Program-made: the position numbers and the translations under genes
Notes under the pieces: generated by a model
Seen by the model: only the letters and a program-made list of their open reading frames with translations
Databases searched by the model: none
What the model was told of the DNA's origin: nothing
Part shown: piece after piece, positions 1 through 55,998 of the stretch
How the letters are laid out: every line of letters begins with the position of its first letter
Position numbering within the stretch: the stretch's first letter is position 1
Origin: a bacterium
GTDB taxonomy: Bacteria > Vulcanimicrobiota > Vulcanimicrobiia > Vulcanimicrobiales > SCRA01
Direction of reading: 5' to 3'
Length of the DNA stretch: 55,998 nt
Assembly (NCBI GenBank): GCA_004298665.1
Contig: SCQY01000092.1
Span: 1-55,998 of the forward strand

Positions 1-2
1 GC

Positions 3-428
3 TCAGAACGGGATCTCGTCGTCTTCGAAGCCGCCCGAGGTCTGGCCAGCTTCGGAGCCGTTGGAGTCCTGGGACGCGTCGTCGCGGTGCCCCTGGTCCG
101 AGGAGCCGTTCGCCTTCCTGTCGAGCATCTGCATGTTTTCGATGACGACCTCGACGGCCTTACGCTTGACGCCGTCGCGGTCCTCGTACGGGCGGATCTG
201 CAAGCGCCCCTCGACAAGCACGGCCGAGCCCTTCTTGAGGTGCTCTTTGCAGACCTCACCGAGCCGGTCCCACGCGATCACGTCGATGAACATCGGCGCC
301 TGCTCTCTGTTGCGCGGGTTGTTGACGGCGATGCAGAACTTCGCGACCGACTTGTTGCTCTGGGTGTAGCGCAGCTCCGGGTCGCGGGTCAAGTTGCCGA
401 CGAGGATGATGCGGTTGAACGATGGCAT
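3..428 (-). CDS. ssb: Single-stranded DNA-binding protein
   Basis: NRIILVGNLTRDPELRYT N-terminus, VEGRLQ motif, acidic C-terminal tail ending DDEIPF; single OB fold; GGAGAG RBS. Confidence 0.97.
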   Translation of the reverse strand: MPSFNRIILVGNLTRDPELRYTQSNKSVAKFCIAVNNPRNREQAPMFIDVIAWDRLGEVCKEHLKKGSAVLVEGRLQIRPYEDRDGVKRKAVEVVIENMQMLDRKANGSSDQGHRDDASQDSNGSEAGQTSGGFEDDEIPF

Positions 429-664
429 GGTGTCTCTCTCCTATTGCGTTGCGGTGGTGTTGTCGTCGCATCGGACAACGTGGGAAGCCGGTGCTCTCAG
501 CAAGGATGCTGGCTTGTCGAGGTCTATGGGGATCGCGACTGGACCGGCAGAGAGGGGGAACCCGCTTTGGAGCCGTTCCGCGCTGAAGCAGCAGATGCGC
601 TGCGGAGGCGGCGTCAAGAGGTCGAGTCTCACGGGATGTGGGGTGCCGGGCCGGTCGCCGCTGA

Positions 665-1360
665 TTACCGCTGCCGTGGAACGTCCGGCATAGCAGCGAT
701 GGGCTGGCCGACGAGGGTTACGTTGGCCGGCGCGTCACCCTCGGCTTGGGCACGAGCGAGTGCTTCGGGGATCTCGCGAGCGAAGAGCTGCTCGACGTAC
801 TCGTAGAGCCCAGGCTGCACGTCTTTCAATCGCGCGCGGTTGACCGTTGGCCACGGAGACCGGGCATCATTGAACTCACCCCAAGCGCGTAGCGCCTCGG
901 CGAAGAACTCGTCCGGCGCGGTTGCCGCGTAGGGCGTCACAAACCTGGTGGCGGAGAAGAACATCGCGCGGAGAGCCTGGTCGTCGTTGGAGCGGTAGGC
1001 GCCGGCGCCCAACGCGCAGTCGATAGCGTGGCCGACCTCGTGGCCGAGCGCGAGCGCGCTACGCGTCCGGAGGTACACCGTGCGCTCCTCGACGACGAAG
1101 AGCCCTGCCGGGGGCGACGGCCACGTGTCCAGGTGCGGGGCGAGTTCGCGGAGCTTCGGGGAGCGCTCGGTGTAGCGCTGGCCACGGAGCAGGAACACGA
1201 TGCGTGAGCCGCGTTGCTGGAGCAACTGGGCCGCCGGCAATCCATAGCTGGTGAGGATCCGGCTCGCGAGCGCGCGCGTGCTGGCGTTCGGAGCAACGAC
1301 GATAGCGCTCACGATAGCGTCGAGAGTGGCTTGTGGGGCTCGCGGGTCGGAATAGGGCAT
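665..1360 (-). CDS. Zinc metallopeptidase, anthrax lethal factor/MtfA-like (gluzincin)
   Basis: HEVGH zinc motif followed by YAATAPDEFFAE third-ligand motif. Confidence 0.8.
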   Translation of the reverse strand: MPYSDPRAPQATLDAIVSAIVVAPNASTRALASRILTSYGLPAAQLLQQRGSRIVFLLRGQRYTERSPKLRELAPHLDTWPSPPAGLFVVEERTVYLRTRSALALGHEVGHAIDCALGAGAYRSNDDQALRAMFFSATRFVTPYAATAPDEFFAEALRAWGEFNDARSPWPTVNRARLKDVQPGLYEYVEQLFAREIPEALARAQAEGDAPANVTLVGQPIAAMPDVPRQR

Positions 1361-1488
1361 GGGTGATCTCCGTCGGGAGCGCGTGCGATATGAGGCTGAC
1401 GCAGGAAAGAATCACCTGCGGTCACCTGATGCGCGGCGCGAGCATGAAAAGAGCCCCGCACGGGACTCAATGGGCGGAAAGGTCGCGC

Positions 1489-1725
1489 CTACTTCCGCAG
1501 GAGGCGGGCGGAGCACGAGTCGGTGCCGGCGTACCACTTACCGTCCTTGGGTGCCTTGTGCGAGTTGACCACTTGGCGGGGATGGTCGAAGAGGACGTCG
1601 GCGCCGAGTCTGATGAGCTGTGCGTTGCGGTGGCGCATCGCGCGCGCGGACAGGCGCTTGAAGTCGCCGTCGGAACGTGCGCTGGTGTTGGGAACGATGG
1701 GCGTGTGCCGGTACGAGCGTGCCAT
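1489..1725 (-). CDS. Small basic hypothetical protein of a type common in phages/plasmids (MxRSYR..PI)
   Basis: GGAGG RBS; MARSYRHTPI...KRLSARAMR pattern. Confidence 0.65.
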   Translation of the reverse strand: MARSYRHTPIVPNTSARSDGDFKRLSARAMRHRNAQLIRLGADVLFDHPRQVVNSHKAPKDGKWYAGTDSCSARLLRK

Positions 1726-1817
1726 CTCGTGACCTCCAGGGAGTGCGATGATTCAAGGTGGTGGTGGTCCTGCTGTCACGAGGGCCCGTGCGCCAAGCTC
1801 GACGCGGGAGGTGATTC

Positions 1818-1997
1818 CTAGCGAGCCAGGGGCGAATGACGCGGCGTCCGCTGCGAGCGCCTCGTGTGGCGTACGCAAGCGCGTTGGCTCTTGCAAGCCG
1901 CGACGCCGGCGATGGCGCAGAAGAACGTCATGCCAGCGGCAAAGGCCTGGCCCTGCCAGTAGGCGATCAGGTGGCTGGTAGCCAGATCTGGGCTCAC
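1818..1997 (-). CDS. Small hypothetical protein
   Basis: GTG start preceded by AAAAGGAG; one hydrophobic stretch. Confidence 0.35.
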   Translation of the reverse strand: MSPDLATSHLIAYWQGQAFAAGMTFFCAIAGVAACKSQRACVRHTRRSQRTPRHSPLAR

Positions 1998-2128
1998 CGG
2001 TTGCTCCTTTTGGGCAGGGGGAAACGCCGAGCATGAACGCATGCTCACCCCAGCGGTGATGATGGTGCGGCTTGTGGCGGTCGGCGCGGACCAGGCGTTC
2101 TCTGGGCGCCCTGCCCGCCGACTGACTA

Positions 2129-2560
2129 CTAGGTGGTCGTCGACAGCGCGCGGAGGACCAGAGCCTTGCAGTGGCCGTTAGGGATCCTTGGCGCTTCGTA
2201 GAGATCGGCGCAGTCCAGCCCGTAGTGCTCGCGGATCGCGGCCGCTACACCTGTTGAGCGCGATAGCCCGGCGTGGCAGTGGACGACGATGGTAGCGACC
2301 GTCCCCCAAGCTCTCGCTACGTAGGTCGCGATTCTCTGGGCGTGCGACTCCTGCATGGCCATCAAGCCGATGTCCAGAGGATGGGGATTGTATTGATCCA
2401 CGTCGTCGAAGCGGACGCCGATACGCCCCATGAAGGCCGGCCGCGGGTGAATGTATGGGAAGCGCGAGCCGACGTCGGCAATGGAAATCACGACGTAGGG
2501 CTCCGTTGACGAGAACTTTGTGGCCTGACTCTTGGATAGCGCGATCACGATCGTGTTCAT
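2129..2560 (-). CDS. Protein-tyrosine/dual-specificity phosphatase-like protein
   Basis: VVHCHAGLSRS = HCX5R P-loop; FDD general-acid region. Confidence 0.85.
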   Translation of the reverse strand: MNTIVIALSKSQATKFSSTEPYVVISIADVGSRFPYIHPRPAFMGRIGVRFDDVDQYNPHPLDIGLMAMQESHAQRIATYVARAWGTVATIVVHCHAGLSRSTGVAAAIREHYGLDCADLYEAPRIPNGHCKALVLRALSTTT

Positions 2561-2631
2561 AGCGTCCCTATAGTCGCGGCGCGCCGCCGCGGCCAGGCGA
2601 GTTGCGTTGGCCGGGAGGCGTTGGGATGTTG

Positions 2632-3330
2632 CTATAGCTCGAGCCCCAGCTCACGCGCTGTAGCCTGGAGCGTGACGTCGTCGCGAGTGATCCTCTTGAT
2701 TAAGATCGTGGCGCTACGCGCGCGGAGCCGGTCTGCGAAGATCGCGTAGGATGTACGCGGCCCGTGCGTGGAGAGCACCTGGATGCCCTCCCAGCGGCGG
2801 CCGAGGACGACTTCGCGCATCAGGATGGCAGTGGCGGTCTGCGGAATCTCGACGCCGGCACCGAGGAGGTCGCCGATGGTGAGATGCGGTCGGGAGGCGG
2901 TCGCGAGCAGGCGCGCGATGCGCGGGTGCGAGCCAAGGGTTTCGAGCACGCGTGTTTGGAGGATCGCGAGCAGAGCCAGAGGTGTCGTCACCGTCGCGTG
3001 GACCAAGACGCATTCGTAGATGTCCGGGCGCACGCGCCGCGGACGCCGGGCGATCTCGAGTTCTCGCGCCTCGAGGTCTGTGAGGTGCTCATCGTCGATC
3101 ACCGGTTCCTTGGAGTATGGCTCGCCGGCCGCCGGGTAGCTCGTGGAGCGGAGTTTCTCGAGCATGCACGTTGCCGGATCCGGCGCACCGTAGACGACGC
3201 CAAACTCGCGGTCGGCGTCATCGAAGCGGCCGCCGCTCGGTCCGCCTTGGAACTGGACGGGGACGTAGAGAGGGTCGGCCTCGCGGCCGACCCTCCAGAA
3301 CTCGCTGATGTGGGACCCAATGGCGTCCAT
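2632..3330 (-). CDS. RES-domain toxin (NAD+-degrading family)
   Basis: FWRV, GGRFD, YGA...CMLE and VLST motifs give the R-E-S triad; ATG overlaps the stop of the upstream antitoxin. Confidence 0.75.
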   Translation of the reverse strand: MDAIGSHISEFWRVGREADPLYVPVQFQGGPSGGRFDDADREFGVVYGAPDPATCMLEKLRSTSYPAAGEPYSKEPVIDDEHLTDLEARELEIARRPRRVRPDIYECVLVHATVTTPLALLAILQTRVLETLGSHPRIARLLATASRPHLTIGDLLGAGVEIPQTATAILMREVVLGRRWEGIQVLSTHGPRTSYAIFADRLRARSATILIKRITRDDVTLQATARELGLEL

Positions 3331-3791
3331 CACTGGATAATGTCCGCTTTCATCGCGGCGATGACGTCGCGCAGCCGGCTGTCGGCGAGGGCATCGAGCG
3401 GCATGCCGTAGTCGAACCGCGCACTCGCTCCCGTGAGCCATTGCTCGGCGGCCGTATCGCTGCCGAAGTAGCGACGCATCGTTTCGTACACGCAGTAGCC
3501 CTCGCGAATCCGCTGGAGCGTCTGCGCGTGCGGTGCCGCCCGGCCGGTGATCCACCGCGATACCGTGCTCGGATCGCTCGTATGCGTGAGGCGCGCGACG
3601 CCTCTGCGTCCCAAGGCGTAGGCCAGCTTCCGAACGATCTCCGCTGGATCAACGATCTGCGTGATCTCCAAGCGGACGTCCTCGAAGACCCGATCAACGC
3701 TGAAGTGGTCCTGGACAGCACTAGCCGGCATATAAGCCTCCCGAAAAGCCTCTATTAACGTCACTATAGCCGCCGCTGCCTCCCCTGTCAA
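3330..3791 (-). CDS. Xre/MbcA/ParS-type antitoxin (HTH + toxin-binding domain)
   Basis: HTH STVSRWITG; AEQWL...F....PLDAL C-terminal motif; upstream of a RES gene; start may be ATG 3731. Confidence 0.75.
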   Translation of the reverse strand: MTGEAAAAIVTLIEAFREAYMPASAVQDHFSVDRVFEDVRLEITQIVDPAEIVRKLAYALGRRGVARLTHTSDPSTVSRWITGRAAPHAQTLQRIREGYCVYETMRRYFGSDTAAEQWLTGASARFDYGMPLDALADSRLRDVIAAMKADIIQ

Positions 3792-4093
3792 CCCATGGCG
3801 GTCGATACGCCCTCGTTCGCCGGCTTGGCGGTTCGCGAGCCCTTAGCTTGGGCTCCGGCTTCGGCGAGGGCGCGGTCCGCGGCGATGCTATCCAGGAAGA
3901 GATGAGCGGCTGGGAGCAAGTGGAGGACGTCGTCGATTTCGACGATCGCGCGGGCTCCGGTAGGGTCGGCGCGCCGGAGAATGGCGCCCCCGACTATCGT
4001 AGACCGCGGCTGGACGTTAGCACCAGTAGGCCAGAATATCTGGGCATACAGACTCTCGCCGGGTGCCAGAAACGTGAGCGCAGCCGAGGTCAT
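3788..4093 (-). CDS. Hypothetical protein
   Basis: GAAGGAGG RBS before ATG 4093; stop overlaps the next gene. Confidence 0.55.
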   Translation of the reverse strand: MTSAALTFLAPGESLYAQIFWPTGANVQPRSTIVGGAILRRADPTGARAIVEIDDVLHLLPAAHLFLDSIAADRALAEAGAQAKGSRTAKPANEGVSTAMG

Positions 4094-4287
4094 GGTTGGT
4101 AGGCCCTCCTTCGTTCGTTGGACCGCGGCGCGAGTGCGGTAGCGCAGTTCACAGATCATCGCGGTCCGCTCAAAAGGTGCTGCTTCCTGCGGGCTGACCT
4201 TGGCCCGCCGCCGGCGTCCGCAACGCGAGGGAGTCTGAGGCGAATAGCTCGGACCCTGCAGCGGTCCCCGCCGAGCAGCGTCGCTAG

Positions 4288-4713
4288 CTACGTCGTGGGC
4301 GGGGCAGTGTGAGCTGCGTATGCCCGCCGCACGCCGAGCTGCACGGTGTAGCCGCCGCGCGCCGCCAGCGCGTCACCGCCGGCGAGGAGGCTGGACGACG
4401 GCACGGTTCGATATGAGCCGTCCGGACCGCGCCGGGCGATTTCGATTTGCCCTCCGCGATCGACCGAGTAATCGTAGGCCTGCGATCCCGCGGGACTAGC
4501 GATGTCGGTACGCCGGTAGCCGTCTCCGCGGAGGACGAGCGTCAAGGCACGCCGCCCGCTGACGGCGATGACCGTATACGGGAACCGATGGTCCCCGACG
4601 CACACGGTCGCTGCAGTCCCCGGAACCGGTTCCGCCCCCGTCAACTCCGGGAGCGGGAACCCGTCGAGGTACACATACGGCTCGGCCTGGCCGGCGGCAT
4701 CGGAAGAACTCAC
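4288..4713 (-). CDS. Hypothetical protein (phage/plasmid-like)
   Basis: GAAAGGA RBS before GTG 4713; ATVCVGDHRFPYTVIAV beta-rich segment. Confidence 0.55.
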   Translation of the reverse strand: MSSSDAAGQAEPYVYLDGFPLPELTGAEPVPGTAATVCVGDHRFPYTVIAVSGRRALTLVLRGDGYRRTDIASPAGSQAYDYSVDRGGQIEIARRGPDGSYRTVPSSSLLAGGDALAARGGYTVQLGVRRAYAAHTAPPTT

Positions 4714-4766
4714 CGGATGTTCCTTTCGAGAGGGGCAGGCGTCGGGAGAGGGGCTCGTCTGCCGAG

Positions 4767-5099
4767 CTAGGCGCACGTGGCCCGACCGACCTGTGCACGC
4801 GTCCGTGGGACACGATTGGAGCGTACGAAGAGCGCGACCTGCGCACCGTCGTTGGCTGGGAGGATGGTGCGGGATAGCGGACGGACCTCGCGGTAGGCGT
4901 CGACCGCGGCGGTTAGGTCGCGTGCGGTGAGCGTCACTCCACCTGGTGTGATGACGGCGAGGCAGCGGACGTATCGGCGAACGGTCGCCCTAATCTGAGA
5001 CTCCGTGCGCTGCGGCAGGCGCTGGCAGCGGTCGTGGCGCGCGAGTGCGGCCGCGAAGCGCGCAACTGCCTGCTCCAATGAGGGCTGGTCCTTCATCAC
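4767..5099 (-). CDS. Hypothetical protein
   Basis: ORF translationally coupled (GTGA) to the upstream ORF. Confidence 0.4.
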   Translation of the reverse strand: MMKDQPSLEQAVARFAAALARHDRCQRLPQRTESQIRATVRRYVRCLAVITPGGVTLTARDLTAAVDAYREVRPLSRTILPANDGAQVALFVRSNRVPRTRAQVGRATCA

Positions 5100-5305
5100 A
5101 CCGTCCGCCTTTGCCGCCGACTCTTGAGCCACTGGCGCGCGCTGGTCTCGTCGACGAACGGGGCAGTGCGGAGAAGCTGGACCCGTGTGGATGGAGCGCC
5201 GGCCGCCGCTTGGACGTAGGCATTGCGGTCGTCGAAGGTGATACGCGAGCCACTCGCGATGCTCGCTCCACCGTGGGCCGGGGCGTAAACGTAGAAGCCG
5301 ATCAT
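5096..5305 (-). CDS. Small hypothetical protein
   Basis: GAGG RBS, MIGFYVYAP start, coupled to the next ORF. Confidence 0.45.
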   Translation of the reverse strand: MIGFYVYAPAHGGASIASGSRITFDDRNAYVQAAAGAPSTRVQLLRTAPFVDETSARQWLKSRRQRRTV

Positions 5306-5412
5306 GGAAACCTCGTTGTGTTGGAGATGCGCAGTGGCGTCTAGGGTGGAACGCCTGTAGACGTTACCGGGAGGCGGAGCTCCAGCAACGATGCGCGTAG
5401 GTAGCGGCGAGG

Positions 5413-5607
5413 CTACGCGACACTCCGCGCGCTCGGCCGGCGTGTGAGCATCACGAGTGCAGCGTCGCGAGTCGGAAAGGGGCGCGAGATCGGCTCGAAT
5501 TCGCCGCATTTGGGGCACACGTAGCCGGCGTAGTGTCCCGCGTCGTCGCGTGCAGTCGTGCACAGCCGTGGTATGCGGCAGGTGTGGCATACGCTTGGTC
5601 TGCTCAT
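5413..5607 (-). CDS. Small CxxC...CxxC zinc-ribbon protein
   Basis: CHTC and CPKC motifs; GAAGGA RBS. Confidence 0.5.
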   Translation of the reverse strand: MSRPSVCHTCRIPRLCTTARDDAGHYAGYVCPKCGEFEPISRPFPTRDAALVMLTRRPSARSVA

Positions 5608-5655
5608 GAGACGATCCTTCTTGCTCTTACGGGCACGGTGGTAGGGGGCGCAGCC

Positions 5656-5913
5656 TCACCGCTCTCCGGTGCAGTGGGTCCGCCGCCGGTGCCGTCGTCC
5701 ATGCGCGCAACCCTGGTGCGTTAGCGTACGCATGAGCAGGGAGTAAGTGCGCTGCGCAACCGATGCGAGAACCGCGAGCCGCTGGGTAGCCATCTCGAGG
5801 TCCTCGTCGACGGTGTGCCGTTCGAGCGCAACAGCGCGCGCGTACCGCATCGCGTGTTCGTGATCCACCTTGTGCGGTGTGTAGGAGTACAGCAAGGGTG
5901 GCCCTCCACTCAT
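5656..5913 (-). CDS. Hypothetical protein
   Basis: ORF in the same orientation as its neighbours; no motif. Confidence 0.35.
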   Translation of the reverse strand: MSGGPPLLYSYTPHKVDHEHAMRYARAVALERHTVDEDLEMATQRLAVLASVAQRTYSLLMRTLTHQGCAHGRRHRRRTHCTGER

Positions 5914-6081
5914 ACAGCGCCGATACGCCCGAACGATAAACCGTCGCGTACTCCGATGATTCGAGAGTGGCGATCGTCCGTGCGGGTGATTCAGGCGCAG
6001 AGTCGTGGAGTCGTGGGCTCCTGCAACGCAGAGTCGCGCTTACGATACCGTCTCGATGCGTGCGTGGGGCCCTACCGTGCT

Positions 6082-6615
6082 TTAAGCACGGCGCTTCATT
6101 TCAGTGACGAGCAGCACTGGGTTGGCGCCCGTGGCGTTCTGTGGGAAAATCACCAGGTTCTGCTGATCTGGGTCGACTGCGCTCCAAACGACCAAGCCGT
6201 CGATGCCGATGCTAGAGGCTGTGTCCCCGAGGCGCGCAGCAGGCTGAGGGATTCCAGGGATGCTGATAGCAGTGAGCTGTTTGCGCGTAAAGCCGAGTCG
6301 AGAAATCAGCACTGCATCCGTGAGATCCACGACCCGACCGAGGCTGACCGCAAGGGATCCCATGAGGGCAAGCGATATGGGGTCGGCATCGCTGTAATAC
6401 TGTGTGAACTCCCGCAACGCCGTCTCGCGGCGAAACGAGCTGTAGAGTGCCGGCGTGCCCGGCGAGTTGTAACGACCGCCGCGTTTCTCAGCTCCAGCCG
6501 GTGATGCAAGAGTGCGGCGATAGACGTGGTGCGTGAAGCGGGTGACAATCCCCGAGAACGAAGCGGGCGATGCTGTGGTCAGCACCGCCCGCAACTCGTG
6601 ATCGCTTAATGGCAT
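6082..6615 (-). CDS. RES-domain toxin
   Basis: GGRYNSPG.PALYSS...TALRE, DLTD, GIDGLVVWSA...NLVIF: canonical RES family. Confidence 0.92.
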   Translation of the reverse strand: MPLSDHELRAVLTTASPASFSGIVTRFTHHVYRRTLASPAGAEKRGGRYNSPGTPALYSSFRRETALREFTQYYSDADPISLALMGSLAVSLGRVVDLTDAVLISRLGFTRKQLTAISIPGIPQPAARLGDTASSIGIDGLVVWSAVDPDQQNLVIFPQNATGANPVLLVTEMKRRA

Positions 6616-6974
6616 CAGGGATAGCTTTCTCCGGTCAACTCGTCGACGAGTGCGCTGAAGGACGCGACTCCGTGTTCATGGAGTAGCCAGAGGGGGGTTT
6701 TCCCCTGCAAGCGTTTGATCGGATGGCGCATCCAGTTGCGGATCGCCTGATCGTTAGGGAAAACGACCCGGAGGTTGTCCCAGGCCTGGACGAGTGGCGC
6801 TAGCGCCTCCTGATAGCTCTCGCTTTGCGGCCGGCGCCGCAAACTCGCGGGCTTGGCTTTGATGATCTCGGCGAGTTCCGTTGGCGTGATGTTCAGCAAG
6901 GATGATACTTGCTTCGCGTCAATGCGGTTTGTCGCCGGATCATGGACGAGCTCGAGGGTGGCTGCTTGGCTCAT
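6615..6974 (-). CDS. Xre/MbcA-type antitoxin
   Basis: N-terminal HTH (ELAEII), IRNWMRHPIKRLQGKTPL C-terminal motif; TGATG overlap with the RES toxin. Confidence 0.9.
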   Translation of the reverse strand: MSQAATLELVHDPATNRIDAKQVSSLLNITPTELAEIIKAKPASLRRRPQSESYQEALAPLVQAWDNLRVVFPNDQAIRNWMRHPIKRLQGKTPLWLLHEHGVASFSALVDELTGESYP

Positions 6975-6995
6975 GGCGTGCTGCTCCTTGGCCCC

Positions 6996-7028
6996 ATTTT
7001 ATCGCAATGTCGCGTAATTGTCACGTAA
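6996..7028 (-). promoter_or_regulatory. Sigma70-like promoter of the TA operon with an overlapping direct-repeat operator
   Basis: Minus strand GTGACA (7024-7019), 17 bp, TAAAAT (7001-6996); TTACGTGACA/TTACGCGACA repeats at an 11-bp period. Confidence 0.65.
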
Positions 7029-7287
7029 CGGACCCACTGCGGTCGCGTTTATGTCCACTCTAGGGCTCCTGTCGGGCGTGGGAGGGTGCTCCGGCGGGCG
7101 AGCTAGCTGGTTACCTAGCGTGTGGATGGCGAGAGCTCAAGCGCGGCCCAAGAATGAGCTTAGAGATCCTTCGCCTTCCGAGAGGCAAGTGGCGGCGGCG
7201 TCGCTTCCAGTGAGCGGGGTTCCCCCGATTGCAGTACCACGTAGGATGTTGCGCCGACGCCTCGCGGCCAACGTAACGGGAAGCGGA

Positions 7288-7629
7288 TCAAAATCCAGGG
7301 ATTGCACCCTTCTGTGCTTCGGGGCTTTTTGAGCTCGGCATCGGCACGAGGGTGGGAGCGACGCGCGTGATTTCCTCTGCTGTCGCTAAGCGATAGTGCA
7401 GCTCCCGAGGGACGGAATAGTCCGGGTCGAGGGAAACACCGAAAATGTGCCCCCCCGGGTTGATGCCGTGCTCGCGTGCGATGACGATTGCGCCCCCGAG
7501 CCCGCGTGCGCGGACGATGGTGCCGCCATTGAAGCACCCGCCTGCATCTTGAAAGCTAAGATAATACCAGCCGAGGGGACGGTCCCGCTCGGTGCGGAGA
7601 AGATCGTCGAGAGTAGGTTCGATCATCAA
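7288..7629 (-). CDS. Hypothetical protein
   Basis: WYYLSF...F.GG.IV...GINPGG motif resembling small phage proteins; AAGGA RBS. Confidence 0.6.
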   Translation of the reverse strand: MMIEPTLDDLLRTERDRPLGWYYLSFQDAGGCFNGGTIVRARGLGGAIVIAREHGINPGGHIFGVSLDPDYSVPRELHYRLATAEEITRVAPTLVPMPSSKSPEAQKGAIPGF

Positions 7630-7760
7630 AGTGGATTCCTTATATCAGTGGGATACCATGCTGCCATAAGTCGCTATCGTCCGCTGCCGGCTCTCTCGTC
7701 GAGTGCGGGCACCCTAGGTCGGTGAGCACGGTCTTCCAGTTGGTCGAGCAGAGTGTCCCT

Positions 7761-8045
7761 TCAGTCTTGATCGTCGCCTACTCGCGGTCCCGTAAGTCCT
7801 CTCTCGCAGAGCCCCGTGGCATTCTCTGCTTCGAGTTCCCGCGCTAGTGCGAGGTTGAACCCTTCCGGCTCCTCACCGTGCTGAAGATAGGGGTATTTAC
7901 GACGAAGGCGCATGCTTTCAAGGTGGCGAGTCGTGGTCGCTTCGAACTTCCGAGTAAGCTCGAGATTGAAGCTTTTCGGATCGTCACCCTGCTGAAGATA
8001 AGGGCACTTGTGGCGAAGGCGCGCGAGTTCCGAGTCGCGATTCAT
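7761..8045 (-). CDS. Hypothetical protein with a 37-aa tandem duplication
   Basis: RLRHKCPYLQQGDDPKSFNLELTRKFEA / RLRRKYPYLQHGEEPEGFNLALARELEA; GAGG RBS. Confidence 0.6.
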   Translation of the reverse strand: MNRDSELARLRHKCPYLQQGDDPKSFNLELTRKFEATTTRHLESMRLRRKYPYLQHGEEPEGFNLALARELEAENATGLCERGLTGPRVGDDQD

Positions 8046-8275
8046 AGTTACCTCGATGAGATGCGATGACTGCTCAAGGAGTATGCGATCCTGCCGAGGG
8101 GCAGCATTTGACTAATCTGTGAGCGTGCACTGCGATCTGGAAGGTACGCACCGTCGAGCATGGAGCTCGCCGTGTGGACGTGCAGCCTCGCAAGGTGCGC
8201 CAACCCATCTGCGCAAGCGCTAGACCCCGCTCGTTGGTGCCAGAGGCCGTGCGAGGAAAGGTATTCGCGCGGGAC

Positions 8276-8881
8276 CTACCCGCGACCGCGGGGATCGCGG
8301 AGGAGGCGGAGGGCCTCGTCAGTGGAGATCGGCTTCCCGTTAAGCGATGCCAAGCGCTCGCCGCGGCCCGGGCGCCCGTCGCCATGTGCGTGCGCGTTGG
8401 AGCCGGGCTCACTCTTTGCTCGCGGTTTTCGCGCTGGGCCCGCGTCGACGCCGGCGAAGCACCGCTGGATGACGATCAGGATGCGGTCGGGCCCGTCGAG
8501 ATCGACTTGAGTGTCGAGCGTGATTGGGTGGCCCCATCGGTCATCCAACCAGACGCCGCCCCGGGTCAATGCATTTGCTTCGCACGTTCCGAGGTTCAGC
8601 GCGTCGCGGATCCGCGCGTCGGCGCAGTAGCGCGTGATCCACGCCCGGCACGGGGCATCGATGGGAATCCATCCCTGCTCGACCGCTTCGGCCGCCGCCG
8701 CTTCAACGGTCGCGAAGAGATCCTGGTATGCGGCCGTCTTGGTGCCGGCTCTCACGAGACCGGTACCGGTGTGATTGACGCTCGGATAAGACGCATGCTG
8801 AAGGGGAATGGCGAGTTGCAAGAGGTCGCGCGTCCAGCGTAGCTCGTACGGCCCGACGCACGCGCGGGGATAGCGTCCCAT
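8276..8881 (-). CDS. RusA-like Holliday junction resolvase
   Basis: PSVNH, RIRDALNL...ANAL...VWLDDRW pattern typical of RusA. Confidence 0.65.
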   Translation of the reverse strand: MGRYPRACVGPYELRWTRDLLQLAIPLQHASYPSVNHTGTGLVRAGTKTAAYQDLFATVEAAAAEAVEQGWIPIDAPCRAWITRYCADARIRDALNLGTCEANALTRGGVWLDDRWGHPITLDTQVDLDGPDRILIVIQRCFAGVDAGPARKPRAKSEPGSNAHAHGDGRPGRGERLASLNGKPISTDEALRLLRDPRGRG

Positions 8882-8965
8882 GATGATGTGCTCCGATGGT
8901 TCCTGGCGGGCGGTGCGGACACCGCGCGCAGTGCAGAGATGTCTAGCCGAGGTGGAGGCAGCGGC

Positions 8966-9733
8966 CTATGTTGCCGCGCGCCTGGTGCGTTTGGGCTTCG
9001 TCGGCGCGGGAAGTGCAGCCAACGAGCTCGTCGCGAGGTCGAAGTATCGCGCGTGGCACTCGATCTGCCCGTCACGGAAGAGCCGCCAAAGAAGATCCGT
9101 CGCGAGGGTTGCGACCATCTTGTTGACCATGAGATCCTGGCGCCGCAGTGCCTCGATCGCGCTACACGAGGGCGCATCGTCTTCGGCGATGGTTGTGTCC
9201 ATCAGCTCGGGGTGCAGTTCCGTCGCACACGGGAGGGCGTGCACCAGGGCCTGGTCGGGATGACGCGGTGTGCCGAGCACGACCTGGCCGGTGGTGAGGC
9301 TGTTACCGGTATCGAGCCACAGCTTCCAGCGATAGAATCCGCGACCGAACGCGAAGCTGTGTAGCTGCGCTCGGGCCGCCCGGGAGTCGACACAAGAAAT
9401 GACCAGGTCCCAGTTCTGCTTGGCCGGCGTTGCGGTGAAGCGCTTCGGCACGGCGCTCCACGCGAGAGAGCAGCCGAGGTTTATGCGATGGATGAGGACC
9501 TCTGCCTTGTTCCGGCCGAGATCGCTGCGCGTATAGCGCTGGCGGACGATGTTCGCCGGTGAAACGGTGTCGGGGTCGAAGGCCGTCACGTCCAGACCTC
9601 CAAAGCCGAGTGCCTGAAGGCCGAGATGGAGGTGGATTAGGTTGGAGACAAGCTCGCTACCTGTTCCACCTACGCCGACTACCGCAACCTGGAGCGCGTG
9701 GTGTCCGAGAAAGTCGCGCGCTAACGACCACAT
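8966..9733 (-). CDS. PRTRC system ThiF (E1-like) protein
   Basis: VVGVGGTGS, DPDTVSPANIVRQ, NKAEVL, ISCVDS, WLDTGN, PSCSAIEAL.RQDL.VNK motifs. Confidence 0.93.
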   Translation of the reverse strand: MWSLARDFLGHHALQVAVVGVGGTGSELVSNLIHLHLGLQALGFGGLDVTAFDPDTVSPANIVRQRYTRSDLGRNKAEVLIHRINLGCSLAWSAVPKRFTATPAKQNWDLVISCVDSRAARAQLHSFAFGRGFYRWKLWLDTGNSLTTGQVVLGTPRHPDQALVHALPCATELHPELMDTTIAEDDAPSCSAIEALRRQDLMVNKMVATLATDLLWRLFRDGQIECHARYFDLATSSLAALPAPTKPKRTRRAAT

Positions 9734-10416
9734 AGAGCCTTCTCCACGGTGAGGTCGGTAGGCATGAGCCAGGCGGGATCGAAGGTGCCGGCGGCGACGG
9801 CCGCGGTGAGCAGCTCTGCGTACGTCCCGGAACGGCGCCAGCACTTCGTCGCCGACAAGTGAGTGAAGTTCGAGCTGAAGAACGCGGCCGTCCATTTCCC
9901 CGTGTCCGAAGGCTCGATGCTTTTCGGGAGGACCATGGATCCCAGGCAGACATCGTTATTTGCGAAGACGTTCCAGTAAGGCGCCTTGCAGAGCGGGGTT
10001 TCGAGCGTCGGCCGCTCGTCACGTGACAGTGCGTAGACCGAGAGCCCGCCGCTGCGGGCAATGAAGAGCAGTGGCGGCTGCGGGACAGGTTTGGAGTCGA
10101 ATGCCGCGACCGCATGGTCCGTCGAGGGCTTGAAGAACATCGTTCGCGTTGCCGCCGGCTCGTACCACACGATCGCGCTGTGGCTCGTGGCCACGACGTT
10201 CGCGGGCACGTAGGTAAGCGGGCCGCGCTGGAACAGGCTGAGTAAGCCTTCCACGAACCCTTGCGTCACGAACGTTCCAGCGCCTAGGCGTGCGCCGGCG
10301 CGCTCGACGATAACGGGGTGCTGCACGGCGATCGCCGTACGGTCCGCACCGTAGAGGAGGATGGCGGTGTGCAAGGCATGGCGATTCGCCTCGCTCTCCT
10401 GGAGTGAAATATTCAC
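9721..10416 (-). CDS. PRTRC system protein B (prokaryotic E2 family D)
   Basis: PQPPLLF, RPTLETPL.KAPYWNV...VCLGS, FFSSNFTH motifs; adjacent to ThiF. Confidence 0.9.
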   Translation of the reverse strand: MNISLQESEANRHALHTAILLYGADRTAIAVQHPVIVERAGARLGAGTFVTQGFVEGLLSLFQRGPLTYVPANVVATSHSAIVWYEPAATRTMFFKPSTDHAVAAFDSKPVPQPPLLFIARSGGLSVYALSRDERPTLETPLCKAPYWNVFANNDVCLGSMVLPKSIEPSDTGKWTAAFFSSNFTHLSATKCWRRSGTYAELLTAAVAAGTFDPAWLMPTDLTVEKALCGR

Positions 10417-10420
10417 GCGC

Positions 10421-10708
10421 CTAGTCCCCGCAAGGAGTCGCGATGAGGACGTACTCGCGACCGGCGATTGCGGTGGTACATACAGGGAAGCCGCCGTCGC
10501 CGACGTTCAGGTCGAGTGCTTGATCGTGCTCGGGATCGACGATGCGCTGCTCCTCACCGTTCGTAACGGCAACGGCCTCGAGGTGCATCGGCGTCCCGTT
10601 GATCTCAATATCCGTGAGCAGGCGGCATCGCGTGTCATGCGCGTCGTGGTATGCTCCGGTCGGCTTCCAGGCGCCGCGCGGAATCGTGATCGATGGGTGT
10701 TCGGGCAT
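10421..10708 (-). CDS. Hypothetical protein inserted in the PRTRC cassette
   Basis: GGAGG RBS before ATG 10708; INGTPMHLEAVAV...IAGREYVLIATP. Confidence 0.6.
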   Translation of the reverse strand: MPEHPSITIPRGAWKPTGAYHDAHDTRCRLLTDIEINGTPMHLEAVAVTNGEEQRIVDPEHDQALDLNVGDGGFPVCTTAIAGREYVLIATPCGD

Positions 10709-10768
10709 CGTGTCCTCCAGGGTACGGTTCGGCAGAGCGCGACGAGGCGTGTGTCGCAAGTTGGCCCG

Positions 10769-11830
10769 TTAGTTCGGATCGTCGGAGATCGCTTCGATGA
10801 TGCGGGCGATGGCATCGCTCGCCTGGGCAAAGGCAGTGACGGCGTGGTCGAAACGCGTGCAGTCAGCTTCTGTCAGTAGCATCATGTAGCTCGGCCCAAA
10901 GCCAGAGTCTCCTGCGACCTGTTGCCAGAGCTCTTCGACGGTCTCCATGACGAGTTGGGGTTTGTCGCCGCCACTGGTCTCGACTATCAAGGCGGGGTAC
11001 GGGAGGGCATCGTCACACCCCCTCGCATCGAGATCACGGGTAGTCAATAGAGCTGAGAGCGAATCGCGTGCGTGATAGAGGTCGCGTAGCGCGCGGACCA
11101 TCGTTGTGCTGCTCCGCCGCAGCTGCCGCGGGAGCTTCGAGAGACGCTTTTCACAGGCATTGAGGCTAAGGAGTCCGCCGCGCATGACGCTTCGGTGGTG
11201 GGTGCCGACTCGGCGCGCGAATGCCTCTGGCGTCAGAATGTGGTTGTCGCGCACATACTTGCGAAGCTGCGCCTCCGATACATCCTCAGGTGTACACCCG
11301 AGTTCTCCCGCAACCTCGTCGCGCGTGAACCATCGCCACTCCTCGGGATCGCCGTGAAAGTGAACCCAGTCGGCAGCGTCGATCGCCGTACTCGGCGTAA
11401 AGGCTTCGAAGGTGTAGCGGCTTGACAGCGACAGGTGGTGAAAGAGGCTGGCGGCAAGGCGCTTGTCTATTGCTGTAAGCTGGTCGTGAAAGACGCTTGC
11501 AACGATGGTATTGGGGCCCTCCCCTTCGGCCATGACGGTCACAACGTTGGCGTCCGTGGCGGCCATATATGGGTGGTCCTGAGGGTCTTCTGCTGGACCG
11601 ATCAGGGAGATATCCATCCGGACGTCGGCATGTTGTGCCGCGTAAGCGCTTAGCGAGCGAGTAAGATACGTGAGCGTAGAGTCGCTAGGCTTCGGGGGAA
11701 GTGCGGGGAAAACGCCGGCGTCCAAAAGAGCTGCGTAAATTGCCTCTCGAGCGGGCGAGATCGGTGACCCGATACGCACCTCTGTTGGCACACCGTCGAG
11801 GGCCAACTGCGGGCCCTCGAGTATCGACAT
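10769..11830 (-). CDS. PRTRC system protein F-like
   Basis: Position between C and B; FTP...W.HFHGD.EEW segment; start uncertain (11830 or 11983). Confidence 0.6.
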   Translation of the reverse strand: MSILEGPQLALDGVPTEVRIGSPISPAREAIYAALLDAGVFPALPPKPSDSTLTYLTRSLSAYAAQHADVRMDISLIGPAEDPQDHPYMAATDANVVTVMAEGEGPNTIVASVFHDQLTAIDKRLAASLFHHLSLSSRYTFEAFTPSTAIDAADWVHFHGDPEEWRWFTRDEVAGELGCTPEDVSEAQLRKYVRDNHILTPEAFARRVGTHHRSVMRGGLLSLNACEKRLSKLPRQLRRSSTTMVRALRDLYHARDSLSALLTTRDLDARGCDDALPYPALIVETSGGDKPQLVMETVEELWQQVAGDSGFGPSYMMLLTEADCTRFDHAVTAFAQASDAIARIIEAISDDPN

Positions 11831-11995
11831 CTCTAGGGGAGCAGCGGGACGATCTCCCAGGGCAGGCGCTCGTCGGCGTCTGGGGTGAGAGTCGCGAGCG
11901 CCGTGCCGGTCCGAAGACTGTCCGCCGTCTCTTCGCGACTGGCGATCTGCGAACGCTCCACCTCGAGCTGCTCGTGTAGCCACGTGCTTGGCGGC

Positions 11996-12199
11996 CTACC
12001 CTTTGGTGCCGAGGCGGGTGCGCACGGTATACGTGGCTTTGCCATGTTCATTCTCCGGGCCCTCGACAACGGCGGTTGCGAGGGCAGGGATGGTGGCCGC
12101 GTGCATGCGCACCACGTCCTCGATGCTCGCCGCCGGGTTGAGATCGGCGAGAACGCGATCGTCGTAGCGGATGATCCGTGTGGGTGTCGTGATCTTCAT
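11996..12199 (-). CDS. PRTRC system protein C (ubiquitin-like)
   Basis: LADLNP..SIEDV...A..IPALATAVVEGP...GTKG C-terminus. Confidence 0.88.
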   Translation of the reverse strand: MKITTPTRIIRYDDRVLADLNPAASIEDVVRMHAATIPALATAVVEGPENEHGKATYTVRTRLGTKG

Positions 12200-12208
12200 C
12201 GCTACCCC

Positions 12209-13021
12209 CTAGGAGATTCCGAGCGTCAGTGCGCTCTGCTTCAGCGTGACGTCGATCGTCGTCGGCGTCGAGCCCACTGTTACGACCTCTGTATGCGTAT
12301 CGTGATATTCCTTGGCGACGGAGATCGTGTATTTGCCCACCGGCAGTATCGACTGTTTGCGAATGTCGACAGGGTAGGTCTTGCCAGCAGCGTCTGTAAC
12401 CACGAGGGTGGCGTCCTTCTGATCCACGTTCACCCGGAGACGGCCCGTCTTCGGCTTGGGCTTGTAGGCCTCGGCGCGTCTAGCAGCGTCGTCTTTGGCC
12501 TTGGCGGCAGCCTGGGCGGTCTGCTGAGCGATCGCCTCGGCCGTGGCGATCGAGAGCGTTCGCGCGGGGACGTACTGTGCGAGTGCACTTACCAAGTTGG
12601 CGTCGATCTCGGCGGGGGAACCGGCAACTTGAAGGGGGATCGCCGCGGCGTGCGATTCCTTCTCGGCGGGGGTAGGCTGGATGGTGACGAGGATCTCCTG
12701 ATCGCTGAGTTTGGCGATGGCCAGGAGGAGCGTTCCTTTGACGGCGAGCGAAGCGGCTAGGCCTTGAATGATCCCAGAAAGCACGATCGGCTGCGGCGTC
12801 TCGACGGACGAGGGCGTGGCATCGGTGTCACCTTCGTCGTGTTCCGCCGGAGACTCGGCAGTATCGCTTTCATCGTCGTCGTCGTCATTGTCCGCCGGCG
12901 TGGAGTCAGCGGTGGTGCTCTCGTCGACGCCGTCTCCGAGGTCGCCGGCGAGAGCCTCGTGCTCGTCGGTTTCTTCGTTGGTCGCGGCTTCCGATGTGGC
13001 GGTGGGCGCGGGACTACTCAA
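12209..13021 (-). CDS. PRTRC system protein E with an acidic N-terminal extension and a C-terminal PEGA-like domain
   Basis: VTIQP...IPLQVAGSPAEIDANLVSAL core; D/E-rich first ~75 aa; GRLRVNV...LPVGKYTISVAKE..D C-terminal domain. Confidence 0.75.
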   Translation of the reverse strand: MSSPAPTATSEAATNEETDEHEALAGDLGDGVDESTTADSTPADNDDDDDESDTAESPAEHDEGDTDATPSSVETPQPIVLSGIIQGLAASLAVKGTLLLAIAKLSDQEILVTIQPTPAEKESHAAAIPLQVAGSPAEIDANLVSALAQYVPARTLSIATAEAIAQQTAQAAAKAKDDAARRAEAYKPKPKTGRLRVNVDQKDATLVVTDAAGKTYPVDIRKQSILPVGKYTISVAKEYHDTHTEVVTVGSTPTTIDVTLKQSALTLGIS

Positions 13022-13471
13022 GGGCGTCTCCTTCGTTGGGTGGTGAGATGCGAAAGTCGACTCGATGGATCTGTGTGCGCAGCGGCACGAGGTGCGCGGC
13101 TGCGCTCTTGCGCACGAGCTCCAGCCCGTCCACCGTACGCCAACGCGGGGGTGAGCCTCTGCGTTCTCGGTGCTGGCAGGGTAGAGCTGGGCATCTTACG
13201 GCCTGTGCGGAACGCTCTCGGGTCATCCAGGTTACACCGCGCTAGCGGGGCTCAAGCCTGGCCGTGTTCCCGAGAGCGGGGGTGCCTATCCGCGCACCCC
13301 TCCCTCGCCCTCGTGCAGGCCCCGGTCCGGCCGCTGATCGTCGCATCCGGTGAGTACCTGATACCTCGTCGATCTCCGGGGAGGGGAGCGGGTATCTTGA
13401 GCGCAGGGCGCTCGCGGAGGGGTCGTCCCGCTGGGCGACGGCCCTACTGTGAGAGTCCTACGCGGCGAACT

Positions 13472-13657
13472 TCACGCGCCCTCCAGCCCGAGTTCCGAGC
13501 GGTATGCCTCGAGCGCCAAGACGATGGCGTTCGCTCGGATGGCGCGCGCTTCGTACACCGGCTCGTTTCCTGGCGTGCAGCGCCGGAGCGCGTCGCGGGC
13601 CGCCTCAACCTCGCCCTGGTAGAAGTCGATGTCGCGGTCGATGATACGGGTACTCAT
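13472..13657 (-). CDS. Small hypothetical protein
   Basis: GAGGAGG RBS, helical-looking sequence. Confidence 0.55.
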   Translation of the reverse strand: MSTRIIDRDIDFYQGEVEAARDALRRCTPGNEPVYEARAIRANAIVLALEAYRSELGLEGA

Positions 13658-13776
13658 GCCAGGACCTCCTCGCCGCGCTCGGCGGCGCAGTCATCGCACA
13701 GTATTTCGCCGGGAACGTGAATGTAGACGGCGATAAGGCGCCCACACCCATCACACGGTACCTCAACGGCGTTCAT
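13654..13776 (-). CDS. 40-aa zinc-ribbon microprotein (not in ORF track)
   Basis: MNAVEVPCDGCGRLIAVYIHVPGEILCDDCAAERGEEVLA; GGAGG RBS; ATGA overlap with the next gene. Confidence 0.6.
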   Translation of the reverse strand: MNAVEVPCDGCGRLIAVYIHVPGEILCDDCAAERGEEVLA

Positions 13777-13826
13777 GCCAGCACCTCCCCGCCCGTCTCG
13801 AGGTCCGCGGTGATGCGCTCGACAGT

Positions 13827-14144
13827 TTAGGCATCCGGCGCCTGTGAGCGAGATGCTGCGCCGAAAACGTCGAGCACGTCGAGGAGCCCGAAGCGCCGGG
13901 GATCACCGACACAGTTTCCGGTAGCAACTCGGTCGGCGGTTTCCGCGCGCGTCCAGGTCGCCATGCGCTGAGCCGTCGTGATGATCCGGCAGTCGCCGGT
14001 CGCGTTGCGCAGCCGCACCAGCAGTGAGGCGTCGGCGTGCGGGCTCCTTGCTAGCCGAACGACGTCCTCGTGACTCAGTCCGAAGGCTGCGGCCTCGCGG
14101 GAGATAGTTCCGTCTGCGACGGCGGCGTCGAGGGTCGTGGTCAT
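13827..14144 (-). CDS. Hypothetical protein
   Basis: AAAGGAG RBS. Confidence 0.55.
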   Translation of the reverse strand: MTTTLDAAVADGTISREAAAFGLSHEDVVRLARSPHADASLLVRLRNATGDCRIITTAQRMATWTRAETADRVATGNCVGDPRRFGLLDVLDVFGAASRSQAPDA

Positions 14145-14218
14145 GGTCCGGTACTCCTTTGTGGTCTGCCCCCGCCCCGACTCGACGGCGCGCTCGGCTC
14201 ATGCCGGGGCGATGCTCA

Positions 14219-14413
14219 TCAGGGCGCGCCCGGTGCTGGCAAGTGCGCGCCATCGTCGGCCAGCACGCACCAGCCACGGCGCAGGCACAGCGGCCGCTCA
14301 TCGATGCCGTCTGGTGAGATAATCTGGGCGCGCTCCTGCGAAGGCGGCCGACCACTCTCGAGCGCCAGGCGTTCTGCTGCCGCGTCGAAGAGGCCGCGGT
14401 CCCACGTAGTCAC
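14219..14413 (-). CDS. Small hypothetical protein
   Basis: GTGA coupling to the upstream ORF; C...C.L...H tail. Confidence 0.4.
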   Translation of the reverse strand: MTTWDRGLFDAAAERLALESGRPPSQERAQIISPDGIDERPLCLRRGWCVLADDGAHLPAPGAP

Positions 14414-14640
14414 TGATGGCGCTCGCGCTTGACCGCGTGCCGCTCTTGGGCCCGGAAGGCCTCGGCTCGCGTCCGGTAGACACGCCTGCCCTTGCGACGC
14501 AGCCCCAGATGGCGGCCGTCGGCGGTCTGGCCGTACGTGTGGACGACGTCGCCCTGGTAGCCACTGGGCTCGACGATGCGCAGAGGAGAGTTGACCACGC
14601 CCTGTCCGATGACCCAGGCGGTGCCCGCTATCCAGCCCAT
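14410..14640 (-). CDS. Small hypothetical protein
   Basis: Abuts the flanking ORFs; RVYRTRAEA motif. Confidence 0.5.
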   Translation of the reverse strand: MGWIAGTAWVIGQGVVNSPLRIVEPSGYQGDVVHTYGQTADGRHLGLRRKGRRVYRTRAEAFRAQERHAVKRERHQ

Positions 14641-14641
14641 A

Positions 14642-15055
14642 CTACTGGCCCGCCGTTCTCTGGCCCGGCATCGCTAGGAGATCGCCGTAGACGCAGCCCG
14701 GCGCGCAGTCCTCGCCGGCGCCCGTCCCGCAGTGCTCACACGGCTCCTTCAACGCGTCTAGATCGAGGCTGTGGCCGCAGTCCAGGCATGTCGAGACACC
14801 GTCGTCGATGCGTGTTCGCTCATGCTCACAGGGATCCGGCATGAGCGTCTCCATTGGTGGGTTGCCGGCATGCTCGTGATCGCGCCTGTGTCGGCCGCAA
14901 ACGGTGACGCCCTCGTCGACGGGAGCGCCCAAGGGAATGCGCCACGCGGCAGGTTCACCACACACGGACTCTCCGACGGGGTTCCAATAGCGAAACCGAT
15001 GCTCGCACGTCGGAGCCGTGTCGGTAGGGGCGGCGATGGTCGCTTCATCGTCCAA
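14642..15055 (-). CDS. Cys/His-rich multi zinc-finger-like protein
   Basis: CEH, CGEPA...CGRH, CLDCG, CEHCG...C...C motifs. Confidence 0.55.
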   Translation of the reverse strand: MDDEATIAAPTDTAPTCEHRFRYWNPVGESVCGEPAAWRIPLGAPVDEGVTVCGRHRRDHEHAGNPPMETLMPDPCEHERTRIDDGVSTCLDCGHSLDLDALKEPCEHCGTGAGEDCAPGCVYGDLLAMPGQRTAGQ

Positions 15056-15153
15056 AGCCTGAACTCACCGTTTGCGGCCGACGCGCCGAAGGAGGGCGTA
15101 CCGGACGAAGGCCAGCGGATCGAGGACGAGCCACAGCAGATCAGCGAGTCTCA

Positions 15154-15633
15154 TTACTGATCTTCCGGGCGCAGATATGCACGATTCACCGGGCCGCGGC
15201 CGCGGAAGATGATGAGGGTGACGTAGCCCTTGGCGTCTTCCTCCGACTCGACGATCTCTCTCGGGTCCGTCGGGCTCGCACCTCGCGAGTACTTGATCAG
15301 CTCAGGCATCTTCTTGCCGGTCGTCTGTGCTGCGAGGTGACGCTTCTTCCAGAAGTACCCCCGGCACCACAAACCCTCGTCATCACCGACCGTGGCGTGC
15401 GTTGCCCCGATCAGGGACCAATCGAAGCGATCGTGCTCAGCCAGGGGACGTCTGATGCCGCCTCGCGGGATCTCGCCGCACACGTATCCCCGCTTCCCCA
15501 AGAGGCGCTTAGTTTGGAGGAGCTCTTGGAGTCCCACGGTTGTCACGATCGTTCCACCAAGGGGATCGGTGAACGTGACGGTCACGGGGATCTGGCTGAG
15601 ATCGGCCTTTGGCGTGGAAACAGTTGCGGTCAT
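15154..15633 (-). CDS. ddrB: DdrB-family single-stranded DNA-binding/annealing protein
   Basis: GEIPRGG, FDWSLIGA, IKYSRGA..TDP and YVTLIIFRG motifs, collinear with Deinococcus DdrB as recalled; AGGAGGGA RBS before ATG 15633. Confidence 0.88.
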   Translation of the reverse strand: MTATVSTPKADLSQIPVTVTFTDPLGGTIVTTVGLQELLQTKRLLGKRGYVCGEIPRGGIRRPLAEHDRFDWSLIGATHATVGDDEGLWCRGYFWKKRHLAAQTTGKKMPELIKYSRGASPTDPREIVESEEDAKGYVTLIIFRGRGPVNRAYLRPEDQ

Positions 15634-15919
15634 AGTCCCTCCTGAGCAGGTGTAGGTGGAGTATGCTCCTGCGCTCGGCCACACGGGTGGCACAGTACGC
15701 CGGCATCGACGTGTATAATGGCTCGACGCGAGCGCGTTGCGCACGCATTCACGCTAGGTGCTGTGAACGATAGGCCTCCGATCGGTCAACCATTCCGCGT
15801 ATCCGCGCCACAGTGATCGCGCGTGGGTGCATCCGCTCTCGGATGGGGAGGAGTTCCTGCGCACTCTGTGCGAGCCGGCGCGAGGAAGATACTCGTTCGA
15901 TGGGCATCGTTATGGACCA

Positions 15920-17551
15920 TCACGCGATGCTTCGCGCGCCGTTGCCCACGCATGCGCTGTTCACGAGGGCCTGGATACGTTTACTGAAGCTCTCGACGAA
16001 GTTCTTGTCGAGCCGGACGACGGGGTGGCCGTAGAGTATCTCGTGGCGGAACGATGCCGGAACAACGGGGATCAAAGGAACGCCGGCGGCGATAGAGTCA
16101 CTTGCCATCACGTATCCATCGGTAAGGAACACGACGATACGCGGTGCTGGCAGCTCGTGGAGCCGTGCAAGCGCTGCGCCCAAGCTGGCGTCAGGTTCGC
16201 TGCCGCCGTCCGGGATGAAGCGTGCTAGGGCTTTCCCCGTCGTCTTCGGCGTCCAGGGCGTGACGGTTGGATGGTTAATCGTCGTGATTGCGCACCTGCC
16301 GTCTGTAGCGAAGGCGACCGTACTCAGTGCGAGCGCAAGGAGGCGGATCGCGTCAATCTCGCGCAAATCCGGGTGCGCGAAGTCGATGCCCGGGTTGAAT
16401 GAGGCTTCAGAGGGCGCAGCCATGGAGCCAGAATCGTCGACGAGGAAGCAGAGTGAGAGCCGTGTTCCGCGGGGCTTGTACTGTGAGCGCACGAAACAGT
16501 CATCGCTGCCGTGTGCTACTGCCCGCGTAAGGCGCGTTGGATCAATGCGCCCGCGTCGCTGGTTGCGACGCCGAACCCGGATCGAGCGTGAAACGCCCAG
16601 AATTCTCGAGACGGCCTGCGTAAATGCGGCTATCGTCGGCTGCAGCAGCTGTCGCTCGAGCTCCAGGTTCGCTGCGATGTCGTCGTCGTAGCGCAGTTCC
16701 TCTGAGGGAACCGTCGTCCCGACGATCGGATCGATGGAGCCGGCGCCGCCCTCGGTAGAGTCGTGGTGGAGTTCGGACTCCTTTCCGGGATCCGATTGCT
16801 CGTCGCTCGCTCCGTCTACCGGGGAGGACGCCGTCGGTGTGGTAGCCGGTGTGTCATGCTCCGTTCCATCCGCGTCCTCTGATGGGGCAGACGGGAGGGA
16901 GGGGACCGGAATGATGGCTGGGTTATTTTGGACAGGAGGAAGCCAGTGCGCCAGCAGCGGCAGGATCTCTCGGAGGATGGCCCAGCGGTCGACGCGCGTG
17001 GTCGCCACCTGAAGGGGTGACACGAGTGCGAGGAAGGCAGCGTCAACGTGCGGCCCGATGGGGTTTGCCAGCGTGCCATAGAGGCGGATGGCGAGGTCGC
17101 CGTCAACCGCGTAGGATCGCCACCCTTCGCCGAATGGCGGGTAGTACCCGAGCTTAAGGGCATGGGGGCTACGCGCGCGCAGCGCAGCCTCGGCGACGCC
17201 GTGTTCTGCATGCCAGAAGAGACGCACGATTTCCTCGGGCGTAAAGACGCCGCTGGCGCGAACGGCCTCTCGTGTCAACCTGGGAGGCGCCGTTTCCGCG
17301 AGGAGGCTCCCAAGTCTAGTGAACAACGAGGCCAGCCGGCGTTGGGCGGCGATACCTCGCGAGGGCGGCCCGATGTCGATGAGTGGGTTCTCATCACGTA
17401 GCCAGACCGAGAGCGCGCGCTCGGGGTATGTGACGATCCGCGCAACAGGGTCACCGCTCCATGTACGCGCGGGGACGAAGGTCACGCCCGTGTCGCGTGC
17501 GGCGATCGCGACCGTCGCGCGCAGCGCGGCGAGGCTAAGCAGCTTTGCCAT
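15920..17551 (-). CDS. VWA (MIDAS) domain protein, CobT/NorD-like partner of a MoxR ATPase
   Basis: RRGRIDPTRL, FLVDDSGSM (DxSxS), GGS, VFLTDG; acidic linker. Confidence 0.85.
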   Translation of the reverse strand: MAKLLSLAALRATVAIAARDTGVTFVPARTWSGDPVARIVTYPERALSVWLRDENPLIDIGPPSRGIAAQRRLASLFTRLGSLLAETAPPRLTREAVRASGVFTPEEIVRLFWHAEHGVAEAALRARSPHALKLGYYPPFGEGWRSYAVDGDLAIRLYGTLANPIGPHVDAAFLALVSPLQVATTRVDRWAILREILPLLAHWLPPVQNNPAIIPVPSLPSAPSEDADGTEHDTPATTPTASSPVDGASDEQSDPGKESELHHDSTEGGAGSIDPIVGTTVPSEELRYDDDIAANLELERQLLQPTIAAFTQAVSRILGVSRSIRVRRRNQRRGRIDPTRLTRAVAHGSDDCFVRSQYKPRGTRLSLCFLVDDSGSMAAPSEASFNPGIDFAHPDLREIDAIRLLALALSTVAFATDGRCAITTINHPTVTPWTPKTTGKALARFIPDGGSEPDASLGAALARLHELPAPRIVVFLTDGYVMASDSIAAGVPLIPVVPASFRHEILYGHPVVRLDKNFVESFSKRIQALVNSACVGNGARSIA

Positions 17552-18395
17552 GGCGACTGCGATCGTATTGCACAGTGAGCATCTGCTCGGCTTCTGCGTC
17601 GAAGGTTGGAAGAAGATGCCGAGCGGCGACGGCGATGTTCTCGCGAATCGTCAGGCCAAGCGCTCGAGCCGCGGGCTCGTCGATGCCCTGGTCCTGAAGA
17701 TAGGCTGTGAGCGTACACGCACGGTCGATTTCACGTAGCGAGACAACGACGGGGGAGTCGCTCGTGTTGAGCGCGACGCTCAGGCGGCCAGCAAGGGTCA
17801 CGAAGTCGGCGAGGATTTCGGGCGATAGCGACGGATGGCGTGCGCTGAAGTGGGCGAGCTGCTCCTCGTCGGTCATGCCAGGCCACGCGATCGGTTGGAA
17901 GCGCGAGTAGAATGCCGGCGAGAGCCGGTAGTTGCCGCCATAACCGTCGAGGTTCGTGGTGGCGACGAATTGGAAACCGGGTGCGGGGTGGAGCAGCTTG
18001 AAGCCAGCGCTCTTAATCACGATTGGCTCGCAGTTCGCGATCGGGTGCCAGAGGTGAGCTACATCCGCGGGGGATGTCGTGATCTCGTTCACGACCAGGC
18101 GTAGGCCTTCGCGGTAAGCACGCGTGATGGGCCCCTCACGGTGGACGAAGCGGGCGTTCTCGTTGTGAACCACCTCGCCGTAGAGCGGGTTCTCTTCCGT
18201 CTCCGGCGTCATCGAGATCGAGATGACCCCGTTTGGATGCGCATCAGCGTTCTCGCCGGCGAGCTCAGGGAGCGTTCGGTCGCCGACGGTTTTGATGCGC
18301 GTAGCGCTGTAGGTTTTTCCCGCGCCCGAGGGCCCGTAGAGAAGGACGGGGGCCTGGGCGTTCAGCCAGAAAGCGAGTTGCTCGAGTGGAGTCAC
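17535..18395 (-). CDS. MoxR/CbbQ-NorQ-like AAA+ ATPase
   Basis: GPSGAGKT Walker A, EGPITRA, VVNEI Walker B variant, FQFVATTN, AFYSRF, SLRE. Confidence 0.9.
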   Translation of the reverse strand: MTPLEQLAFWLNAQAPVLLYGPSGAGKTYSATRIKTVGDRTLPELAGENADAHPNGVISISMTPETEENPLYGEVVHNENARFVHREGPITRAYREGLRLVVNEITTSPADVAHLWHPIANCEPIVIKSAGFKLLHPAPGFQFVATTNLDGYGGNYRLSPAFYSRFQPIAWPGMTDEEQLAHFSARHPSLSPEILADFVTLAGRLSVALNTSDSPVVVSLREIDRACTLTAYLQDQGIDEPAARALGLTIRENIAVAARHLLPTFDAEAEQMLTVQYDRSRHGKAA

Positions 18396-18940
18396 GCGGG
18401 GCTTCCTTTCATGGTGTCGATCGCGCGAGCGAGGATGGAGGGAGTTACGGGATAGCCATCGAGGAGGATCATGCGTGTGTCGTGCTCGGCCAGGCGCGCC
18501 TCAATGATGGGAAGCAGCGCGTCAAGCTGGATCAGGTCGGGCGGGAGCCCCACCAGCCCAAGAGCCGTGAGAAAGAGCGGTGGCAGGTTGCCGCCTTCGT
18601 ATCCGATGCGCTCGCCCTCGAGGATGCGCACAGTGCATGTGACGCTCGCTGGGATTCGCTTGAGGCGCTCAGCGATCGCTTGGAGCCGGTCGTCGGAGAC
18701 AGGAATGCCGATGGCAGTAAGTACCGGACCTGCGTCGCCAGGCTCGCGGCGGAAGCGTTCTGCGTCGGCAGATACGGCAATCGGCAATGGAACCGCACGT
18801 AATCCCGCGGCGGTCAGCACTTCGAGCGTACCGCCGGCCCGCAGGCCCTCAAGTCGCTCGGTGGTCCCGCGAATGAGCGCGGCAAGGGTCGCACTGGCGC
18901 GAGCGGCGTTGGTCGTATTACGTGCATCGAAGTCAGGCAT
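18392..18940 (-). CDS. Hypothetical protein
   Basis: Coupled (GTGA) to the AAA gene; GGAG RBS. Confidence 0.55.
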   Translation of the reverse strand: MPDFDARNTTNAARASATLAALIRGTTERLEGLRAGGTLEVLTAAGLRAVPLPIAVSADAERFRREPGDAGPVLTAIGIPVSDDRLQAIAERLKRIPASVTCTVRILEGERIGYEGGNLPPLFLTALGLVGLPPDLIQLDALLPIIEARLAEHDTRMILLDGYPVTPSILARAIDTMKGSPA

Positions 18941-18987
18941 GAATGGTTCGTGCTCCAGCGGGTGCGCGTGCTGACATGCGCAGTGGC

Positions 18988-19236
18988 TTATCGGTCGTGA
19001 TGCGGCGCTGGCGGCGTCGGGACCGGAGCAGGGGTATCCCGTTGCTGCGGCCCCCCGCTCATGAGCACCTCAGAGATGCCAATGATTTCGCTCGCCGTCA
19101 AGTACCGTGCTTCGAGCACCGTGGTGGCGACACAAGCGATGGATCCGCTGCTCGAGCGAATCGCGATAACCACGCGCGTGCGCGCTGCGCGATCAGGATC
19201 GCGCAGGATGAGTTGGCGAGCCTCGTCGATGGTCAT
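18988..19236 (-). CDS. Small hypothetical protein
   Basis: ATGA coupling with the helicase stop. Confidence 0.45.
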   Translation of the reverse strand: MTIDEARQLILRDPDRAARTRVVIAIRSSSGSIACVATTVLEARYLTASEIIGISEVLMSGGPQQRDTPAPVPTPPAPHHDR

Positions 19237-22175
19237 GCGGCATCGCCCGTGTGCGTATCATCATAAGCGGTCACAGCAGCCTGATCATCCATCCCGTCTC
19301 CGAGGGCGATGGCAGCTGCGGCATCCAGATATAATCCGAAGATCGCGGACCCGTGTGCGTCGACGAACACGTGGGTATCGCGAATAAAGCGTCTGTCGTC
19401 CAACAACGGCTCTACACGTCTGGAGCTACTGCGCTCTTCATCGTACGCCCGAAGCGGACCGAATGGAGGCAATGCTACGACGATGTTACGTGTGATCTGA
19501 GGCAGAGCATCGCATTCCATTTGCCACCGCGCTCGCGCTTCGTCGCGTGAGAGTGGCGTGCCATCTGGTAGTAATCCGATGTGTGCCACGTCCACTCGAA
19601 GGAGACGATATTCCTGCGGATTGTTGCCGTAGCGCGGGAGTCGAATCGCACACGTGATACCGCGCGCGGTCTCCAAGAAGTGCACGTCCGCGCCGCGAGT
19701 TTCCCTCTCGACGCAGTTCCAGTCTCGGACGAAGGTATAGGGCTCTTCGATCTGTAGCCTCACGGCAGGGCAACCGCCGATCGTCGTTGGAGTGGCGACC
19801 TGCCGTTTACTCGGATAGGTGCGCTGATCCAGCTCCTTCATTTGGATCGTTTCACAGGCGGTGGTCAATGTATGCCAGAGTCGCTGCTGCAGCGGGTAGC
19901 GATCACAGCTAGGCATGGTCGCGATCCATCGCACCAGGTCGACAACGCGTTTGACGCGGTGAGTGGCGGCGTGGAAGGGAGCGAGTGCCGAATCGGCTTT
20001 CATACGTTCTGCCATGAGGTTGATAACGTCGCTATCGGGCGCATTGAGGACAAGAGTGTCGGCACGGATTGCGATACTATCGCGTTCCCCGTAGGTACAC
20101 GCACCTGCTTCGCGCATCTTCGCGACGACGGTTCCGAGGTTCGCGGAAAGCGCGGGGATGTCGGTCGTGAAGAAGACAACGTTGGGCCAGGAGACTTGCC
20201 CCGTACGGCAGACACGGCCCATGACTTGCGCGAACTCGGCTGGCCGGAGAAACGGATCGAAGACAAGGAGATTGCGTTTTTCGCGGTTGGCGAACGTGGC
20301 GCCGGCGTGCAGGTCGATGCCGCGGCTGCCCGCTTCCGAAACCGCGACGGCATGTACGCGCCCGTCGGCAAAGTCGCGAATCGCTTGCGCGTTGGCTTTT
20401 GCACTCGATCGCGGGATCGTCTGCAACGCCCCGTTCACACGAACGGTGCGGACGCTGCGACCCGTTATCTCGGCGAAGTCGCTCCCGTAGCGGGTAGCGA
20501 GATCGGTGAGCACGTGGTCGTCATCCACGACGGCATTCAGCGCGCGGACAAAACTCGAAGTCGTCGCTGCGGTCCGCTCAGGATTACGATCGACCAGCAC
20601 CGCCTTGTCGCCGACCCGGATGGTGCGGACGTTCACCGGTAGGCTCAACAGTTCGATAAGCCCGCGAATTAGATGCTTTCCTGAGCTCGTAGAGTGATCG
20701 GCGCCTTCCGCAGCGGCGGCTGCCTGGCGTTGAGCTTCTCCCGTACGGGCGAGTTCGATCACTATGGATTCGTGACGCGCCCGTGCTTCGTCGATATAGT
20801 CAAATAGCGCCGGCCGGCACATGTCCGTCACGATGGTCTTGAGCGCCCGGTTCGCGAGCATCGTGATCTGGCTGGCAGTCGGCACGGGAAATCGCGCTTC
20901 GTCGAAGGTGAGTCGCGAGTATCGCTCGAGACGGGCTTTGGCGTAAACGACCGCGCCGTTGACGATTGCCTGGTACTGATCGAGGACGGCGCGCTGCGCA
21001 TCGGTCGTTCTGACCGTGATCGTGCTATAGGTGACGCCCTCGAATGATAGGCCGCCAGAGGCGACGGTGCCGAGACTCACGCCCTCGGCAATGAGCAGCT
21101 CGGCCATGCGCGTCTGCTGCGCGGCGGCGGCCACAAGCTCAGAGGTTGGATACATTGCCTGCGGGCCGGCGAGCCCGAGGCGGTTGGCGAGATACTTGAA
21201 AGCCTTCGCGTTGGGGATTGGCGTGGCGGAGAGGAAGAGCATCCGCGCGTCGGGCATGGCAGCATCGATCGTCCGAAGCATATGCCCTTGGTCGCTGTTG
21301 AGTTCCCGCAGAGCATCGCACTCATCGAAGATCCACAGCGTATCGTCCGGGAGGAGGCACCGAAGGACGTCTGCGAAACGCAGTCGGATCGTTGCGCTCC
21401 GCCGGCTCTTACCGTCGCGCACGGCATCCATGAGCATGGAGGCATACGGCGCGTCGGGATGCGCGCGCAGGTGCGCCTCTGCGGCCTCAACCGTTTGGGT
21501 TAGGGGGCGCCGAAGCGTCGCGTAGGTAGCGAGCAGATACGGCGTCCGGCGCACATCGAGCTGCGCGATCGTGTCCAGGTGTGCGTGCGCGAGCATGCCG
21601 AAGCGGTCGGGTGGGATTCCCAAGTCGTGGCCTTGCGTTTGGAAAACGCCGGCGATCAGGCGGCTGCTCGTGACGGTTACAACCGGCGGTGGGGTGCGCT
21701 CGAGGCTGCGGGTGGCCTCGGCGGCTGCGAGCGCGACCGATGTCTTGCCAGAACCCGTACCAAAGCCCAGGAGGAAGCCGCATCGAACGGAACGGTCGTG
21801 CTCGTCGACGTGGCGTCTGGAATGGGCGGTAAGCGCGCGCGCGACGAGCTCGAGTTGCTCGCGTGAAAGGATCCCTTGCTGGATGAGCCCGCGATCAAGA
21901 CGAACGGGAACGTTCGGTAGCGGTTGTCGGATGGCGCGCTGGACGCTCGGCGCCAGGAGGGGTGTAGGGTGTGGGGGAGCGGCAACGGCGAGGGCCCTGG
22001 GAATGTAAGCGCTCCAATGAGCGCCGTCGCTGAGGGGCGGCACCTCATTACGCGTGAAGGCCACCGGCTCAATGATCCCGGTGGGTCGCAGGTGGCGGTC
22101 GCCGAGATGGAAGAGGGGGAATGCTGTTTGCGCGCCAGAGGTTCGCGAGCGGCGCGGTGCCGACGTCATGGTCAT
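19233..22175 (-). CDS. Strawberry-notch-family SF2 helicase/NTPase
   Basis: LSREQLE, GFLLGFGTGSGKT, FDECD, FLSATP, AEITGRS, SEAGSRGIDLHA, QVMGRVCRTGQ..P motifs; start estimated. Confidence 0.85.
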   Translation of the reverse strand: MTMTSAPRRSRTSGAQTAFPLFHLGDRHLRPTGIIEPVAFTRNEVPPLSDGAHWSAYIPRALAVAAPPHPTPLLAPSVQRAIRQPLPNVPVRLDRGLIQQGILSREQLELVARALTAHSRRHVDEHDRSVRCGFLLGFGTGSGKTSVALAAAEATRSLERTPPPVVTVTSSRLIAGVFQTQGHDLGIPPDRFGMLAHAHLDTIAQLDVRRTPYLLATYATLRRPLTQTVEAAEAHLRAHPDAPYASMLMDAVRDGKSRRSATIRLRFADVLRCLLPDDTLWIFDECDALRELNSDQGHMLRTIDAAMPDARMLFLSATPIPNAKAFKYLANRLGLAGPQAMYPTSELVAAAAQQTRMAELLIAEGVSLGTVASGGLSFEGVTYSTITVRTTDAQRAVLDQYQAIVNGAVVYAKARLERYSRLTFDEARFPVPTASQITMLANRALKTIVTDMCRPALFDYIDEARARHESIVIELARTGEAQRQAAAAAEGADHSTSSGKHLIRGLIELLSLPVNVRTIRVGDKAVLVDRNPERTAATTSSFVRALNAVVDDDHVLTDLATRYGSDFAEITGRSVRTVRVNGALQTIPRSSAKANAQAIRDFADGRVHAVAVSEAGSRGIDLHAGATFANREKRNLLVFDPFLRPAEFAQVMGRVCRTGQVSWPNVVFFTTDIPALSANLGTVVAKMREAGACTYGERDSIAIRADTLVLNAPDSDVINLMAERMKADSALAPFHAATHRVKRVVDLVRWIATMPSCDRYPLQQRLWHTLTTACETIQMKELDQRTYPSKRQVATPTTIGGCPAVRLQIEEPYTFVRDWNCVERETRGADVHFLETARGITCAIRLPRYGNNPQEYRLLRVDVAHIGLLPDGTPLSRDEARARWQMECDALPQITRNIVVALPPFGPLRAYDEERSSSRRVEPLLDDRRFIRDTHVFVDAHGSAIFGLYLDAAAAIALGDGMDDQAAVTAYDDTHTGDAA

Positions 22176-22317
22176 GAAGGGGGCGAGCTCCAGCATATGT
22201 GCTAAGCAAGACGGAAGGGTCACTCGCCGCTCGCACGTTCGCTGGGTACAGGTAGCATCACGCGCGCTATGAGGTTGGCGTGTAGCGACCGGCAAAGTGG
22301 ATGGAGTGTGCGCGCGA

Positions 22318-22515
22318 TCAGCTATCCGTGGCGCGGCACGCCTCATGGGTGTGGCAGGTGTGGGGTGCCGAGCCGCAATCCATGGCAACGACTGCGGCGG
22401 AGTTGCCGGCCGCAGCGCTACACGCTGGAAACGCTGCCGCAGCGAGGCAGGTGGCGCACGCGTCGTCCTTGACGACCGGACGCCGGTGGCAGTAGTCGCA
22501 GAGAAGGAAGGCCAT
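22318..22515 (-). CDS. Small Cys-rich (zinc finger) protein
   Basis: CDYC, CATC, CHTH; AGAGG RBS. Confidence 0.45.
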   Translation of the reverse strand: MAFLLCDYCHRRPVVKDDACATCLAAAAFPACSAAAGNSAAVVAMDCGSAPHTCHTHEACRATDS

Positions 22516-22549
22516 CGTCTTTTACCTCTTACGCCAACACAGAGAGGGC

Positions 22550-23689
22550 TTAGTTGAGGACATCGCGCGTCGGTTCGTACGCGCACGGAACGATAATGCC
22601 GGTTTGCGCAAAATCGTTCGTGTGGCCTGACGGCATGTGGAGCCGTAGGCCGTGTCCCGCGCGTGGATCCCAGGCAAACTCGAACCCGATGCTTAGCGGA
22701 GCCAACCACGCCTCCAGCACCGTGCGGTGTTGAAGTATCCTCGCCTCTGCTTGATCTTCATCCGTGGTGCCGTTACACCGGTCCTCGGCGAGTCGATGTA
22801 GGGCGAGCGAGATGGCTTCCAGTTCGTCGACAAGCGCGGCAGTTGCGCCAGGGACAGCCGTAAGCTCCGCGAGGAGGGCCTGATGGTACGTGTAGCCGTT
22901 GCGGAGGCGGAAACTAAGAGACCCAACGGTCGTGGTCGCGAAGGCCCGGTCTGGGGTACGCCACAGCAGCGCATCGGCCTGGTGTAGCCAGCGCCCGATG
23001 TGCGCGTTTGTCGGGCCGTGCGGCGCGATACCGACGAGTGCGCCGCCGGCGCGCAAGAGCAGTCGGACATGCCGGATATGCTCCAAGGCCTCAGAGAACG
23101 GTGGATTCATCAAGGCGCCGTCATACGCTGTCCCCGTGTGCGAGAAGATCGACTCCTCGACGACGCGCACGCGCTCGTCGCCGGCGAACCGCCGCAGGAG
23201 GCTCTTTGCACGACGTGGATCAACCTCGACGGCGGTGACTTGCGCGTGTGGTATCAGCTCGAGGATCGCACCGACCATGGCGCCATCGCCGGCTGATGGC
23301 TCAAGGATGCGTGGAGCGGCCATCCATCCGATCTCATTGGCCAGGTCTTGCGCCAGCTCGTGCGCGTAGGATGCGCCGGTAGGGAAGAACTCGAGCGTCG
23401 CGATCGTATCGGCATAGAAGCCGGTCGTGACCGCCTCGACGATCGCAGCTTTGGCATCCGCGGGCGCGACATGCCGCCTGCGTTTGCGGTTCCACGTGAC
23501 GCCGATGGCGTCAAAGAAGTCGTCGATCTCGCGGTAAAGCGTCGGCGACACGCGCGGTAACAGCGCTTCGTCGCTGGCGTACGAGATTGAGCCCAAGGCC
23601 GCGCGTGCCTCGGGAGAGAGCGAGACACGCGTTGGGGAGCCATCCGACGACACACTATCGTCAAGCGAAAATAACGGGAGAACGCTCAT
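22550..23689 (-). CDS. N6-adenine (class I SAM) DNA methyltransferase-like protein with an extra C-terminal domain
   Basis: FFPT, ILEPSAGDG (motif I), AVEVD, MNPPF (motif IV); GGAGG RBS. Confidence 0.88.
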   Translation of the reverse strand: MSVLPLFSLDDSVSSDGSPTRVSLSPEARAALGSISYASDEALLPRVSPTLYREIDDFFDAIGVTWNRKRRRHVAPADAKAAIVEAVTTGFYADTIATLEFFPTGASYAHELAQDLANEIGWMAAPRILEPSAGDGAMVGAILELIPHAQVTAVEVDPRRAKSLLRRFAGDERVRVVEESIFSHTGTAYDGALMNPPFSEALEHIRHVRLLLRAGGALVGIAPHGPTNAHIGRWLHQADALLWRTPDRAFATTTVGSLSFRLRNGYTYHQALLAELTAVPGATAALVDELEAISLALHRLAEDRCNGTTDEDQAEARILQHRTVLEAWLAPLSIGFEFAWDPRAGHGLRLHMPSGHTNDFAQTGIIVPCAYEPTRDVLN

Positions 23690-23908
23690 CGAACCTCCGG
23701 AATGGGCGAAGACGATGCGCGTGGGCTCCAGCAGGACATGCTAAGCGCGGCATTTACCGCATCTTTGCCGCCTGGAAGGGCGTTAGGTTGGCGTAATGCC
23801 GCGTGCGTCAGGGGAGCGCAAAAGGAGCTGCTGGCGCGTGCCTTGTGCGTCGATCGTTACGATCGCTGCCGTCGACGGAATGTGCCGGGCGTGCTCAGGG
23901 TATTCAGT

Positions 23909-24532
23909 TCATCCTGCGTCCGTAAGTTCAGCGAAGCGATGAAGGAACATAGCCTTAGCTTGTGGTGGGTCCCAGCATCTAATCTCCGCGCCGGCGATGG
24001 GTCCGTTCCACCATGCACCGCGGTTTGTCATCAGCTCGCGAATTTCAAGACCGGCTAGTGCGCGGTCAGCCTCTTTTACCGTGACAGGAGTCTTTGGCGG
24101 CAATCCGAACGCCGCGTAGATCGTGCGCTGCACGACGGCTTCAGCATCGCGGTAGGGCTGCATCTTCGCGTCGTACTTGATAGGGCGTGGGAGGTCCAAC
24201 AAGTACGCCTCGGCGGCATCGTGCAGAAGCCCAGCGAGGGCGTCCTGCGGAGCGCACAAGCGGCTCACGTGCCAGCAGTGCTCGGCGACAGAGTAGAACG
24301 CCTTAGTATGCCCGGCGAAGCGGCACTGCATCGCTAAGCTGTGGGCGATATCCTCAATGCGTACGTCCTCAGGATGAGGATCGAATGGCCAGAATGGAAA
24401 GCCGGTAACGCACTCGATACAATCGCCCTGTCGCTGGGTCTCTCTTCGCCTCTCGCACTCGACTCGCACCCCGTTCGAAGCCGGCGGCGTCGAGGACTGT
24501 GCGCTATCGCTCTTGTCGTTATCGCTGGCCAT
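23909..24532 (-). CDS. HD-domain phosphohydrolase (YfbR/YfdR-like deoxynucleotidase)
   Basis: IEDIAHSLA..CRFAGH..FYSVAEH, LLHDAAEAYLLDLPRPIK, VKEAD. Confidence 0.9.
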   Translation of the reverse strand: MASDNDKSDSAQSSTPPASNGVRVECERRRETQRQGDCIECVTGFPFWPFDPHPEDVRIEDIAHSLAMQCRFAGHTKAFYSVAEHCWHVSRLCAPQDALAGLLHDAAEAYLLDLPRPIKYDAKMQPYRDAEAVVQRTIYAAFGLPPKTPVTVKEADRALAGLEIRELMTNRGAWWNGPIAGAEIRCWDPPQAKAMFLHRFAELTDAG

Positions 24533-24534
24533 CG

Positions 24535-24912
24535 TTACCAAACCCCCAGCGGTAGAGCATCGACGAGGGCTTCGCGCTCCCGGTACTCCCGGAGTTCCTC
24601 CTGCGCGTCAGGGGTGGTGTCGTTCTCGAGGGCTGCGATATTGTCGTAGTCGACAAGCGTGACGCCCACTGGAGCATCGGCTCGTACGGCTTGCAATGAA
24701 CCACCCCGTATATAGATCCCGACCGTCCGCGCCACTGTGACTACCGTATCGGCGCTGACGCGCTCGCAAAGGTCGTCGATCTCGTCACTAGTTAGTGCCG
24801 GACCGGCGTCGGTGGCAATCTCGTATACGGAGGTCGGGATGCTATCCTGTTCCTGGAGTAGCCTGAGCCCGGCGAGAACGGCTGAGCGTTCGCGGTCGTC
24901 GAGGATCGTCAT
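24535..24912 (-). CDS. Hypothetical protein
   Basis: GAAGGAG RBS; AVLAGLRLLQ...EIDDLCERV motif. Confidence 0.6.
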   Translation of the reverse strand: MTILDDRERSAVLAGLRLLQEQDSIPTSVYEIATDAGPALTSDEIDDLCERVSADTVVTVARTVGIYIRGGSLQAVRADAPVGVTLVDYDNIAALENDTTPDAQEELREYREREALVDALPLGVW

Positions 24913-25520
24913 TGTGAAGGCTCCTTCTGAAGGCACGCATCGTTGATAGCCGTCTCAACGGCCATGATAGCCTCGGTCGACCCTGGCCAGAGCAGTTCGG
25001 CGCACGGGTGCAACAGGGGATGTGCAGGATCGTAATCGGGTTCTGTGAGCGTCATAGCGGCTAGCTGCGCCAGAAACTCATCGCGATTTGTAAGGCTGTA
25101 CGACCAGGCGATATTGGCGAATGCCGGGTCGATCGTGCGGTGGGTCCGACGCGCGAGCGAGAATATCTCGTCGAGGGGCTGACACTGGTCCACCTTGAAG
25201 CCGGTAACGAAGACGATGGCGTGCATCGCTTCATGGAGAATGACTTCCGGCTCGCATGTGCGCAGATACACCCGCACGCATCCGTCCATCGCAGACGTTA
25301 CGCCGAGCACGCCGTGGCCGGAGGACACCCGTCGGTCCAGGCATCGGATCGGTGTCTGCTCGGCGTTGAGCCAGTGCACGTCGCGGATTACCGTGTGCCA
25401 TGCCGGGGGGAGGAGCGCGAGCGTGGGGGTAAGCTGCCGCGCGAGGGGCGGCTCGGTGGACTTGACGCGCGGCGGCGACTCTGGTATGGTGGAGTGCATC
25501 GGACCTCTGAGTGTTTGCAT
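24909..25520 (-). CDS. Zincin-like metallopeptidase
   Basis: VILHEAMHA plus YSLTNRDEFLA. Confidence 0.65.
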   Translation of the reverse strand: MQTLRGPMHSTIPESPPRVKSTEPPLARQLTPTLALLPPAWHTVIRDVHWLNAEQTPIRCLDRRVSSGHGVLGVTSAMDGCVRVYLRTCEPEVILHEAMHAIVFVTGFKVDQCQPLDEIFSLARRTHRTIDPAFANIAWSYSLTNRDEFLAQLAAMTLTEPDYDPAHPLLHPCAELLWPGSTEAIMAVETAINDACLQKEPSQ

Positions 25521-25584
25521 GAGGCGCTTGTATAGATTCCGAGAGTCAGAGGGAGAGGCTCGCCCCGTGGGCGGGCCTCTTGCG

Positions 25585-26295
25585 TTATGAGACAGCCTCC
25601 CCCTCTAATCTCCCCTCCCCAGCCGGTTTCGATGCCCGCGCCAGCAGCAGTTGGAGCAGGGGGAGGTCGGTAGCTAGCGCATGCCGGCGGTGGACCTTCT
25701 CGTAGAATGCACCCCACAGCTCGCTTTTTGCTTGATCGGGTAGCTCGTTGATCCGTGCGAGGATACCGCGCATAGCCTCGCCGCCGGCGGCTGCCTGCGC
25801 CGACGAGGTGGCGCCGGCCGGGGAGAGTGTGGAGCCCTGTGAAGCACGCTTACCATCGTCGTCGTCGCGTTGAGCGGCGGTCCCAGTGAGGGCGAGCAGG
25901 GCGTAGCGGCGGCCATACGTTTCAAGCGAACCGACTGACTGGGCGGCAATCGACTGCGATACGAGCGTCAGGGTCGACCCGATATACTCGGCACTCTCGT
26001 GGATCAGCAGCGTCTCCACCTCGACCGTGAATAGCCCGTCCTCGAGACGCGAGCTCGTGGGTTGCGCGATGAAGATGCCTTCCTCGTTGAGTGCTCCGCG
26101 CACAACGGCGAGGACGCTGGCGAGATCGGCGTACTGTGAGTCAAAGTCGGGGTTGACGCTGTTGGTACCGATGGGTCCCATGCGCCGCTGCGCACGCACG
26201 AGTGCCGGAACTAATGCCGCCACGCTGGGTGAGCTGTAGAGATTGCGTGTTAGGATTGCGCCAGGCGCATCGCTAGCGTTAGGTGTAGCTGACAT
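25585..26295 (-). CDS. ERF-family ssDNA-annealing protein
   Basis: NPDFDSQYADLASVL, LLIHESAEY, QSVGSLETYGRRYALLAL.G...DDDDG. Confidence 0.92.
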   Translation of the reverse strand: MSATPNASDAPGAILTRNLYSSPSVAALVPALVRAQRRMGPIGTNSVNPDFDSQYADLASVLAVVRGALNEEGIFIAQPTSSRLEDGLFTVEVETLLIHESAEYIGSTLTLVSQSIAAQSVGSLETYGRRYALLALTGTAAQRDDDDGKRASQGSTLSPAGATSSAQAAAGGEAMRGILARINELPDQAKSELWGAFYEKVHRRHALATDLPLLQLLLARASKPAGEGRLEGEAVS

Positions 26296-26325
26296 GACTG
26301 GTTCTCCATGGGCCTGAGAAGCAAC

Positions 26326-27318
26326 TTACGAGACCCGGGCTCCTGCCCTAGCGTCGATCCAAGCGACGAGTCGTTCGTGGCGGCTCGCGTCGCGGTGCAG
26401 CTCCCGCTCCACGGTGTGCCACGGCTTTCCGAAGCGTTGCTCGGCGTGCAAGAGCGCGTATTGGTAGGCATCGTACCGATACGCCGGCAGCGTTCCGGTG
26501 CGATCGAACCATGTGCGGGCGCCACTTGGACCATGAGGGCGACTCAGCGCGGCGGCATGGGCGTCGACATACGTGCCGATCGGCTCTGCGCCATCGGATA
26601 GGCGGCGCGCAGCGCGCGCGATAGCTCGAGCGCTCTCGAAATACAGCGGTGGCAGCGGCGCACGTGGGTTACGCAGCAGATCGTCGAGCATCGCCTGTGC
26701 GAAGACCCGCGCCGGCGCTTCAGCTTGCATTGCGTCCCGGACTCGTTGGGAATCGTCCGGCCGATGGAAAAGGAGCAGGCTGAGGTTGTGGAGAGTAGCG
26801 GCGAGCGCATCGGGTCGCAGCGGGTCGGCGTTGCGAACCGGATCGGCCGCCTCCCACCAAGGCTCGATCTCGAGCGGCGCACGCGGTAGGTGGTGGCGCC
26901 GCGCGAGGTTACGGACGGCGGCTGTGGACGGGTAGACGATTCCATCGCGCGTGCACTGGCGCTGCACCTCGATTTCGAATCGCTCTTGCGGCGCGGACCA
27001 TGTCGGGGTCTCCGCCGGCGGAATCAGACCTTCCCTCGTGAGCCACTCGAGCGCACTACGCCGATCAAAGCCGATCTCAGGTGCGAGCCGAATGACCGCA
27101 TGCAGGATCCCCCCATGCCCGCAACGGGCATGGCAGGTCCAACCGTTGTGCACGTTATCGATTTGGAGCGAGTCATGCTTACTCCCGGGGCGTGTATGCC
27201 ACGGGCAACGAGTGTGGTAGCTTTCGCGTTGCGAGCCTTCGAACGGGAGCCCTTGCGCCTGCGCGATACGCGCCATCACCGAGGTGATCGTACCGAAGGG
27301 GAGGTCGTGTAAGCTCAT
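26326..27318 (-). CDS. CHC2 (primase-type) zinc-finger protein
   Basis: CPWH...DSLQI...WTCHARCGHGG...ALEWL; no Toprim motif seen. Confidence 0.7.
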   Translation of the reverse strand: MSLHDLPFGTITSVMARIAQAQGLPFEGSQRESYHTRCPWHTRPGSKHDSLQIDNVHNGWTCHARCGHGGILHAVIRLAPEIGFDRRSALEWLTREGLIPPAETPTWSAPQERFEIEVQRQCTRDGIVYPSTAAVRNLARRHHLPRAPLEIEPWWEAADPVRNADPLRPDALAATLHNLSLLLFHRPDDSQRVRDAMQAEAPARVFAQAMLDDLLRNPRAPLPPLYFESARAIARAARRLSDGAEPIGTYVDAHAAALSRPHGPSGARTWFDRTGTLPAYRYDAYQYALLHAEQRFGKPWHTVERELHRDASRHERLVAWIDARAGARVS

Positions 27319-27426
27319 GCGTAGCTGTGTCTTCCTGCCCGATGAGTGTAGTATAACTACCCCAGTGGAGAGAAGGGGAGAAGACGGTGAGGGCGAAGGG
27401 TGCCGGGGTCTAGGAGGAGGAGTCGC

Positions 27427-27696
27427 ATGATCTTGATTGGGATCGCTGTGATCGGCCTTGTGGTGGGGGCTACTTGGGCCCAACTCGGCGCCACGAGCTA
27501 CGATGGACAACTTCCGGGGATGCGTGGGGTGCTCTACGTGGCAGGAGGCCTGGCGATTGCTGCGACCGCGGCGCTCTTCCTCTTCCAGGCCGCGTGGTCC
27601 GTGCCGGTGCTCACCTACGCGCTACCCCTGGCATTGCTCGCCGGGGGCTTGCGCTTTGGGGGATTCCTCTCACGGAAGCTTTTCGTCTCGTTCTGA
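27427..27696 (+). CDS. Small membrane protein (about 3 TM)
   Basis: AGGAGGAG RBS; hydrophobic segments; first gene of the right arm. Confidence 0.6.
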   Translation: MILIGIAVIGLVVGATWAQLGATSYDGQLPGMRGVLYVAGGLAIAATAALFLFQAAWSVPVLTYALPLALLAGGLRFGGFLSRKLFVSF

Positions 27697-28445
27697 GCCT
27701 CGCAGCGCTCGTCGCACTGGTTCCGGCCGGTGCGGCGCCTGCGATTGGCGGTGCGCCGACGCCCCAACCCACCGCCTCGTGCGCGCCGAGCGTTGACAAC
27801 CTCGTCCCACCGCCACCGCCCGTCATCCCCCCGGAGACCGGGTTACCGACACCGGGCGTGGTTATACCGCCCGCGCAGGGCGATGTCGGTTCGTTGCCGC
27901 CAGACATCGCGCCGCCCCCAGCCTCGACGGGGATGGCGGCGCAATCCGTGACGATGCCTTCTCCGGACCCCAGCCCGGTGGGTGATCCGTGTGCGTCGAC
28001 CACGACGCTCGAGCAGAAGCTCTACACAGCGGCCGGTGCATTTCGAGGGCAGAGCACGGCGTGGGCGGGTACTAATTGTCCCAAGAGTGGTCAGCTCGGG
28101 GAATGCGCGTGCGCGGCGGCGGTGCAGCGCGTGGTGGCCATGGCGACAGGTGTAACGACGGGAAGTTATAGCGTCGATAGCTGGCTGGCATACGCGCGAA
28201 ACGGTTCCCCGTACGGTGGAGCGATTCTACCCGATGGGCTCGCGGGACCCGGGGACATTATCATTTGGTTCAGTGATCCTGCGCTCACCGAGGATGAACA
28301 CATCGGCTTTTGCGCCGCCGTGGGGTGCGCTGTCACCTGGAGCAACTGGAGCAGTAGCGCGCGGTTCGCGCCGCAAGGTTTGAGCATCTCGAACGACGGG
28401 GAGTATCCATATCATCTGGTTTGGGCGCCAGCGCATATTCCGTAG
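27474..28445 (+). CDS. Secreted Pro-rich protein with a C-terminal CHAP/NlpC-P60-like amidase domain (start uncertain, probably ~27600-27690)
   Basis: Signal-like RLVLSLAALVALVPAGAA, Pro-rich linker, CAAAVQRV...PGDIIIW...EHIGF. Confidence 0.6.
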   Translation: MGPTRRHELRWTTSGDAWGALRGRRPGDCCDRGALPLPGRVVRAGAHLRATPGIARRGLALWGIPLTEAFRLVLSLAALVALVPAGAAPAIGGAPTPQPTASCAPSVDNLVPPPPPVIPPETGLPTPGVVIPPAQGDVGSLPPDIAPPPASTGMAAQSVTMPSPDPSPVGDPCASTTTLEQKLYTAAGAFRGQSTAWAGTNCPKSGQLGECACAAAVQRVVAMATGVTTGSYSVDSWLAYARNGSPYGGAILPDGLAGPGDIIIWFSDPALTEDEHIGFCAAVGCAVTWSNWSSSARFAPQGLSISNDGEYPYHLVWAPAHIP

Positions 28446-28529
28446 GATGGCGGAGCACGTGCGCCTGAGCGTACCATCATTCATGACTATTCTGGCAGTG
28501 AGCGCTGTCGTCGCACGCGTCGAGGCCCC

Positions 28530-28874
28530 GTGACGATGCCAGACTCCGAGTCCAATCAGCTCCCGTGTTGCGTCCATCCGCACGACGCTGCGTGGGTTCT
28601 CGGTATCCTCGACGGCTTTCCCGACGCCTGGCGACGACGCGCGCTCGATCGTTATGTGGCCGCACATAGGGATGCACAGCGAGGTGCCACCGGCACGGAT
28701 CTTCAGCGCGCGGCGGCGGCGCGGCGCGCGGCAAATCTTACTCTCCTCGACATTCAAGAGGCTGCGCAAGCCGCGCTCAGCCGTCGAGCCCAAGAAGCAC
28801 TCACCATGGAGCATCATCCCCAAGAAGAGCAGCCTTGCGAAACTATCAAGCTGAATGAGAGTACGGTTGCATGA
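28530..28874 (+). CDS. Hypothetical protein
   Basis: ORF coupled (ATGA) to the next ORF. Confidence 0.45.
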   Translation: MTMPDSESNQLPCCVHPHDAAWVLGILDGFPDAWRRRALDRYVAAHRDAQRGATGTDLQRAAAARRAANLTLLDIQEAAQAALSRRAQEALTMEHHPQEEQPCETIKLNESTVA

Positions 28875-29155
28875 CGACGGCGGTAAGCGAGATCTGGGCA
28901 CCTGTTGAACTTCTGATTGCCGCCGGCACGACGGTTACCATTGACGTCTACGGGCGCGTCTGGAGAGTAGAGAAGGATCGGGTGTGCGGCACGGGCATCA
29001 CGGTTTCCGAGGCGATGCGGAAAGCGATGGCGGACGCTCTATTACCAAGCGCAGCGTGTGGCGAGGTTGAGACAACGTTGGGCGGTCACGCCGTGAGGGT
29101 GATCGTGACGAGGCCGCCGTTTACGCGGCATACCAGCTTAACGCTGATTCCGTAG
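28871..29155 (+). CDS. Hypothetical protein
   Basis: ATGA coupling; beta-rich. Confidence 0.45.
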   Translation: MTTAVSEIWAPVELLIAAGTTVTIDVYGRVWRVEKDRVCGTGITVSEAMRKAMADALLPSAACGEVETTLGGHAVRVIVTRPPFTRHTSLTLIP

Positions 29156-29543
29156 ACGGCCGCACCATCAGGCGGTGGGGAGCCGCGTCCTGTGAGTATG
29201 CTCCCGCGATAACGCGACCGGAGCGACGTCGCGCGATGAGCCTGTCTACACCCCGTGAAGTATCTGAGGCAGAGAACCCTGTCGGGAGCAGGCGATTGCT
29301 CGGATCCGGTGGGGAGAGGGCATCGTGCGCGGGGTAGGTGGAATGTCACGCCGGGTGATTCCAGAGCCCGCGGTATAGAGATCTCCGAGAGATTCGGGTG
29401 CCTCCGCCAATGACGGTGTACTCGGTGTCGCGATACACGCCCGAGCACAATCGAGTGCTGGCGGCAGGAGCGTGGCGGGAGAGAGCAGGAGAGTACCCGG
29501 AAACCCGATCCCCCGGGCATAGAGATGAGACGAAAGGATAGCA

Positions 29544-29975
29544 ATGGTAAGCGAGACGAGGAGCCCGGAGCGTACGAAAGCCGGCGCGGAGATGACCGTG
29601 CGGCAGCTCTACGACCACCTAATGCTCGAGCGCGCGAAGATCGACCGTCAGCTGGAATCCCTTCGCCCATTCCTCCCCGAGCTTGGCGCTACGGCGCCCG
29701 CCGGCGCCCTTCCTCCCCTACCCGCATTACCGGCGCAAGGTCGGAAGGCGGGTAGTACACGCGGAGGCCGGCGCAATATTCCCGTCGCGGAGTTCATCCT
29801 TGGCCGGCTCAAGCGCGATGAGACGACCGCACTCTCCGCGCTAGCCGATGCACTCGCTGCGGAGTATCACCTTTCGAAATTTAAGGGCCGCGAGAAAGTG
29901 AAGTCCTCCCTGAAAGACCTAGTTCGCCGGGGGAGAGTGGTACGCGGCAGCCCTGGGGCGTATCGACTCCCATAG
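29544..29975 (+). CDS. Putative DNA-binding protein (coiled coil + winged HTH)
   Basis: AAAGGA RBS; N-terminal coiled coil; VKSSLKDLVRRGRVVRGSPGAYRL wing motif. Confidence 0.6.
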   Translation: MVSETRSPERTKAGAEMTVRQLYDHLMLERAKIDRQLESLRPFLPELGATAPAGALPPLPALPAQGRKAGSTRGGRRNIPVAEFILGRLKRDETTALSALADALAAEYHLSKFKGREKVKSSLKDLVRRGRVVRGSPGAYRLP

Positions 29976-30004
29976 AGGACGCTTCCAGGGGAGATTCGGA
30001 GGGA

Positions 30005-30038
30005 CATGGCCGGTGTAGCATAAAATACACCGGCCATG
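30005..30038. repeat. Perfect 13-bp inverted repeat with an 8-bp asymmetric spacer (loxP-like geometry)
   Basis: CATGGCCGGTGTA GCATAAAA TACACCGGCCATG. Confidence 0.95.
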
Positions 30039-30112
30039 CTATATCTGGCTCACCTACACCAGGCGCCTAGTCCCCAGGTGGTGTGTACCGTCGCTTGGCG
30101 GTGGTGCAGATC

Positions 30113-30907
30113 ATGAACGGTGAGAATGGCTCAGGGGGAGACCGCACGATAGTCCGGCCCAACGCCGTTACGGCGCCGGGCTTCACGCCTGAAGCCTTCG
30201 ACGCGTCTCGCAGCGACCTTGAGCTGGCTCCACTTCCCGAGGATAGCTTTGGCGATGCGCTTGATCGCATCGACGCGCTAGTGGAAACAGTCAAGCTCCT
30301 CTTCCGGTGGCTGATACGGCCACTCGCTGTGATTGGGTGCCTATTGGCGCTGGCCGCCGTCGTCGCAGTTCGGCAGTTATCCGTCAAACCAAATGTCGTT
30401 CCATACGTTCAGGTCGTACGCGAGCGTTGTCTCGATATGAAGTGCCGGTCAATCGAGCGCGATGTCAGCGCACTGCAGCCAGTGGCGACTGATGAGCGAT
30501 CGAAGGACATCGTTGCGCGAGCCCTTCTCCCAGTCATCGTCCATCAGATGTTCGCCGTGTCTACCCCGCAACAGGACCAGTACGACTGGAGTCACGACGT
30601 CCTTCCCTTCATTGCCACGAACTCGCCCGCCGCGACCTTCGCGGCAACGTATCTTCAGAAGAACCAGATCGGCGCGTTCGCCGGCCACGGCACGGTGAAC
30701 GTGAGCGTCGATCCGGTCGATCCCCCGAGCGAGCCGAACGTCTACCTCGTCTCGTGGACCATGCAGACCGTGGCTCTTGATGGTACGGCTGCCCAGGCCC
30801 AGCGCAGCTTCGCACGGATCACCTTGAAGTGGGGGACGCCTACGGGAGATAACCGCAACGGGCTCCTTCTGGAGTCGATCGAGCTTGTGACGAAGGGGAG
30901 TAATTAA
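30113..30907 (+). CDS. virB8: VirB8/TrbF-like T4SS inner-membrane protein
   Basis: Single TM followed by VVPYVQV; NTF2-like C-terminus YLVSW...NRNGLLLESI. Confidence 0.75.
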   Translation: MNGENGSGGDRTIVRPNAVTAPGFTPEAFDASRSDLELAPLPEDSFGDALDRIDALVETVKLLFRWLIRPLAVIGCLLALAAVVAVRQLSVKPNVVPYVQVVRERCLDMKCRSIERDVSALQPVATDERSKDIVARALLPVIVHQMFAVSTPQQDQYDWSHDVLPFIATNSPAATFAATYLQKNQIGAFAGHGTVNVSVDPVDPPSEPNVYLVSWTMQTVALDGTAAQAQRSFARITLKWGTPTGDNRNGLLLESIELVTKGSN

Positions 30908-30930
30908 TCCACCATGAAGGGGAGTCTCCC

Positions 30931-31824
30931 GTGGTGATCATACCAACCCCTCAGCCGATCTCTCTCCACTCCCCGGCGCCAATCGCAACCCCAAGACCGG
31001 CGATCGCGACGCCCGCGCCGAGCCATCCGCAAAGTGGCGACGTGTACGTCGATGGGCAGGGCGTGGTTCGTACGATCTACTACGCCGGTGGTTCCATCGT
31101 GGTGAGCTGTGCGCCCAGCTCTACCTGTCGCGTTGAACTTCCGGCGGGCTCGGCCGTGAGCGGGGTTCTCAATCCTACGCCGGCGTGGCACGTGACGCCG
31201 GATAACGACGGGGCCACCCCCATGGTACTCGTCGTCCCCGATCCTGGGGCGCCCGATGCGGGGATCGTCGTGCAATCCAAGGCGCGGAGCTTCGCGATGA
31301 GGCTCCACCTTGATCCCGCTGCCGTGAACGCGACTTACGGGTATCTCTTTCCCGACCATGGTCGGGTGGTGCTCCCCAGCGCGAAGCCCGTGGAAGTAAC
31401 ATCCGAGGATGACCAGGCGAGTGCGGAGCCTTTCCAGGCGCCGATCGCGCCGGCGCCATGTCCCAGCGGCTACGCGATGACCTCGCAAGGCGATCCACCA
31501 TTTTGGCCTCGGCGCGTCTGGATCGCGAATGATGGCGTATCGATCGCGTTCTCGGCCAACGGCGTCATCCCCGTCGCCGCCGTTCCCCTCAGTGGCGCGC
31601 CGCTTCGCTCGCCGGTTGACTTGAGCCGCCTAGCGATGATCTCGCAGGCCGGGGAAATTGACGGCCAAGATCGCGTCGTACACGTGCTCGACTGCTATCC
31701 CACGATTGTGCTGTACCTCGGCTTTGGCAGGGATCGTCGCGCGGTGGTCCTACAGGCTCGTGCGGGAGGTACCCCTCAAGCCACGTCGTCTTCGCCAGCC
31801 AACCGCGACCAGGCCCAGCAATGA
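30931..31824 (+). CDS. virB9: VirB9/TrbG-like T4SS outer-membrane core protein
   Basis: VSCAP...RVELPAG, YAM..GDPPFWPRRVW..DG; lies between VirB8 and VirB10. Confidence 0.7.
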   Translation: MVIIPTPQPISLHSPAPIATPRPAIATPAPSHPQSGDVYVDGQGVVRTIYYAGGSIVVSCAPSSTCRVELPAGSAVSGVLNPTPAWHVTPDNDGATPMVLVVPDPGAPDAGIVVQSKARSFAMRLHLDPAAVNATYGYLFPDHGRVVLPSAKPVEVTSEDDQASAEPFQAPIAPAPCPSGYAMTSQGDPPFWPRRVWIANDGVSIAFSANGVIPVAAVPLSGAPLRSPVDLSRLAMISQAGEIDGQDRVVHVLDCYPTIVLYLGFGRDRRAVVLQARAGGTPQATSSSPANRDQAQQ

Positions 31825-33161
31825 GCGTTTCGACGCAACCAGGAGGGCCTCTTCAGCCGAAACTTTCCTGGCGCGGCCGGCTGGCGCGCACAGCGGTGAC
31901 GGGCGTCGTCGCGCTGGTAGTGCTCGCGCTCTTCTTTCACGTGGATCTCCTCGGCTGGTCCGGGATACACCTGTGGCACGCGGTACACCCAACGCCGACT
32001 GTCAGCCCGATTGCATCACCCTCTGCCAACAGTGATGGTCTCCTGGGTGCGGCGATAGCAGAGATCACCGGGCAACCCGTCCATCCGACTCGGACACCTA
32101 CTCCGCAGGTTGCAGCGCCTGCGGCCGCCGCCCCCGGTGTATCCGGGGCTGCGGGGCGAGCCGGTCTATTGACTCCTGAGCAGCAACGCGAACTGGCCGA
32201 GTCCAATCGAGTCATTAGCCAGGTGAACGGCTCCCCGGTGGACGCGAACCCATTTAGCAACCTCGGGAAAGACATCGCATACCGGGAAACCGCTCCGACT
32301 GCGCAGCCAGCGCCACCGCCGGCCCCTGCGCCGACATCACCTCCGGTGCCCGCGCTCGTGACGCCTTCCCCCCTCACGTCGATGGGCCCGCTCCTTTCGA
32401 ATCCGTCGGCCCCGTCCATGGTCGGGACCGTGCCAGGACAGCAGAGCGGAGCACTTCCCGTGTCGATAGCTCAACTCGATCGGGCTGATGAGGCGTCGTT
32501 TGTCCAAACAACACAAACGGTATCGCCGTATACCAGCGCGGAAGTATCGCCAGCGCGCTCGCCAAACGAGATCTGGCCGAGCGACGGGATCGATTGCACC
32601 CTCAAGAATGCGATCTATTCAGATCTCCCAGGGATAGCGATTGGTCTTATCGCGAAGGACGTGAAGAGCCATCTTCCGCCCCACAACATTCTGATTCCGG
32701 CGACCAGTGAGGTCTGGGGTCCGTATAACGCGCTGGTTGGGCAAGGTCAGGACGCGATGCAGATTCGCTGGGATGTGCTAGCCTACCCCAATGGCGCGAC
32801 TTTGCCGCTTCAGAGTGTGCAAGCTACGGACGCGCGTGGGCGTGCTGGCATTCCCGCGGATGTGAACAACCACGTCGGTCGCGTGTACACCAGCACACTG
32901 ATCGGCACGATCCTTTCGGTGGCTGGCGGCATTGCGGCCGCACGCGCTGAAACGGTCGGTACGCCGTCTGTCGGGCAGCTCTTTGGCGTGAGCGCAAACA
33001 ACGCAGTGCAGCAGCAAGCCTCGCAACGGATGAGCGCCGCACAAAGCATTCCGCCAACGCTTATGGTGCACGGCGGTACACCGTGCCACCTACAGTTTGC
33101 CGCAATTCAGATGCTACCGACCTACAGCGAGGTTGTACGCAGCTACGGGGCTAGCCGATGA
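31821..33161 (+). CDS. virB10: VirB10/TrbI T4SS core protein
   Basis: TM + Pro-rich linker; IYSDLPG, ILIPA...G.Y, RW....PNG, DARGRAGIPADVNNH, IPPTL. Confidence 0.9.
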   Translation: MSVSTQPGGPLQPKLSWRGRLARTAVTGVVALVVLALFFHVDLLGWSGIHLWHAVHPTPTVSPIASPSANSDGLLGAAIAEITGQPVHPTRTPTPQVAAPAAAAPGVSGAAGRAGLLTPEQQRELAESNRVISQVNGSPVDANPFSNLGKDIAYRETAPTAQPAPPPAPAPTSPPVPALVTPSPLTSMGPLLSNPSAPSMVGTVPGQQSGALPVSIAQLDRADEASFVQTTQTVSPYTSAEVSPARSPNEIWPSDGIDCTLKNAIYSDLPGIAIGLIAKDVKSHLPPHNILIPATSEVWGPYNALVGQGQDAMQIRWDVLAYPNGATLPLQSVQATDARGRAGIPADVNNHVGRVYTSTLIGTILSVAGGIAAARAETVGTPSVGQLFGVSANNAVQQQASQRMSAAQSIPPTLMVHGGTPCHLQFAAIQMLPTYSEVVRSYGASR

Positions 33162-33841
33162 TTTCACAGGCGGTGCTCGCCGGCGCGCTGTGGATCTTTG
33201 GGGTGTGCGCGCCCTCTGCGCCGCCGGCGCTGCTCGCCGGCATCGCGATGCAAGAGAGTGGCTTCGATCCGGACGCGATCAACGACGATACCATGCACAA
33301 ATCATACTACCCAGGGTCACCGAATGCCGCTGTGGACTTATCTGTGGCGTTGCAAGCGCACGGAGACCAGATCGACGTCGGCCTGCTCGGGATCGACTAT
33401 ACCGACTGGCAACGGCACGGCGTGCCATTGGTAGCCGCGTTCGATGAATGCACGAACGCACACGTGTCCGCAGAGATATTGATGGGCGACTACGCAAGTG
33501 CGACAGCCACAGGGTATCGCGGCGAGACGGCGTGGGTGGCAGCGCTCTCGCTCTACAACGCCGGTCGCATCACCCCACGCGGTCTCGCCTATGCGCGCTC
33601 GGTGCTTGCAAACACGCAGATGTTGTGGCCGCGGATCCAACTTGCTATGCGCCGGCCCACTGCGTCAGCCGCCTCCGCGCTGATAGCCCAGCAAGCCCCC
33701 GCTCCGACGAGCACTCCAGCCCCCTCCCTCACAGAGGCGGTACGTATTGCTCGCGAGCGCCAAACCCAAGCGTCACGCGCCTATGCAGCGATCGAGCGCG
33801 CCGTCCAAGCGCGTACGAAGGCGCAAAGAGGAGCCCCATGA
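33158..33841 (+). CDS. virB1: VirB1-like lytic transglycosylase
   Basis: CAP, QESGFDPDAIN, IDVGLLGI, AFDECTN, AALSLYNAG. Confidence 0.88.
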   Translation: MISQAVLAGALWIFGVCAPSAPPALLAGIAMQESGFDPDAINDDTMHKSYYPGSPNAAVDLSVALQAHGDQIDVGLLGIDYTDWQRHGVPLVAAFDECTNAHVSAEILMGDYASATATGYRGETAWVAALSLYNAGRITPRGLAYARSVLANTQMLWPRIQLAMRRPTASAASALIAQQAPAPTSTPAPSLTEAVRIARERQTQASRAYAAIERAVQARTKAQRGAP

Positions 33842-35328
33842 CCGTACCCGAGCAAGCACTTCCGGCTGCCTCGGCAGACGTCTCGCTAGCGCCCGAAGCC
33901 ATGCGTCGGGCGCTCGGCCGCATCGGGCTTGGCGCGGCATTACGCGAACGGATCATTCCGATCTCGCTCGCGCGCGGGCGTCTCACGATTGGCGTTGATG
34001 GCGATACCAAAAAAGCCATCGCGTGGGCACGCGTACATGCTGGATTACGCGACATTGTCGCAGTTCCACTGGCTACTGCGCAAGTAAGCGCAACGTTACG
34101 CGAGCTGCGCGCTGCGAACGCTTCGCCGCCGCTTAGCCGTGCCGAGGAGCAGATCGCGCGCGCGGTCACAACCGTAGCGATCGGCGGCGGCAGTGATCTC
34201 TTTGCGCTGCCTGACCAGACCGGTGTTCGACTCATTGCGAAGATCAACGGCGCAGCGCGTGAGATCAGCCGAATGGACAGCGCGACGTATGAGCAGTCCC
34301 TGATCGCAGGGTCCGTATCGGGTCACCTCGGTGGTACGGCGCACCTACGCGAGTCACAGAGTTGCGGCTATCAGATCGACTACGACGCTGTACGCGTTTC
34401 TTGCCGCCTTCGCACGTACCCGCGAACGATCCGGATCGGTACGGAAACGAAAATCGTCCCGGCACTGGACTTCCGTATCCACCCGGACCAGGACGATCTC
34501 CCGCGTCCAGACGAGCTCGGTATCCGTGCCGAGGCGATAGCGGCATTACGCCGGGTACTGGCCGAGGAACGGCTTCCAGTCTTAGTAAGCGGGGAGCCCG
34601 GTGTCGGCAAAACGACAACTCTTTTTTCCATTCTGCGGGAGATTGCTAAGGTCTGGCCGTTCATCTACACGTTCGAGGCACCCATTGAGATGGTCGTCGA
34701 CGAGCTCATCCAGCGCGAAGTTCCGACAATCTCAGATGCCATCCCCGACCGTGAAGCCCTGTTACAGATGAACCCGGATATCGTGTTCATCGGTGAAGCG
34801 CTCGGCCGCGGCTCCTTTGCACCGTTGCTTGATTTTATCGAGACCAATGTGCCAAGCGTGACGACGCTTCACGAGCGCACCGCTCTAGGCGCGCTCTACC
34901 GGGCAGTCCAGCTCGGTGGCGATCGCTACCTCACGAAGGCCAGGCTCATATGGTGCCAAGCGCTCATCGCGCCGGTCTGCCACAACTGCGGTACGCAAGG
35001 CTCACCGAGCGCGGCAGTGGAGTATCGGTTTAAGCTCCACGAGACGCCGCCCCCAACCACGACGTGGCGGCGAACAGTGGGGGCCGACTGCGCCTATTGT
35101 CAGGGGCTCGGGGTGACTGGTCCTCGTCGTCCACTGGTGGAGTTCTTCCACGTCAATGCCGGGGTCCGCGAGGTAGTCCGCGGTGGAGCATGGAACCCGG
35201 GAGCGCTGCGCAAGCTCGTCTACCCCTCCCCAGAGGGGATGACCATTGCCGGATCCGGGGCAGAAGCGCTCCGCGCAGGGGAGATCGACGAAACCGAGTT
35301 CCTTAGGCTCGGAGACGACCTGGTGTAG
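33838..35328 (+). CDS. pilB: PilB/GspE-family assembly ATPase
   Basis: SGEPGVGKTTTL Walker A, EAPIE, NPDIVFIGE Walker B, TTLH, CHNC...CAYC zinc motif. Confidence 0.85.
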   Translation: MTVPEQALPAASADVSLAPEAMRRALGRIGLGAALRERIIPISLARGRLTIGVDGDTKKAIAWARVHAGLRDIVAVPLATAQVSATLRELRAANASPPLSRAEEQIARAVTTVAIGGGSDLFALPDQTGVRLIAKINGAAREISRMDSATYEQSLIAGSVSGHLGGTAHLRESQSCGYQIDYDAVRVSCRLRTYPRTIRIGTETKIVPALDFRIHPDQDDLPRPDELGIRAEAIAALRRVLAEERLPVLVSGEPGVGKTTTLFSILREIAKVWPFIYTFEAPIEMVVDELIQREVPTISDAIPDREALLQMNPDIVFIGEALGRGSFAPLLDFIETNVPSVTTLHERTALGALYRAVQLGGDRYLTKARLIWCQALIAPVCHNCGTQGSPSAAVEYRFKLHETPPPTTTWRRTVGADCAYCQGLGVTGPRRPLVEFFHVNAGVREVVRGGAWNPGALRKLVYPSPEGMTIAGSGAEALRAGEIDETEFLRLGDDLV

Positions 35329-36473
35329 TGCACTCGAAGGAGAAGGAGAGTAGACAAGTGCAGCCGATCGATGGGAAGCTTGCCCCCTTTGACGGGCGCG
35401 GCGAGCGTTTTGCCGGCAAGGCGGGTTTTGGCGCGTACTGTGAACAGCTGCGCGAGGCCGGCGTGTCGGACCTCATGATTCGGCAAACGCCACTGCGGAT
35501 CGCGGTCTGTACCCGCGCCCGGTTCAGGCGCTTTCCTGACGAGCTGGCACCGTACGCGCTCGAGTGGCTGCGTCATTTCGAGGAGCTTTATCTGAAGCCG
35601 GGTGTGCTGCAGGATCGTTGGAATCGTGAAAAGACGCTCGATGTAGCTCACCGCCTCCCAGGCGGAGGATTTGCGCGCCTGCACTTCTGGCGCCAGGGTG
35701 GGTTGAACCTGAGCGCGCGGATTCACCCGGCGCATCCGCCTTTGCTTGACGATGTGCTCCCTATCGAGAGTGAACGCGAGGAACAGATTCGCAGGGATCT
35801 GATTGCTATGCTTACACGCCGCCAAGGGCTCATTGTCATAGGCGGCCAGGTACGATCCGGCAAGACGTGGCTCGAGCACGCGCTGTACGATTACCTGAAT
35901 CGTCACACGGAGGGTGGTCACGCATGGCTGATCGGAGATCCACTCGAGTTTGAGCACGAGGACGAGGGCTGGATTTTCACACCGAACGATGTGAGCGAAC
36001 GCGGGACCACTCAGGATTATGAGATCCGCCGGTCGTTGCGCGTCCCGCGCACGCTTATCGGCGTCGGCGAGATGCGCGGGGACACCGCATCAACCGAAGC
36101 TACGCTTACCGCGGCACTTGCGGGAACGCTGGTCGTCGCTACCGGACACTTCTCCGATGTGCAGGACATCGTTTCGCGCTTCTCGCTTGGGTCGGCGGCA
36201 ATGAGTGAGCAGAGCAAGCGCAGCGTCTTCCTCGAGGCCTTGCAAGGCGTAATCCACTTGGCGCTTGCGCCGGGGATCGACGGCCGCGAGGTACTAGTAG
36301 TCTCCTACACCGATTTTGGCCAGCACGCGAATCTCAAGACGGACCTGGCCGAAGGCAAACGCGTGGGGCCGACAACAATCGACGTCGGCTATCGCCCGCT
36401 TGCGGCGGATGCGGCGCTGCTCGTTTCGAAGATCGGCCGCGACGCGGCTACTGCACTTGGGGCGCGAGTGTAA
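35328..36473 (+). CDS. pilT: PilT/PilU-family ATPase
   Basis: QGLIVIGGQVRSGKT, DPLEFEH, IGVGEMRGD, LVVATGH. Confidence 0.8.
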   Translation: MHSKEKESRQVQPIDGKLAPFDGRGERFAGKAGFGAYCEQLREAGVSDLMIRQTPLRIAVCTRARFRRFPDELAPYALEWLRHFEELYLKPGVLQDRWNREKTLDVAHRLPGGGFARLHFWRQGGLNLSARIHPAHPPLLDDVLPIESEREEQIRRDLIAMLTRRQGLIVIGGQVRSGKTWLEHALYDYLNRHTEGGHAWLIGDPLEFEHEDEGWIFTPNDVSERGTTQDYEIRRSLRVPRTLIGVGEMRGDTASTEATLTAALAGTLVVATGHFSDVQDIVSRFSLGSAAMSEQSKRSVFLEALQGVIHLALAPGIDGREVLVVSYTDFGQHANLKTDLAEGKRVGPTTIDVGYRPLAADAALLVSKIGRDAATALGARV

Positions 36474-37685
36474 ATGCCGATCTATCGCGTTACGTCGGTA
36501 ACCGAGCAGGGCATTCCGCAAACGGGTGAGCGATACGCCAGGGACTTGCGCGAGCTCGCCGATCGTGAGCGCGCCGCGCGCCGCCAGCTTGTCGATTGGG
36601 GCACGGTGCGCACGCGCCGAGTGCACGACGGAGCATACGCGCACGAGAAACAGCTCTTCTTTCACCGCTTTGCGCAGGCGATGCGCCACCGAGGGTACGA
36701 TCGGGCAACAACCGCGCAGTACCTTATGGAGGTATTTCCCGAGCGGGACAAGCGCTCACATCAGCTGATGCGAAGCGTGCTTTCGACACTCGCTGAGACA
36801 GAGCTACCACTAGCAATGTCCCAGCATCCACAGCTCTTCACGATCGAGGAGGTCGAGGCGGTCGCTGCGTCACGGAATGTGCGCGAAACGCTCTCGATGT
36901 TGGCACGCACGGCGTACGACCGCCGCTCGCTCACGCGCGAGCTCGCCGCGATTATCACGGTGCCGGCGATCGTCGGGACGAGTCTCGTGTTCATCGGCGC
37001 CTTCGTGCTCTTCTACCTGGTACCGATGCTGGAAAGCAACGTATTCCCCTACACGCAGAACGTGCCAGCATTCTTTCAGTGGCTGAGCGCGGCGCGTGCT
37101 TGGCTGTTCCGCCCCCTCGATCTAGGCCTTGTGGTGCTCGTGCTTGCCGTCTTGTTTGCGGGGGGCATCACCCTGTACCAGGTACCGGCGGTGCAGGTAT
37201 GGCTCGTGGGACAGCTCTACCGGAACTCGCGTGGATACGGTCGGGTCCTGCATGGGTTCGAGCGCCGCCGGATTTACACGGCGTGGATCCAGACGCTCGA
37301 GTCGGAGGGGATCGACGCACTGATCGGGCGGGGAATGCAACTAGCCAACGAGGCTGGCCGCAGGGCGTTCAAGCGCGCCGCCGCGCGAGCTCCCCAGGGG
37401 ATCAATCCACTCACCCGCCTACGGGCCGCCACCCCGTACCTCCCCGCCCAGGAGGTGGGGTTACTGGTGGAGGGGTTCAGTGAGGGTGGAGTGAAGGCTA
37501 CCCGGGAGGTCCTGGAGGAGTTGGTAGCCGAGCTGAACGAGAGCATCCCCTTCGACATCGCTCAAGCAAAGGATGAGATACGGGTCGCCCTCACCGTTGC
37601 GCTGACCTCCATCATCATCACGGGGTTGGTTCTCTTCTCAGGTGCGGTATTCTACACACTGTTTCATTTACGGGCGAAGGGATAG
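36474..37685 (+). CDS. pilC: PilC/GspF inner-membrane platform protein
   Basis: MPIYR..., AMSQHPQLF, three TM segments with LVPML, position after the ATPases. Confidence 0.8.
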   Translation: MPIYRVTSVTEQGIPQTGERYARDLRELADRERAARRQLVDWGTVRTRRVHDGAYAHEKQLFFHRFAQAMRHRGYDRATTAQYLMEVFPERDKRSHQLMRSVLSTLAETELPLAMSQHPQLFTIEEVEAVAASRNVRETLSMLARTAYDRRSLTRELAAIITVPAIVGTSLVFIGAFVLFYLVPMLESNVFPYTQNVPAFFQWLSAARAWLFRPLDLGLVVLVLAVLFAGGITLYQVPAVQVWLVGQLYRNSRGYGRVLHGFERRRIYTAWIQTLESEGIDALIGRGMQLANEAGRRAFKRAAARAPQGINPLTRLRAATPYLPAQEVGLLVEGFSEGGVKATREVLEELVAELNESIPFDIAQAKDEIRVALTVALTSIIITGLVLFSGAVFYTLFHLRAKG

Positions 37686-37688
37686 GAC

Positions 37689-38219
37689 ATGCTAACGCTT
37701 GACCTAGCGATCTACCTGATGGCCATCATACTGCTCTTTAGCTCCACCGGGGGAGCAATCCCCGACGCAATTTCTGAGGTGCAACTGACGCGTGAAGTTA
37801 CCGAGCTGACGAACCTCGGGAATGGCTACGCCAGTCTGTGTAACCATACGAACTTTGTCTGCACAGATGTCTCGAGTGGCCAGCCACTAGCTTCCGGCGC
37901 CGCTCCAATCGAGGCCGGCTTCGTCTCGACCGTACCGACTCCGCCGGTCGGCGCCGGGGCGAAGTACGACATCGTGGTGACTGCGCTTTCGAGCAACTCC
38001 GCGGACAACGCTGTGGTGCCTTACAGCTCGGCGCAAATCGATGGCAGCCACATCCAGAACCTCGAGGCCTATACGGTGACCGCAAACGGCACGGCACCGC
38101 CGACAGTGGCGGATGACGGGACACCCAAGAGTGGGACGCTCTACACCCTAGCGTACGACTCATGCCTGAATGGCGTCATCGCCACCACCGCTACGACTCC
38201 GACGTCGTCATGCTCGTAG
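37689..38219 (+). CDS. Type IV pilin-like protein
   Basis: N-terminal hydrophobic helix (MLTLDLAIYLMAIILLF...IP), amphipathic alpha1-C, two Cys pairs. Confidence 0.6.
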   Translation: MLTLDLAIYLMAIILLFSSTGGAIPDAISEVQLTREVTELTNLGNGYASLCNHTNFVCTDVSSGQPLASGAAPIEAGFVSTVPTPPVGAGAKYDIVVTALSSNSADNAVVPYSSAQIDGSHIQNLEAYTVTANGTAPPTVADDGTPKSGTLYTLAYDSCLNGVIATTATTPTSSCS

Positions 38220-38614
38220 CCTCCCCGTTCGCGCTTGCGGCGCTCGCGCCGCTCGCGGTCGCCGCCGCGGTGAGCGATCTACGCACCCATCGCGTGCCTC
38301 TATCGTGTACGCTTGGCGGGCTGATCTGCAGCGCGGTTATCGGTTGGCAGAGGCATGAACTCGAGCTCTTCGCTGGGCTCGTAGCCGGCCTACTGGCCGC
38401 GTTCTTGAGCATGTTTCTCTTGGGCGGCCGCATCGGCGGCGCTGATATCCTCTGGTCGGGGATTATTGGCGCGGTCGCTCCCGTCGCCGTACTCGTGACC
38501 TGGGTGATGCTCGTGGCTCTCGTTGTGGTGGTCACTCGCCGCGGTCGCCCCGTGGGGCTGCCACTTGTACCTCTACTGGTGCTCGCTGGAACCGTGGGCC
38601 GCCCATGGTGGTAA
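38210..38614 (+). CDS. Prepilin peptidase (A24, short TadV/CpaA-like form)
   Basis: SDLRTHRVP and IGGAD aspartate motifs in a polytopic membrane protein. Confidence 0.8.
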   Translation: MLVASPFALAALAPLAVAAAVSDLRTHRVPLSCTLGGLICSAVIGWQRHELELFAGLVAGLLAAFLSMFLLGGRIGGADILWSGIIGAVAPVAVLVTWVMLVALVVVVTRRGRPVGLPLVPLLVLAGTVGRPWW

Positions 38615-39414
38615 CCGGCATCGATCTGCGCGGAGATCAGGTGGCCTGTGCGGTGATTGACTGTTCCCATGGCCACGCTCGACTGCGTGCGGGGGAGGTG
38701 CTACCAAGTGCGGCGCTTCCTGAACTCGCGATTTCGGGCACCACCATGCTTCTGGCAGAGGCAGAGCCATGCTATCGCGTGCGTCTCCAGTTGCCGCCCG
38801 CAACCAGGCTACCGAGTTACCAGCGCTACGCGGCGATCGCCGCTGCAAGTGCGGACCGGCCCGGTGGCAAGCGTAAGGCTGCAGTCGTCGAGCAGCGTGA
38901 TCGAGAGGTCGTCGTCGGACTCGCCAACCTAGAGGCCATGGGGCCGACGCGTGAACGAGTGGAATCGGCCATCGGAGTCTCGGTTGGTATCGCCGATCCG
39001 GCTGCCGCCTGGATGGCTCTGTGCGCGCTGCGCGGTGGCGGACCCGAGGTAATCGTCGACGATTGGGGTGACCCAGCCCAGGTGATCATCTGCGACCCCA
39101 AGGGGAGCTGGATCTTCTCCGAAGTGGAGTCGATCCCCCGAGGCTCGCTTGGGCAGCGTGCCGCTGCAGTCGCGACCATCCTCCAACAGGGAGTATTGAC
39201 GCGCCGGCCGGTACGCACGATCGGGGTCGCCGGTCGCCTCGTCGACGCCATAGATCTACTGGTCGCAAACCTCGGCGGCGACGTCGAGCAGATCGTACCA
39301 ATACCGCAGGCGCAGCCATGGTGGCCGAGCCTCGGAGCAGCGCTCGTTGCCGTTTCACCCCGACTCGAACACAGCTATGAGGAGCTCCGCAGTGATTCGA
39401 CGACCACGCCGTGA
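38605..39414 (+). CDS. PilM-like protein
   Basis: TGIDL N-terminal actin-fold motif, VIVDDWG, SLGAAL C-terminus; position. Confidence 0.55.
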   Translation: MVVTGIDLRGDQVACAVIDCSHGHARLRAGEVLPSAALPELAISGTTMLLAEAEPCYRVRLQLPPATRLPSYQRYAAIAAASADRPGGKRKAAVVEQRDREVVVGLANLEAMGPTRERVESAIGVSVGIADPAAAWMALCALRGGGPEVIVDDWGDPAQVIICDPKGSWIFSEVESIPRGSLGQRAAAVATILQQGVLTRRPVRTIGVAGRLVDAIDLLVANLGGDVEQIVPIPQAQPWWPSLGAALVAVSPRLEHSYEELRSDSTTTP

Positions 39415-39994
39415 CGGCGCGCGCCGTCTGCGCGCCATGCTCGTCTCCGCAATGCCGGGCATCGTCGGCGGCCTCTTCCTCCTCATCGGCAGTGCTCTCG
39501 CGCGCGCGCATGCAGGCGATCAGCTTTCGATAGCGCGGATTCACGCCGCGCAGGCGCCGGCGCCGTCAACCATCGATATCAGGAAGGCGATCACCGCTGT
39601 AAACACGGCAACGTCGTTGCTTGAGGACGCGATCACTACTCGGGATGCAGCAGTTGCGAGCGTTGCTCGCCTCGACCATCTCGCGGCGAAGCTGCCGATC
39701 GGAGCTCGCCTAGTAAGCTACAATGCCAACGGGTCGGTAACCGTCGAGGCGCTCGATCAGGGACTACTCGGCGAGACCGCCACTCGGTGGGCCGCTCTTG
39801 GTTACACCCTTAGCGTTTCGACGACACAACTCGGCGAGCCAGGGTCCGGCGTAAGCGCACCGATCGAGCCGAATATGCAAGTCACCGTCGCGGATCGTGG
39901 CGTGCCCTCTTCGACACCACACCCATACGCTCCATCGGCGATGCCCACACCCTTGGTGCATCCCGCTCTTCCATTTTCTGGAGTGCAAAGGTGA
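39392..39994 (+). CDS. PilN-like protein
   Basis: Basic N-terminus, single TM, coiled coil, LP.GARLVSY; position. Confidence 0.55.
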   Translation: MIRRPRRDGARRLRAMLVSAMPGIVGGLFLLIGSALARAHAGDQLSIARIHAAQAPAPSTIDIRKAITAVNTATSLLEDAITTRDAAVASVARLDHLAAKLPIGARLVSYNANGSVTVEALDQGLLGETATRWAALGYTLSVSTTQLGEPGSGVSAPIEPNMQVTVADRGVPSSTPHPYAPSAMPTPLVHPALPFSGVQR

Positions 39995-40602
39995 CCGCGC
40001 AGCAGCAGGCGAGATCAATCGCCGGCAATCCGGTATTCGTCGGGTGGTGTATCGGCGTCGCTTTCGCGCTCCTCTGCACGGTCGGAGCTGCTTCAAATTC
40101 TCGTGGGGCCCGTAGTGATCGCGAGGCGGCTGCGGACCTCCTCAATCACCGTCTCGAGGCGGCACAGGAAGTGGGCGTCCTCAATGATGCACGTGAACGC
40201 GCACGCTTGCTGATGCCTCAGCTTGTGCCGCTCTGCGCGTCGGCGCCGCCGGCGATACAAGCGTTGCTGGTCGTGACGGATGGCGCCCCAGGCCTCCAGT
40301 TACGCGTCACCAGCTCCGACACACCGCCAAAGGCGGAAGGAGGAGAGGAGACGGGAGCATTGCTCGTGAGCGCCACCGGAACTGAAGCTGACCTCGCGCG
40401 GTGGCTCATGCGCGTCGACAACAACCCCGATCTGCGCGACAGCATCGCACTGAGGAGCGTCGATCGTCCCGCGCAGAGTCAGGATACGCACGCGCCCGCG
40501 AGCGCGAGCCGGATAAGCGCGAACGTTCAGGTCGCGTCTTATGCAGTGGATTCGGCAATCTGTCGGGAGGTTCGGTCAGTTGCGGAACACGCGGAACACT
40601 AG
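39991..40602 (+). CDS. PilO-like protein
   Basis: Single TM, coiled coil, VSATGTEADLARWLMRVD. Confidence 0.6.
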   Translation: MTAQQQARSIAGNPVFVGWCIGVAFALLCTVGAASNSRGARSDREAAADLLNHRLEAAQEVGVLNDARERARLLMPQLVPLCASAPPAIQALLVVTDGAPGLQLRVTSSDTPPKAEGGEETGALLVSATGTEADLARWLMRVDNNPDLRDSIALRSVDRPAQSQDTHAPASASRISANVQVASYAVDSAICREVRSVAEHAEH

Positions 40603-41221
40603 GACGGCGCGCCTCACGGTCGGCCTCGTTGCTGCGGGCGCTGCTTTTTTCGGCGGCCTCGCGATGGTCGTGGCGCAAGGGAACCCACAGTCAGAGGGCC
40701 TACCCGCCCTTTCCGCGACGCCTCCCCACGCTGCACGCCTGAAAGCCGATGCGCTAGGCGGCGCGGTCTTTGAGCCGCTGGTGACCTTCCACGCCCCGGC
40801 AATACCAGCACAGAAGGGACCATCGAGTTCGAGCCCCGCCGCGGTGAGCGCCGTGAGCCTGTGCATGACTCTCTCTGGACATCCGCCGATCGCCGTGTTC
40901 TCGCTCGGCACAGCATACGAAAGCAAGTTCGAGCAAGAGTCACTCGTCGGCCGGAAGATCCAAACGATTGGCGGCGGCTGGGTTCGCTTCGATGACGGCA
41001 CGATGCTCGTGGAGAGCAACTGTGTGGGCAGCGCCTCGGCCGCAGGGGCGCCAACTCCGCCTACGACGTCGCTCTCCGGCGGGCTGTCACCATCCAGTGA
41101 TGTGAATCCGCCCTTCGGGCCCGGTGGTATCCCGACCCCAGCGCCGGGCCTGCCAGCTGGGGGGTGGCGGATGCAGACTCCCCCACTCTCTCCACCCCCC
41201 GCCCCGGAGGCTACCCCATGA
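40541..41221 (+). CDS. PilP/GspC-like periplasmic protein (start uncertain)
   Basis: TM then a beta domain (LVGRKIQTIGGGWVRF); directly before the secretin. Confidence 0.45.
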   Translation: MQWIRQSVGRFGQLRNTRNTRTARLTVGLVAAGAAFFGGLAMVVAQGNPQSEGLPALSATPPHAARLKADALGGAVFEPLVTFHAPAIPAQKGPSSSSPAAVSAVSLCMTLSGHPPIAVFSLGTAYESKFEQESLVGRKIQTIGGGWVRFDDGTMLVESNCVGSASAAGAPTPPTTSLSGGLSPSSDVNPPFGPGGIPTPAPGLPAGGWRMQTPPLSPPPAPEATP

Positions 41222-41271
41222 GATCCACCGGTTCGACTCGAGGAGTCCCACCAACCCACAAAGGACGTATA

Positions 41272-42747
41272 GTGCGCCACCAACCCCTCCTGATTACTCT
41301 CGCTCTGGCATCGGGTCTCCTCGCCATGGACGTCCTCCCTGGCTCCGCGCAATCCGTGCTCTCTACGAATGGGATCCCACTCTCAGCCGCCCTTTCGGCG
41401 ACGGCGCGCGCGGCAAACGAGCGGTTGTGGATTCTGCCCGGCACACCCAACCCGCCCCAGGTCGGCTCGGTTGTCGGCACGACCCCGCGTGAGGCGCTCG
41501 CTCGTCTGCTCGATCTCAATGGCCTTGTGGCCCGGGAGCACAACGGCGTGCTCGTGGTCGGAACGCCCCTAGCGATGGATGCCCGATTCGGATCCGGAAC
41601 GGCCCACGCGCGGCTCGTTCCGGTCGTGGGGTTGGACCCGCAGGTGGTCGTGCAGACGCTGGCGCCGCAGCTTCCGGCGGGGACCGTCATCCTACCGGAC
41701 ACGGCGCGCCACGCGCTCTACGTGTCGGGAACCACGATGGCGCTGCGCCAGGTGGAGTCTTTTGTGGCGCCGCTCAACCAAAGGCAACCCGACGTCGTTC
41801 GCTATCCGCTCCACAGCAGTGCCGACCCGGCGCAGGTGACAGCGCTCCTCGAGAAGGTCGCGCCGCCGGCAGCCCCTGAATCGGTGGTAGTTGATCCCGC
41901 GGGCGGGGCGGTGCTGGTAGCTGGGCCGCCGGGATATCAGGGCGAAGTCAGCGCAGCCCTGGCGCAGATCGATCGCGATCCAGCGCAGGTGAAGTACCAT
42001 ATCTCGGTCATCGAGGTTGACCCCGTACAGCTCGCCCATAACGTTGGCATCTCCGTCGGGCAGAGCCAGACCCAATATCAGGCGGTCGGGCAGTCTGCGA
42101 TCGGGCAGTTGTCGTCCCCGGCACAGGGCCAAGCGATCTTTGCGTTCCCGTTGAATCACGGGCTCTCGCTCAACGGCGAACTCGACCTTCTTGAGTCGCA
42201 CGGACAAGCGCGGTTCATCCGCGATCAAGACATCACCGTGGTGAACGGTACGCAAGGGGTGGCCGACTTCACGGAACAGCTTCCGTATCAGGTGACCACG
42301 CAGAACGGCTTTTCGGTCACGACTGGTACACAGTACCAGTCCTTCGGATTCACGATTAAGTTGACGCCGCAGATCGGCGATAGCACGATCGGCACCACGG
42401 CCAACGTGGTGTACTCAACGCTTGCTGGCTTTGGCGTCGGCGGTGCACCGATCACCACGACGCGCGGTATGACCACGCGCGTAACGACGACCGACGGTCA
42501 GACCTTTCTCGTCGGCGGACTGAAAGCGGAAGACTTTACGACGACGGCATCAGGGATCCCAATACTCGACAGGCTGCCACTGCTCGGGGCGTTGTTCCGG
42601 CATGCGCACGACCAAGACAATCAGCAGGAGCTCGTGATGGTAATCAGCGCGCAGCGCATTGGGGCGGTTGACGCGATAGATACCTCGCGCTATCCGCACG
42701 TAGCACCCTACGTGTTGGCGTCTCCGCTTCCAGGAGGCAAGAAATGA
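41272..42747 (+). CDS. pilQ: Secretin (PilQ/GspD family)
   Basis: Signal peptide, N-domains, IDRDPAQV, DGQTFLVGGL, GIPILDRLPLLGALFR, ELVMVIS; start 41272 (RBS) or 41218. Confidence 0.9.
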   Translation: MRHQPLLITLALASGLLAMDVLPGSAQSVLSTNGIPLSAALSATARAANERLWILPGTPNPPQVGSVVGTTPREALARLLDLNGLVAREHNGVLVVGTPLAMDARFGSGTAHARLVPVVGLDPQVVVQTLAPQLPAGTVILPDTARHALYVSGTTMALRQVESFVAPLNQRQPDVVRYPLHSSADPAQVTALLEKVAPPAAPESVVVDPAGGAVLVAGPPGYQGEVSAALAQIDRDPAQVKYHISVIEVDPVQLAHNVGISVGQSQTQYQAVGQSAIGQLSSPAQGQAIFAFPLNHGLSLNGELDLLESHGQARFIRDQDITVVNGTQGVADFTEQLPYQVTTQNGFSVTTGTQYQSFGFTIKLTPQIGDSTIGTTANVVYSTLAGFGVGGAPITTTRGMTTRVTTTDGQTFLVGGLKAEDFTTTASGIPILDRLPLLGALFRHAHDQDNQQELVMVISAQRIGAVDAIDTSRYPHVAPYVLASPLPGGKK

Positions 42748-45700
42748 TCATCTACGAGCTCGGTCGCAAGGTGGCGCCGCTGCTCGGCCCGCAGCTCGAG
42801 CGCCGAGGGCCTTTCGCGCCCGGCGACCGCGTGGCCGTGACTGTACCACTTGTAAACGAGCGCCAAGTTCCGCTCGAGCGCGTGCAAGTGCGATTCTGCG
42901 CCGACCATCCTGAGGTGCGGTTTGATCCGGAATCGGTGGACATTCCACTCGTGGGAGGCGGGGAGCAGCTACGCGTAGAGACATCGCTGCTGGTGCCACA
43001 GCTTTCGAGCGCAATCGAGAGCGTACGTGTGTGGGCTGTTCTTCACAACCAGGTAGTCGGATCGCTCGAGACAGCGCATGCTGAGGTACGGATTGAGTCA
43101 CGCGCGGCGCTGCGTGCCGATTGCGACGAGACGGATCTGATCATCACAAACGTCGGTACGGCGGCTGCGCGCGTCCACATCGACGGTGATCGCACGCTGC
43201 CACCGGACTGGACCACTGAACGGATGAATATCCAGCCAGGGGGGGAGCTACGCTTATCGCTGCCCATCGAACCACTCGGGGTGCTGCGTTGCATCGAGGA
43301 GACTAGCGGGGAGCGGACGGTGGTGATCGACCGGCGTTCCGGTGCGCAGCCGCCTCGCCTATCAACACGCGGTGAGGCTCGCGGACCTCAGAGCGGCGTC
43401 CGTGTCGGGGATCTCCTCCCAATCGCGATCGAGGTACTCAATAGCGGAGGACCGGCGTACGACGCCGAGATTACGCTTAACCTTCCGGGCGGAGTGACCC
43501 TACTCTCCGGCTACACCACACGCGACGACGTGCCGCTGCTGGACGAAGACATCGTGCGCCGGGGTCGACAGGTCGATATCCGTCTTGGCTGCATCCAAGC
43601 GCAGGAGCACACTGTCGTGCGCGGCGCGGCGCGGGTCGAGCAGCTAACGACCGAAGCCGATTCGCTCGCGTTTGCTGGTGAGGTACGAGCAGCCGAAACC
43701 AGCGATCAACTCCGCTTCGGTACGCGCGTTTTGCGTGCCCCGGCGCTTTCTGGGCACGGCACCTACTTTGCCCCTCTTCGAGAGGATGAGCAGGGTCTGA
43801 TCCATACGACCCTGACGATCACGAACGCCCACGGCGAGCCTGTCGATGGCGCACTGGCGCTAACCGCTCACGGCGCGCAGATCGAAACCGTCACGCGCGA
43901 GGGACGTTCGCTCGAGCTCGGCGCTGATGCAGTCGATTACGGAACCCTCGTGGAGATCGGATCGATCGCAGCACGCTCGCGCGTAAGTATGACGATCATC
44001 GCCTCGCGGATCCCACTCGCGAGCGACGTTGGCTTCGAGGCGCGCATGGTCGTTGGTGGACGGACGCTCCCCTTAGCTGAAGTGCACCAAGAGCTCGTCG
44101 CAGAGCCGCGCGTGTCACTGACGCTGCGGCCGCAGCGCGAGGCGCGCGTACGCGTCGGGCAACCTTGCCTCCTCGAAGTATCACTGGCCAATCACGGGTC
44201 AGATCCACTTCGGGGCGCGCGCTTGCGTCCCGTCGTCCCAGAAGGCGTACGCATGCGCCTGCCGGTGAAAGAAGAGGGGGGCTGGTATCCCCTCGCGGGA
44301 GCACTCGCGCCGCTCGGCGGCCGCACGGGGTTTCCACTGCTCGTCGAGTTGAGTGAGCCGCCCTATGGCAACGCAATCGAGGTTGCGATCGAAGTCGACA
44401 GCGACAACGCGCCTTTGGTTCGCAGCGAGGCCGTCGTAATCGCAACGCCGTCGTCACCGACCCTGATTCTCTCCGAGCCCGAGCTACGGGAGGTTGGCAA
44501 GCGTGGCCTAGTGGAGGTCCGGGTACGCGTGGCGAACCGTTCCGACGGCGTAGCTCGCGATGTCTGGCTCGCCGTCAGAGCAGAGGATCGCCCGGTGCCA
44601 TTCACCGCGACGCTCGATGCGCACTCCGTTGACGAGCGCGGCCGAGGCGGCTCAATGCTGTCGGAAGGGATGCCGCTGGGGGATCTGCCCCCGGGAACGC
44701 AACGTGACGTCGCGTGGTATGCGGCGCCAAGCGGGCCTTCGTACTATACTAAAATCACCGTTCGTGGTGAGCCCGGGATTCAGCGCGTCGTAGACGGCGG
44801 CATCGAGCTGGCCGATCAGGCGTGGTTCACAAGCGAGCCGCTTCCCGCGCGGCCGATCGACGAGAACGTACCCATCGCTGGGGTAACGGCTGCCGCACCT
44901 GATCCATTCCAAAAGGCGCTGGATCAAAGCCCGGACCGGGCTCTGGAAACGGCAGACGAACGACGAGCGCTCGGTTCTGGCGAAGAAGCGGGCACTCGAG
45001 CAGAAGCCGATGCCCTTGCGCCTACGCGAGGTATCGAGCCGTCCGCCCCCGCGCTGACAATGGGCTCGCCGAGCTTGTCGACGGAGGAGCCTGCGCAACC
45101 TCTTGCGCGGCCGATCGACGAGGCTCTCACTGTGGCACAGCACTCGTCCAGTCCAGTTGATACCCTCGTGGCATTCTTCGATAAGGTCGGGATGCCGAGT
45201 GGGGAGCCCTCACAGACCGACGAAGCCGCGGGCGAAGTATCTTCAGTCGCGTCTGAGGAGACGACGCATGACACAGATGTAGCAGCAGCTCCGGCAACGC
45301 AAATCGCGGAGTCGGGAGCCGAGGCAACGGCGCATCGCGAGGTGGAAGAATCGGCGCCGCTAGAGGACTCCGACCTGGAGGACGGAGAGAGTCCAGCGAC
45401 TCCACCACCACCAGAGCTCGCGCCGATCGATCCTGTCGTGGAGCGGCCGGACGCCTTCGGCCTGTCCTTCGGATTTTCGATTGTTGAGATGGTGCGTGGC
45501 ACGGTTCCGTCCGATATCTGGAGGACCGCGCTTGCGCAGGCGGTGGTGCTGCGTCTACTCGGACCTCGTGAGCCCGCGGTACTCGCGCGTCGCGACACCG
45601 TAGTTCAGTATGCGCCGCAGCTTCTCAGTGAGGGCATCACCGATGGAGAAGTGCGAGCCTGGTTCGCGCGGATATTGGCTGGGTGGTGTGGGGGAGAGCT

Positions 45701-45911
45701 AGGGCCACGAGCAGACGAAGCCGCCCTAGCGGCCCTACAAGGTTACACCGTCCCGAGTCCCTATGTCGGGGCATTCGACGACTACCTAGCGGAGCTTGAG
45801 GACACCTACCCGCTGCGCACACCAGGAGCCTATCTTGATGCGCTCGAGAGCGCGAGCGTACCCGGAGTCGTCGATGCACTCGCACAGCTCGTAAAGGCGG
45901 TCAGGCCATGA
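42744..45911 (+). CDS. Large protein with repeated Ig-like (DUF11/CARDB-like) modules and an acidic linker
   Basis: Repeated V.vGD..i.i.v.N.G..A....l.lP.G motifs; no signal peptide. Confidence 0.65.
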   Translation: MIIYELGRKVAPLLGPQLERRGPFAPGDRVAVTVPLVNERQVPLERVQVRFCADHPEVRFDPESVDIPLVGGGEQLRVETSLLVPQLSSAIESVRVWAVLHNQVVGSLETAHAEVRIESRAALRADCDETDLIITNVGTAAARVHIDGDRTLPPDWTTERMNIQPGGELRLSLPIEPLGVLRCIEETSGERTVVIDRRSGAQPPRLSTRGEARGPQSGVRVGDLLPIAIEVLNSGGPAYDAEITLNLPGGVTLLSGYTTRDDVPLLDEDIVRRGRQVDIRLGCIQAQEHTVVRGAARVEQLTTEADSLAFAGEVRAAETSDQLRFGTRVLRAPALSGHGTYFAPLREDEQGLIHTTLTITNAHGEPVDGALALTAHGAQIETVTREGRSLELGADAVDYGTLVEIGSIAARSRVSMTIIASRIPLASDVGFEARMVVGGRTLPLAEVHQELVAEPRVSLTLRPQREARVRVGQPCLLEVSLANHGSDPLRGARLRPVVPEGVRMRLPVKEEGGWYPLAGALAPLGGRTGFPLLVELSEPPYGNAIEVAIEVDSDNAPLVRSEAVVIATPSSPTLILSEPELREVGKRGLVEVRVRVANRSDGVARDVWLAVRAEDRPVPFTATLDAHSVDERGRGGSMLSEGMPLGDLPPGTQRDVAWYAAPSGPSYYTKITVRGEPGIQRVVDGGIELADQAWFTSEPLPARPIDENVPIAGVTAAAPDPFQKALDQSPDRALETADERRALGSGEEAGTRAEADALAPTRGIEPSAPALTMGSPSLSTEEPAQPLARPIDEALTVAQHSSSPVDTLVAFFDKVGMPSGEPSQTDEAAGEVSSVASEETTHDTDVAAAPATQIAESGAEATAHREVEESAPLEDSDLEDGESPATPPPPELAPIDPVVERPDAFGLSFGFSIVEMVRGTVPSDIWRTALAQAVVLRLLGPREPAVLARRDTVVQYAPQLLSEGITDGEVRAWFARILAGWCGGELGPRADEAALAALQGYTVPSPYVGAFDDYLAELEDTYPLRTPGAYLDALESASVPGVVDALAQLVKAVRP

Positions 45912-46582
45912 TCGCGCTGGCCATCATGGCTGTGAGTGCAGCGGCTTTTACTGCGGTCCTTAGCCGCCTGCTGCTCGCCGAGCCGCGCGTGACGGAGCTT
46001 GAGATCCCGGACGTGATCTCGCCGCTCGCACGTCGTGTCGCGCTGTCCCCATCGTCGCAGCCGCGGCAGCACGGGGTGCGCCGCAGCGTCGCACTGCGCC
46101 TCCCGCACCTGCATGTTCCTACCCTCCGACTCCCCCGGTTGCCACGGTGGCATGTACCGAAGCAAGCGTTTCGTCTGCATATCACCTGGCGCTGGCCGCA
46201 GGTACGCGTCCCGAAGCTTGCATTCCGCCTACCGGCGCGCGGTCGGGTGATCTCGCCTCCGCAGCCGGCGGCAGTTGTGCCCGCTCCTGAACCCGCTCCG
46301 GCGGCCGCTGCGCCACAGATCCCGGCGTGGCTTGCGGATCTCGACGTACAGGAGGTTCCGCCCGTTGATCGGCGGGTGTGGCTCTGCTGGCTGCACGTAA
46401 GCGCGTATGTCGGCGAACGCCGCGAGGCCTTTCTGACGCTCGTCGAGGAGAGCGACCCCGAACTCATCAGTGTTGCGCGTCTTGCGCGCCAAACGGACAG
46501 ACCGCTCGTCATTTACACCTTGGAGGAGGCGCAACGGTGGAGTCAGCAGATCGGGACGCAGAGCAGCTCCTCTGCCGCATAG
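45908..46582 (+). CDS. Membrane-anchored hypothetical protein with Pro/Arg repeats
   Basis: N-terminal TM; LP.L.VP repeats; ATGA coupling. Confidence 0.55.
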   Translation: MIALAIMAVSAAAFTAVLSRLLLAEPRVTELEIPDVISPLARRVALSPSSQPRQHGVRRSVALRLPHLHVPTLRLPRLPRWHVPKQAFRLHITWRWPQVRVPKLAFRLPARGRVISPPQPAAVVPAPEPAPAAAAPQIPAWLADLDVQEVPPVDRRVWLCWLHVSAYVGERREAFLTLVEESDPELISVARLARQTDRPLVIYTLEEAQRWSQQIGTQSSSSAA

Positions 46583-47097
46583 TGCGGCACCGTGAAACGC
46601 TGCGTCACTCACTGGCGACTCGGGACCTCGCTTATGCGCTCGCGATCGCATGTGGCTGCGACTCAACGCGCGCCCGCGCAATCGCGTGTGCCGCGCTCCT
46701 CCATGATGTCGGCAAAGGGACGCTCCCCGAGTCCTTGCTGGACGCGCCGCGTCGACTGACGCATGACGAGACGCTGCTGCTGCGCACGCATGCCCAGGCG
46801 GGGGCGCGCATTGCGGCGCACGCCGGCATCGACTCGGAGATCTGCCAATGGATCGGGTTGCACCACGAACGCCCGGATGGCTCAGGCTATGAGGGCATCC
46901 GCGGTGACGCCATTCCCACGGAAGCACGAATCGTCATCGTGGCGGATGTCTGGGAAGCCACTGGGGCCCAGCGCCCCTACAGCCCCTATCACACACGGAG
47001 CGAGCGCTGGCGCATTCTCATAGAAACCGGCTGTGCGCGAGAGGTAGCGGCGTTACACACACTGCTTGAGGAGGATGTCCTTGCTCGGGTTGGATGA
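46582..47097 (+). CDS. Stand-alone HD-GYP-domain protein (c-di-GMP phosphodiesterase family)
   Basis: HS, LLHDVGK, HHERPDGSGYEG, ARIVIVAD, RPY; TAGTG coupling. Confidence 0.88.
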   Translation: MRHRETLRHSLATRDLAYALAIACGCDSTRARAIACAALLHDVGKGTLPESLLDAPRRLTHDETLLLRTHAQAGARIAAHAGIDSEICQWIGLHHERPDGSGYEGIRGDAIPTEARIVIVADVWEATGAQRPYSPYHTRSERWRILIETGCAREVAALHTLLEEDVLARVG

Positions 47098-47479
47098 GGC
47101 CCTGGTGGACGGCGAGCGTCTGTCGGTCTACCAGCTTGGCGAGGGCCTCGGGGTCTTGGCATCACCCCCGCTTACGGCGCGCGGCTACCGCTACGGCGAT
47201 TTAGTGCAGACGGCTTACGAGGATGGGCAGCTGGCTGTACGCCGGATCGTGCGGGCAGGCACTGCTCGCAGTTGGCGCTTCTCGCATCGTTTGGATATTC
47301 CAGCGCTCCAAGCTTTGGTGGAGCAATGCAGTTGGATGGGCGCGGTAATGCGCGCGACAGCGCACGAGCTCGTCGTGGCTGTACCGGCGAACGTCTCCGC
47401 TTTCCCCGTCCTCGAGAGGATACGCAATGCCGGGGTGGCTGCGGCTGGGTCGGCGCTCGATATGGAGGTGGTCGCATGA
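47075..47479 (+). CDS. DUF4265-like protein
   Basis: ERLSV...LASPPLTARGYRYGDLV...L....V pattern. Confidence 0.55.
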   Translation: MSLLGLDEALVDGERLSVYQLGEGLGVLASPPLTARGYRYGDLVQTAYEDGQLAVRRIVRAGTARSWRFSHRLDIPALQALVEQCSWMGAVMRATAHELVVAVPANVSAFPVLERIRNAGVAAAGSALDMEVVA

Positions 47480-47895
47480 GCTTTCCCTCAGCACTCCGGA
47501 CGCGCCCCGGGCTCATCGTCTACCGCGGCGGGCTGAGCGAACCGATCGCGCTCTTACCCGTCGCAACCGGGTGGCGCGTTGCCGAGGTGCCACTCGGCAG
47601 CGAAGCTGTCGCCTTCGGCGACTACGCGACAGTCCGCGAGCTATCCGATGGGCGCTTACAGATCATCGGCATCCGGCAAGGTGGGTGGCGCACGCTGCGG
47701 TCACGGACGGTGATCCCACCACGGGAAGAACTCGTCACCGAGCTTGCCGCCCGCGGGTGGCTTGGCCGCTGGAACGAGGACGGTTATCTGGCCGTTGGCG
47801 TACCCATGGAGGTCTGGCCCGAGGCGCGCCGTGTCCTCGACCATTGGGAAGCGAGTGCTCTCGTGGAGCGCTTCGAGCGGGGCATCGCGTCGTGA
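47476..47895 (+). CDS. DUF4265-like protein (paralogue)
   Basis: EPIAL...VAEVPL.SEAVAFGDY...GGWRTLR...YLAVGVP. Confidence 0.55.
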   Translation: MSFPSALRTRPGLIVYRGGLSEPIALLPVATGWRVAEVPLGSEAVAFGDYATVRELSDGRLQIIGIRQGGWRTLRSRTVIPPREELVTELAARGWLGRWNEDGYLAVGVPMEVWPEARRVLDHWEASALVERFERGIAS

Positions 47896-48884
47896 GTCGT
47901 ACCGCATGGCTGCGTCCCATCCTGGATACCCACCCGACGCTGGAGCGGGTGATTGTCAGTGCCGATCCGCTCGTACCGACGCTGTGGATCGCCGATCAGC
48001 ATGGCTGGCAAGTGGTCGCCGAACGCCAGGTCATCGACGCGGTCACGCAGGCGCTAAGCCAGAACCTCTCCGATGACGATCAAGTGGCCTTCACGAGCGC
48101 TGGCGTGGTTACGCACGTCGAGGCGATTGACGGCGTCGGACAGGTCACAATGCGCCATATCCGCGGCCCTGTATCGTCGACGATCGTGACGATCGCGCCG
48201 ATCGCGCTCGAAGGGGATCTCGGCAGGTGGGGTGTCGATCCTGCGCTCGTGCAAGGCCTCTACGCCCGCCAGCGCGGATTGGTTCTCGTCGGCGGCATGA
48301 GCGGGATGGCGTCGCAGCTTTCGCGCGCACTTTTTACCGAGGTCACAGCGCATGCGATCGATGCTCCTGCTGGAGTCATCGGTGCACGCCCCGTTGCGCG
48401 CGCGATCGCCAGAACGCCTTGGCTCTGGATCGCGTGTGACCCGCGCGCCGGCGTGACGCGCATCGAGGACGCGGCCGAGAGCCTAGCTGAACTAGCGCAG
48501 ATCGTCTTACTGGACGTCGGCGGAGGCCCTGGCACCGTGGAGGGAGCGATTCGCCTCGTCGACGGCGGGGCACTCGTGATAGCTCAGGTTCCCGGAGATG
48601 GGGTGCAGGCGATACTCGAGCGCTGGGAAGCCGCAGTCCCCAGCGCCGAGCGCGCAACGTGGACCGCGACAGTCGGCGCGCTCCGTGCGATCATCGCGAC
48701 CGAACAGATCACCGGCCGATTCGGCCCAGAGACAATCGCCGAGTGGCTCCCCATCGACGCGACCGCCCGAACGACCTTAGCCCGAGAGGGCCCGAGCGGC
48801 AGCGCAGCGCTGCTATCCCTTCCCGGTGCGCGTTCACGTGAAGCCGCGATCACGGCGCTTCGCGTCAAAGGGCGCGTGGCGTGA
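47892..48884 (+). CDS. Degenerate PilT-like protein (Walker A lost)
   Basis: RQRGLVLVGGMSGMAS in place of GxxGSGKS/T; LVDGGALVIA, ILER, ALRAIIA resemble the PilT C-domain. Confidence 0.6.
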   Translation: MSRTAWLRPILDTHPTLERVIVSADPLVPTLWIADQHGWQVVAERQVIDAVTQALSQNLSDDDQVAFTSAGVVTHVEAIDGVGQVTMRHIRGPVSSTIVTIAPIALEGDLGRWGVDPALVQGLYARQRGLVLVGGMSGMASQLSRALFTEVTAHAIDAPAGVIGARPVARAIARTPWLWIACDPRAGVTRIEDAAESLAELAQIVLLDVGGGPGTVEGAIRLVDGGALVIAQVPGDGVQAILERWEAAVPSAERATWTATVGALRAIIATEQITGRFGPETIAEWLPIDATARTTLAREGPSGSAALLSLPGARSREAAITALRVKGRVA

Positions 48885-49711
48885 TCGATTGGGAACGGGC
48901 CTACCAGAGGCTGGCCGAGGTCCCATTCCAGCCACGAGCCGTCGCGCACGCGTTCGCACTGGCGACCGGCGCCCGGCGCGTCGTCTACTTCCCACCCGCC
49001 GCGGCGGGCCTCGCTCCAGAGGGCATCGACGCAGTCGGAGCACGGATCCGCCGCTACATTCCATCAGCCTTCGAATTCAGTGAGCGCTGCATCGGGAATG
49101 GTCGTGACGGCCTCTGCCCTGTCGCCGATCGCGACCCGGGGCTCTGGTTCACTGTTCGGCTCGCCAAGCGCGCCGGCGGCGTCGCGGTCCTCCAGGCACC
49201 GCATCCACCCGATGAGGCATTCTCTACGTTCTGCCTCGTGGCGCTCGCTCGGATCATCGCGGACGCCGAGGTGACGGCGGCGCGAGAGCACGCGGCGCGC
49301 GATCCCCTTACCGGGCTACTACGGCGCGAGGCACTCGAAGCGCAGGTGGCACGAATGGAGCGCTACATTGTCATCGCCATCGACTGCAATGGCCTCAAGG
49401 CGATCAACGATACCCAGGGGCATGCCGCCGGCGACCGGTACCTTCAGGCGGCCGCGGCCGCGCTTCAACACGCCGTCCGCACCGGCGACCCCGTCGCAAG
49501 GTTCGGGGGAGATGAGTTTGTCGTCGTGGGTCCATCGCTCGACGTGGTAGGGCGCGTCCGTTCTTGCCTCGCCGCGGCGTCGGTTTCCGCCTCGCTCGGC
49601 GCGGCGGTGGCTCCCGACGACGGCATGGATTTTGCGAGCGTGCTCGCGCGCGCCGACGCGCGGATGTACGAGGAAAAACGCGCCTACCATGAGATGCGTG
49701 GCGCGCGATGA
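48881..49711 (+). CDS. Diguanylate cyclase (GGDEF)
   Basis: DPLTGL, IDCNGLKAINDTQGHAAGD, RTGD I-site, RFGGDEF, ADARMYEEK. Confidence 0.93.
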   Translation: MIDWERAYQRLAEVPFQPRAVAHAFALATGARRVVYFPPAAAGLAPEGIDAVGARIRRYIPSAFEFSERCIGNGRDGLCPVADRDPGLWFTVRLAKRAGGVAVLQAPHPPDEAFSTFCLVALARIIADAEVTAAREHAARDPLTGLLRREALEAQVARMERYIVIAIDCNGLKAINDTQGHAAGDRYLQAAAAALQHAVRTGDPVARFGGDEFVVVGPSLDVVGRVRSCLAAASVSASLGAAVAPDDGMDFASVLARADARMYEEKRAYHEMRGAR

Positions 49712-49724
49712 CGTTGGCGAAACT

Positions 49725-49781
49725 GGTGGAGTATTGGCTCCACTACTTACGGTGGAGTTTTGATATATCTCCACTACTTAC
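49725..49781. repeat. Two tandem imperfect repeats, each an inverted repeat
   Basis: GGTGGAGT-attgg-CTCCACTACTTAC / GGTGGAGT-tttgatatat-CTCCACTACTTAC. Confidence 0.85.
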
Positions 49782-49832
49782 CGCAGGGGAGGTGCTCCCG
49801 GGAAAGGAAGCACCAACGCACAGGAGGAGTGC

Positions 49833-50681
49833 ATGAACGCCGTGATGCTCGAGCCGCTCTTCGGACAGAAGCTGACAGTCGACGGTCACGACTACGCCTT
49901 CGATTGGGATGGGGTGAGCGTCGACGGCGCGCCGGCGCGCAGTTACCTCACAATGGATACCCGGGAAGCGGTCTCGCTTATGGAGCGGGCAATGCGTGAG
50001 GCGCTGCCTGCTGAGGCGGAGCGGGCGGTAGCGCTCGCGGCGTCTGGGCTTGGATTGTCTCCATTCGACCACGTGCCCACCCGAGAGCTCGCGCCGGTAA
50101 TAGGCGAGACCGGGCCAATCGACCGTGCGCGTGCGCAGAGCGTTCGCGAAGCCCGCGAGATCTTCGAAGCGGCCGTCGACGCCCTCAGCCACGAGCTCGA
50201 GGCAGCCGAGGCACATGGCACGACGCTCTTGGTGCGCTCGGAACTCCCGCCCGATGCCCTCTCGCGCATTGCCGGCACTCGTGTCGCCGCGGCGATTGGC
50301 GCTCGTGGGGAGCGCTGGACGGTGGTGACGCCGCAGCCGCACGAGGGCGATGCCGTAACGCTTGCCAGGCACGTTGAAGACCAGGCGCGGGCCGGCCACC
50401 TTCAGTCCCTGGTCATCGCGCCGGCGCCCTCGCTCCCGCTTGTCGACGTTGGTACCGTTTCGCTCGGCGCCGCGCTTGCCTATGCCACGTTCCTCGCGCC
50501 GGAGATGATGCTCGAGCGCGTTTCCCGCGAGCCAGAACTCCTGGAAGCGTTGCACGGCACGATTACTGTGCCAAGCGCGCTTGCTATCGAGGGCGCCGAG
50601 CGTACGATCGGATCGCACGAGCAGCGCCAGCGTACGGAGGACCGATCGCGCGGCATGGAACCCCCAACGCGTGATCGCTGA
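49833..50681 (+). CDS. Hypothetical protein
   Basis: AGGAGGAG RBS, 282 aa. Confidence 0.65.
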   Translation: MNAVMLEPLFGQKLTVDGHDYAFDWDGVSVDGAPARSYLTMDTREAVSLMERAMREALPAEAERAVALAASGLGLSPFDHVPTRELAPVIGETGPIDRARAQSVREAREIFEAAVDALSHELEAAEAHGTTLLVRSELPPDALSRIAGTRVAAAIGARGERWTVVTPQPHEGDAVTLARHVEDQARAGHLQSLVIAPAPSLPLVDVGTVSLGAALAYATFLAPEMMLERVSREPELLEALHGTITVPSALAIEGAERTIGSHEQRQRTEDRSRGMEPPTRDR

Positions 50682-50871
50682 GCTGGTTGCGAATCCGCTG
50701 CTATGGCTCGTGGCCATCGGTTACGGCCTCGTGCGGATCGAGGAGTGGCGTTTCCATCGGGCGCAGACGCTCCTTCGCCAACTGGAGGCGCGACGCCGCA
50801 TGACGTGGGAGAGTTGGGGGCTGATCGCGATTACGGCGCTCTTGGTCGCGTCATTGCACGCAGTTGGCTGA
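50671..50871 (+). CDS. Small membrane protein
   Basis: GTG start overlapping the previous ORF; two hydrophobic segments. Confidence 0.4.
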   Translation: MIAELVANPLLWLVAIGYGLVRIEEWRFHRAQTLLRQLEARRRMTWESWGLIAITALLVASLHAVG

Positions 50872-50981
50872 GCGGCGGTGGTGCGCTTGCGTAGACGACA
50901 GCGACGTAACGGTGCCGATTCCCGAGGCCGAATACCCTAATATAAGCGCACAGTGAAGGCGGAGCCGAGGACGAACGGCAT

Positions 50982-52010
50982 ATGAGCGCATCTCAATCGA
51001 AGACATTCTTTCTTCTTGCAAAACTCGTCATGGTGACGTTCGCGCTGTGCGCACTCCCAGCGATCGTGTGGCGCTGGACCACGATAATGCATGTAACTCA
51101 GCCTCTGCGAACGATCGCGGCAGCGGTCTTTATCGTCGCCACCGTATATGATGTGCATCTCCTGTTCGATATTCTCCGCTTGCGGCCCGAGGACTTACGT
51201 CTTGAGCGCATCGGACTGCGACAGGTGCCAAGCCTCGCCTTCGCGTTCGTAATTGCGCTCATGGTCGATGCGCCGGCGATCGCGCACGCCGCCCGCAACG
51301 TGGCGATCACACGAATTGCAACACAGGAGGCGTATAGACTCACGCCTGGCCAGCGGCAGTTCGAATACGAGCGGCACTCGGAACAACTTCACTTTCTAAG
51401 TGATCCTGTGGTAAGCCTAATCAGCAATCCATACGAGGACGTAGATCCTACGCGCGAGGCCTTTCTCAACCGCTATGCCAACGGGACGCCGGTAACGTTG
51501 CACCTGACGCGTGACAGATGCACTGCATTTGAGCGAAGCGCCGCCAGCGTGTCGCTCTCCTCGTATCCGCTGATCGACGAGTCGACCCGGCGTATCGCCG
51601 GATTTTGTGCAGCGCTCAATGGGCGGGTAGCTCAAGCCGCGAAAGACTACGAATCATTCGAAGCATCTGTCTACCTCCAAACGCCCGAGGATCCACCCCT
51701 TGCCTTCGGCGCTGTATTTGCGGCCGAGGAGGATACGAAGAGCACCGCGCTACTGAGCTACCTCCAACAGTCTTTGATAAATGATACGGCTGCGCGGGCG
51801 AATATACGTCGCCGCTGCTTGAAAGAGTACCACGCGCCAATTACCATGTTCGCGTGGGGCGGGCGATGGACGCCGCGATCAATCACCGAGGCACACGCTT
51901 GGCGCCGCCACTGGGCCGCAATGTTCGGTCCAGTATGCCTGGCGTTGCATGCGGTGGACCGTTATACGGTTACGATCCCAGCCTTACCAGCGACACACAC
52001 GGCGCTCTAG
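50982..52010 (+). CDS. Hypothetical membrane protein
   Basis: Three N-terminal TM segments; GAGG RBS. Confidence 0.6.
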   Translation: MSASQSKTFFLLAKLVMVTFALCALPAIVWRWTTIMHVTQPLRTIAAAVFIVATVYDVHLLFDILRLRPEDLRLERIGLRQVPSLAFAFVIALMVDAPAIAHAARNVAITRIATQEAYRLTPGQRQFEYERHSEQLHFLSDPVVSLISNPYEDVDPTREAFLNRYANGTPVTLHLTRDRCTAFERSAASVSLSSYPLIDESTRRIAGFCAALNGRVAQAAKDYESFEASVYLQTPEDPPLAFGAVFAAEEDTKSTALLSYLQQSLINDTAARANIRRRCLKEYHAPITMFAWGGRWTPRSITEAHAWRRHWAAMFGPVCLALHAVDRYTVTIPALPATHTAL

Positions 52011-53050
52011 AGCTGCAAGTAGCGCCCCGGGTGGTTCGCCCAAGCGCGTCCCTCCTCGAAGATCCGCACGACATGCTTCGGCTCCTTGTGGCCAGTTTGG
52101 GAAAGCGCCTGCGCAAGGGTTCCGCCGGCGCGTCCGATCTGGAAGATGAGACCAGAGCGGAAAGCATGCGGAGTGAACTTGCGAGGGTCGAATCCAGCTG
52201 CACGCACGCAATCGCTGACGATCCGCGCGAACTGCGCGACCGAGATTGGCTCGGTGCCGACGTACCCCGAATTGGTGACTGCGGGAAAGACGTAGGCATC
52301 CTCGATGCCGGCGGCGGCGAGGTACTTGGCAAGTGCCGCGATCGGGTCGGTAAGCTCGCGCTCGCCGCGCAGGATCACGACGTTGCGCGCGCGCTTGATG
52401 AACTCGCTGCGGTTGACGGTGGCGCGGAGGCCCTCAGGCACGAGTTCGATGCTGCGCACATGGAGGCGCCGCGCCTCCTCGCGGCTCATCGCCCCCGAGT
52501 AGAGGAGAAGCACCAGCGCCCGGTCGCGTAGCGCCCGGAGCTGCGCGCCTGGGGTGGTCGCGGATCTGCGGTCGATTGCCTCAACGATCATCCGCACGAT
52601 ATCGGTGTCGACCGGGATCTTCGGCTGCGGCGCTCGAGCTGCGGTTACACCCTCAGCCTCGTCCTGTGCGTGCTCCACCGCGCGAGCGATAGCCGCCATG
52701 GTCTTTGCGACCGCGGGATGGCGACGCGGGTCCGGCTGCTCGGCGCGGGCGAAGGCATCGGCAATCCCTGCCAGCCGCCGGCGGATCGTGGAGTAGGCGT
52801 GGGTTGCCGGCAGCACGGCGATCAAGCGGGGCTTGCCGTCGGGAGGCTGGGGCGGGGTAGTGGCGAGATGCGTAAGGTAGCGCGCAACGCTCTGGGGCGC
52901 GAGCGGCTCGCACGCCTGTAGGGCGCACCATGCCCGGTAGCGCCGCTCATCGGCCCGGTAGGCCTCTTCGGTATGGCCGCTGCGCGGGCTGGGGAGCGGC
53001 CGCGCGGGCCGGCGCGGCGGGGTGAAGTCGAAGGTAAGCTCAGTGGACAT
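52007..53050 (-). CDS. Cre-like tyrosine recombinase homologue, probably catalytically inactive
   Basis: STIRRRLAGI, RDRALVLL, DPIAAL..YL, HAFRSG, QTGH; catalytic R, K and Y positions substituted; start 53050 or 53116. Confidence 0.85.
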   Translation of the reverse strand: MSTELTFDFTPPRRPARPLPSPRSGHTEEAYRADERRYRAWCALQACEPLAPQSVARYLTHLATTPPQPPDGKPRLIAVLPATHAYSTIRRRLAGIADAFARAEQPDPRRHPAVAKTMAAIARAVEHAQDEAEGVTAARAPQPKIPVDTDIVRMIVEAIDRRSATTPGAQLRALRDRALVLLLYSGAMSREEARRLHVRSIELVPEGLRATVNRSEFIKRARNVVILRGERELTDPIAALAKYLAAAGIEDAYVFPAVTNSGYVGTEPISVAQFARIVSDCVRAAGFDPRKFTPHAFRSGLIFQIGRAGGTLAQALSQTGHKEPKHVVRIFEEGRAWANHPGRYLQL

Positions 53051-53106
53051 CCTGCCATTAGGGTAGCACGAACAGGCGTTCGCGTCACCACTAGGGAGAA
53101 GGGAGT

Positions 53107-53295
53107 CATAACGCACCCGCGTTCACCCCCCCACCCCCCCGATCCGGCGTTCCTACGCTCGTCGCACCTACCCTATCCGCGCTGACTTGCCCCGGCGAGC
53201 TCCTGCGCGCGCGCACCCGCATAGGCATAAGCGTAGTGCAGCTGCGGAAGCAAGAACGGTGGACAAGGGTTGGGGGGAAACGCTCCCGCGTTATG
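53107..53295. promoter_or_regulatory. Two AACGC-N4-GCGTT palindromes between the divergent recombinase and SRAP genes
   Basis: AACGCACCCGCGTT 53110-53123; AACGCTCCCGCGTT 53279-53292. Confidence 0.55.
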
Positions 53296-53353
53296 TCTCT
53301 GTTGACGCGCGAGGCGCACGGGACTGGCCCGTGGCCGTCGAATTCCTCTGCCC

Positions 53354-54034
53354 ATGTGCGGACGGTTCGGCCTCTACGATATCGACCCCGACACATGGTG
53401 GCGGCAGTTCCATGCCCGTTTCAAGGGTGAGTGGCAGCCGCGGTACAACATCGCGCCAACGCAGCAGATACTTGCGATCCGCAACGACGACCGCGACACC
53501 ATCTCTCCCATCCATTGGGGCTTCGTGCCGGCGTGGTCCAACGATCCAACCAAGGTTGGCTTCTCGAACATCAATGCCAAGGTGGAGCGCGTCGCGACGA
53601 GCCCGGTCTATCGCGGTGCGTTCAAGCGCCGGCGCTGCCTCATCTTGGCTAACTGCTTCTACGAGTGGCGCAAGGGCGGCGGCGGCGCGAAGACGCCCTA
53701 TCTCGTTCGTATGCGGTCCGGCGAGCCGTTCGCGTTCGCCGGCCTGTGGGAGCGCCGAGACCGGGACGGAGAAGCGCCGCTGCACACCTGCGTGATCCTC
53801 ACCTGCGGACCGAATGACCTGATGGCACCGATCCACAACCGGATGCCGGTCATCCTATCGTCGGCCGCCTACGACGCGTGGCTCGAGCCCGGCGAAGTGC
53901 AACCTGCGGATCTCATGCCGACGCTCCAACCGTATCCGAGCGAGGAAATGGATGCGTTTGCGATTTCGACGAGGGTAAACAGCGTCAGGAACGATGACCG
54001 GAGTATCGTCGAGCCGCTTGGCGCATCGGCGTGA
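53354..54034 (+). CDS. SOS response-associated peptidase (SRAP/HMCES/YedK)
   Basis: MCGRF, PRYNIAPTQ, WGFVP.W, INAK.E, RRCLI.A..FYEW, FAGLWE, IHNRMPVIL. Confidence 0.97.
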   Translation: MCGRFGLYDIDPDTWWRQFHARFKGEWQPRYNIAPTQQILAIRNDDRDTISPIHWGFVPAWSNDPTKVGFSNINAKVERVATSPVYRGAFKRRRCLILANCFYEWRKGGGGAKTPYLVRMRSGEPFAFAGLWERRDRDGEAPLHTCVILTCGPNDLMAPIHNRMPVILSSAAYDAWLEPGEVQPADLMPTLQPYPSEEMDAFAISTRVNSVRNDDRSIVEPLGASA

Positions 54035-54070
54035 TCATGGGTGAGAGATGGGTGGGTCTGCGCGAAGGGC

Positions 54071-55060
54071 CTACATCCCTCGATCTGGCAGGAGCTCCAC
54101 GATCTCTGAGAACTCCTTCCGCGCTCCTCTGAGCAGCCCGTTGACTCTCCGCGCATCCGGTTCTCGACCTGCACTCAGCAGCCGCCGCGCTTCGTCATCA
54201 GGCAGCAGGAAGGCCCAGATTGGTGCCCGCCAGATATGCCGTTGCCTTGGTAGGTAGATCGCCAGTTCGCGGATACCGAGGGTGTCGCTGTAGTCCAGCA
54301 GCGCGTAGCCAAGCAGCTGGTAGAGCGTGTTACGCAGGTCCATCGGCCGCGCGCTGGCGAGCGTCTTGAGTTCCCACAACGTGCTTCCGAGCATGAAGTC
54401 GGCGTCGGCGCCACCGATCGCATAGCTGCCATCGAAGGTTGGGTTGAGGGTGGCGGCGAGATCGAAATAGTGGCGAACGTCCTCCTCGAACGCCCAGGAT
54501 AGCTGGCGCACATCCGCGATGCACTCTTCTGGCACGAGTGCGGTGAGGTCATCCACCGATGCCTTCGTTCCAAGCGTATAGAGAGGGGAACCGATGAAAG
54601 GGCCAGCGCGGAAGATCTGCTCGTAGTACGTGAGTACGATGCAGTGACGCGCGAGCCGGTCTTCGTCCGCCTGGGCGAGACGTCTCCGCACGGGTGCGAT
54701 TCGCTTGAGCAGACGATCGTGCAGCGCGAAAAATGAGCCTGCTAAGCGAGCGGCGCTCGTGCCGAGAGGCTCTTGCGCAAGCAGCTGCGCGCCCTCGGCC
54801 GCGATCGTGGAGGCGGCGGCGTACATGCCGAGATAGTAGCGCACCCGGTAGTCGAGTGCCGTCCCGACGACACCCCGAATCGGCGAGGCCACCAGCGGCT
54901 TGATACAAGCCTCCTTGGGAACGACCCCTAGGCCCAGGGCCTCCTGACGCTCCGCCGCAAAGGGGATGCCTCGCTTCGTGCCCTCGATGATCGGGCACCG
55001 TGACAGCAGATACCTACGGACGGGGCTCTCCCGATCATCGAGCTCGTGCGTTAGCGCCAT
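54071..55060 (-). CDS. Hypothetical protein with a PD-(D/E)XK nuclease-like C-terminus
   Basis: GTALDYR, LNPTF, GGADAD...WELKT, YQLLGYALLD. Confidence 0.6.
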   Translation of the reverse strand: MALTHELDDRESPVRRYLLSRCPIIEGTKRGIPFAAERQEALGLGVVPKEACIKPLVASPIRGVVGTALDYRVRYYLGMYAAASTIAAEGAQLLAQEPLGTSAARLAGSFFALHDRLLKRIAPVRRRLAQADEDRLARHCIVLTYYEQIFRAGPFIGSPLYTLGTKASVDDLTALVPEECIADVRQLSWAFEEDVRHYFDLAATLNPTFDGSYAIGGADADFMLGSTLWELKTLASARPMDLRNTLYQLLGYALLDYSDTLGIRELAIYLPRQRHIWRAPIWAFLLPDDEARRLLSAGREPDARRVNGLLRGARKEFSEIVELLPDRGM

Positions 55061-55072
55061 GCGACTTCACTC

Positions 55073-55606
55073 TCAAACATCGCTGTTGGCTCGCTCGGCG
55101 ATCCGCGACCATGCCGCGTAAGCATCGATGCCGGCCACAAGCTGCTGGGTGTAGAGCGGAGCCGTAGCCTGGAGTCGAATCCCATGCGGCCCCTGCGCCG
55201 CCGCGGCGCGAATCGTCGCTTGGACCGCCGGCGGGAAGGTTGCCAAGCGCTCCAGGGCGGCCTCGCGGCGGACCTTCCACGGCACGTCATCGCCGGCCCG
55301 CGTGAGCCGCGCGAGGAGTGCCCGGCGCAACGCGGAGTCCGCCTCCGCGAGGGCCAGGACCTGCTGGACGCGGGTACGGGTGAGCGGATCGCGCTGACTC
55401 GAGAGGCGCTCCTGGCGGCGGCGCGCTTGGCGCAAGCAGCGATCGCAGGTCACGTGCCGCGGCGCGGGGCGCGATTGCGGATCGCAGCACTCGACACAGA
55501 GGCCCTGCTCCCGGGCGCGCGCACGTTGCGCGCGCTTGCGCTCCGCCGGCGTCGCAGCGCGCCGCGGGGCCTCGTTCAGATCATCACTTGGGGCAGCGTC
55601 GACCAT
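55073..55606 (-). CDS. Hypothetical protein with a zinc finger
   Basis: AERKRAQRAR, GLCVECC...CDRC. Confidence 0.5.
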   Translation of the reverse strand: MVDAAPSDDLNEAPRRAATPAERKRAQRARAREQGLCVECCDPQSRPAPRHVTCDRCLRQARRRQERLSSQRDPLTRTRVQQVLALAEADSALRRALLARLTRAGDDVPWKVRREAALERLATFPPAVQATIRAAAAQGPHGIRLQATAPLYTQQLVAGIDAYAAWSRIAERANSDV

Positions 55607-55749
55607 CCGTGACAGTATAGCATGAAATACGGTCACGACGGGGCCCCTTCTGCCGCCCCGGATTACCCCTGAGAAGGGAACATTCTCGGGAGGAAACGTA
55701 CGTTCGCTCTGGAAGAAGAGCCACCGCTCACCCGCCGGAGGAGGACGCC

Positions 55750-55998
55750 GTGCCCGAGCTCGATCCACTGACCACCCTGGCGTCGACCCTCCATGCCGCC
55801 CCCGGCGCCTACGCCCTGCTGCTGGGCTCCGGGCTCTCGCGCGGCGCCCAGATCCCCACCGGCTACGAGGTAACCCAAGAGCTGATCGGCCGCATCGCTG
55901 CCGGCGAGGGCGCGACCATCGCAGGCGACCCCGAGGCGTGGTACCGCGATCGCTATGGGGAGCCCAGCTACGACGGCCTCGTCGCTCGCCTGGCGCCA
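55750..55998 (+). CDS. SIR2-family protein, 5' part (runs off the window; not in ORF track)
   Basis: GGAGGAGG RBS + GTG; MPELDPLTTLASTLHAAPGAYALLLGSGLSRGAQIPTGYEV (sirtuin GxGxS..IPT motif). Confidence 0.85.
   Translation, partial: MPELDPLTTLASTLHAAPGAYALLLGSGLSRGAQIPTGYEVTQELIGRIAAGEGATIAGDPEAWYRDRYGEPSYDGLVARLAP

Follow-up and report, generated by a model that had tools for sequence, protein, structure and literature searches.

A tail-less DdrB-family gene in the probable leading region of a conjugative element binned with Eremiobacterota

The window, a contig of 55,998 nucleotides (C52), encodes a 159-aa protein which, by sequence, is a genuine tail-less member of the DdrB family. The gene is probably among the first-transferred genes of a conjugative element that was binned with the Eremiobacterota, and at a probability of roughly 0.55 we propose that the protein aids the establishment of the incoming strand of this element. 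The presence of a clear DdrB-family member in what is probably the part transferred first of a conjugative element from an uncultured phylum, with the host assigned by binning, suggests that this family of repair proteins also travels on mobile DNA. The features of the window are listed in Table 1.

Table 1. Annotated features of the window, with strand and the evidence for each assignment.
Feature	Position	Strand	Evidence
Single-OB SSB, DDEIPF tip, last array gene on the contig	3..428	-	PF00436 E 3.8e-33
RES toxin and Xre-type antitoxin pair	2632..3791	-	PF08808, PF13560, PF09722
Second RES gene	6082..6615	-	RES/Xre profile scan (PF08808, PF13560, PF09722)
PRTRC cassette	8966..13021	-	ThiF 8966-9895, PRTRC_B/E2 9721-10416, two unnamed ORFs, PRTRC_C 11996-12199, PRTRC_E 12209-13021
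DdrB-family gene, tail-less form (P0001, 159 aa)	15154..15633	-	PF12747, PDB sequence matches, AF2/Foldseek; stop-free translation
Intergenic stretch 5' of the DdrB gene, 286 nt	15634..15919	-	no promoter or ssDNA hairpin recognised
Shine-Dalgarno AGGAGGG ahead of the DdrB ATG (15633)	15637..15643	-	read from sequence
vWA-like protein, 543 aa, directly upstream of DdrB	15920..17551	-	PF05762 VWA_CoxE E 7e-4, below cut-off
AAA_5 ATPase (MoxR/dynein-type), overlaps vWA gene start	17535..18395	-	PF07728 E 3.5e-13
Strawberry-notch-like helicase, 1158 aa	19233..22709	-	PF13872 E 6e-25, PF13871 E 3.4e-18
Methyltransferase-like protein, upstream of helicase	22550..23689	-	PF05175 and PF08242, weak, below cut-off
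ERF-family single-strand annealing protein	25585..26295	-	PF04404 E 7.9e-19
VirB9-like, VirB10/TrbI and VirB11-type ATPase, divergent from the array	30931..35328	+	type IV secretion profiles
Pilus-type genes: T2SSE ATPase, T2SSF-like platform protein, secretin	35328..42747	+	PF00437, PF00482 (weak), PF00263 E 1.9e-27
Tyrosine recombinase/integrase	52007..53116	-	PF00589 E 1.1e-8

The initial annotation had called the protein a DdrB homologue from four motifs, which are found in the order it gave: GEIPRGG at residues 53-59, FDWSLIGA at 70-77, IKYSRGASPTDP at 113-124 and YVTLIIFRG at 137-145. At the level of motif comparison this fourfold match to DdrB is far beyond chance, and family membership was established by a full-profile match to Pfam PF12747 (E 7e-27, 94.3 bits against a cut-off of 25), in which residues 19-145 cover profile positions 2-131 of 132. 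The profile match was confirmed by a search of the genome contigs, and phmmer against the PDB returned two distinct sequences only, both of them DdrB (4exw_A, 9.6e-23; 4hqb_A, 6.2e-21). The long C-terminal tail is absent, as had been noted, because the protein stops 14 residues past the Pfam domain. Neither NCBIfam nor PHROGs assigned a family to the protein, and no sigma-70-like promoter was found in the stretch upstream of its gene.

The AF2 model of the protein (pLDDT 95, pTM 0.85) predicts the DdrB fold, a ssDNA-binding fold of the non-OB type. All 15 Foldseek matches of this model at E <= 0.001 are DdrB chains, followed by a next match at E 0.6; the best, 4noe_E, has E 1.2e-14, an rmsd of 2.1 and TM scores of 0.79 (query length) and 0.88 (target length). 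Modelling of four copies with ESMFold2 gave a self-association score of 0.59, compared with 0.16 for the best control, with the runs agreeing in at least 75% of contacts and a partner pLDDT of at least 72. Among proteins solved as one-chain pairs, 20 of 30 attain the mark used for this score, and among those solved as single chains 1 of 23 does; because the DdrB pentamer has already been solved, the pass may reflect the model's memory of that structure. Membership of the DdrB family points to a ring-forming protein that would bind and anneal ssDNA.

Mutation of any of nine residues of D. radiodurans DdrB (R64, W66, R83, R85, K94, K102, K108, R132 and K135) weakened ssDNA binding, and mutation of W66 raised the Kd from 3.6 to 51 uM (extracts of PMC3834827). 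In the window protein four of the nine are identical (R85, K94, K102, R132), one is changed conservatively (R83 to K) and four are lost (R64 to T, W66 to A, K108 to S, K135 to G). The equivalent of R85 (R98 in the window protein) is invariant in the 67 aligned homologues, that of K102 (K114) is lysine in 56 of the 67, and the W66 position is aromatic in only 31 of them.

DdrB is described as specific to Deinococcus or the Deinococcaceae and as a signature of extreme radiation resistance (passages in PMC6300522, PMC7314969 and PMC8072749). The initial annotation shared this premise, which is indeed stated in the passages seen of PMC6300522 and PMC7314969, but the databases hold copies on Thermaceae plasmids. 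The family is small, with 116 clusters at 50% identity among 1.84 billion representatives, and its members are dispersed over plasmids and phage-like contigs. The 11 matching plasmid records all belong to the Deinococcota and are 32-47% identical to the window protein, and 45 of 49 named genome loci with a homologue carry Deinococcus, Deinococcaceae or Deinococcales names. Two Gemmatimonadota MAGs possess homologues, the family being present in 1 of 401 genomes sampled from that phylum; per about 400 sampled genomes there was a single carrier in each of two other phyla, Eremiobacterota and Gemmatimonadota. Five homologues occur on IMG/VR viral contigs. A tblastn search of 50,697 GenBank phage records with P0001, P0060 and P0033 gave no match, and a single-protein pattern scan of the genome contigs found no relative; for pattern scanning the 67-row alignment A1 was too diverse, and the 10-row alignment A2 was used instead. 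The 'DdrB-like' domains of Iyer et al. 2017 (PMC5512222) were set aside, because the name there denotes the DdrB of phage P1, a ParB-type domain with no relation to this family.

In the careful tree the window protein belongs to a starred clade of 25 rows (support 99/94) with zero Deinococcus-named rows. AU tests rejected its union with the 19-row chromosomal Deinococcus clade (p 0.013) and with the 13-row one (p 0.0033), the groups having been named after the tree was seen. Tree and tests together establish the position of the protein, which is placed outside both chromosomal Deinococcus ddrB clades, with no nesting within chromosomal ddrB. The tree has no outgroup and a poorly resolved backbone, and therefore favours neither direction of transfer between mobile elements and Deinococcus.

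The host is assigned to the Eremiobacterota (Vulcanimicrobiota, WPS-2) by binning rather than by physical linkage to a chromosome. The N-terminal part of the bin's rpoB, which is 82-88% identical to Eremiobacterota/Vulcanimicrobiota MAGs, settled the phylum; the conserved core of the gene is uninformative, at 58-77% identity across many phyla. The bin has no 16S gene, a search for DnaA in it gave fragments only, and C52 carries no chromosomal flank. VirB10 relatives occur in 9 of 60 related genomes at an identity of only 26-30%, which makes them useless for host placement. In tetranucleotide make-up C52 correlates at 0.98 with the other contigs of the bin and at only 0.80-0.83 with loci of Deinococcus, whether chromosomal, PRTRC-linked or on plasmids. 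Thus the earlier view that the gene lies outside Deinococcus holds as far as can be told from rpoB, tetranucleotide make-up, tree clade and AU tests.

An origin of the contig in a cell of Deinococcus or of another member of the Deinococcota, with the gene as a further plasmid ddrB paralogue, is already disfavoured and highly improbable. Such an origin would agree with a G+C content of 64% and with the Deinococcota affiliation of the matching plasmid records and most named loci, but it is contradicted by the low tetranucleotide correlation with Deinococcus loci, by the Eremiobacterota marker gene of the bin, by the rejection of union with either chromosomal clade and by the lack of any Deinococcus-named row in the starred clade.

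It is unlikely, though more probable than an origin in the Deinococcota, that the contig was mis-binned and that the element stems from another member of the community, for example one of the Gemmatimonadota, which would still not be Deinococcus. C52 and the overlapping contig C266 carry no chromosomal gene; C52 ranks 70th of 86 contigs by distance from the mean composition of the bin, in its outer range, and its correlation with two Gemmatimonadota loci (0.971) is not separated from that with the bin (0.980). The DdrB cut-off was reached in 0 of 40 close relatives and in 0 of 400 other genomes sampled from the Eremiobacterota/Vulcanimicrobiota; the latter count and the homologues in the two Gemmatimonadota MAGs would favour mis-binning. 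Against it, the Gemmatimonadota homologues lie in a different clade of the tree from the window protein and were rare in the genomes sampled from that phylum, and the nearest relative found of the PRTRC module comes from an independent MAG of WPS-2 and has its genes in the same order; for the PRTRC ThiF gene, too, a WPS-2 MAG supplies the only named relative. The same bin also contains the contig closest to C52 in composition (C227, correlation 0.988), whose genes bear on this point as those of a paralogous element.

C227 is a paralogous mobile element, and its SSB and other genes are 42-50% identical to those of the window. Its SSB is the second one found and, belonging to a paralogous mobile element, is uninformative on the chromosomal SSB.

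The gene context was established from the window and C266. The ORFs called between position 3 and about 29670 all lie on the minus strand, in a one-directional array of about 30 kb, co-directional with NikA and the relaxase, which contains ERF, the Sno-like helicase and methylase, AAA/vWA, DdrB, the PRTRC cassette, RES-Xre pairs and the SSB. A primase-like ORF is also present in this array. The SSB (141 aa) ends in DDEIPF and is single-OB, as previously described, because its one PF00436 match covers 1-104 of 104. The SSB of Deinococcus has two OB folds. The type IV secretion profiles scored E 1.9e-7 for PF03524 (31.5 bits, below its cut-off of 34.2), E 1.9e-31 for PF03743 and E 1.9e-22 for PF00437. 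In the PRTRC cassette, TIGR03736 scored 249 bits, TIGR03737 151, TIGR03738 45.7 and TIGR03741 42.4; ThiF, B and E are above their cut-offs and C stands at 45.7 against a cut-off of 45.95, while no ParB-related, A, D or F protein of PRTRC was recognised among the 10 ORFs scanned. A PRTRC cassette with the same gene order and 47-64% identity is found on contig C32 of genome G049.

The first 120 nt of C52 are the exact reverse complement of the first 120 nt of C266. This overlap is formed by the last 120 nt of the SSB gene, and C266 runs on in the same direction, co-directional with the array, to a NikA-like protein (34.6 bits), a MobA/VirD2 relaxase (24.7 bits, cut-off 24.6) with LPD7, and an S26 peptidase. 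With VirB9/10/11, PRTRC, ERF, integrase and toxin-antitoxin genes on the contig and NikA and relaxase on the overlapping one, the earlier assignment of the gene to a mobile element is supported. No overlap was found at the right end of C52 or the far end of C266. A VirB4 gene was seen solely on a different contig, C280, and coupling-protein genes on C31 and C280 alone; the element may lack parts or be unable to transfer itself. C52 has no tRNA gene, and the ends of the element are marked by one weak 33-nt direct repeat pair only; oriT/nic was not located, only short inverted repeats being seen.

With NikA and relaxase on one side of the array and VirB9/10/11 and the pilus genes on the other, the layout has the geometry of a conjugative leading region, a reading that depends on the 120-nt overlap between C52 and C266. 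Leading regions carry anti-defence genes, methylases, SSBs and toxin-antitoxin genes in T-strand orientation (Samuel et al. 2024, PMC11541004, in part), and the single gene orientation with SSB, methylase and toxin-antitoxin is a trait present here. Genes in such a region would enter the recipient first and could be read from the transferred strand, which implies a probable early expression of the DdrB-family gene. Its product would most likely coat the incoming single strand, anneal complementary strands, or both, and the element would in this way become a stable double-stranded replicon. D. radiodurans DdrB is required for plasmid establishment by single-strand annealing (passages of PMC7314969), and the window protein would be the conjugative counterpart of this role during transformation. 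Elsewhere, too, members of the family occur on mobile DNA, as on the Oceanithermus plasmid pOCEPR01, and the 126 ORFs around 13 homologues without Deinococcus names include two each of relaxase, TraI_middle, ParB, RepB primase and DprA, and also SSB, DnaB, Mom, methylase and integrase.

With an SSB and an ERF annealase already encoded by the element, the DdrB-family protein, as the third that acts on ssDNA, may serve another purpose. A rival reading, which we hold to be less likely by some way, makes the protein a general accessory in vegetative replication, recombination or repair of the element; it would stand in for SSB or an annealase and play no particular part when the element enters a new cell. 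A number of homologues belong to replication modules and not to the surroundings of transfer genes: DnaB adjoins L220 and L221, the pol III beta subunit and Mom adjoin L252, a class II ribonucleotide reductase lies directly downstream in L254 and L238, and SNF2 helicases are also among the genes adjoining homologues. The copies on viral contigs, and ERF with the primase-like ORF in the window array, would likewise suit an accessory. An accessory function is opposed by the co-orientation of the window gene with SSB, methylase and toxin-antitoxin towards NikA and relaxase, and by the lack of any match in the GenBank phage records (three family queries) or PHROGs, for which reason the family is no established phage replication protein.

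It is improbable that the protein is not an annealase at all and instead partners vWA/AAA_5 or the PRTRC ubiquitin-like E1/E2 proteins, or serves as a decoy against host defence by shielding ssDNA from the sensors of the host. The vWA gene adjoins DdrB both here and in L223, the locus of the closest DdrB homologue, where the adjoining ORF is 49% identical, and vWA and AAA genes are also present on the DdrB-bearing Oceanithermus plasmid; with the channel contacts W66 and R64 gone, the protein may bind in a different way. At 4 of 89 loci, all Deinococcus, a DdrB paralogue has PRTRC ThiF/E2 genes no more than 10 kb away, and with the window gene this makes two different DdrB clades with PRTRC neighbours. 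On the other hand, 85 of the 89 homologue loci have no PRTRC genes in the stretch fetched, the related PRTRC element of G049 has no DdrB gene, and no known function for PRTRC appears in the literature listing searched.

Aid to strand establishment remains our preferred reading, and it would add a candidate new class to the leading-region establishment proteins. It would tie the puzzling requirement for DdrB in plasmid transformation to a proposed natural role in the establishment of incoming ssDNA. A broader proposal, which is tentative and which we doubt more than we believe, is that DdrB is by origin a mobile-element family for ssDNA annealing and establishment, passed from phylum to phylum by conjugative plasmids and phage-like elements, the Deinococcus protein being a domesticated copy. 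If true, the role in plasmid transformation would be ancestral and radiation repair derived, a testable origin story for a radiation-repair gene. Such a domestication would parallel the kinship of the DdrB regulators IrrE/DdrO with the ImmA/ImmR pairs of conjugative transposons and phages (PMC8072749, in part).

Compared with the DdrB proteins of D. radiodurans and D. geothermalis (4hqb, 4noe, 4exw; PF12747), the window protein shares family and fold (sequence E 1e-22), about 36% identity in structural alignment, the top-surface residues R85 and K102, the motifs FDWSLIG, KYSRG and YVTL..FRG and a predicted self-association. It differs in being tail-less (159 aa, whereas the 4exw chain has 184 aa), in lacking the W66, R64, K108 and K135 contacts, and in its gene, which lies on a conjugative element and not on a chromosome, in a bin of another phylum and in a separate clade.

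The plasmid DdrB paralogues of Oceanithermus profundus (pOCEPR01), Allomeiothermus silvanus (pMESIL01) and Deinococcus megaplasmids are short, tail-less and plasmid-borne like the window gene, and pOCEPR01, typed as conjugative (MPF_T, MOBC), also has vWA, AAA ATPase and RES-Xre genes near its homologue. These Deinococcota paralogues differ in their modest identity to the window protein, in belonging to other clades and in remaining within one phylum. No paper discussing them was found, and in RefSeq they are named 'single-stranded DNA-binding protein' only. Among the Deinococcus paralogues, a five-row clade (L108, L119, L132, L106 and L115) holds PRTRC-linked copies; the PRTRC genes adjoin L108, L119 and L132 of this clade, and likewise L130, a locus left out of the careful tree.

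The leading-region establishment genes ssb, psiB and ardA (PMC11541004, in part) share with the window gene a probable relaxase-side position, a single orientation and SSB, methylase and toxin-antitoxin neighbours. In contrast to these genes, the 286 nt upstream of DdrB, the sole stretch folded, contain no Frpo/ssi-type single-strand promoter hairpin (z -0.92, with 43 of 200 shuffles folding as well or better), and in the main text of that source 'ddrb' and 'annealing' have 0 occurrences. The annealases ERF, Redbeta/RecT and Rad52-like Sak are of unrelated fold and family, no non-DdrB Foldseek match being better than the one at E 0.6. With DdrB they have in common that they are ring-forming ssDNA annealers of phages and plasmids, and the ERF gene of the window lies 10 kb from DdrB in the same array.

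The open frame at 15154-15633 of the minus strand comprises 159 codons and starts with ATG at 15633, with the ribosome-binding site AGGAGGG just ahead of it (15637-15643). The initial annotation had recognized a DdrB homologue by four motifs, all of which are found in the translation in the order claimed, and had noted that the long C-terminal tail is missing; the protein indeed ends 14 residues past the domain. Its sole Pfam family is PF12747, DdrB (E 7e-27; 94.3 bits, with the cut-off at 25; positions 2-131 of the 132 in the profile), and no matching model was found in NCBIfam or PHROGs. A sequence search of the PDB delivered just two distinct sequences, both DdrB: 4exw (9.6e-23) and 4hqb/4noe (6.2e-21). 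The AlphaFold2 model, built from 67 homologues, has a mean pLDDT of 95 and a pTM of 0.85. All 15 Foldseek hits to this model at E <= 0.001 are DdrB chains, headed by 4noe_E (E 1.2e-14, TM 0.79/0.88, rmsd 2.1 A); the hit ranked after them reaches only E 0.6. Profile and predicted fold thus agree with the homology first proposed, and the gene almost certainly encodes a real DdrB-family protein.

According to PMC3834827, ssDNA binding by D. radiodurans DdrB was weakened by alanine substitution at R64, W66, R83, R85, K94, K102, K108, R132 and K135. These nine residues were mapped via a HMMER alignment to the PDB chain, whose numbering is that of the paper plus 4. Four are identical in the window protein (R85=R98, K94=K107, K102=K114, R132=R144), one is conservatively replaced (R83 by K96) and four are lost (R64 to T78, W66 to A80, K108 to S120, K135 to G147). 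In the homologue alignment the R85 column is invariant (67/67 rows), the K102 column holds K in 56/67 and the R64 column R in 40/67, and the W66 column is aromatic in just 31/67. By these counts the 'top surface' residues are family-wide and the channel residues are confined to part of the family; the latter are absent from both the window protein and its nearest relative. A four-copy model gave a self-association score of 0.59 versus 0.16 for the best control, a mark met by 20 of 30 proteins solved as one-chain pairs and by a single one of the 23 whose structures are single chains, with at least 75% contact agreement between runs and partner pLDDT of at least 72. The model supports self-association of the protein, though it may reflect memory, because the DdrB pentamer has already been solved.

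The window is all of C52, one of the 362 contigs of a bin of 3.16 Mb and 90% completeness. All ORFs called between position 3 and about 29.7 kb lie on the minus strand; this 30-kb array and the remaining features are summarized in the table.

Features of the window, the minus-strand array in transcription order followed by the genes beyond it
Feature	Position	Strand	Remarks
Primase-like ORF	first of array	-	weak PHROG hit
ERF	second listed	-	PF04404, E 8e-19
Nucleotide phosphatase	after ERF	-	phrog_318, E 7e-58
Methyltransferase-like protein, Strawberry-notch-like helicase (1158 aa)	19233-23689	-	helicase PF13872/PF13871
AAA_5 (MoxR-type) ATPase, then vWA-like protein	15920-18395	-	overlapping genes, directly upstream of DdrB gene
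DdrB gene	15154-15633	-	PF12747
Small cysteine-rich ORFs	between DdrB gene and PRTRC cassette	-	ORF calls
PRTRC cassette: PRTRC_E, PRTRC_C, two unnamed ORFs, PRTRC_B, ThiF	8966-13021	-	ThiF 249 bits
RES gene	6082-6615	-	domain match
RES gene, Xre-type (Xre/MbcA/ParS-type) antitoxin	2632-3791	-	domain match
231-aa ORF	665-1360	-	anthrax lethal factor N/C-terminal domain PF07737, E 4.5e-4, 20.4 bits, below cut-off 27.4
SSB	array end, from position 3	-	141 aa, ends in DDEIPF
VirB9-like, VirB10/TrbI, VirB11-type genes	from 30 kb	+	VirB9-like below Pfam cut-off
Second T2SSE ATPase, T2SSF-like protein, secretin, 1055-aa ORF without Pfam match (pilus-type cluster)	35328-47000	+	after VirB9/10/11
GGDEF protein	follows secretin in gene list	+	domain match
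Integrase	52 kb	-	domain match

The methyltransferase-like gene precedes the helicase gene and overlaps its start, a type of helicase-methylase pair known from the anti-restriction regions of conjugative elements. PRTRC (ParB-related, ThiF-related) is a ubiquitin-like E1/E2 cassette, found here on an Eremiobacterota-binned element; it is known from proteobacterial islands and plasmids, and we know of no function for it. The 231-aa ORF has homologues at two places on C32 of genome G049, a WPS-2 MAG, and on contig C353, and may represent a zincin-like peptidase domain carried by mobile elements. The SSB has one OB domain, as initially annotated.

At its first 120 nt the window overlaps C266, a contig of the same bin: the stretch is identical to the initial 120 nt of C266 read in reverse complement. 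In the array direction, three unnamed ORFs come next on C266, then a NikA-like protein (34.6 bits) and a 963-aa MobA/VirD2-type relaxase with LPD7 domain (24.7 and 27.7 bits, both barely above their cut-offs), followed by an S26 peptidase and another RES gene. The two contigs hold three RES-domain genes (the third at 11893-12567 of the C266 locus), with a recognizable antitoxin beside one. The VirB9/10/11 genes, pilus-type cluster and NikA/relaxase are reminiscent of IncI-type plasmids, which bear a thin pilus. VirB4 was detected only on C280, which has a different secretion system, and a coupling protein on C31 and C280, so the assembled element is incomplete. The system on C280 (VirB4, VirB10, VirB11, coupling protein) is 24-33% identical to that of the window; the coupling protein on C31 scores 221 bits. 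No tRNA gene or convincing terminal repeat was found at the element ends on C52. The mobile-element setting first proposed stands with these transfer genes and the integrase, and we are highly confident that the DdrB gene lies on a conjugative or mobilizable element.

In conjugation the transferred strand enters 5' first from nic and can template only genes that point back towards nic. Genes of a leading region would therefore all point the same way as the relaxase operon on the far side of oriT. Samuel et al. 2024 (PMC11541004) report T-strand orientation for every anti-defence, methylase, SSB and toxin-antitoxin gene in the 300 commonest families of leading regions. The array matches the leading regions described there in gene content and geometry and is probably a conjugative leading region, its join to C266 being based on the 120-nt end overlap. 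No oriT was found, and inspection for inverted repeats gave short ones only; the 286 nt upstream of the DdrB gene showed no unusual ssDNA fold (z -0.92) and no sigma-70-like site.

The bin contains no 16S gene. For the first 215 residues of its rpoB (C230), 80 loci were kept as matches at 82-88% identity, and the majority are titled as Vulcanimicrobiota, Eremiobacterota or one of the genera in this phylum. A search for PF12747 in 40 close relatives (4 from its genus, 36 from its order) gave no match; of 401 genomes drawn from the phylum a single one, the bin itself, exceeded the cut-off, and two sub-threshold fragments (24 and 19.9 bits) were seen besides. The 24-bit fragment (G340:C390:22-243) sits at the end of a contig of another Eremiobacterota genome, contains two in-frame stops and may be a decayed copy. 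Of the other genomes in the order, one, G049, has a true PRTRC ThiF (245 bits); its 21-kb contig C32 carries PRTRC_E, C, a 404-aa ORF, B and ThiF in the order of the window (31-64% identity) together with a Sno-like helicase, without DdrB. By tetranucleotide profile the window correlates at 0.988 with C227, at 0.980 with the remainder of the bin and at 0.971 with the two Gemmatimonadota loci; for Deinococcus loci, whether chromosomal, PRTRC-linked or plasmid-borne, the values are 0.80-0.83. By distance from the bin mean the window ranks 70th of 86 contigs. Among the contigs of the bin, C346 (154 kb, G+C 0.61) deviates most in composition. C227 (59.7 kb) is a second, paralogous mobile element without DdrB, with SSB (50% identity), GGDEF protein, integrase, a DnaA C-terminal-like fragment and homologues of the window ORFs 8276-8881, 23909-24541 and 53354-54034. 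Taken together, rpoB, phylum surveys, PRTRC synteny and tetranucleotides make a Deinococcus origin unlikely and the Eremiobacterota assignment reasonable. The location outside Deinococcus suspected initially is thus very probably correct, and Eremiobacterota is the likely host by binning.

Searched exhaustively with phmmer, 1.84 billion cluster representatives yielded 116 proteins at E <= 0.001, 89 of them at E <= 1e-10, the best being 55% identical. Among 72,556 plasmid records 11 match, all from Deinococcota (Deinococcus 9, Allomeiothermus 1, Oceanithermus 1). The Oceanithermus plasmid is typed as conjugative, with vWA-like, AAA and RES-Xre genes in the vicinity of its copy, the Allomeiothermus copy adjoins a transposase-type integrase, and one Deinococcus plasmid copy is surrounded by methylases and an HNH endonuclease. 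A scan for motifs in a single genome of each species, which detects only copies that keep two motifs, gave 49 loci: 45 titled Deinococcus, Deinococcaceae or Deinococcales, two from 'uncultured bacterium' and two from Gemmatimonadota MAGs; in a 401-genome sample of the phylum of the Gemmatimonadota carrier the family occurs in that carrier only. Five further loci originate from IMG/VR and 35 from metagenomes.

When the window proteins were compared with the 89 loci from these genome, IMG/VR and metagenome scans, PRTRC ThiF/E2 was found near DdrB in four, all Deinococcus (L108, L119, L130, L132), SSB in two, and VirB11 and GGDEF in one each. The vWA neighbour has a 49% identical counterpart beside the closest relative (L223). 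That the DdrB protein works with its vWA/AAA or PRTRC neighbours, or in anti-defence, is considered improbable. A scan of 126 ORFs lying no more than about 6.5 kb from 13 homologues not named as Deinococcus gave two matches each to relaxase, TraI_middle, ParB HTH, ParB_N, RepB primase, DprA, YpsA, DUF4326 and Rce1-like, and one each to DNA methylase, SSB, DnaB, Mom, integrase, pol III beta, ResIII and Mrr. SNF2 helicases stand beside homologues in L218 and L122, DnaB in L220 and L221, and pol III beta with Mom in L252. On two metagenome contigs (L254 10551-13766, L238 10579-13821) the gene immediately downstream of the homologue encodes an intein-containing class II ribonucleotide reductase; SNF2 (L218 12232-18381) and DnaB (L221 14178-16832) beside homologues also contain inteins. 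These intein-containing neighbours point to phage-like elements of high-G+C hosts. The plasmid, IMG/VR and neighbour surveys indicate that, apart from its chromosomal copies in Deinococcus, the family is carried by plasmids and phage-like elements. A general accessory role in replication or recombination is a less favoured, rather unlikely reading.

For phylogeny, 203 sequences were reduced to 195 rows (quick tree) by merging identical rows and removing the long multi-domain weak hits P0114 and P0117, rows below 120 aa and four rows with short domain coverage; 105 of the 195, representing every cluster, entered the careful tree. The window protein groups with L223 and P0003 (98/90) within a starred clade of 25 rows (99/94) free of Deinococcus names, which includes two IMG/VR copies (P0021 from L220, P0060 from L221) and L252. 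Deinococcus-named rows fall into at least four other starred clades: one of 19 rows with chromosomal copies such as D. yunweiensis, one of 13 with the D. radiomollis and D. altitudinis chromosomes, one of five with PRTRC-linked copies, and small Deinococcales MAG clades. The gene does not nest within chromosomal ddrB: AU tests, with groups named after the tree was seen, reject its joining the 19-row clade (delta lnL 64.5, p 0.013) and the 13-row clade (delta lnL 77.6, p 0.0033). Because its backbone is largely unresolved and it has no outgroup, the tree is silent on the direction of transfer, from mobile elements to Deinococcus or the reverse.

D. radiodurans without DdrB is impaired in plasmid establishment during transformation, which PMC7314969 attributes to its single-strand annealing activity. 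By analogy, an establishment role of the window protein is our main reading, with a probability of roughly one half (0.45-0.55). The protein would form a ring, bind ssDNA and act on the transferred strand soon after entry, either protecting it or annealing complementary strands so that the double-stranded circle is restored.

Reviews and primary papers describe DdrB as specific to Deinococcus or Deinococcaceae (PMC6300522, PMC7314969, PMC8072749), and Table 4 of PMC6300522 lists additional ddrB copies in species of Deinococcus. The premise of Deinococcus specificity taken over in the initial annotation therefore agrees with the literature but not with the databases, where the Pfam name 'DdrB-like protein' and RefSeq entries on Thermaceae plasmids show that non-Deinococcus members are already held. 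The part available of one metagenome survey reports PF12747 hits without taxonomy or element context (PMC10140301), and full-text searches of open-access papers yielded none on DdrB homologues of conjugative elements or other phyla. The 'DdrB-like' domains of PMC5512222 belong to an unrelated phage P1 protein. Compared with D. radiodurans DdrB, the window protein shares family and fold but is tail-less and has lost the W66 and R64 contacts, and its setting is probably a conjugative leading region in a bin of another phylum.

Follow-up and report, generated by a model that had tools for sequence, protein, structure and literature searches.

A perfect 13-8-13 palindrome ahead of a hybrid secretion/pilus operon as a possible lox-type operator of a Cre-like protein lacking catalytic residues

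The loxP target of the Cre recombinase consists of two 13-bp inverted arms around an 8-bp spacer (PMC10250229, PMC11260471), and the spacer is given as 5'-ATGTATGC-3' in the extracts of the latter source. New sites of the Cre type have been sought as 13-15-bp arms with an 8-bp spacer lying at most 1 kb from the gene, and within the extracts of that study such sites are reported to lie immediately upstream or downstream from the recombinase gene, the active ones having in common T at position 7 and, adjoining the spacer, G(T)-A-T(G)-A (PMC10250229). A second described system is MrpR (YopR), the master repressor of Bacillus phage SPbeta, whose fold is that of a tyrosine recombinase and whose nearest structural matches include Cre. 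According to the extracts of the source, it no longer functions as a recombinase and exerts repression through SPBRE repeats that it binds in approximately ten promoter regions; it is less than 25% identical to recombinases and retains the tyrosine (PMC10516654). Owing to MrpR of SPbeta, a disarmed recombinase that works as a repressor is already a known kind (PMC10516654).

The locus considered here lies on a complete contig (C52) of 55,998 nt, the whole stretch of DNA that was analysed and is referred to as the window, from a 3.16-Mb genome of 362 contigs, about 90% complete, recovered from a groundwater metagenome. At positions 30005-30038 the contig reads CATGGCCGGTGTA-GCATAAAA-TACACCGGCCATG, taken directly from its letters. 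With Cre/loxP, as far as the cited extracts describe it, this locus shares the 13-bp arms, an A/T-rich asymmetric 8-bp spacer and the presence on the contig of a protein of the Cre family (P0009); unlike Cre/loxP, that protein is without equivalents of R173, K201 and Y324, and the site stands in a single copy 22 kb from the gene and carries TGTA beside its spacer. The likeness to MrpR, as portrayed in the same extracts, lies in recombinase homology combined with loss of catalytic residues, both found in P0009, and in the setting on a mobile element, and promoter binding and repression of the MrpR kind are proposed for P0009 by analogy. In contrast to MrpR, which keeps its tyrosine and has about ten sites on a phage, P0009 is a clear sequence relative of Cre that has lost the tyrosine, and one site is present here, on an element bearing pilus and secretion genes.

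Palindromes of the KorA/KorB type on IncP and IncW plasmids are operators of small regulators ahead of conjugative-transfer operons. The present palindrome resembles them in heading a transfer/pilus operon beside a gene for a small protein with a DNA-binding fold, and differs from them in the unrelated protein family, the longer arms, the 8-nt spacer and the single copy in place of a regulon.

The palindrome and its genomic setting

The palindrome and the hexamer within it are composed as follows.

30005..30017, no strand: left 13-nt arm, CATGGCCGGTGTA
30018..30025, no strand: asymmetric 8-nt spacer, GCATAAAA, A/T at 6/8 positions, 6/8 identical to the loxP spacer
30021..30026, plus strand: TAAAAT, -10-like, straddling the boundary between spacer and right arm
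30026..30038, no strand: right 13-nt arm, TACACCGGCCATG

The arms are complementary at 13/13 positions with 8 nt between them, and the spacer GCATAAAA is not self-complementary, so the sequence, the geometry and the asymmetry put forward in the preliminary description hold to the letter. The same is true of its count of six spacer positions out of eight in common with loxP, because the published loxP spacer ATGTATGC, as it stands in the extracts of PMC11260471, is the reverse complement of the form GCATACAT used there. Among the 25 longest of the 92 inverted repeats in the window, the 34-base palindrome is the sole one with separate arms and 100% complementarity, and no other perfect repeat with arms of at least 11 nt around a loop of 3-12 nt was listed for the contig. 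A search of the window with the half-site returned at 0 mismatches both arms and nothing else; at up to 3 mismatches it returned 20 matches, the 18 besides the arms each having 3 mismatches, where shuffled sequence gave a mean of 14.6. Genome-wide, at up to 1 mismatch, three isolated single half-sites were recovered beyond the site, and a reversed control pattern gave 2. The site had been described as a single copy in the window, and this uniqueness extends from the contig to the genome as a whole: across the 362 contigs (3.16 Mb, ~90% complete) a second copy of the 20-nt core was absent at up to 3 mismatches. The exact arm pattern had no match in viral contigs, and a scan against Rfam gave no match near threshold.

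Of 150 first-order Markov copies of the window, 8 contained any perfect repeat whose arms reached 13 nt or more around a loop of 3-12 nt, and 0 contained a perfect 13-8-13 repeat. The 3.16-Mb genome holds one other true 13-8-13 perfect repeat, on contig C144. Perfect repeats with arms of at least 11 nt and loops of 3-12 nt number 110 in the genome, and 73 of them are intergenic when placed against our own crude gene call (2804 genes, 83% coding); an 8-nt loop occurs in just 2 of these 73. The palindrome is thus a real, non-random feature that is unlikely to be due to chance. One public assembly, probably of the source sample, contains the stretch, and in it a single contig of 55,668 nt spans the site with no variants or alternative joints, the check having covered the three DNA runs listed for the stretch.

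Genes on the contig are nearly all on the minus strand in 3-27510 and on the plus strand in ~27474-52010, and the palindrome lies in the latter part, 29 nt 3' of the stop codon (29973-29975) of a 143-aa gene and 74 nt 5' of the ATG at 30113. No tRNA gene was found on the contig. No overlap was found between the contig ends, which thus give no sign of a circular replicon. The other cargo of the contig includes, at 8966-13021(-), 15154-15744(-), 19233-23689(-) and 25585-26295(-), a PRTRC cassette made of ThiF, Prok-E2_D and PRTRC_E, a gene for a single-strand-binding protein resembling DdrB, a helicase gene of the Strawberry-notch (Sno) type accompanied by one for a methyltransferase, and a gene for an ERF recombinase. 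The contig also has two RES/Xre pairs, the second at 2632-3791(-), and a gene at 665-1360(-) whose PF07737 match lies below threshold (20.4 bits against a cut-off of 27.4), which probably points to a zincin-like fold and no more.

The genes that follow the palindrome are arranged thus.

30113..30907, plus strand: first operon gene, 264-aa bitopic membrane protein, VirB8-like by position only
30931..46582, plus strand: tightly packed operon with VirB9-like, VirB10/TrbI, SLT transglycosylase, two T2SSE ATPases and T2SSF onward
within 30931..46582, plus strand: rest of the operon, with prepilin peptidase (short), secretin and a 1055-aa protein

After the membrane protein, the genes of the operon are separated by gaps of at most 23 nt or overlap. 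The VirB9-like gene matches PF03524 with 31.5 bits, under the 34.2 cut-off, and the VirB10/TrbI gene matches PF03743 at 1.9e-31. The operon is a hybrid in which VirB9-like, VirB10/TrbI and SLT genes run straight into genes of the type-IV-pilus/T2SS type. The preliminary description had placed the site some 75 bp before virB8; the distance agrees with the 74 nt measured to the ATG, and the gene name is not confirmed, since the product gave no sequence match in Pfam, NCBIfam or PDB and the label comes from its position ahead of the VirB9-like and VirB10/TrbI genes. One homologue of this VirB8-position protein was found (P0002, 52% identical), and neither the protein nor its alignment identified related loci in genome, metagenome or viral contigs. 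Across 401 genomes of the phylum, close relatives of it were confined to its own genome, with two others at E ~7e-4, and the VirB9-like protein had matches in 5 phylum genomes, merely 23-26% identical. In a search of plasmids, the VirB8-position and winged-helix proteins were without match, and the relatives of the VirB10-like and recombinase-like proteins were only ~25-32% identical.

Genes for VirB4, coupling protein and relaxase are absent from C52 and present on C280, C31, C227 and C266; an oriT was considered for the site and set aside, these genes sitting on the other four contigs instead. Genes of the HD-GYP type (HD_5) and GGDEF type lie 3' of the pilus genes at 46378-49711(+), which suggests control through c-di-GMP, and C227 has a similar pair of T2SSE and GGDEF genes. 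A second hairpin is predicted at 30078-30112(+), just before the ATG at 30113 and over the purine-rich stretch that would be the ribosome-binding site.

The -10-like hexamer TAAAAT that had been pointed out inside the site is indeed present, and the whole window has 4 copies of it on both strands together. One of these, at 7001-6996(-), provides the -10 element in a canonical GTGACA-N17-TAAAAT promoter, which stands 21 nt before a pair of Xre-antitoxin and RES-toxin genes at 6082-6974(-). For the hexamer in the spacer no -35 hexamer was found at a distance of 16-18 nt, a consensus promoter scan of 28000-32000 called none, and the 74 nt from the repeat to the ATG of the operon hold no recognisable promoter.

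A Cre-family protein that has lost three catalytic residues

The protein to which the site had been attributed is encoded at the far end of the contig.

52007..53050, minus strand: Cre-family protein P0009, 347 aa, without residues matching R173, K201 and Y324 of Cre

Taken as a single sequence, P0009 matches PF00589 with 35.5 bits, gives weak Xer matches and has no match to a recombinase in PDB. We collected 61 homologues of P0009 and aligned 20 sequences, namely P0009, its 4 closest relatives and 15 hand-picked from the other 56. Against PDB, the profile of this 20-sequence family matched Cre best (residues 34-327, E 1.8e-35); the 17 top entries were Cre or Cre-derived, with E values from 1.8e-35 to 1.2e-33, and XerD came thereafter at 7.1e-21. 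The protein had been called Cre-like on first inspection, and the name is correct, since among solved structures its family profile matches Cre best.

In the alignment, and in Cre numbering, P0009 has Ser at R173, Glu at K201 and Phe at Y324. The same three positions are occupied by Ser/Thr, Glu and Phe/Leu in P0009 and its 4 closest relatives, while the 15 others keep Arg-I, Lys and Tyr; three of the seven residues of the catalytic set R-E-K-H-R-W/H-Y are therefore gone from P0009, and the HxxR motif is likewise not kept among the five subfamily members. As far as can be judged from its residues, the protein at 52007-53050 is catalytically dead, and the suspicion that the recombinase was dead is borne out by loss of the R173, K201 and Y324 equivalents in 5/5 members of the subfamily. 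These five members (P0009-P0013) are 45-53% identical and come from separate assemblies or metagenomes. Such conservation across separate metagenomes is the reason why the five disarmed Cre-family proteins are probably functional non-enzymes. The alignment of the dead recombinase identified no related loci in viral contigs.

Three further members of the Cre family are encoded in the genome, on C350, C192 and C227. In the two paralogues on C350 and C192, Arg, HxxR, His and Tyr of the catalytic set are intact, and the C227 paralogue is, like P0009, without the tyrosine. Beside the P0009 gene (50500-54600), no repeat with a spacer of 8 and arms matching at 10/13 or better was found; the same search gave none in the flanks of two of the three paralogues and one G+C-rich match at C192, on a background of 0.5 per kb. 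On C227, GTAGGCTATA-CACTAAG-TATAGCCTAC at 23517-23549 (L026:9518-9550) forms a perfect repeat of 10-7-10 layout, whose spacer is A/T-rich and bordered by TATA, 27 kb from the tyrosine-less paralogue; it was rejected as a comparable site, since it falls between the gene for a YqaJ exonuclease and the one that follows, and not at a pilus operon. A GGTGTA-N6-TACACC repeat on C13 was likewise rejected as a related site, its chromosomal context being unrelated to the element.

The palindrome as a possible lox-type operator

We assign a probability of roughly 0.4 to the reading in which the palindrome is a lox-type operator for the dead Cre-like protein. The palindrome would then be a protein-binding site at the level of DNA, with one monomer clamped on each of its two 13-bp arms and the 8-bp A/T-rich spacer between them, and the likeliest binder would be the contig's own Cre-family protein (52007-53050), which, with three catalytic residues gone and the nucleophilic tyrosine among them, would bind DNA and be unable to cut it. 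A dimer on the site would cover the TAAAAT of the spacer, so that transcription into the VirB9/VirB10 and type-IV-pilus operon would be held down. The same sequence, when transcribed as RNA from the winged-helix gene, is predicted to form a hairpin of -26.8 kcal/mol and may additionally end that transcript. It can also be envisaged, tentatively, that a member of the Cre family was disarmed by loss of Arg-I, Lys and Tyr and kept as a transcription factor, its dimer sitting on an operator of lox geometry over a -10 element.

The interpretation offered in the preliminary description, an operator of the dead Cre-like protein, is in this way partly supported. Partial support for a lox-type operator comes from the arm and spacer geometry, the 6/8 likeness to the loxP spacer, the rarity of the site, the Cre-family profile and the precedent of MrpR, and the A/T-rich 8-nt loop, the apical A-T pairs, the stem G+C of 0.62 and the rare TAAAAT point the same way. 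Inverted arms within 11-15 bp and an asymmetric 8-bp spacer, as looked for in lox-like sites, are both present. Against a lox-type operator stand the 22 kb to the recombinase gene, where the extracts of PMC10250229 place lox-like sites within ~1 kb, and the want of a lox-like repeat beside that gene. The bases beside the spacer, TGTA, agree with the G(T)-A-T(G)-A motif at 3/4 positions, and a count of seven from either arm end falls on C, the T of the active sites being given at position 7 in the numbering of that source. There is one site in comparison with the ten or so of MrpR, TAAAAT has no -35, the position is typical of a terminator, and the product of the winged-helix gene immediately upstream is an equally natural binder. 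Neither a partner with the same spacer in the ~90%-complete genome nor a trace of recombination in the one assembly containing the stretch was seen, and a resolution site present once per replicon would look alike.

If the palindrome is unrelated to the Cre-like gene, ~0.02 repeats of the 13-8-13 form are expected on the contig, a rough estimate scaled from the C144 repeat. That a disarmed Cre-family protein should have retained a perfect lox-type site on its contig, yet far from its gene, was given a prior of ~1%. The odds given to the lox-type operator and to the three alternatives below follow from these two values being of similar size, and functions outside these four, or chance, take the remaining probability.

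Alternative readings and biological meaning

The strongest competitor, which we hold to be rather unlikely as the whole explanation, is that the palindrome acts as an RNA hairpin only, a factor-independent terminator or 3'-end stabiliser of the 143-aa transcript that insulates the operon, its lox-like dimensions being coincidental. The predicted hairpin of -26.8 kcal/mol has a z of -7.1 and was equalled in stability by 0/200 shuffles; among non-overlapping 44-nt windows of this G+C-rich contig its folding energy ranks 20th and is not conspicuous, which counts against this reading, most of the stronger ones being intragenic. Its place 29 nt after the stop codon fits the genome, in which 47 of the 73 perfect intergenic repeats follow a stop by no more than 100 nt (median 21 nt); the commonest setting among the 73 is between convergent genes (24), followed by co-directional ones (16 + 16). 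Hairpins also occur at other co-directional junctions of the contig, such as 25541-25584 and 2581-2624. A U-run is missing, with T at 4/8 of the first bases downstream, and this is normal here because a T/A-rich tail accompanies only 19 of the 73 repeats and is lacking in 54. Loops of 7-12 nt occur in 18/73, which speaks for a terminator, yet the 8-nt loop itself, shared by two of the 73 where 47 have 3-5 nt, and the A/U-rich apex with a stem G+C of 0.62 against the genome mean of 0.74 speak against it, as does a terminator consensus scan in which the palindrome was not called. A full stop of transcription at the repeat would moreover leave the operon without an obvious promoter, given that none is recognisable in the 74 nt before its ATG.

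For the most part, the genome's likely terminators have a perfect, G+C-rich stem closed by a loop of 3-5 nt and lack a U-tract. The palindrome is like these U-tract-less terminators in being a perfect hairpin 29 nt past a stop and without a U-run, and unlike them in its A-rich 8-nt loop, A/U-rich apex and lower stem G+C, and in lying within an array of co-directional genes where no promoter is visible beyond it. The readings weighed here are not exclusive, as such a site in the DNA would fold in the transcript from upstream as well. Were the repeat merely a terminator, the finding would be an ordinary one.

An operator of the protein encoded next to the site had also been named as an alternative at the outset, and two features upstream of the palindrome bear upon it.

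29375..29438, plus strand: possible degenerate copy of the module, ATAGAG-N33-CGGTGTA, GAGATTCGG and GTGTA-N13-TACAC, upstream of the winged-helix gene; weak
29544..29975, plus strand: 143-aa gene, product with a long N-terminal helix (likely coiled coil), a low-confidence linker of ~35 residues and a C-terminal winged helix

In this alternative, which we regard as unlikely and place below the terminator, the adjacent 143-aa protein would dimerise through its N-terminal helix, place its two winged helices on the two arms, and control the promoter of the operon and possibly its own. The direct neighbourhood of its gene favours the proposal, and so does the predicted fold: modelled with its homologues aligned, the C-terminal 60 residues form an H-S-H-H-hairpin arrangement at pLDDT ~88-91, where the single-sequence model (pLDDT 51) was unusable. 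In Foldseek, winged-helix domains came out best (cullin WHB, linker histone, GntR/YvoA, Zalpha); their TM to target of 0.6-0.7 weighs for the fold, and their E values of 0.05-0.2, every one above 0.001, weigh against it; weak matches to PqqD, itself of winged-helix fold, came from 3/3 members of the family, the best at 4.1e-5. Winged-helix folds serve roles other than DNA binding too. A dyad and a predicted winged helix are thus at hand, and the promoter is marked by the -10-like hexamer only.

Homologues of the 143-aa protein were none by word search and two small ones by full HMMER (39% and 32% identical), and its alignment led to no related loci in genome, metagenome or viral contigs. One of its homologues (P0005) and the homologue of the downstream gene (P0002) both trace to one JGI contig, 7444 nt long, for which reason their genes are probably neighbours there, a point in favour of the adjacent protein as binder. 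The degenerate GTGTA-N13-TACAC module upstream of the 143-aa gene would be a further one; the patterns ATAGAG-N33-CGGTGTA and GAGATTCGG, picked post hoc, have just two matches in the genome (2/2), namely 29375-29438 and the flank of the palindrome. In an unbiased local alignment, however, 50 of 1585 window tiles scored as well as the module, which lay outside the top genome-wide matches, and it was rejected as a true second module for lack of significance. Perfect 13-bp arms also exceed what a winged helix needs, and the exact 13-8-13 layout is left unexplained.

A live recombination site for plasmid multimer resolution or integration, served by an active Cre-family paralogue elsewhere in the genome, is highly improbable: the 13-8-13 geometry, the intact Arg, HxxR, His and Tyr of the C350 and C192 paralogues and the one copy per replicon expected of a resolution site (as loxP in P1) would suit it, and against it stand the dead recombinase of the contig itself, the mere 30% identity of the C350 paralogue to P0009, the lack of a similar site near the C350 or C192 paralogue and of a partner site in the genome, the uninterrupted 55,668-nt contig of the probable source sample and the contig ends without overlap.

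If the disarmed Cre-like protein was indeed kept as a transcription factor, half of a recombination synapse would have been turned into an on/off switch for transfer or pilus genes, and its family, of which five members have been seen at 45-53% identity, would set apart, as a class, mobile elements under this form of control. If the dead Cre-family protein binds the site, it would be a second, independent recombinase-turned-repressor after MrpR of SPbeta, and the first such case in which descent from Cre is clear and the lox-type target is intact, offering a stepwise view of a recombination site becoming an operator. It would also supply a naturally occurring Cre-like clamp that holds a defined DNA target of 34 bp without cleaving it, and would show where an unusual hybrid secretion/pilus operon is controlled.

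Follow-up and report, generated by a model that had tools for sequence, protein, structure and literature searches.

A tightly packed gene row in a Vulcanimicrobiota genome joins part of a type IV secretion machine to a divergent type IV pilus set

The secretion-derived genes and the packing of the row

The window analyzed here is a 55,998-nt stretch of DNA, the contig SCQY01000092.1 (C52) of a Vulcanimicrobiota bacterium. Positions 30083-49711 hold 20 ORFs in the ORF listing of the window, all co-oriented on the + strand, and no frameshifts or stops were seen within them. At seven of the 19 junctions the ORFs overlap by exactly 4 nt (ATGA or GTGA), and three more junctions lie at -1 to +3 nt; the other nine consist of one 23-nt gap and eight longer apparent overlaps, which arise because ORF starts were called as those of the longest ORF. 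The original prediction had described about 21 genes here, a type IV secretion system (T4SS) core running into a pilus and secretin set, and that row is confirmed, its genes lying close together. It joins part of a type IV secretion machine with a complete, very unusual pilus machine. Directly 5′ of the row lies a 143-aa ORF (29544..29975, +) that matches no Pfam family; judged by eye from its C-terminal part, it is a possible winged-helix regulator.

The first gene (30083..30907, +) encodes a bitopic protein of 264-274 aa. Its Pfam VirB8 match is sub-threshold (13.3 bits, spanning 30323-30829), and its AF2 model is of low confidence (mean pLDDT 53.6), with Foldseek matches in the PDB that are mostly VirB8, TrwG, TraE and CagV. 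Based on this family match and the low-confidence model, we regard the protein as VirB8-like. In alignment it shares 21% identity with the Pfam-positive VirB8 encoded elsewhere in the genome, on contig C280. A homologue search found a relative on only one of four external contigs (P0019, 52% identity, on a 7444-nt contig), and an identical protein is also recorded on a contig of 55668 nt. The next gene (30931..31824, +) is assigned as VirB9-like from a weak CagX match and its position: the VirB9/CagX score is 31.5 bits, below the 34.2 cut-off, TrbG models give E values of 1e-4 to 8e-4, and the gene sits between those for the VirB8-like protein and VirB10, as it does on C280 and in ordinary T4SS loci.

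VirB10/TrbI itself (31821..33161, +) is recognized readily (TrbI 109.8 bits, NCBIfam T4SS_VirB10 89.3 bits) and carries a WRG motif in its N-terminal part as well as a TM segment; its low-confidence model places two long helices (351-408) within the barrel region. The structure models have pLDDT values of 53.6 and 43.2. A VirB1-like lytic transglycosylase (SLT) gene follows (33158..33841, +), with 29.9 bits to Pfam SLT and 56.5 bits to the NCBIfam VirB1 equivalog model, far below the cut-off of 212.

The VirB8-VirB9-VirB10-SLT order is that of the 3′ end of the VirB/VirD4 (MPF-T-like) systems of the host phylum. Since VirB9-VirB10-SLT closes the array in 19 of the phylum's 20 ordinary T4SS loci, the 3′ end retained in the window is genuinely that of a T4SS. 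Near the VirB10 N-terminus, the cytoplasmic WR(G) motif is likewise common to window-type VirB10 and to ordinary complete T4SSs of the phylum, a sequence feature that hints that the window VirB10 still meets a T4SS inner-membrane partner. The window differs from these systems in its low identity to them and in the pilus and secretin genes that come after SLT, which stand next in 0/20 of the ordinary loci.

The pilus set and the downstream c-di-GMP enzymes

The overlap predicted between virB1 and pilB was found: an ATGA at 33838-33841 links the SLT gene to that of a PilB/GspE/PilF-type assembly ATPase (33838..35328, +; 496 aa; T2SSE 79.9 bits) with the Walker A sequence GEPGVGKT and a tetracysteine motif. 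The CxxC pair of this motif (residues 381 and 418) does not vary within the protein's family and backs the label Zn-PilB. Among solved structures the protein is closest to T. thermophilus PilF (95 bits), followed by GspE/EpsE (85) and PilB (66). An atypical PilT-like ATPase comes next (35328..36473, +; 381 aa; T2SSE 39.4 bits). It scores 65.3 bits with the NCBIfam pilT_fam model and 59 bits with plasmid TraJ, and the first nine of its top 10 PDB matches are PilT or PilU, with DotB last (32.5 bits); it is without the AIRNLIRE-like (AVRxLIRE-like) stretch present in the PilT of relatives. The PilC/GspF-like platform protein (36474..37685, +) falls below the family cut-off (T2SSF 21.1 bits against 25.2), with a GspF model at E 1e-4 and a gene position colinear with C280 and relatives.

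One codon past the PilC stop begins a 176-aa pilin-like protein (37689..38219, +) whose start, MLTLDL, has no leader peptide and places D where E+5 is expected. The protein was recognized from Atlas look-alikes: those by feature (0.91-0.94) include PilS, Bundlin and N_methyl clusters, and those by structure (TM 0.52-0.57) include the PilV N-terminal part and a T2SS pseudopilin. We treat this likeness to PilS/Bundlin/PilV-type pilins as leads only. A short A24 prepilin peptidase follows (38162..38614, +; 150 aa; Peptidase_A24 34.5 bits) with both Asp motifs visible, SDLRTHRVP and GGADI; the A24 peptidases in relatives' clusters are also short, at 203-215 aa.

Four ORFs of 269, 215, 203 and 226 aa (38605..41221, +) then occupy the PilM, PilN, PilO and PilP positions. 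None has a match of its own in Pfam, NCBIfam or the PDB, and the only basis for their assignment is colinearity with the clusters of relatives, in which PilM_2 (42-52 bits), PilN and PilO/T2SSM_b are detected at matching positions. The PilMNO genes of the original prediction accordingly stand by gene order, and not by sequence-level support from the window's own proteins. VirB9, PilC and PilMNOP are all below family cut-offs or undetected. The set closes with a secretin (41164..42747, +; Secretin 96.3 bits, Secretin_N 40 bits, PilQ subfamily 77 bits) that shares 22% identity with its counterpart on C280 and 29% with a secretin on contig C5.

The order and sizes of these genes are those of the T4aP-like clusters of related genomes from the host's taxonomic order, which run PilB-PilT-PilC-prepilin-A24-PilM-PilN-PilO-secretin, share the short A24 peptidase and, in one relative, have GGDEF genes downstream. 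In those clusters, unlike in the window, the prepilin has the classical G|FTL(V/I/L)E sequence, PilT contains the AVRxLIRE stretch and no T4SS genes stand alongside; identity to the window proteins is 25-33% or undetectable. The description of the set as T4aP-like thus stands for its gene order, whereas the leaderless pilin with D at E+5, the 150-aa peptidase and the PilT-like ATPase without the AIRNLIRE-like stretch depart from it. The set is complete, T4aP-ordered and very divergent.

After the secretin comes a 1055-aa protein (42744..45911, +) with no family or PDB match and weak Atlas look-alikes (0.76-0.78) among DUF11/CARDB repeat proteins; C280 has a 785-aa protein at the matching position. 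A 224-aa ORF with an N-terminal hydrophobic segment and no family match (45908..46582, +) precedes an HD-GYP-like phosphodiesterase of uncertain start (46378..47097, +; HD_5 83 bits, HD 66 bits), which has the HD motifs and HHERPDGSGYE, that is, GYE where GYP is usual. ORFs of 137 aa and 485 aa follow (47066..48884, +): the former has a DUF4265 match of 22.4 bits, below cut-off, and the latter has no match, its Arg-rich N-terminal part being probably non-coding. The row ends with a GGDEF diguanylate cyclase (48881..49711, +; 88 bits) that has an RxxD I-site and a motif, RTGDPVARFGGDEF, beginning at residue 200.

A colinear paralogue, external relatives and the mobile element

The synteny on which the original prediction had been staked recurs within the genome and outside it. 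Contig C280 carries VirD4, VirB11, VirB4, VirB6, VirB8, VirB9, VirB10, SLT, PilB (MshEN), PilT and PilC, followed by smaller genes, a secretin and the 785-aa protein, and is colinear with the window at 22-33% identity (VirB10 29%, SLT 33%, PilB 25%, secretin 22%). Because C280 has a full T4SS before the same fusion, the fusion as such is a T4SS plus an appended pilus, behind VirD4-VirB11-VirB4-VirB6, and not a pilus instead of a T4SS.

Among 1.84 billion representatives searched with HMMER, the PilB-like family has only four close external relatives (416-914 bits, 45-53% identity), and the best match after them drops to 189 bits. Four external contigs encode VirB10 homologues (42-57% identity), and the longest contigs of the four PilB-like relatives (7444, 12004, 16463 and 132556 nt) are those of the four window-type VirB10 homologues. 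The two proteins therefore co-occur in 4/4 cases, a shared contig being inferred from equal sizes and sources. The PilB-like family is absent at E<=1e-22 among 400 genomes of the phylum, and PLSDB plasmids hold no near relative (best 25-29% for the ATPase, <=35% for the VirB10 C-terminal part). The fusion is a rare, conserved lineage; on C280 it takes a fuller form, in which the entire VirD4-to-VirB10-SLT array is joined to a pilus set.

VirB4, VirB6, VirB11 and VirD4 had been reported absent from the window, and six-frame family searches uphold this: across the whole genome, VirB4 (PF03135), VirD4 (PF02534), VirB6 (PF04610) and a relaxase (PF03432) occur on other contigs only, and T2SSE matches within the window are the two pilus ATPase genes and nothing more. 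The window's left end overlaps the 13.5-kb contig C266 by 120 exact bases, and in the joined 69.5 kb we found no VirB4, VirB6, VirB11 or VirD4/T4CP, nor remnants of the missing T4SS genes upstream of the row. A Walker-A scan of ORFs of at least 150 aa on both contigs picked up the two pilus ATPases, an AAA_5 protein and, beyond these, nothing but a single chance match. Compared with the VirB/VirD4 systems of the phylum, the window and C266 are without VirD4, VirB11, VirB2/3, VirB4, VirB5 and VirB6.

C266 encodes a NikA-like protein, a MOBP-type relaxase and an S26 TraF-like peptidase; the relaxase and NikA on this adjoining contig are a trait shared with those same VirB/VirD4 systems. The earlier statement that no relaxase is present holds for the window, but not for the sequence joined to it. 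Given these three genes on the overlapping contig, the element is a relaxase-bearing mobile element. The window also carries a tyrosine integrase (52007..53116, -; Phage_integrase 35.5 bits), an ERF protein, a methylase and a Sno-type helicase. The contig is not conserved across four same-genus genomes; in positions 46000-55998 nothing is conserved in them except a 67% SRAP gene match in one. Taken as a whole, C52 is integrase-bearing accessory DNA. Other T4SS elements reside in the genome, on C280 and on C350+C31; the source is a fragmented metagenome-type assembly (362 contigs, 90% complete) whose contigs may stem from more than one cell.

A proposed role and its alternatives

We propose, with a probability of roughly 0.55, that the window belongs to an integrative element which bears a relaxase and in which one fused operon encodes a T4SS core and a conjugative pilus, the inner-membrane ATPases being encoded elsewhere. 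The distal half of a VirB-type array (VirB8-like, VirB9-like, VirB10 and VirB1-like SLT) leads straight into a pilus set that would provide the element's own contact or mating pilus, by analogy with the thin pili of IncI plasmids. VirB8/9/10 and the transglycosylase would form an envelope-spanning core, and the inner-membrane motor and translocon (VirB4, VirB6, VirB11, VirD4) would be supplied by an unassembled part of the element or by the co-resident T4SS elements (C280; C350+C31). The GGDEF and HD-GYP-like proteins may tune pilus activity. Since C52 and C266 carry no VirB4, VirB6, VirB11 or T4CP and no remnants lie upstream, the element's transfer competence stays putative.

The T4SS part could instead be a leftover of a C280-like ancestor that lost VirD4 to VirB6, with VirB8-10 inert or being lost and only the pilus working, in adhesion, twitching, biofilm formation or DNA uptake, as c-di-GMP-controlled cargo. 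We consider this unlikely. It is consistent with a reduction series that runs from C280 (full T4SS and pilus) through the window (VirB8-10, SLT and pilus) and genomes G038 and G011 (SLT and pilus) to G005, G010, G013, G033 and G034 (pilus only), and with the GGDEF genes that follow the pilus cluster in G038 and the PilT-GGDEF-HD-GYP set on C227. Decay of the core is at odds, however, with VirB8-like and VirB10 proteins that are intact and 42-57% identical in other contigs, conserved about as well as the PilB-like ATPase, and with the retained 4-nt overlaps, the relaxosome encoded next door on C266 and a row free of frameshifts and stops.

The same conservation can be turned toward a VirB4-less chimeric machine, in which the functions of VirB4/VirB11, VirB6/VirB3 and the VirB2 pilus pass to the ATPases, platform, pilin and peptidase of the pilus set; working with the secretin, with the VirB8/9/10 core or with the two combined, these would move DNA or protein. 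The joined 69.5 kb without the four genes or their remnants would suit such a machine, as would the 4-nt coupling of SLT to PilB, the similar divergence of intact VirB10 (42-57%), VirB8-like (52%) and PilB-like (45-53%) proteins elsewhere and the pairing, in 4/4 cases, of two rare families. Yet VirB4 is described in a passage of PMC4027160 as the sole ubiquitous T4SS protein, and the element encodes neither a coupling protein nor any other DNA pump. Nor does the fusion itself imply replacement, since its paralogue on C280 comes with a full T4SS; VirB10, moreover, retains the WR(G) tail of complete T4SSs, and the element's left boundary lies outside the assembly. We regard replacement as quite unlikely. 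A chance or artefactual junction, through mis-assembly or a unique recombination without functional meaning, might be suspected in a fragmented metagenome-type assembly of 362 contigs. It is highly improbable, as the order is found twice in the genome at 22-33% identity and the identical VirB8-like protein is recorded from the 55668-nt contig; unique synteny is contradicted by C280 together with the 4/4 external co-occurrence of VirB10 and the PilB-like ATPase.

Under the preferred reading of a conjugative-pilus operon fused to a T4SS core, the closest comparison is with the thin pili of IncI1/IncI2 plasmids (R64, TP114) and of PAPI-1-type islands, which are also encoded by a mobile element beside a T4SS. 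They share with the window a secretin, an assembly ATPase, a platform protein, a prepilin peptidase and a lytic transglycosylase, and the PilS and PilV clusters among the Atlas look-alikes of the pilin-like protein are a trait of the same kind. We know of no PilT-type ATPase in these type IVb systems. They form their own operons next to I-type or G-type T4SSs, whereas the window has a T4aP-like order, a PilT-like ATPase, PilMNOP positions and a VirB-type T4SS in one ATGA-coupled row. In a passage of PMC9045228, type IV pili of conjugative plasmids, those of the IncI/PAPI-1 kind included, are given a role in mating-pair stabilization. The arrangement in the window, which neither the literature searched nor the phylum's 20 ordinary T4SS loci showed, is a new variation on such plasmid-borne conjugative pili; it is seen again in a small number of other environmental sequences and could represent a new way for mobile elements to make cell-to-cell contact.

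A T4SS subset with a purpose other than conjugation is known from Helicobacter ComB, a DNA-uptake T4SS that, like the window, has VirB8, VirB9 and VirB10 homologues. ComB keeps a VirB4 homologue and is not known to have a type IV pilus or secretin. Against the window VirB10, the NCBIfam ComB10 model scores 41.8 bits, below VirB10 (89.3) and TrbI (64.8).

Gene content and layout of the row

The host genome (G000; 3.16 Mb in 362 contigs, 90% complete) is a fragmented assembly in which strains are possibly mixed, and the window is the whole of its contig C52 (55998 nt). A comparison of ribosomal protein L2 with solved ribosomes singled out no clear closest taxon. ORF calling places 20 ORFs in one orientation between 30083 and 49711. 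Seven of the 19 junctions in this row are exact 4-nt overlaps and three others fall between -1 and +3 nt. The gene for an SLT transglycosylase meets that of the first ATPase in an ATGA overlap at 33838, so that both the virB1-pilB overlap and the tightly packed, co-oriented row of the original prediction are borne out. Because every NCBIfam equivalog score across the row is far below its cut-off, the encoded proteins must be considered very divergent.

The row begins, on the plus strand, with a 274-aa ORF that scores 13.3 bits against Pfam VirB8 (cut-off 23.2) and shares 21% identity and the same one-TM layout with the Pfam-positive VirB8 of C280, a contig of the same genome that carries a paralogous T4SS-pilus fusion. 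AF2 modelled it poorly (pLDDT 53.6), and the structures topping a Foldseek search of the PDB with this low-confidence model are mostly of the VirB8 family (R388 TrwG, A. tumefaciens VirB8, pKM101 TraE and CagV; E 1e-3, TM-score by target 0.44-0.64). With moderate confidence, we regard this ORF as VirB8-like. The next assignment, VirB9/CagX (plus strand), lies between the VirB8-like gene and virB10, the position expected of VirB9, and matches CagX at 31.5 bits (cut-off 34.2) and TrbG models at E ~1e-4. VirB10/TrbI (plus strand) is matched well by TrbI (109.8 bits, cut-off 35; 112.1 bits in the six-frame search) and is followed on the same strand by the SLT transglycosylase, which reaches 56.5 bits with the VirB1 model, far below that model's cut-off. 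A low-confidence model of VirB10 places a helix-loop-helix at residues 351-408 within the barrel region, where the outer-membrane antenna of VirB10 sits; this offers weak support for a second conduit through the outer membrane, in addition to the secretin. The cytoplasmic tail of this VirB10 type bears a WR(G) motif that the C280 VirB10 and the complete T4SSs of the phylum share. Retention of this motif suggests that the VirB10 of the row still meets a T4SS inner-membrane partner. The idea that its N-terminal tail mimics the PilM-binding peptide of PilN was dropped, as ordinary T4SS VirB10s share WRG.

The pilus half, like the T4SS half, lies on the plus strand. It opens at 33838 with a PilB-like assembly ATPase of 496 aa (T2SSE, 79.9 bits), whose sequence contains a Walker A motif plus two pairs of CxxC and whose closest solved relatives are T. 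thermophilus PilF and GspE, then PilB. The CxxC...CxxC tetracysteine motif is invariant in its family, and the 'Zn-PilB' designation made from the sequence alone therefore stands. The second ATPase (381 aa, T2SSE) is harder to name. Its PDB matches are topped by PilT and PilU (35-57 bits) rather than DotB, which favors the predicted label of PilT, but its pilT_fam score of 65 bits is far below the cut-off of 319, it obtains 59 bits with plasmid TraJ, and it lacks the AIRNLIRE/AVRxLIRE-like stretch found in the PilT of relatives. AIRNLIRE is a motif of PilT; INLLP and NPxG are further named motifs. We accordingly speak of a PilT-like ATPase.

A PilC-like platform protein with a weak T2SSF/GspF match follows, and one codon past its stop begins a pilin-like ORF of 176 aa without a family match. 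This ORF does not carry the prepilin signature (short leader, G-1, F/M+1, E+5): it begins MLTLDL, lacks a leader and has D as its fifth residue, whereas the prepilins of relatives carry ...RGFTL(V/I/L)E.... Atlas look-alikes of the protein belong to PilS, Bundlin and N_methyl clusters (0.91-0.94), and the Atlas model of the protein is similar to the N-terminal region of PilV and to a pseudopilin (TM 0.52-0.57); both are leads only. Downstream are an A24 prepilin peptidase of 150 aa, four unnamed ORFs in the positions of PilM, PilN, PilO and PilP, and a secretin (Secretin 96.3 bits, Secretin_N 40 bits). The four ORFs match nothing in Pfam, NCBIfam or PDB searches; what remains of the 'PilMNO' in the original prediction is a position colinear with PilM_2, PilN and PilO of relatives. 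The VirB9, PilC, PilMNOP and pilin assignments are thus below family cut-offs or made by position. After the secretin come a 1055-aa protein and a 224-aa protein, each without a family, an HD-GYP-like protein, two further ORFs and a GGDEF protein, all on the plus strand. A PDB search gave no match for the 1055-aa protein, nor for an 857-aa protein of the neighboring contig C266, and Atlas gave weak DUF11/CARDB leads only for these large proteins.

Recurrence of the junction and origin of its two halves

A second copy of the junction lies on the minus strand of C280 (2202-26118; L021, L022), where a VirD4-to-SLT array runs straight into a pilus set. The T4SS order there is VirD4, HTH, VirB11, a small protein, VirB4, a 236-aa protein, VirB6, VirB8, VirB9, VirB10 and SLT, and this full form of the fusion has every T4SS ATPase. 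SLT is followed by PilB (MshEN + T2SSE, 160 bits), PilT, PilC and a pilin-like ORF of 179 aa, and further on by small ORFs, a secretin and a 785-aa protein without assignment. The shared genes are in common order and match pairwise at 29% (VirB10), 33% (SLT), 25% (PilB) and 22% (secretin). Such colinear matches at 22-33% indicate that the T4SS-pilus fusion is old and has been kept twice. The left end of C280 overlaps by 91 nt with another contig, C192, which has a tyrosine integrase.

Each half can be traced to local gene sets. We retrieved 20 T4SS loci of 17-20 kb each from other genomes of the phylum with the C280 VirB10. SLT directly follows VirB10 in 19 of them, closing a VirD4-VirB11-VirB4-...-VirB9-VirB10 array, and none has a PilB, PilT, PilC or secretin match within the 17-20 kb fetched. 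The VirB8-9-10-SLT segment of the window is therefore the authentic 3' end of a T4SS array of the local type. The same 19 loci led us to reject the idea, raised by two related genomes (G038 and G011), that SLT is a gene of the pilus module.

The pilus half has its counterpart in the host's order, where PilB and PilT are adjacent in all seven related genomes examined. PilC and the secretin are clustered with them in five; of the other two, G005 has PilC and no secretin in the fetched region, and the G011 cluster is on a contig of 4.7 kb. A classical G|FTLxE prepilin follows PilC in the relatives' clusters. In two of these clusters, Pfam detects a short A24 peptidase, PilM_2 and PilN, and in one only also PilO/T2SSM_b; these genes occupy the positions of the peptidase and the unnamed ORFs of the window. 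The pilus half of the window thus has the T4aP-like gene order of the host's order and departs from it in detail. SLT stands ahead of the pilus cluster in two of the seven genomes and VirB10 beside it in none, and a T4CP, sought in five of them, is missing in four. The two clusters with SLT in front, at G038:C20 10218-19864 (L026) and on G011:C51 (L028), have a VirB1-like SLT directly before PilB, at 38-45% to the C280 SLT, and no VirB10 or T4CP was found in either genome. These SLT-fronted clusters may be a residue of the T4SS-pilus fusion.

Outside the genome, close relatives are few. A word-indexed search returned two for the PilB-like ATPase (53% and 45%), and a full HMMER search of 1.84 billion representatives returned four (P0003, P0002, P0020 and P0021; 914-416 bits), after which the next match drops to 189 bits. 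VirB10 also has four relatives, at 42-57% identity. The longest contigs recorded for the four PilB-like proteins (12004, 7444, 16463 and 132556 nt) are identical to those recorded for the four VirB10s, and the sources of the matching proteins are also equal, from which we infer that PilB-like ATPase and VirB10 share one contig in all four cases. P0168, a member recorded with the 12004-nt pair, is on a contig of 95102 nt. A VirB8-like relative (52%) is also on the 7444-nt contig; none was found for the other three contigs. The synteny proposed earlier is consequently present twice in the host genome, while its external part, the four VirB10/PilB-like pairs, is deduced from these records.

Searches of wider collections returned remote similarity. 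Pattern scans of genome, metagenome and viral contigs gave ATPases at 22-35% with no T4SS adjoining, and 400 genomes of the phylum, the host's not counted, had no match to the PilB-like protein at E<=1e-22. PLSDB megablast with the whole row gave no match, plasmid tblastn with the PilB-like ATPase retrieved T2SS/T4bP ATPases at 25-29%, and plasmid VirB10 matches were at most 35% and covered the C-terminal part only; no close relative was found on PLSDB plasmids or viral contigs. The only plasmid locus inspected (H2) is an ordinary plasmid T2SS.

Mobile-element setting and the missing T4SS components

The first 120 bases of the window are exactly the end of C266, a 13.5-kb contig, in reverse orientation, and we propose on this sequence overlap that the two contigs are joined. 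C266 (L040, 3060-10090) encodes a NikA-like protein, a 963-aa MOBP-type relaxase (Relaxase domain 24.7-29.2 bits) with LPD7, an S26 TraF-like peptidase and the 857-aa protein, a Cys-rich, low-complexity surface protein. Relaxase (PF03432) matches are on C266 and contig C227, and none is in the window; the reported lack of a relaxase holds for the window itself but probably not for the element, given the relaxase and NikA-like genes across the likely join.

Within the window are a tyrosine integrase (52007-53116) and an ERF single-strand annealing protein (25585-26295). By eye only, we also recognize a CHC2-type zinc-finger primase-like motif in a 394-aa ORF (26326-27510) and, on the plus strand, a 98-aa ORF with three TM segments (27400-27696) and a Pro-rich ORF with a CHAP/NlpC hydrolase-like C-terminus (27474-28445). 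On the minus strand (15920-23689), an AAA_5 (MoxR-like) ATPase gene adjoins a VWA gene, followed by a Sno-type helicase (1158 aa, AAA_34 + Helicase_C_4) and a 379-aa methyltransferase whose gene overlaps that of the helicase. Large mobile elements typically carry such AAA_5/VWA and helicase/methyltransferase modules as cargo or for maintenance. A ThiF-family E1-like protein (8966-9895, 62.5 bits) is encoded amid small unnamed ORFs on the minus strand. In a comparison of 46000-55998 with four same-genus genomes, the sole conserved part was the gene of an SRAP (YedK-like) protein (53354-54034, 224.6 bits), with a 67% DNA match in one of them. Outside the row, the window has the look of a mobile element; neither a tRNA gene nor the element ends were found, and promoter and terminator scans gave signal no higher than in shuffles.

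The T4SS components that the original prediction found wanting, VirB4, VirB6, VirB11 and VirD4, are indeed missing from the window. In six-frame family searches of the whole host genome, VirB4 (PF03135) was found only on C280, the T4CP VirD4/TraG (PF02534) only on C280 and contig C31, and VirB6/TrbL (PF04610) only on C280, with a weak match on contig C350; tblastn with the C280 VirB4 matched only C350. In the window, AAA_10 had no match, and VirB11 is lacking, the T2SSE genes being those of the PilB-like and PilT-like ATPases alone. A Walker-A scan of ORFs of at least 150 aa on C266 and the window yielded, besides the pilus ATPases, one AAA_5 protein and one chance match. Upstream of the row (23001-30200), traces of VirB4, VirB6 or VirD4 were sought, and only noise was obtained.

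C350 and C31, which overlap by 106 nt at the C350 end, encode VirB4-like (1076 aa) and VirB11-like proteins and, on C31, a strong T4CP (221 bits), without VirB10. Together, C350 (L038, L039) and C31 also encode ParA, a helicase and several proteins of 600-1250 aa without assignment, and represent a third T4SS-like element. The gene content of this pair complements that of the window, making it a candidate complement by content alone.

Proposed function and relation to known systems

Gene content, tight coupling, conserved linkage and a mobile-element setting characterize the row, which we infer to be one operon. We propose that the pilus machine builds a filament that would make or stabilize contact with other cells, and that VirB8/9/10 and the transglycosylase would form an envelope-spanning core. 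A contact or stabilizing role is documented for plasmid-borne T4P (PMC9045228). As the inner-membrane partner of the core is not on the 69.5 kb of joinable sequence, it is most likely encoded on a part of the element missing from the assembly, or else supplied by a co-resident system (C280, or C350 with C31).

It is also conceivable that nothing is missing, and that in a conserved lineage the pilus motor, platform and pilin have replaced VirB4, VirB11, VirB6, VirB2/3 and VirD4. VirB8/9/10 and the transglycosylase would then be the T4SS remainder of a VirB4-less chimeric machine for transfer or contact, with two conduits through the outer membrane. We consider this improbable. The VirB8 and VirB10 genes are intact and conserved with no ATPase nearby, as such a replacement would have it, but a full T4SS version is present on C280, VirB10 retains its WR(G) tail, no DNA pump is present and the left end of the element is open. 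Alternatively, only the pilus might still function, the T4SS genes being relics; the reduction series across genomes fits such decay, but the VirB genes are conserved as well as the pilus ATPase, and we consider this reading unlikely. A chance or artefactual junction is contradicted by the repeated linkage.

Of known systems, the accessory conjugative pili that IncI plasmids and PAPI-1-type islands carry come closest to the proposed partner-contacting pilus. Conjugative elements carry accessory type IVb pili that decide mating partners, and those of IncI and PAPI-1 have PilS/PilV-type pilins and stand beside I- or G-type T4SSs. To our knowledge, the pil operons of R64 and PAPI-1 have no PilT-type ATPase. 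Unlike these pili, that of the window has a PilT-like ATPase, and its PilS/Bundlin/PilV pilin look-alikes are Atlas leads. Full-text literature searches brought up no paper on the fusion of a VirB-type T4SS with a pilus operon containing PilT and a secretin; for ICEclc, the published account goes no further than a distant 'PilT analog' carrying a signal peptide. What appears to be new here, judged from gene order, is a VirB-type core translationally coupled to a T4aP-ordered pilus set with a PilT-like motor and a secretin. One genome has this fusion twice, in deeply diverged forms, and four environmental contigs probably have it as well; among 1.8 billion representative proteins, members of these protein families are otherwise almost lacking. 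Should the pilus function in mating, it would widen the known range of mobile-element contact devices and link c-di-GMP to transfer. If the VirB4-less form were complete, the rule that every T4SS has a VirB4 would be broken, and the row would be a natural experiment on module exchange between type IV secretion and type IV filament machines.

The c-di-GMP pair at the end of the row may regulate the pilus. The HD-GYP-like protein (HD_5, 83 bits) has HD and HHERPDGSGYE (HHExxDGxGYE), with GYE in place of GYP, and the GGDEF protein (88 bits) has RxxD-x5-GGDEF. MshEN, a c-di-GMP-binding domain, is present in the C280 PilB and has no match in the PilB-like ATPase of the window. A PilT + c-di-GMP module looks to be recurrent in this lineage. 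On C227 (30212-34617), a PilT-like ATPase gene is followed by GGDEF and HD-GYP genes, and in G038 (C20, L027, 1912-6065) the region directly downstream of the pilus cluster contains two GGDEF genes and a further PilT gene.

Follow-up and report, generated by a model that had tools for sequence, protein, structure and literature searches.

[quoted passage not shown] MrpR/YopR of SPbeta and SroF of phi3T are described as prophage repressors that keep the recombinase fold and have lost recombination (PMC10516654; bioRxiv 10.1101/2025.11.27.690993). TnsF of Tn6022-like Tn7 is presented as a naturally inactivated tyrosine-recombinase derivative that selects targets by binding DNA and has active relatives (PMC10293859). 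Parts of tyrosine recombinases have also been reused as DNA-binding regulators, according to accounts of Crypton-derived animal genes and plant ALOG domains (PMC3212892, PMC3537659). Here we describe a protein, P0001, that appears to be an independent and older case within the Cre lineage, with the opposite residue loss: the nucleophile and the general acid are gone, and the phosphate pocket is partly kept. Its gene belongs to a large conjugative-type element and lies near one end of the window, by which we mean the whole 55,998-nucleotide stretch of DNA analysed.

The P0001 gene occupies 52007..53050 on the minus strand (ATG 53048-53050, stop codon 52007-52009) and encodes a Tyr-less Cre-like protein of 347 aa. 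An alternative GTG start would extend the open reading frame to 52007..53116 (-); the ATG agrees with the N-termini of homologues. The frame carries a coding signature (GC1/2/3 = 0.72/0.54/0.81), and the product is basic, with a net charge of about +14. Residues 170-329 matched the Pfam family PF00589 Phage_integrase with 35.7 bits (cut-off 27.1, E 9.2e-9), and the protein also matched the PHROG_1 integrase family (E 1.8e-10). A phmmer search of the PDB with P0001 alone returned no recombinase, only four marginal alkylmercury lyase matches (E ~0.9). No PADLOC model matched P0001 or P0159, and an ESM Atlas search returned generic integrase clusters only.

The relationship to Cre emerged from the family profile and the predicted fold. 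Searched against the PDB, the P0001 family profile placed 17 Cre/Tre sequences on top (E 6e-42 to 5e-40), aligning to Cre residues 34-329 at E 6e-42, with XerD next at 1.6e-24. The AF2 model of P0001 is confident (pLDDT 92, pTM 0.85) and has the two-domain fold, core-binding plus catalytic, of the tyrosine recombinase superfamily. Foldseek returned Cre as the top match over both domains (E 9e-12, 343 columns); all top ranks were Cre, with TM 0.68-0.77. In a VIA superposition, residues 17-347 of the model aligned with Cre 29-340 at Z 24.4 and rmsd 3.2-3.3 A over 287 residues, and the model shows the N-terminal domain as a bundle of helices whose alignment to Cre begins at residue 29. Cre is therefore the closest solved relative by both profile and fold, which places P0001 in the Cre-like subfamily. 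The corresponding CDD type is presumably INT_Cre_C, which we take to be the name for Cre-like "site-specific integrases". P0001 shares with Cre and bacterial Cre-like integrases the N-terminal motifs, the interdomain linker, the Glu, HxxR, the His/Trp-III position and the C-terminal tail. The sequence-only reading of this DNA had called the gene product a full-length Cre-like recombinase, and its length, its PF00589 match and the fold match to Cre over both domains agree with that description.

The catalytic set of the tyrosine recombinases is incomplete in P0001. Alignments and the family profile place Ser189 (codon 52484..52486, minus strand) at the Arg-I position (Cre R173), Glu216 (52403..52405, minus strand) at the beta-hairpin Lys (K201) and Ile330 (52061..52063, minus strand) at the nucleophile Tyr (Y324). 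The HxxR motif is retained as His295..Arg298 (52157..52168, minus strand; Cre H289/R292), E192 corresponds to E176, and H321 takes the place of W315. The spacing from H321 to I330 is +9 and gapless, like that from W315 to Y324 in Cre. Local-pair and MAFFT alignments set GAMSREE, RSEFIK and VVRIFEE of P0001 opposite GAFRRSE, RSKTDQ and the Tyr of canonical relatives. Scored at five reliably aligned columns, 135 of 155 relatives have R, H, R, H/W and Y, so that the substitutions in P0001 truly depart from what is normal in the family. Canonical Cre-like relatives, including two in the same genome, have the full set. With Ser for Arg-I, Glu for Lys and Ile for Tyr, recombinase chemistry is not expected of P0001. 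The sequence-only reading had proposed these same three replacements, with HxxR, the N-terminal domain and the reading frame intact. Alignment with canonical relatives and with Cre bears out the substitutions in all three motifs; HxxR, His-III and Glu are kept, the helical bundle is modelled and the frame has coding GC.

These losses are not peculiar to one protein. Among 155 proteins examined, 16 Tyr-less ones, including a second paralogue from the source genome, formed one clade, lying on one side of a branch with SH-like support of 100 in FastTree (157 rows) and receiving an SH-aLRT of 100 in IQ-TREE under LG+C20 (61 rows). Support was still 99 (SH-aLRT) after the 33 catalytic-motif columns had been removed. 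A clade with common substitutions, for which the sequence-only reading had proposed a search, thus exists. All 16 members are full length (311-376 aa) and lack both Tyr and Lys, while their pairwise identities range from 22 to 52%. The clade has its own conserved residues (R194, R281, R139, N213 and H340), the Arg residues among them setting P0001 apart from Cre, as does a clade-specific 6-residue insert at 162-167. The nearest relatives, P0002 (52% identical) and P0003 (48%), have the same losses as P0001, which contradicts the case that the earlier reading had set against itself, namely intact close relatives beside a decaying copy.

The clade is sparsely represented in databases. Members outside the source genome are all rare metagenome proteins. 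None of four other genomes of the same family had a match at E <= 1e-20, and among 401 sampled genomes of the phylum only 14, the source genome included, had one at E <= 1e-15; the 14 matches examined from the 13 others were all canonical and none was Tyr-less. Eight records in a plasmid database matched at 25-30% identity. Word-index searches found few relatives, the second adding no new Tyr-less member. Judged by these sequences, P0001 belongs to an old, rare and catalytically dead family.

As a functional analogy to P0001, the best are MrpR/YopR and SroF (PDB 8A0A, 8BPZ, 9RD5), the master repressors of arbitrium phages. They share the superfamily fold with P0001, and we saw no sign of a closer relation. 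Neither is among the 30 PDB sequences matched by the P0001 family profile at E <= 0.01. Their folds superposed on P0001 with Z 13.9-14.6, compared with 24.4 for Cre, and for four of five entries the 172-178 aligned residues were mostly in the catalytic domain; 9rd5_H aligned over 249 residues but at an rmsd of 7.5. The residue losses are opposite as well: in MrpR, Lys and Tyr are described as kept, and the two Arg, the His and the residue at the Trp position as lost (PMC10516654). SroF is reported to bind an asymmetric 26-bp box as a monomer (bioRxiv 10.1101/2025.11.27.690993). The hosts of MrpR and SroF are Bacillus phages, whereas P0001 is encoded on a conjugative-type element. The Crypton and ALOG cases differ from P0001 in being eukaryotic, in deriving from other recombinase lineages and often in consisting of a single domain.

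TnsF is described as combining an N-terminal zinc-finger region with tandem core-binding domains and as lacking a catalytic chamber (PMC10293859), whereas P0001 has a complete catalytic domain and no N-terminal extension. Pfam scans of 52 ORFs in the window found no Tn7-type transposase family; the only related match, below threshold, was of TniB to an AAA_5 protein. We considered a TnsF-type target selector and rejected it on both counts, the missing extension and the missing transposase family.

The surroundings of the P0001 gene are partly conserved in the source genome, within which alone gene context was compared. A gene for an SRAP (SOS-response-associated peptidase) protein diverges from it at 53354..54034 (+). 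The source genome holds two live and two dead paralogues of this Cre-like subfamily, and each of the two dead ones has one of the assembly's only two SRAP genes nearby, at distances of 304 bp and ~3.9 kb. The second Tyr-less paralogue, 28% identical to P0001, is on a sibling element (contig C227) that has SSB, HD, GGDEF, PLD, Zn-ribbon and other genes in common with the element of P0001. At the end of the window, the 5' fragment of a gene for PDC-S65, a SIR2-like candidate defence protein, runs off the contig (55750..55998, +). The assembly contains only two PDC-S65 matches, one at the 3' edge of the window contig C52 (profile 15-95) and one at the 5' edge of contig C350 (300-587), on the same strand. 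This split suggests that C350 most likely follows the window after ~0.6 kb. C350 opens with the 3' part of PDC-S65, followed closely by a gene for an intact Cre-like recombinase (C350:893-1948) with motifs GGFRRSE, RRSKTDQ, HSLR, TGH and Y. This gene probably lies ~4.4 kb from the P0001 gene across the assembly gap. The sequence-only reading was silent on this probable neighbour, the existence of which opens the possibility that P0001 partners or modulates an active enzyme.

Two palindromes lie between the P0001 and SRAP genes, within the arms of an unstranded inverted repeat. The left arm (28 nt, 53103..53130) holds AACGCACCCGCGTT (53110-53123), which lies 60 bp upstream of the P0001 ATG (53050). 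The right arm (53272..53299) holds AACGCTCCCGCGTT (53279-53292), which precedes the SRAP ATG (53354) by 62 bp. The window contains two copies of AACGCNCCCGCGTT, where 0.16 would be expected, a count of two being reached in 0 of 100 shuffles, and the 3.16-Mb assembly has no copy elsewhere. The paired palindromes are a candidate operator. With a 5+4+5 geometry they are much shorter than the 13-8-13 stretch that a Cre dimer covers and look more like the target of a small helix-turn-helix dimer, and another regulator may therefore own them. We consider them unlikely to be the Deinococcus-type radiation/desiccation response motif, whose half-site and spacing would not fit. Among sequencing runs, only the probable source run contained the stretch; its contigs, which are blind to rare variants, showed no joints and no inversion across the repeats. 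The 28-nt arms might also flank an invertible promoter segment. The pattern AACGC-N4-GCGTT had 17 matches, none of them on the C227 sibling element, and the absence of the motif there speaks against the reading of P0001 that we favour below. Farther away, at 30005..30038 (unstranded), is a perfect 13-8-13 lox-like inverted repeat that is unique in the assembly; it is possibly a site for the intact Cre-like recombinase, or else a hairpin or a terminator. The sequence-only reading had named this repeat and the two palindromes as possible sites of action; both features are real and found nowhere else in the assembly, and as targets of P0001 they are candidates.

Taking the Cre fold, the clade-wide loss of catalytic residues and the conserved element context together, we think it probable, with moderate confidence, that P0001 acts without catalysis, as a protein that binds DNA site-specifically or has an architectural role, and that it arose independently of MrpR and SroF. 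It would be an exapted descendant of a Cre-type tyrosine recombinase, retaining the two-domain C-shaped clamp and a C-terminal tail for docking onto a neighbouring subunit. Lacking Tyr, the general-acid Lys and Arg-I, it would be unable to form the phosphotyrosine link. Since the dead family is old and the loss is common to it, P0001 probably now only binds or organises DNA, in the role of a sequence-specific regulatory or architectural protein of the large conjugative-type element. We infer that it binds as a dimer or higher oligomer. Its most concrete candidate target would be its own divergent promoter region, common with the SRAP gene, where it may bind both palindrome copies and draw them together, repressing or coupling the two genes. 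The sequence-only reading had suggested that chemistry was lost from an intact gene kept for another role, and this core of its proposal gains strength from the deep full-length clade, the like-minded losses of the nearest relatives and the diverged paralogue.

Part of the phosphate pocket is kept, and P0001 could thus still sit at a scissile phosphate within a recombination complex instead of being a plain repressor. Under this alternative, which we consider unlikely, P0001 would serve the element's intact Cre-like recombinase as a non-catalytic partner, a modulator or a poison subunit. Bound at the same half-site as that enzyme or at an adjacent one, it would enter the synaptic tetramer by means of its conserved C-terminal docking tail and could there limit the reaction to one strand pair, set directionality or block recombination, for example at 30005. 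Heterotetramers of XerC and XerD offer a precedent for two paralogous subunits on one site with one pair catalytically engaged; both of those proteins have full active sites, whereas one of the Cre-like paralogues here has none. The intact gene probably ~4.4 kb away, the two live and two dead paralogues in the genome and the single perfect lox-like site on the element all speak for such a partnership, as does the retention across the clade of E192 (16/16), R298 (14/16) and the C-terminal Leu345 (14/16). However, the join of C52 to C350 is inferred, and the 59.7-kb contig of the second dead paralogue carries no live recombinase. Furthermore, the pocket is eroding, with H295 kept in 7/16 members, His-III in 10/16 and R298 also lost in P0002, whereas a subunit that has to hold the scissile phosphate would be expected to preserve it.

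A broader proposal, which we offer tentatively and regard as rather improbable, is that a live and a dead Cre-like protein are paired as a conserved module in the backbone of related large conjugative elements, the dead one synapsing in the manner of Cre without chemistry. In one form, looping of the two unique palindromes by the dead paralogue would put both its own gene and the adjacent SRAP DNA-damage gene under its control. In the second form, it would enter the tetramer of the live recombinase and gate recombination at the lox-like site. Either form, if true, would amount to a naturally evolved regulator that only synapses DNA, derived from a recombinase independently of MrpR and SroF.

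The remaining explanations fare much worse than a DNA-binding or architectural role. A decaying recombinase pseudogene, by chance still open, might be suspected from the loss of three or more catalytic residues, from the ease with which long chance ORFs arise in high-GC DNA, and from the sequencing runs containing the stretch, among which no RNA run is listed. This explanation is largely refuted, and we give it very little credence, because the frame is intact with a GC3 coding signature, the fold prediction is confident, 16 full-length proteins that form a deep single clade, with identities down to 22%, have the losses in common, and a diverged paralogue is conserved in the sibling element. 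That P0001 still cuts or joins DNA through an unconventional nucleophile or active site (its own Tyr, Ser or Thr, or one supplied in trans) is similarly implausible: HxxR, His-III and Glu remain, with Tyr344 in the tail and Lys219 three residues past the lost Lys, but Lys219 is found in P0001 alone, the Tyr344 position is Tyr in 2/16 members, Tyr is frequent only in columns 31 and 58, both in the N-terminal domain, and in column 184, where the core has Phe or Tyr, and in Cre the Tyr and Lys alone are described as strictly required for >5% activity (PMC2943603). With no conserved Tyr column in the catalytic domains of the 16 members as a substitute nucleophile, the replacement Tyr in GRYLQL that the sequence-only reading had raised against itself is unlikely.

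With at least 16 diverged dead lineages, and with live paralogues encoded by the genome that carries P0001 and probably by its element too, this family would offer a clean natural setting in which to study the workings of a Cre-type clamp that is able to bind, bend and perhaps synapse DNA, and not to cut it. The named relatives are all labelled "site-specific recombinase XerD" or "integrase", and pipelines that use tyrosine recombinases as mobility markers would consequently miscount the Tyr-less ones.

The window is coextensive with contig C52 (55,998 bp), one of 362 contigs in a 3.16-Mb assembly; among the sequencing runs listed, it occurs only in a groundwater metagenome. On the minus strand, an open reading frame runs from 53116 or 53050 to 52007; the ATG at 53050, with which homologue N-termini agree, gives the 347-aa protein P0001. 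Its GC3, GC1 and GC2 values (0.81, 0.72 and 0.54) follow the order GC3 > GC1 > GC2, which is the coding signature of the genome. P0001 passed the Pfam Phage_integrase cut-off (35.7 bits against 27.1), and its NCBIfam matches were exclusively Xer-type and sub-threshold. A sequence-only reading had described a Cre-like frame without the catalytic Arg, Lys and Tyr, and this observation was confirmed. All three motifs that it quoted are present and align as claimed with canonical relatives: GAMSREE for GAFRRSE (Arg-I to Ser189), NRSEFIK for RRSKTDQ (beta-hairpin Lys to Glu216) and VVRIFEE for xxxYxRx (nucleophile Tyr to Ile330). We mapped residues onto Cre with a profile built from 148 family members, which aligned to Cre residues 34-329 (E = 6e-42). 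In this alignment S189, E192, E216, H295, R298, H321 and I330 of P0001 correspond to R173, E176, K201, H289, R292, W315 and Y324 of Cre. Exhaustive mutagenesis of Cre is reported to have found that activity above 5% strictly requires only the Tyr and this Lys, each Arg tolerating a single substitution (PMC2943603). P0001 has neither of the two strictly required residues, and Arg-I is absent as well.

The predicted fold agrees with the Cre-like label. An AlphaFold2 model run with the family alignment reached a pLDDT of 92 and a pTM of 0.85, and Cre chains ranked first in Foldseek (E about 1e-11, 343 columns, TM 0.68-0.77). VIA-align superposed residues 17-347 of the model on Cre 29-340 with a Z of 24.4 (rmsd 3.2-3.3 Å over 287 residues), above XerH (19.7), IntI4 (17.4), lambda Int (14.9) and MrpR/YopR/SroF (13.9-14.6). 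As modeled, P0001 keeps both domains and the C-terminal tail; the content of its former active site was read from the alignments.

We then considered how far the losses extend among relatives. Searching 1.84 billion representatives with a profile returned 8,254 matches at E ≤ 1e-3, of which the best 150 were taken. Among 155 proteins scored, 135 had R, H, R, H/W and Y at all five catalytic columns that aligned reliably; a gap displaced the Lys column, and the context strings of these canonical proteins read RSKTDQ. Tyr was missing in 18 rows, 16 of which formed one clade with an SH-like support of 100 (FastTree, 157 rows, leaving out the truncated protein P0096). The clade consists of P0001-3, P0009-16, P0018, P0032, P0090, P0124 and a paralogue at C227:50853-51875, on another contig of the same assembly. 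IQ-TREE (LG+C20) on 61 rows, namely the 16 members, three singletons and 42 canonical proteins (30 of them randomly drawn), recovered it with an SH-aLRT of 100, or 99 after removing 33 columns around the five catalytic motifs. Position 330 was I, V, L, M or A in all 16 members, and none had Lys at 216. Arg-I at 189 was Arg in 3, Lys in 5 and another residue in 8, while Glu-I at 192 was retained in 16/16, Arg-II at 298 in 14/16, His-III at 321 in 10/16 and His-II at 295 in 7/16. The members share 22-52% pairwise identity (median 31%), and 14 of the 16 keep the C-terminal Leu345. As judged from the alignment, such conservation marks a family apparently constrained for a non-catalytic role, and the clade evidence lends good support to the exaptation first proposed from the sequence.

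We consider it probable that P0001 is a non-catalytic DNA-binding or architectural protein of its element; DNA binding, a regulatory role and its proposed targets are what we infer. An appreciably less probable reading, and on balance an unlikely one, is that it acts as a partner or modulator of an intact recombinase nearby. Exactly two PDC-S65 matches (a SIR2-like candidate defence gene) exist in the assembly, both on the same strand: the last 240 bp of C52 (window 55750-55998, +, running off the contig edge) and the first 870 bp of contig C350, covering profile positions 15-95 and 300-587, respectively. Because this gene is split across the two contig edges, C350 is most likely the continuation of the window beyond a gap of roughly 0.6 kb, the join being deduced from the split gene rather than sequenced. 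Directly after the PDC-S65 part, C350:893-1948 encodes an intact Cre-like recombinase 34% identical to P0001. The other intact Cre-like gene lies on a third related T4SS element (C280/C192). At the opposite end, there is a 120-nt overlap between the start of C52 and the end of C266.

Residual unconventional catalysis by P0001 is very improbable. The Tyr of GRYLQL had been raised as a substitute nucleophile, but the Tyr344 position is Tyr in just 2/16 clade members, and Tyr-rich columns are confined to 31 and 58, both in the N-terminal domain, and the core Phe/Tyr position 184. It is equally improbable that P0001 is a decaying copy, given that its relatives P0002 and P0003 are also Tyr-less, that the Tyr and Lys losses are common to a well-supported clade of 16 proteins of 311-376 aa, and that a six-residue insert at 162-167 and a set of conserved residues (R139, R194, R281, N213 and H340) are peculiar to this clade.

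Tyr loss is recurrent in the Cre-like subfamily, since P0023 and P0063 are Tyr-less yet lie outside the clade. The substitutions are Lys to Gln and Tyr to Cys in P0023, and Arg to Leu, Lys to Thr and Tyr to Leu in P0063. P0079, also outside, has lost Lys and retained Tyr. Independent inactivation thus seems recurrent. The other clade members identified here are all metagenome proteins, in clusters that contain no more than two sequences, named, where at all, 'site-specific recombinase XerD', 'integrase' or 'hypothetical protein'. The four other genomes of the family gave no match at E ≤ 1e-20. Across the phylum, 14 of 401 sampled genomes matched at E ≤ 1e-15, the window's own among them, and all 14 examined matches from the other 13 were canonical. 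Eight PLSDB plasmid records matched at 25-30% identity.

The C227 paralogue, P0159 (minus strand), is 28% identical to P0001 and lacks Tyr and Lys while retaining Arg-I and HxxR. Its neighbors include Fic, SSB, C5-methylase, PLD, sigma-factor, zeta-like kinase and SRAP genes. The assembly has only two SRAP genes, 48% identical in product, each close to one of the dead paralogues, at distances of 304 bp and about 3.9 kb. The C52 and C227 regions are sibling elements, as several further genes are shared at 38-88% identity. The recurrence of this linkage marks a conserved backbone module and does not count as two independent events.

P0001 is divergent from the SRAP gene (53354-54034, +), and the 303-bp region between them holds the palindromes AACGCACCCGCGTT and AACGCTCCCGCGTT at 53110 and 53279. 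The window contains two copies of their motif where 0.16 would be expected (0/100 shuffles reached two), with no further copy anywhere in the 3.16-Mb assembly, sibling C227 included. The palindromes sit within mutually inverted 28-nt arms, 75% complementary and 141 nt apart, each about 60 bp upstream of the start codon of one of the genes. The pairing is an attractive geometry for the descendant of a two-site-synapsing enzyme; the 5+4+5 layout is much smaller than a Cre dimer site. We regard them as tentative, somewhat doubtful candidates for P0001 operators. A perfect 13-8-13 inverted repeat with an 8-bp AT-rich spacer, the architecture of loxP, occupies 30005-30038, in the interval separating the start of the T4SS-like cluster from an ORF that ends near 29975. 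The assembly has no second copy, and the RNA form folds strongly (-34 kcal/mol, z = -5.2); the repeat may be the site of the intact recombinase, or a hairpin or terminator. Source-run contigs, which are blind to rare variants, showed no joints indicative of inversion around the inverted repeats.

Published examples of naturally inactivated recombinase-fold proteins exist. MrpR/YopR of SPbeta is described as a prophage repressor of Cre-like fold that binds SPBRE repeats; it lacks both Arg, the His and the Trp position but retains Lys and Tyr (PMC10516654). SroF of phi3T is reported as a monomer clamping a 26-bp box (bioRxiv 10.1101/2025.11.27.690993), TnsF as an inactivated derivative serving as a Tn7 target selector (PMC10293859), and eukaryotic cases include animal Crypton-derived genes and plant ALOG domains (PMC3212892, PMC3537659). 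P0001 differs from MrpR/SroF and TnsF in its apparently independent origin, loss pattern and host element. Full-text searches, with incomplete coverage of the literature, yielded no account of a Tyr-less clade inside the Cre lineage, nor of a conjugative element carrying a dead and a live Cre-like protein as a pair.

By its gene content, the window appears to belong to a large conjugative-type element. A hybrid transfer/pilus cluster (30931-45911, +) has T4SS-like genes at 30.9-42.7 kb, where CagX/VirB9-like, TrbI/VirB10-like, SLT lytic transglycosylase, two GspE/PilT/VirB11-type ATPase, GspF-like and secretin genes occur, after which comes a gene for a 1055-aa protein without a clear family. 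The window ORFs scanned included no recognizable relaxase. HD/HD-GYP-type (HD_5) and GGDEF genes (46378-49711, +), with homologues on C227, are present, and the element therefore carries cyclic-di-GMP signaling genes. On the minus strand are a DdrB-like single-strand-binding protein (15154-15744), a 1158-aa Strawberry-notch-type helicase (19233-22709) and an ERF-family recombinase (25585-26295), and an SSB-like ORF in the first 440 bp shares 49% identity with the C227 SSB. P0001 converges with an uncharacterized 342-aa membrane-like ORF. Past the SRAP gene come candidate defence genes, PDC-S61 PD-(D/E)xK-like and then PDC-S65 at the contig edge. The former is a 329-aa ORF (54071-55060, -) matching the PADLOC models PDC-S61 and RT-associated PD-(D/E)xK (E about 1e-8), adjoined by a Zn-ribbon-like 231-aa ORF (55073-55768) with a homologue at the end of C227; the two together resemble a small defence islet next to the dead recombinase. 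ThiF (E1-like) and Prok-E2_D genes, a bacterial ubiquitin-like conjugation pair, stand side by side, and a RES-domain protein lies a few kb away (8966-10416 and 2632-3555, -). A 231-aa ORF at 665-1360 (-) matched the Pfam anthrax lethal factor N/C-terminal domain family weakly and below threshold (20.4 bits against 27.4, E = 4.5e-4) and probably represents either a chance match or a remote metalloprotease-like fold.
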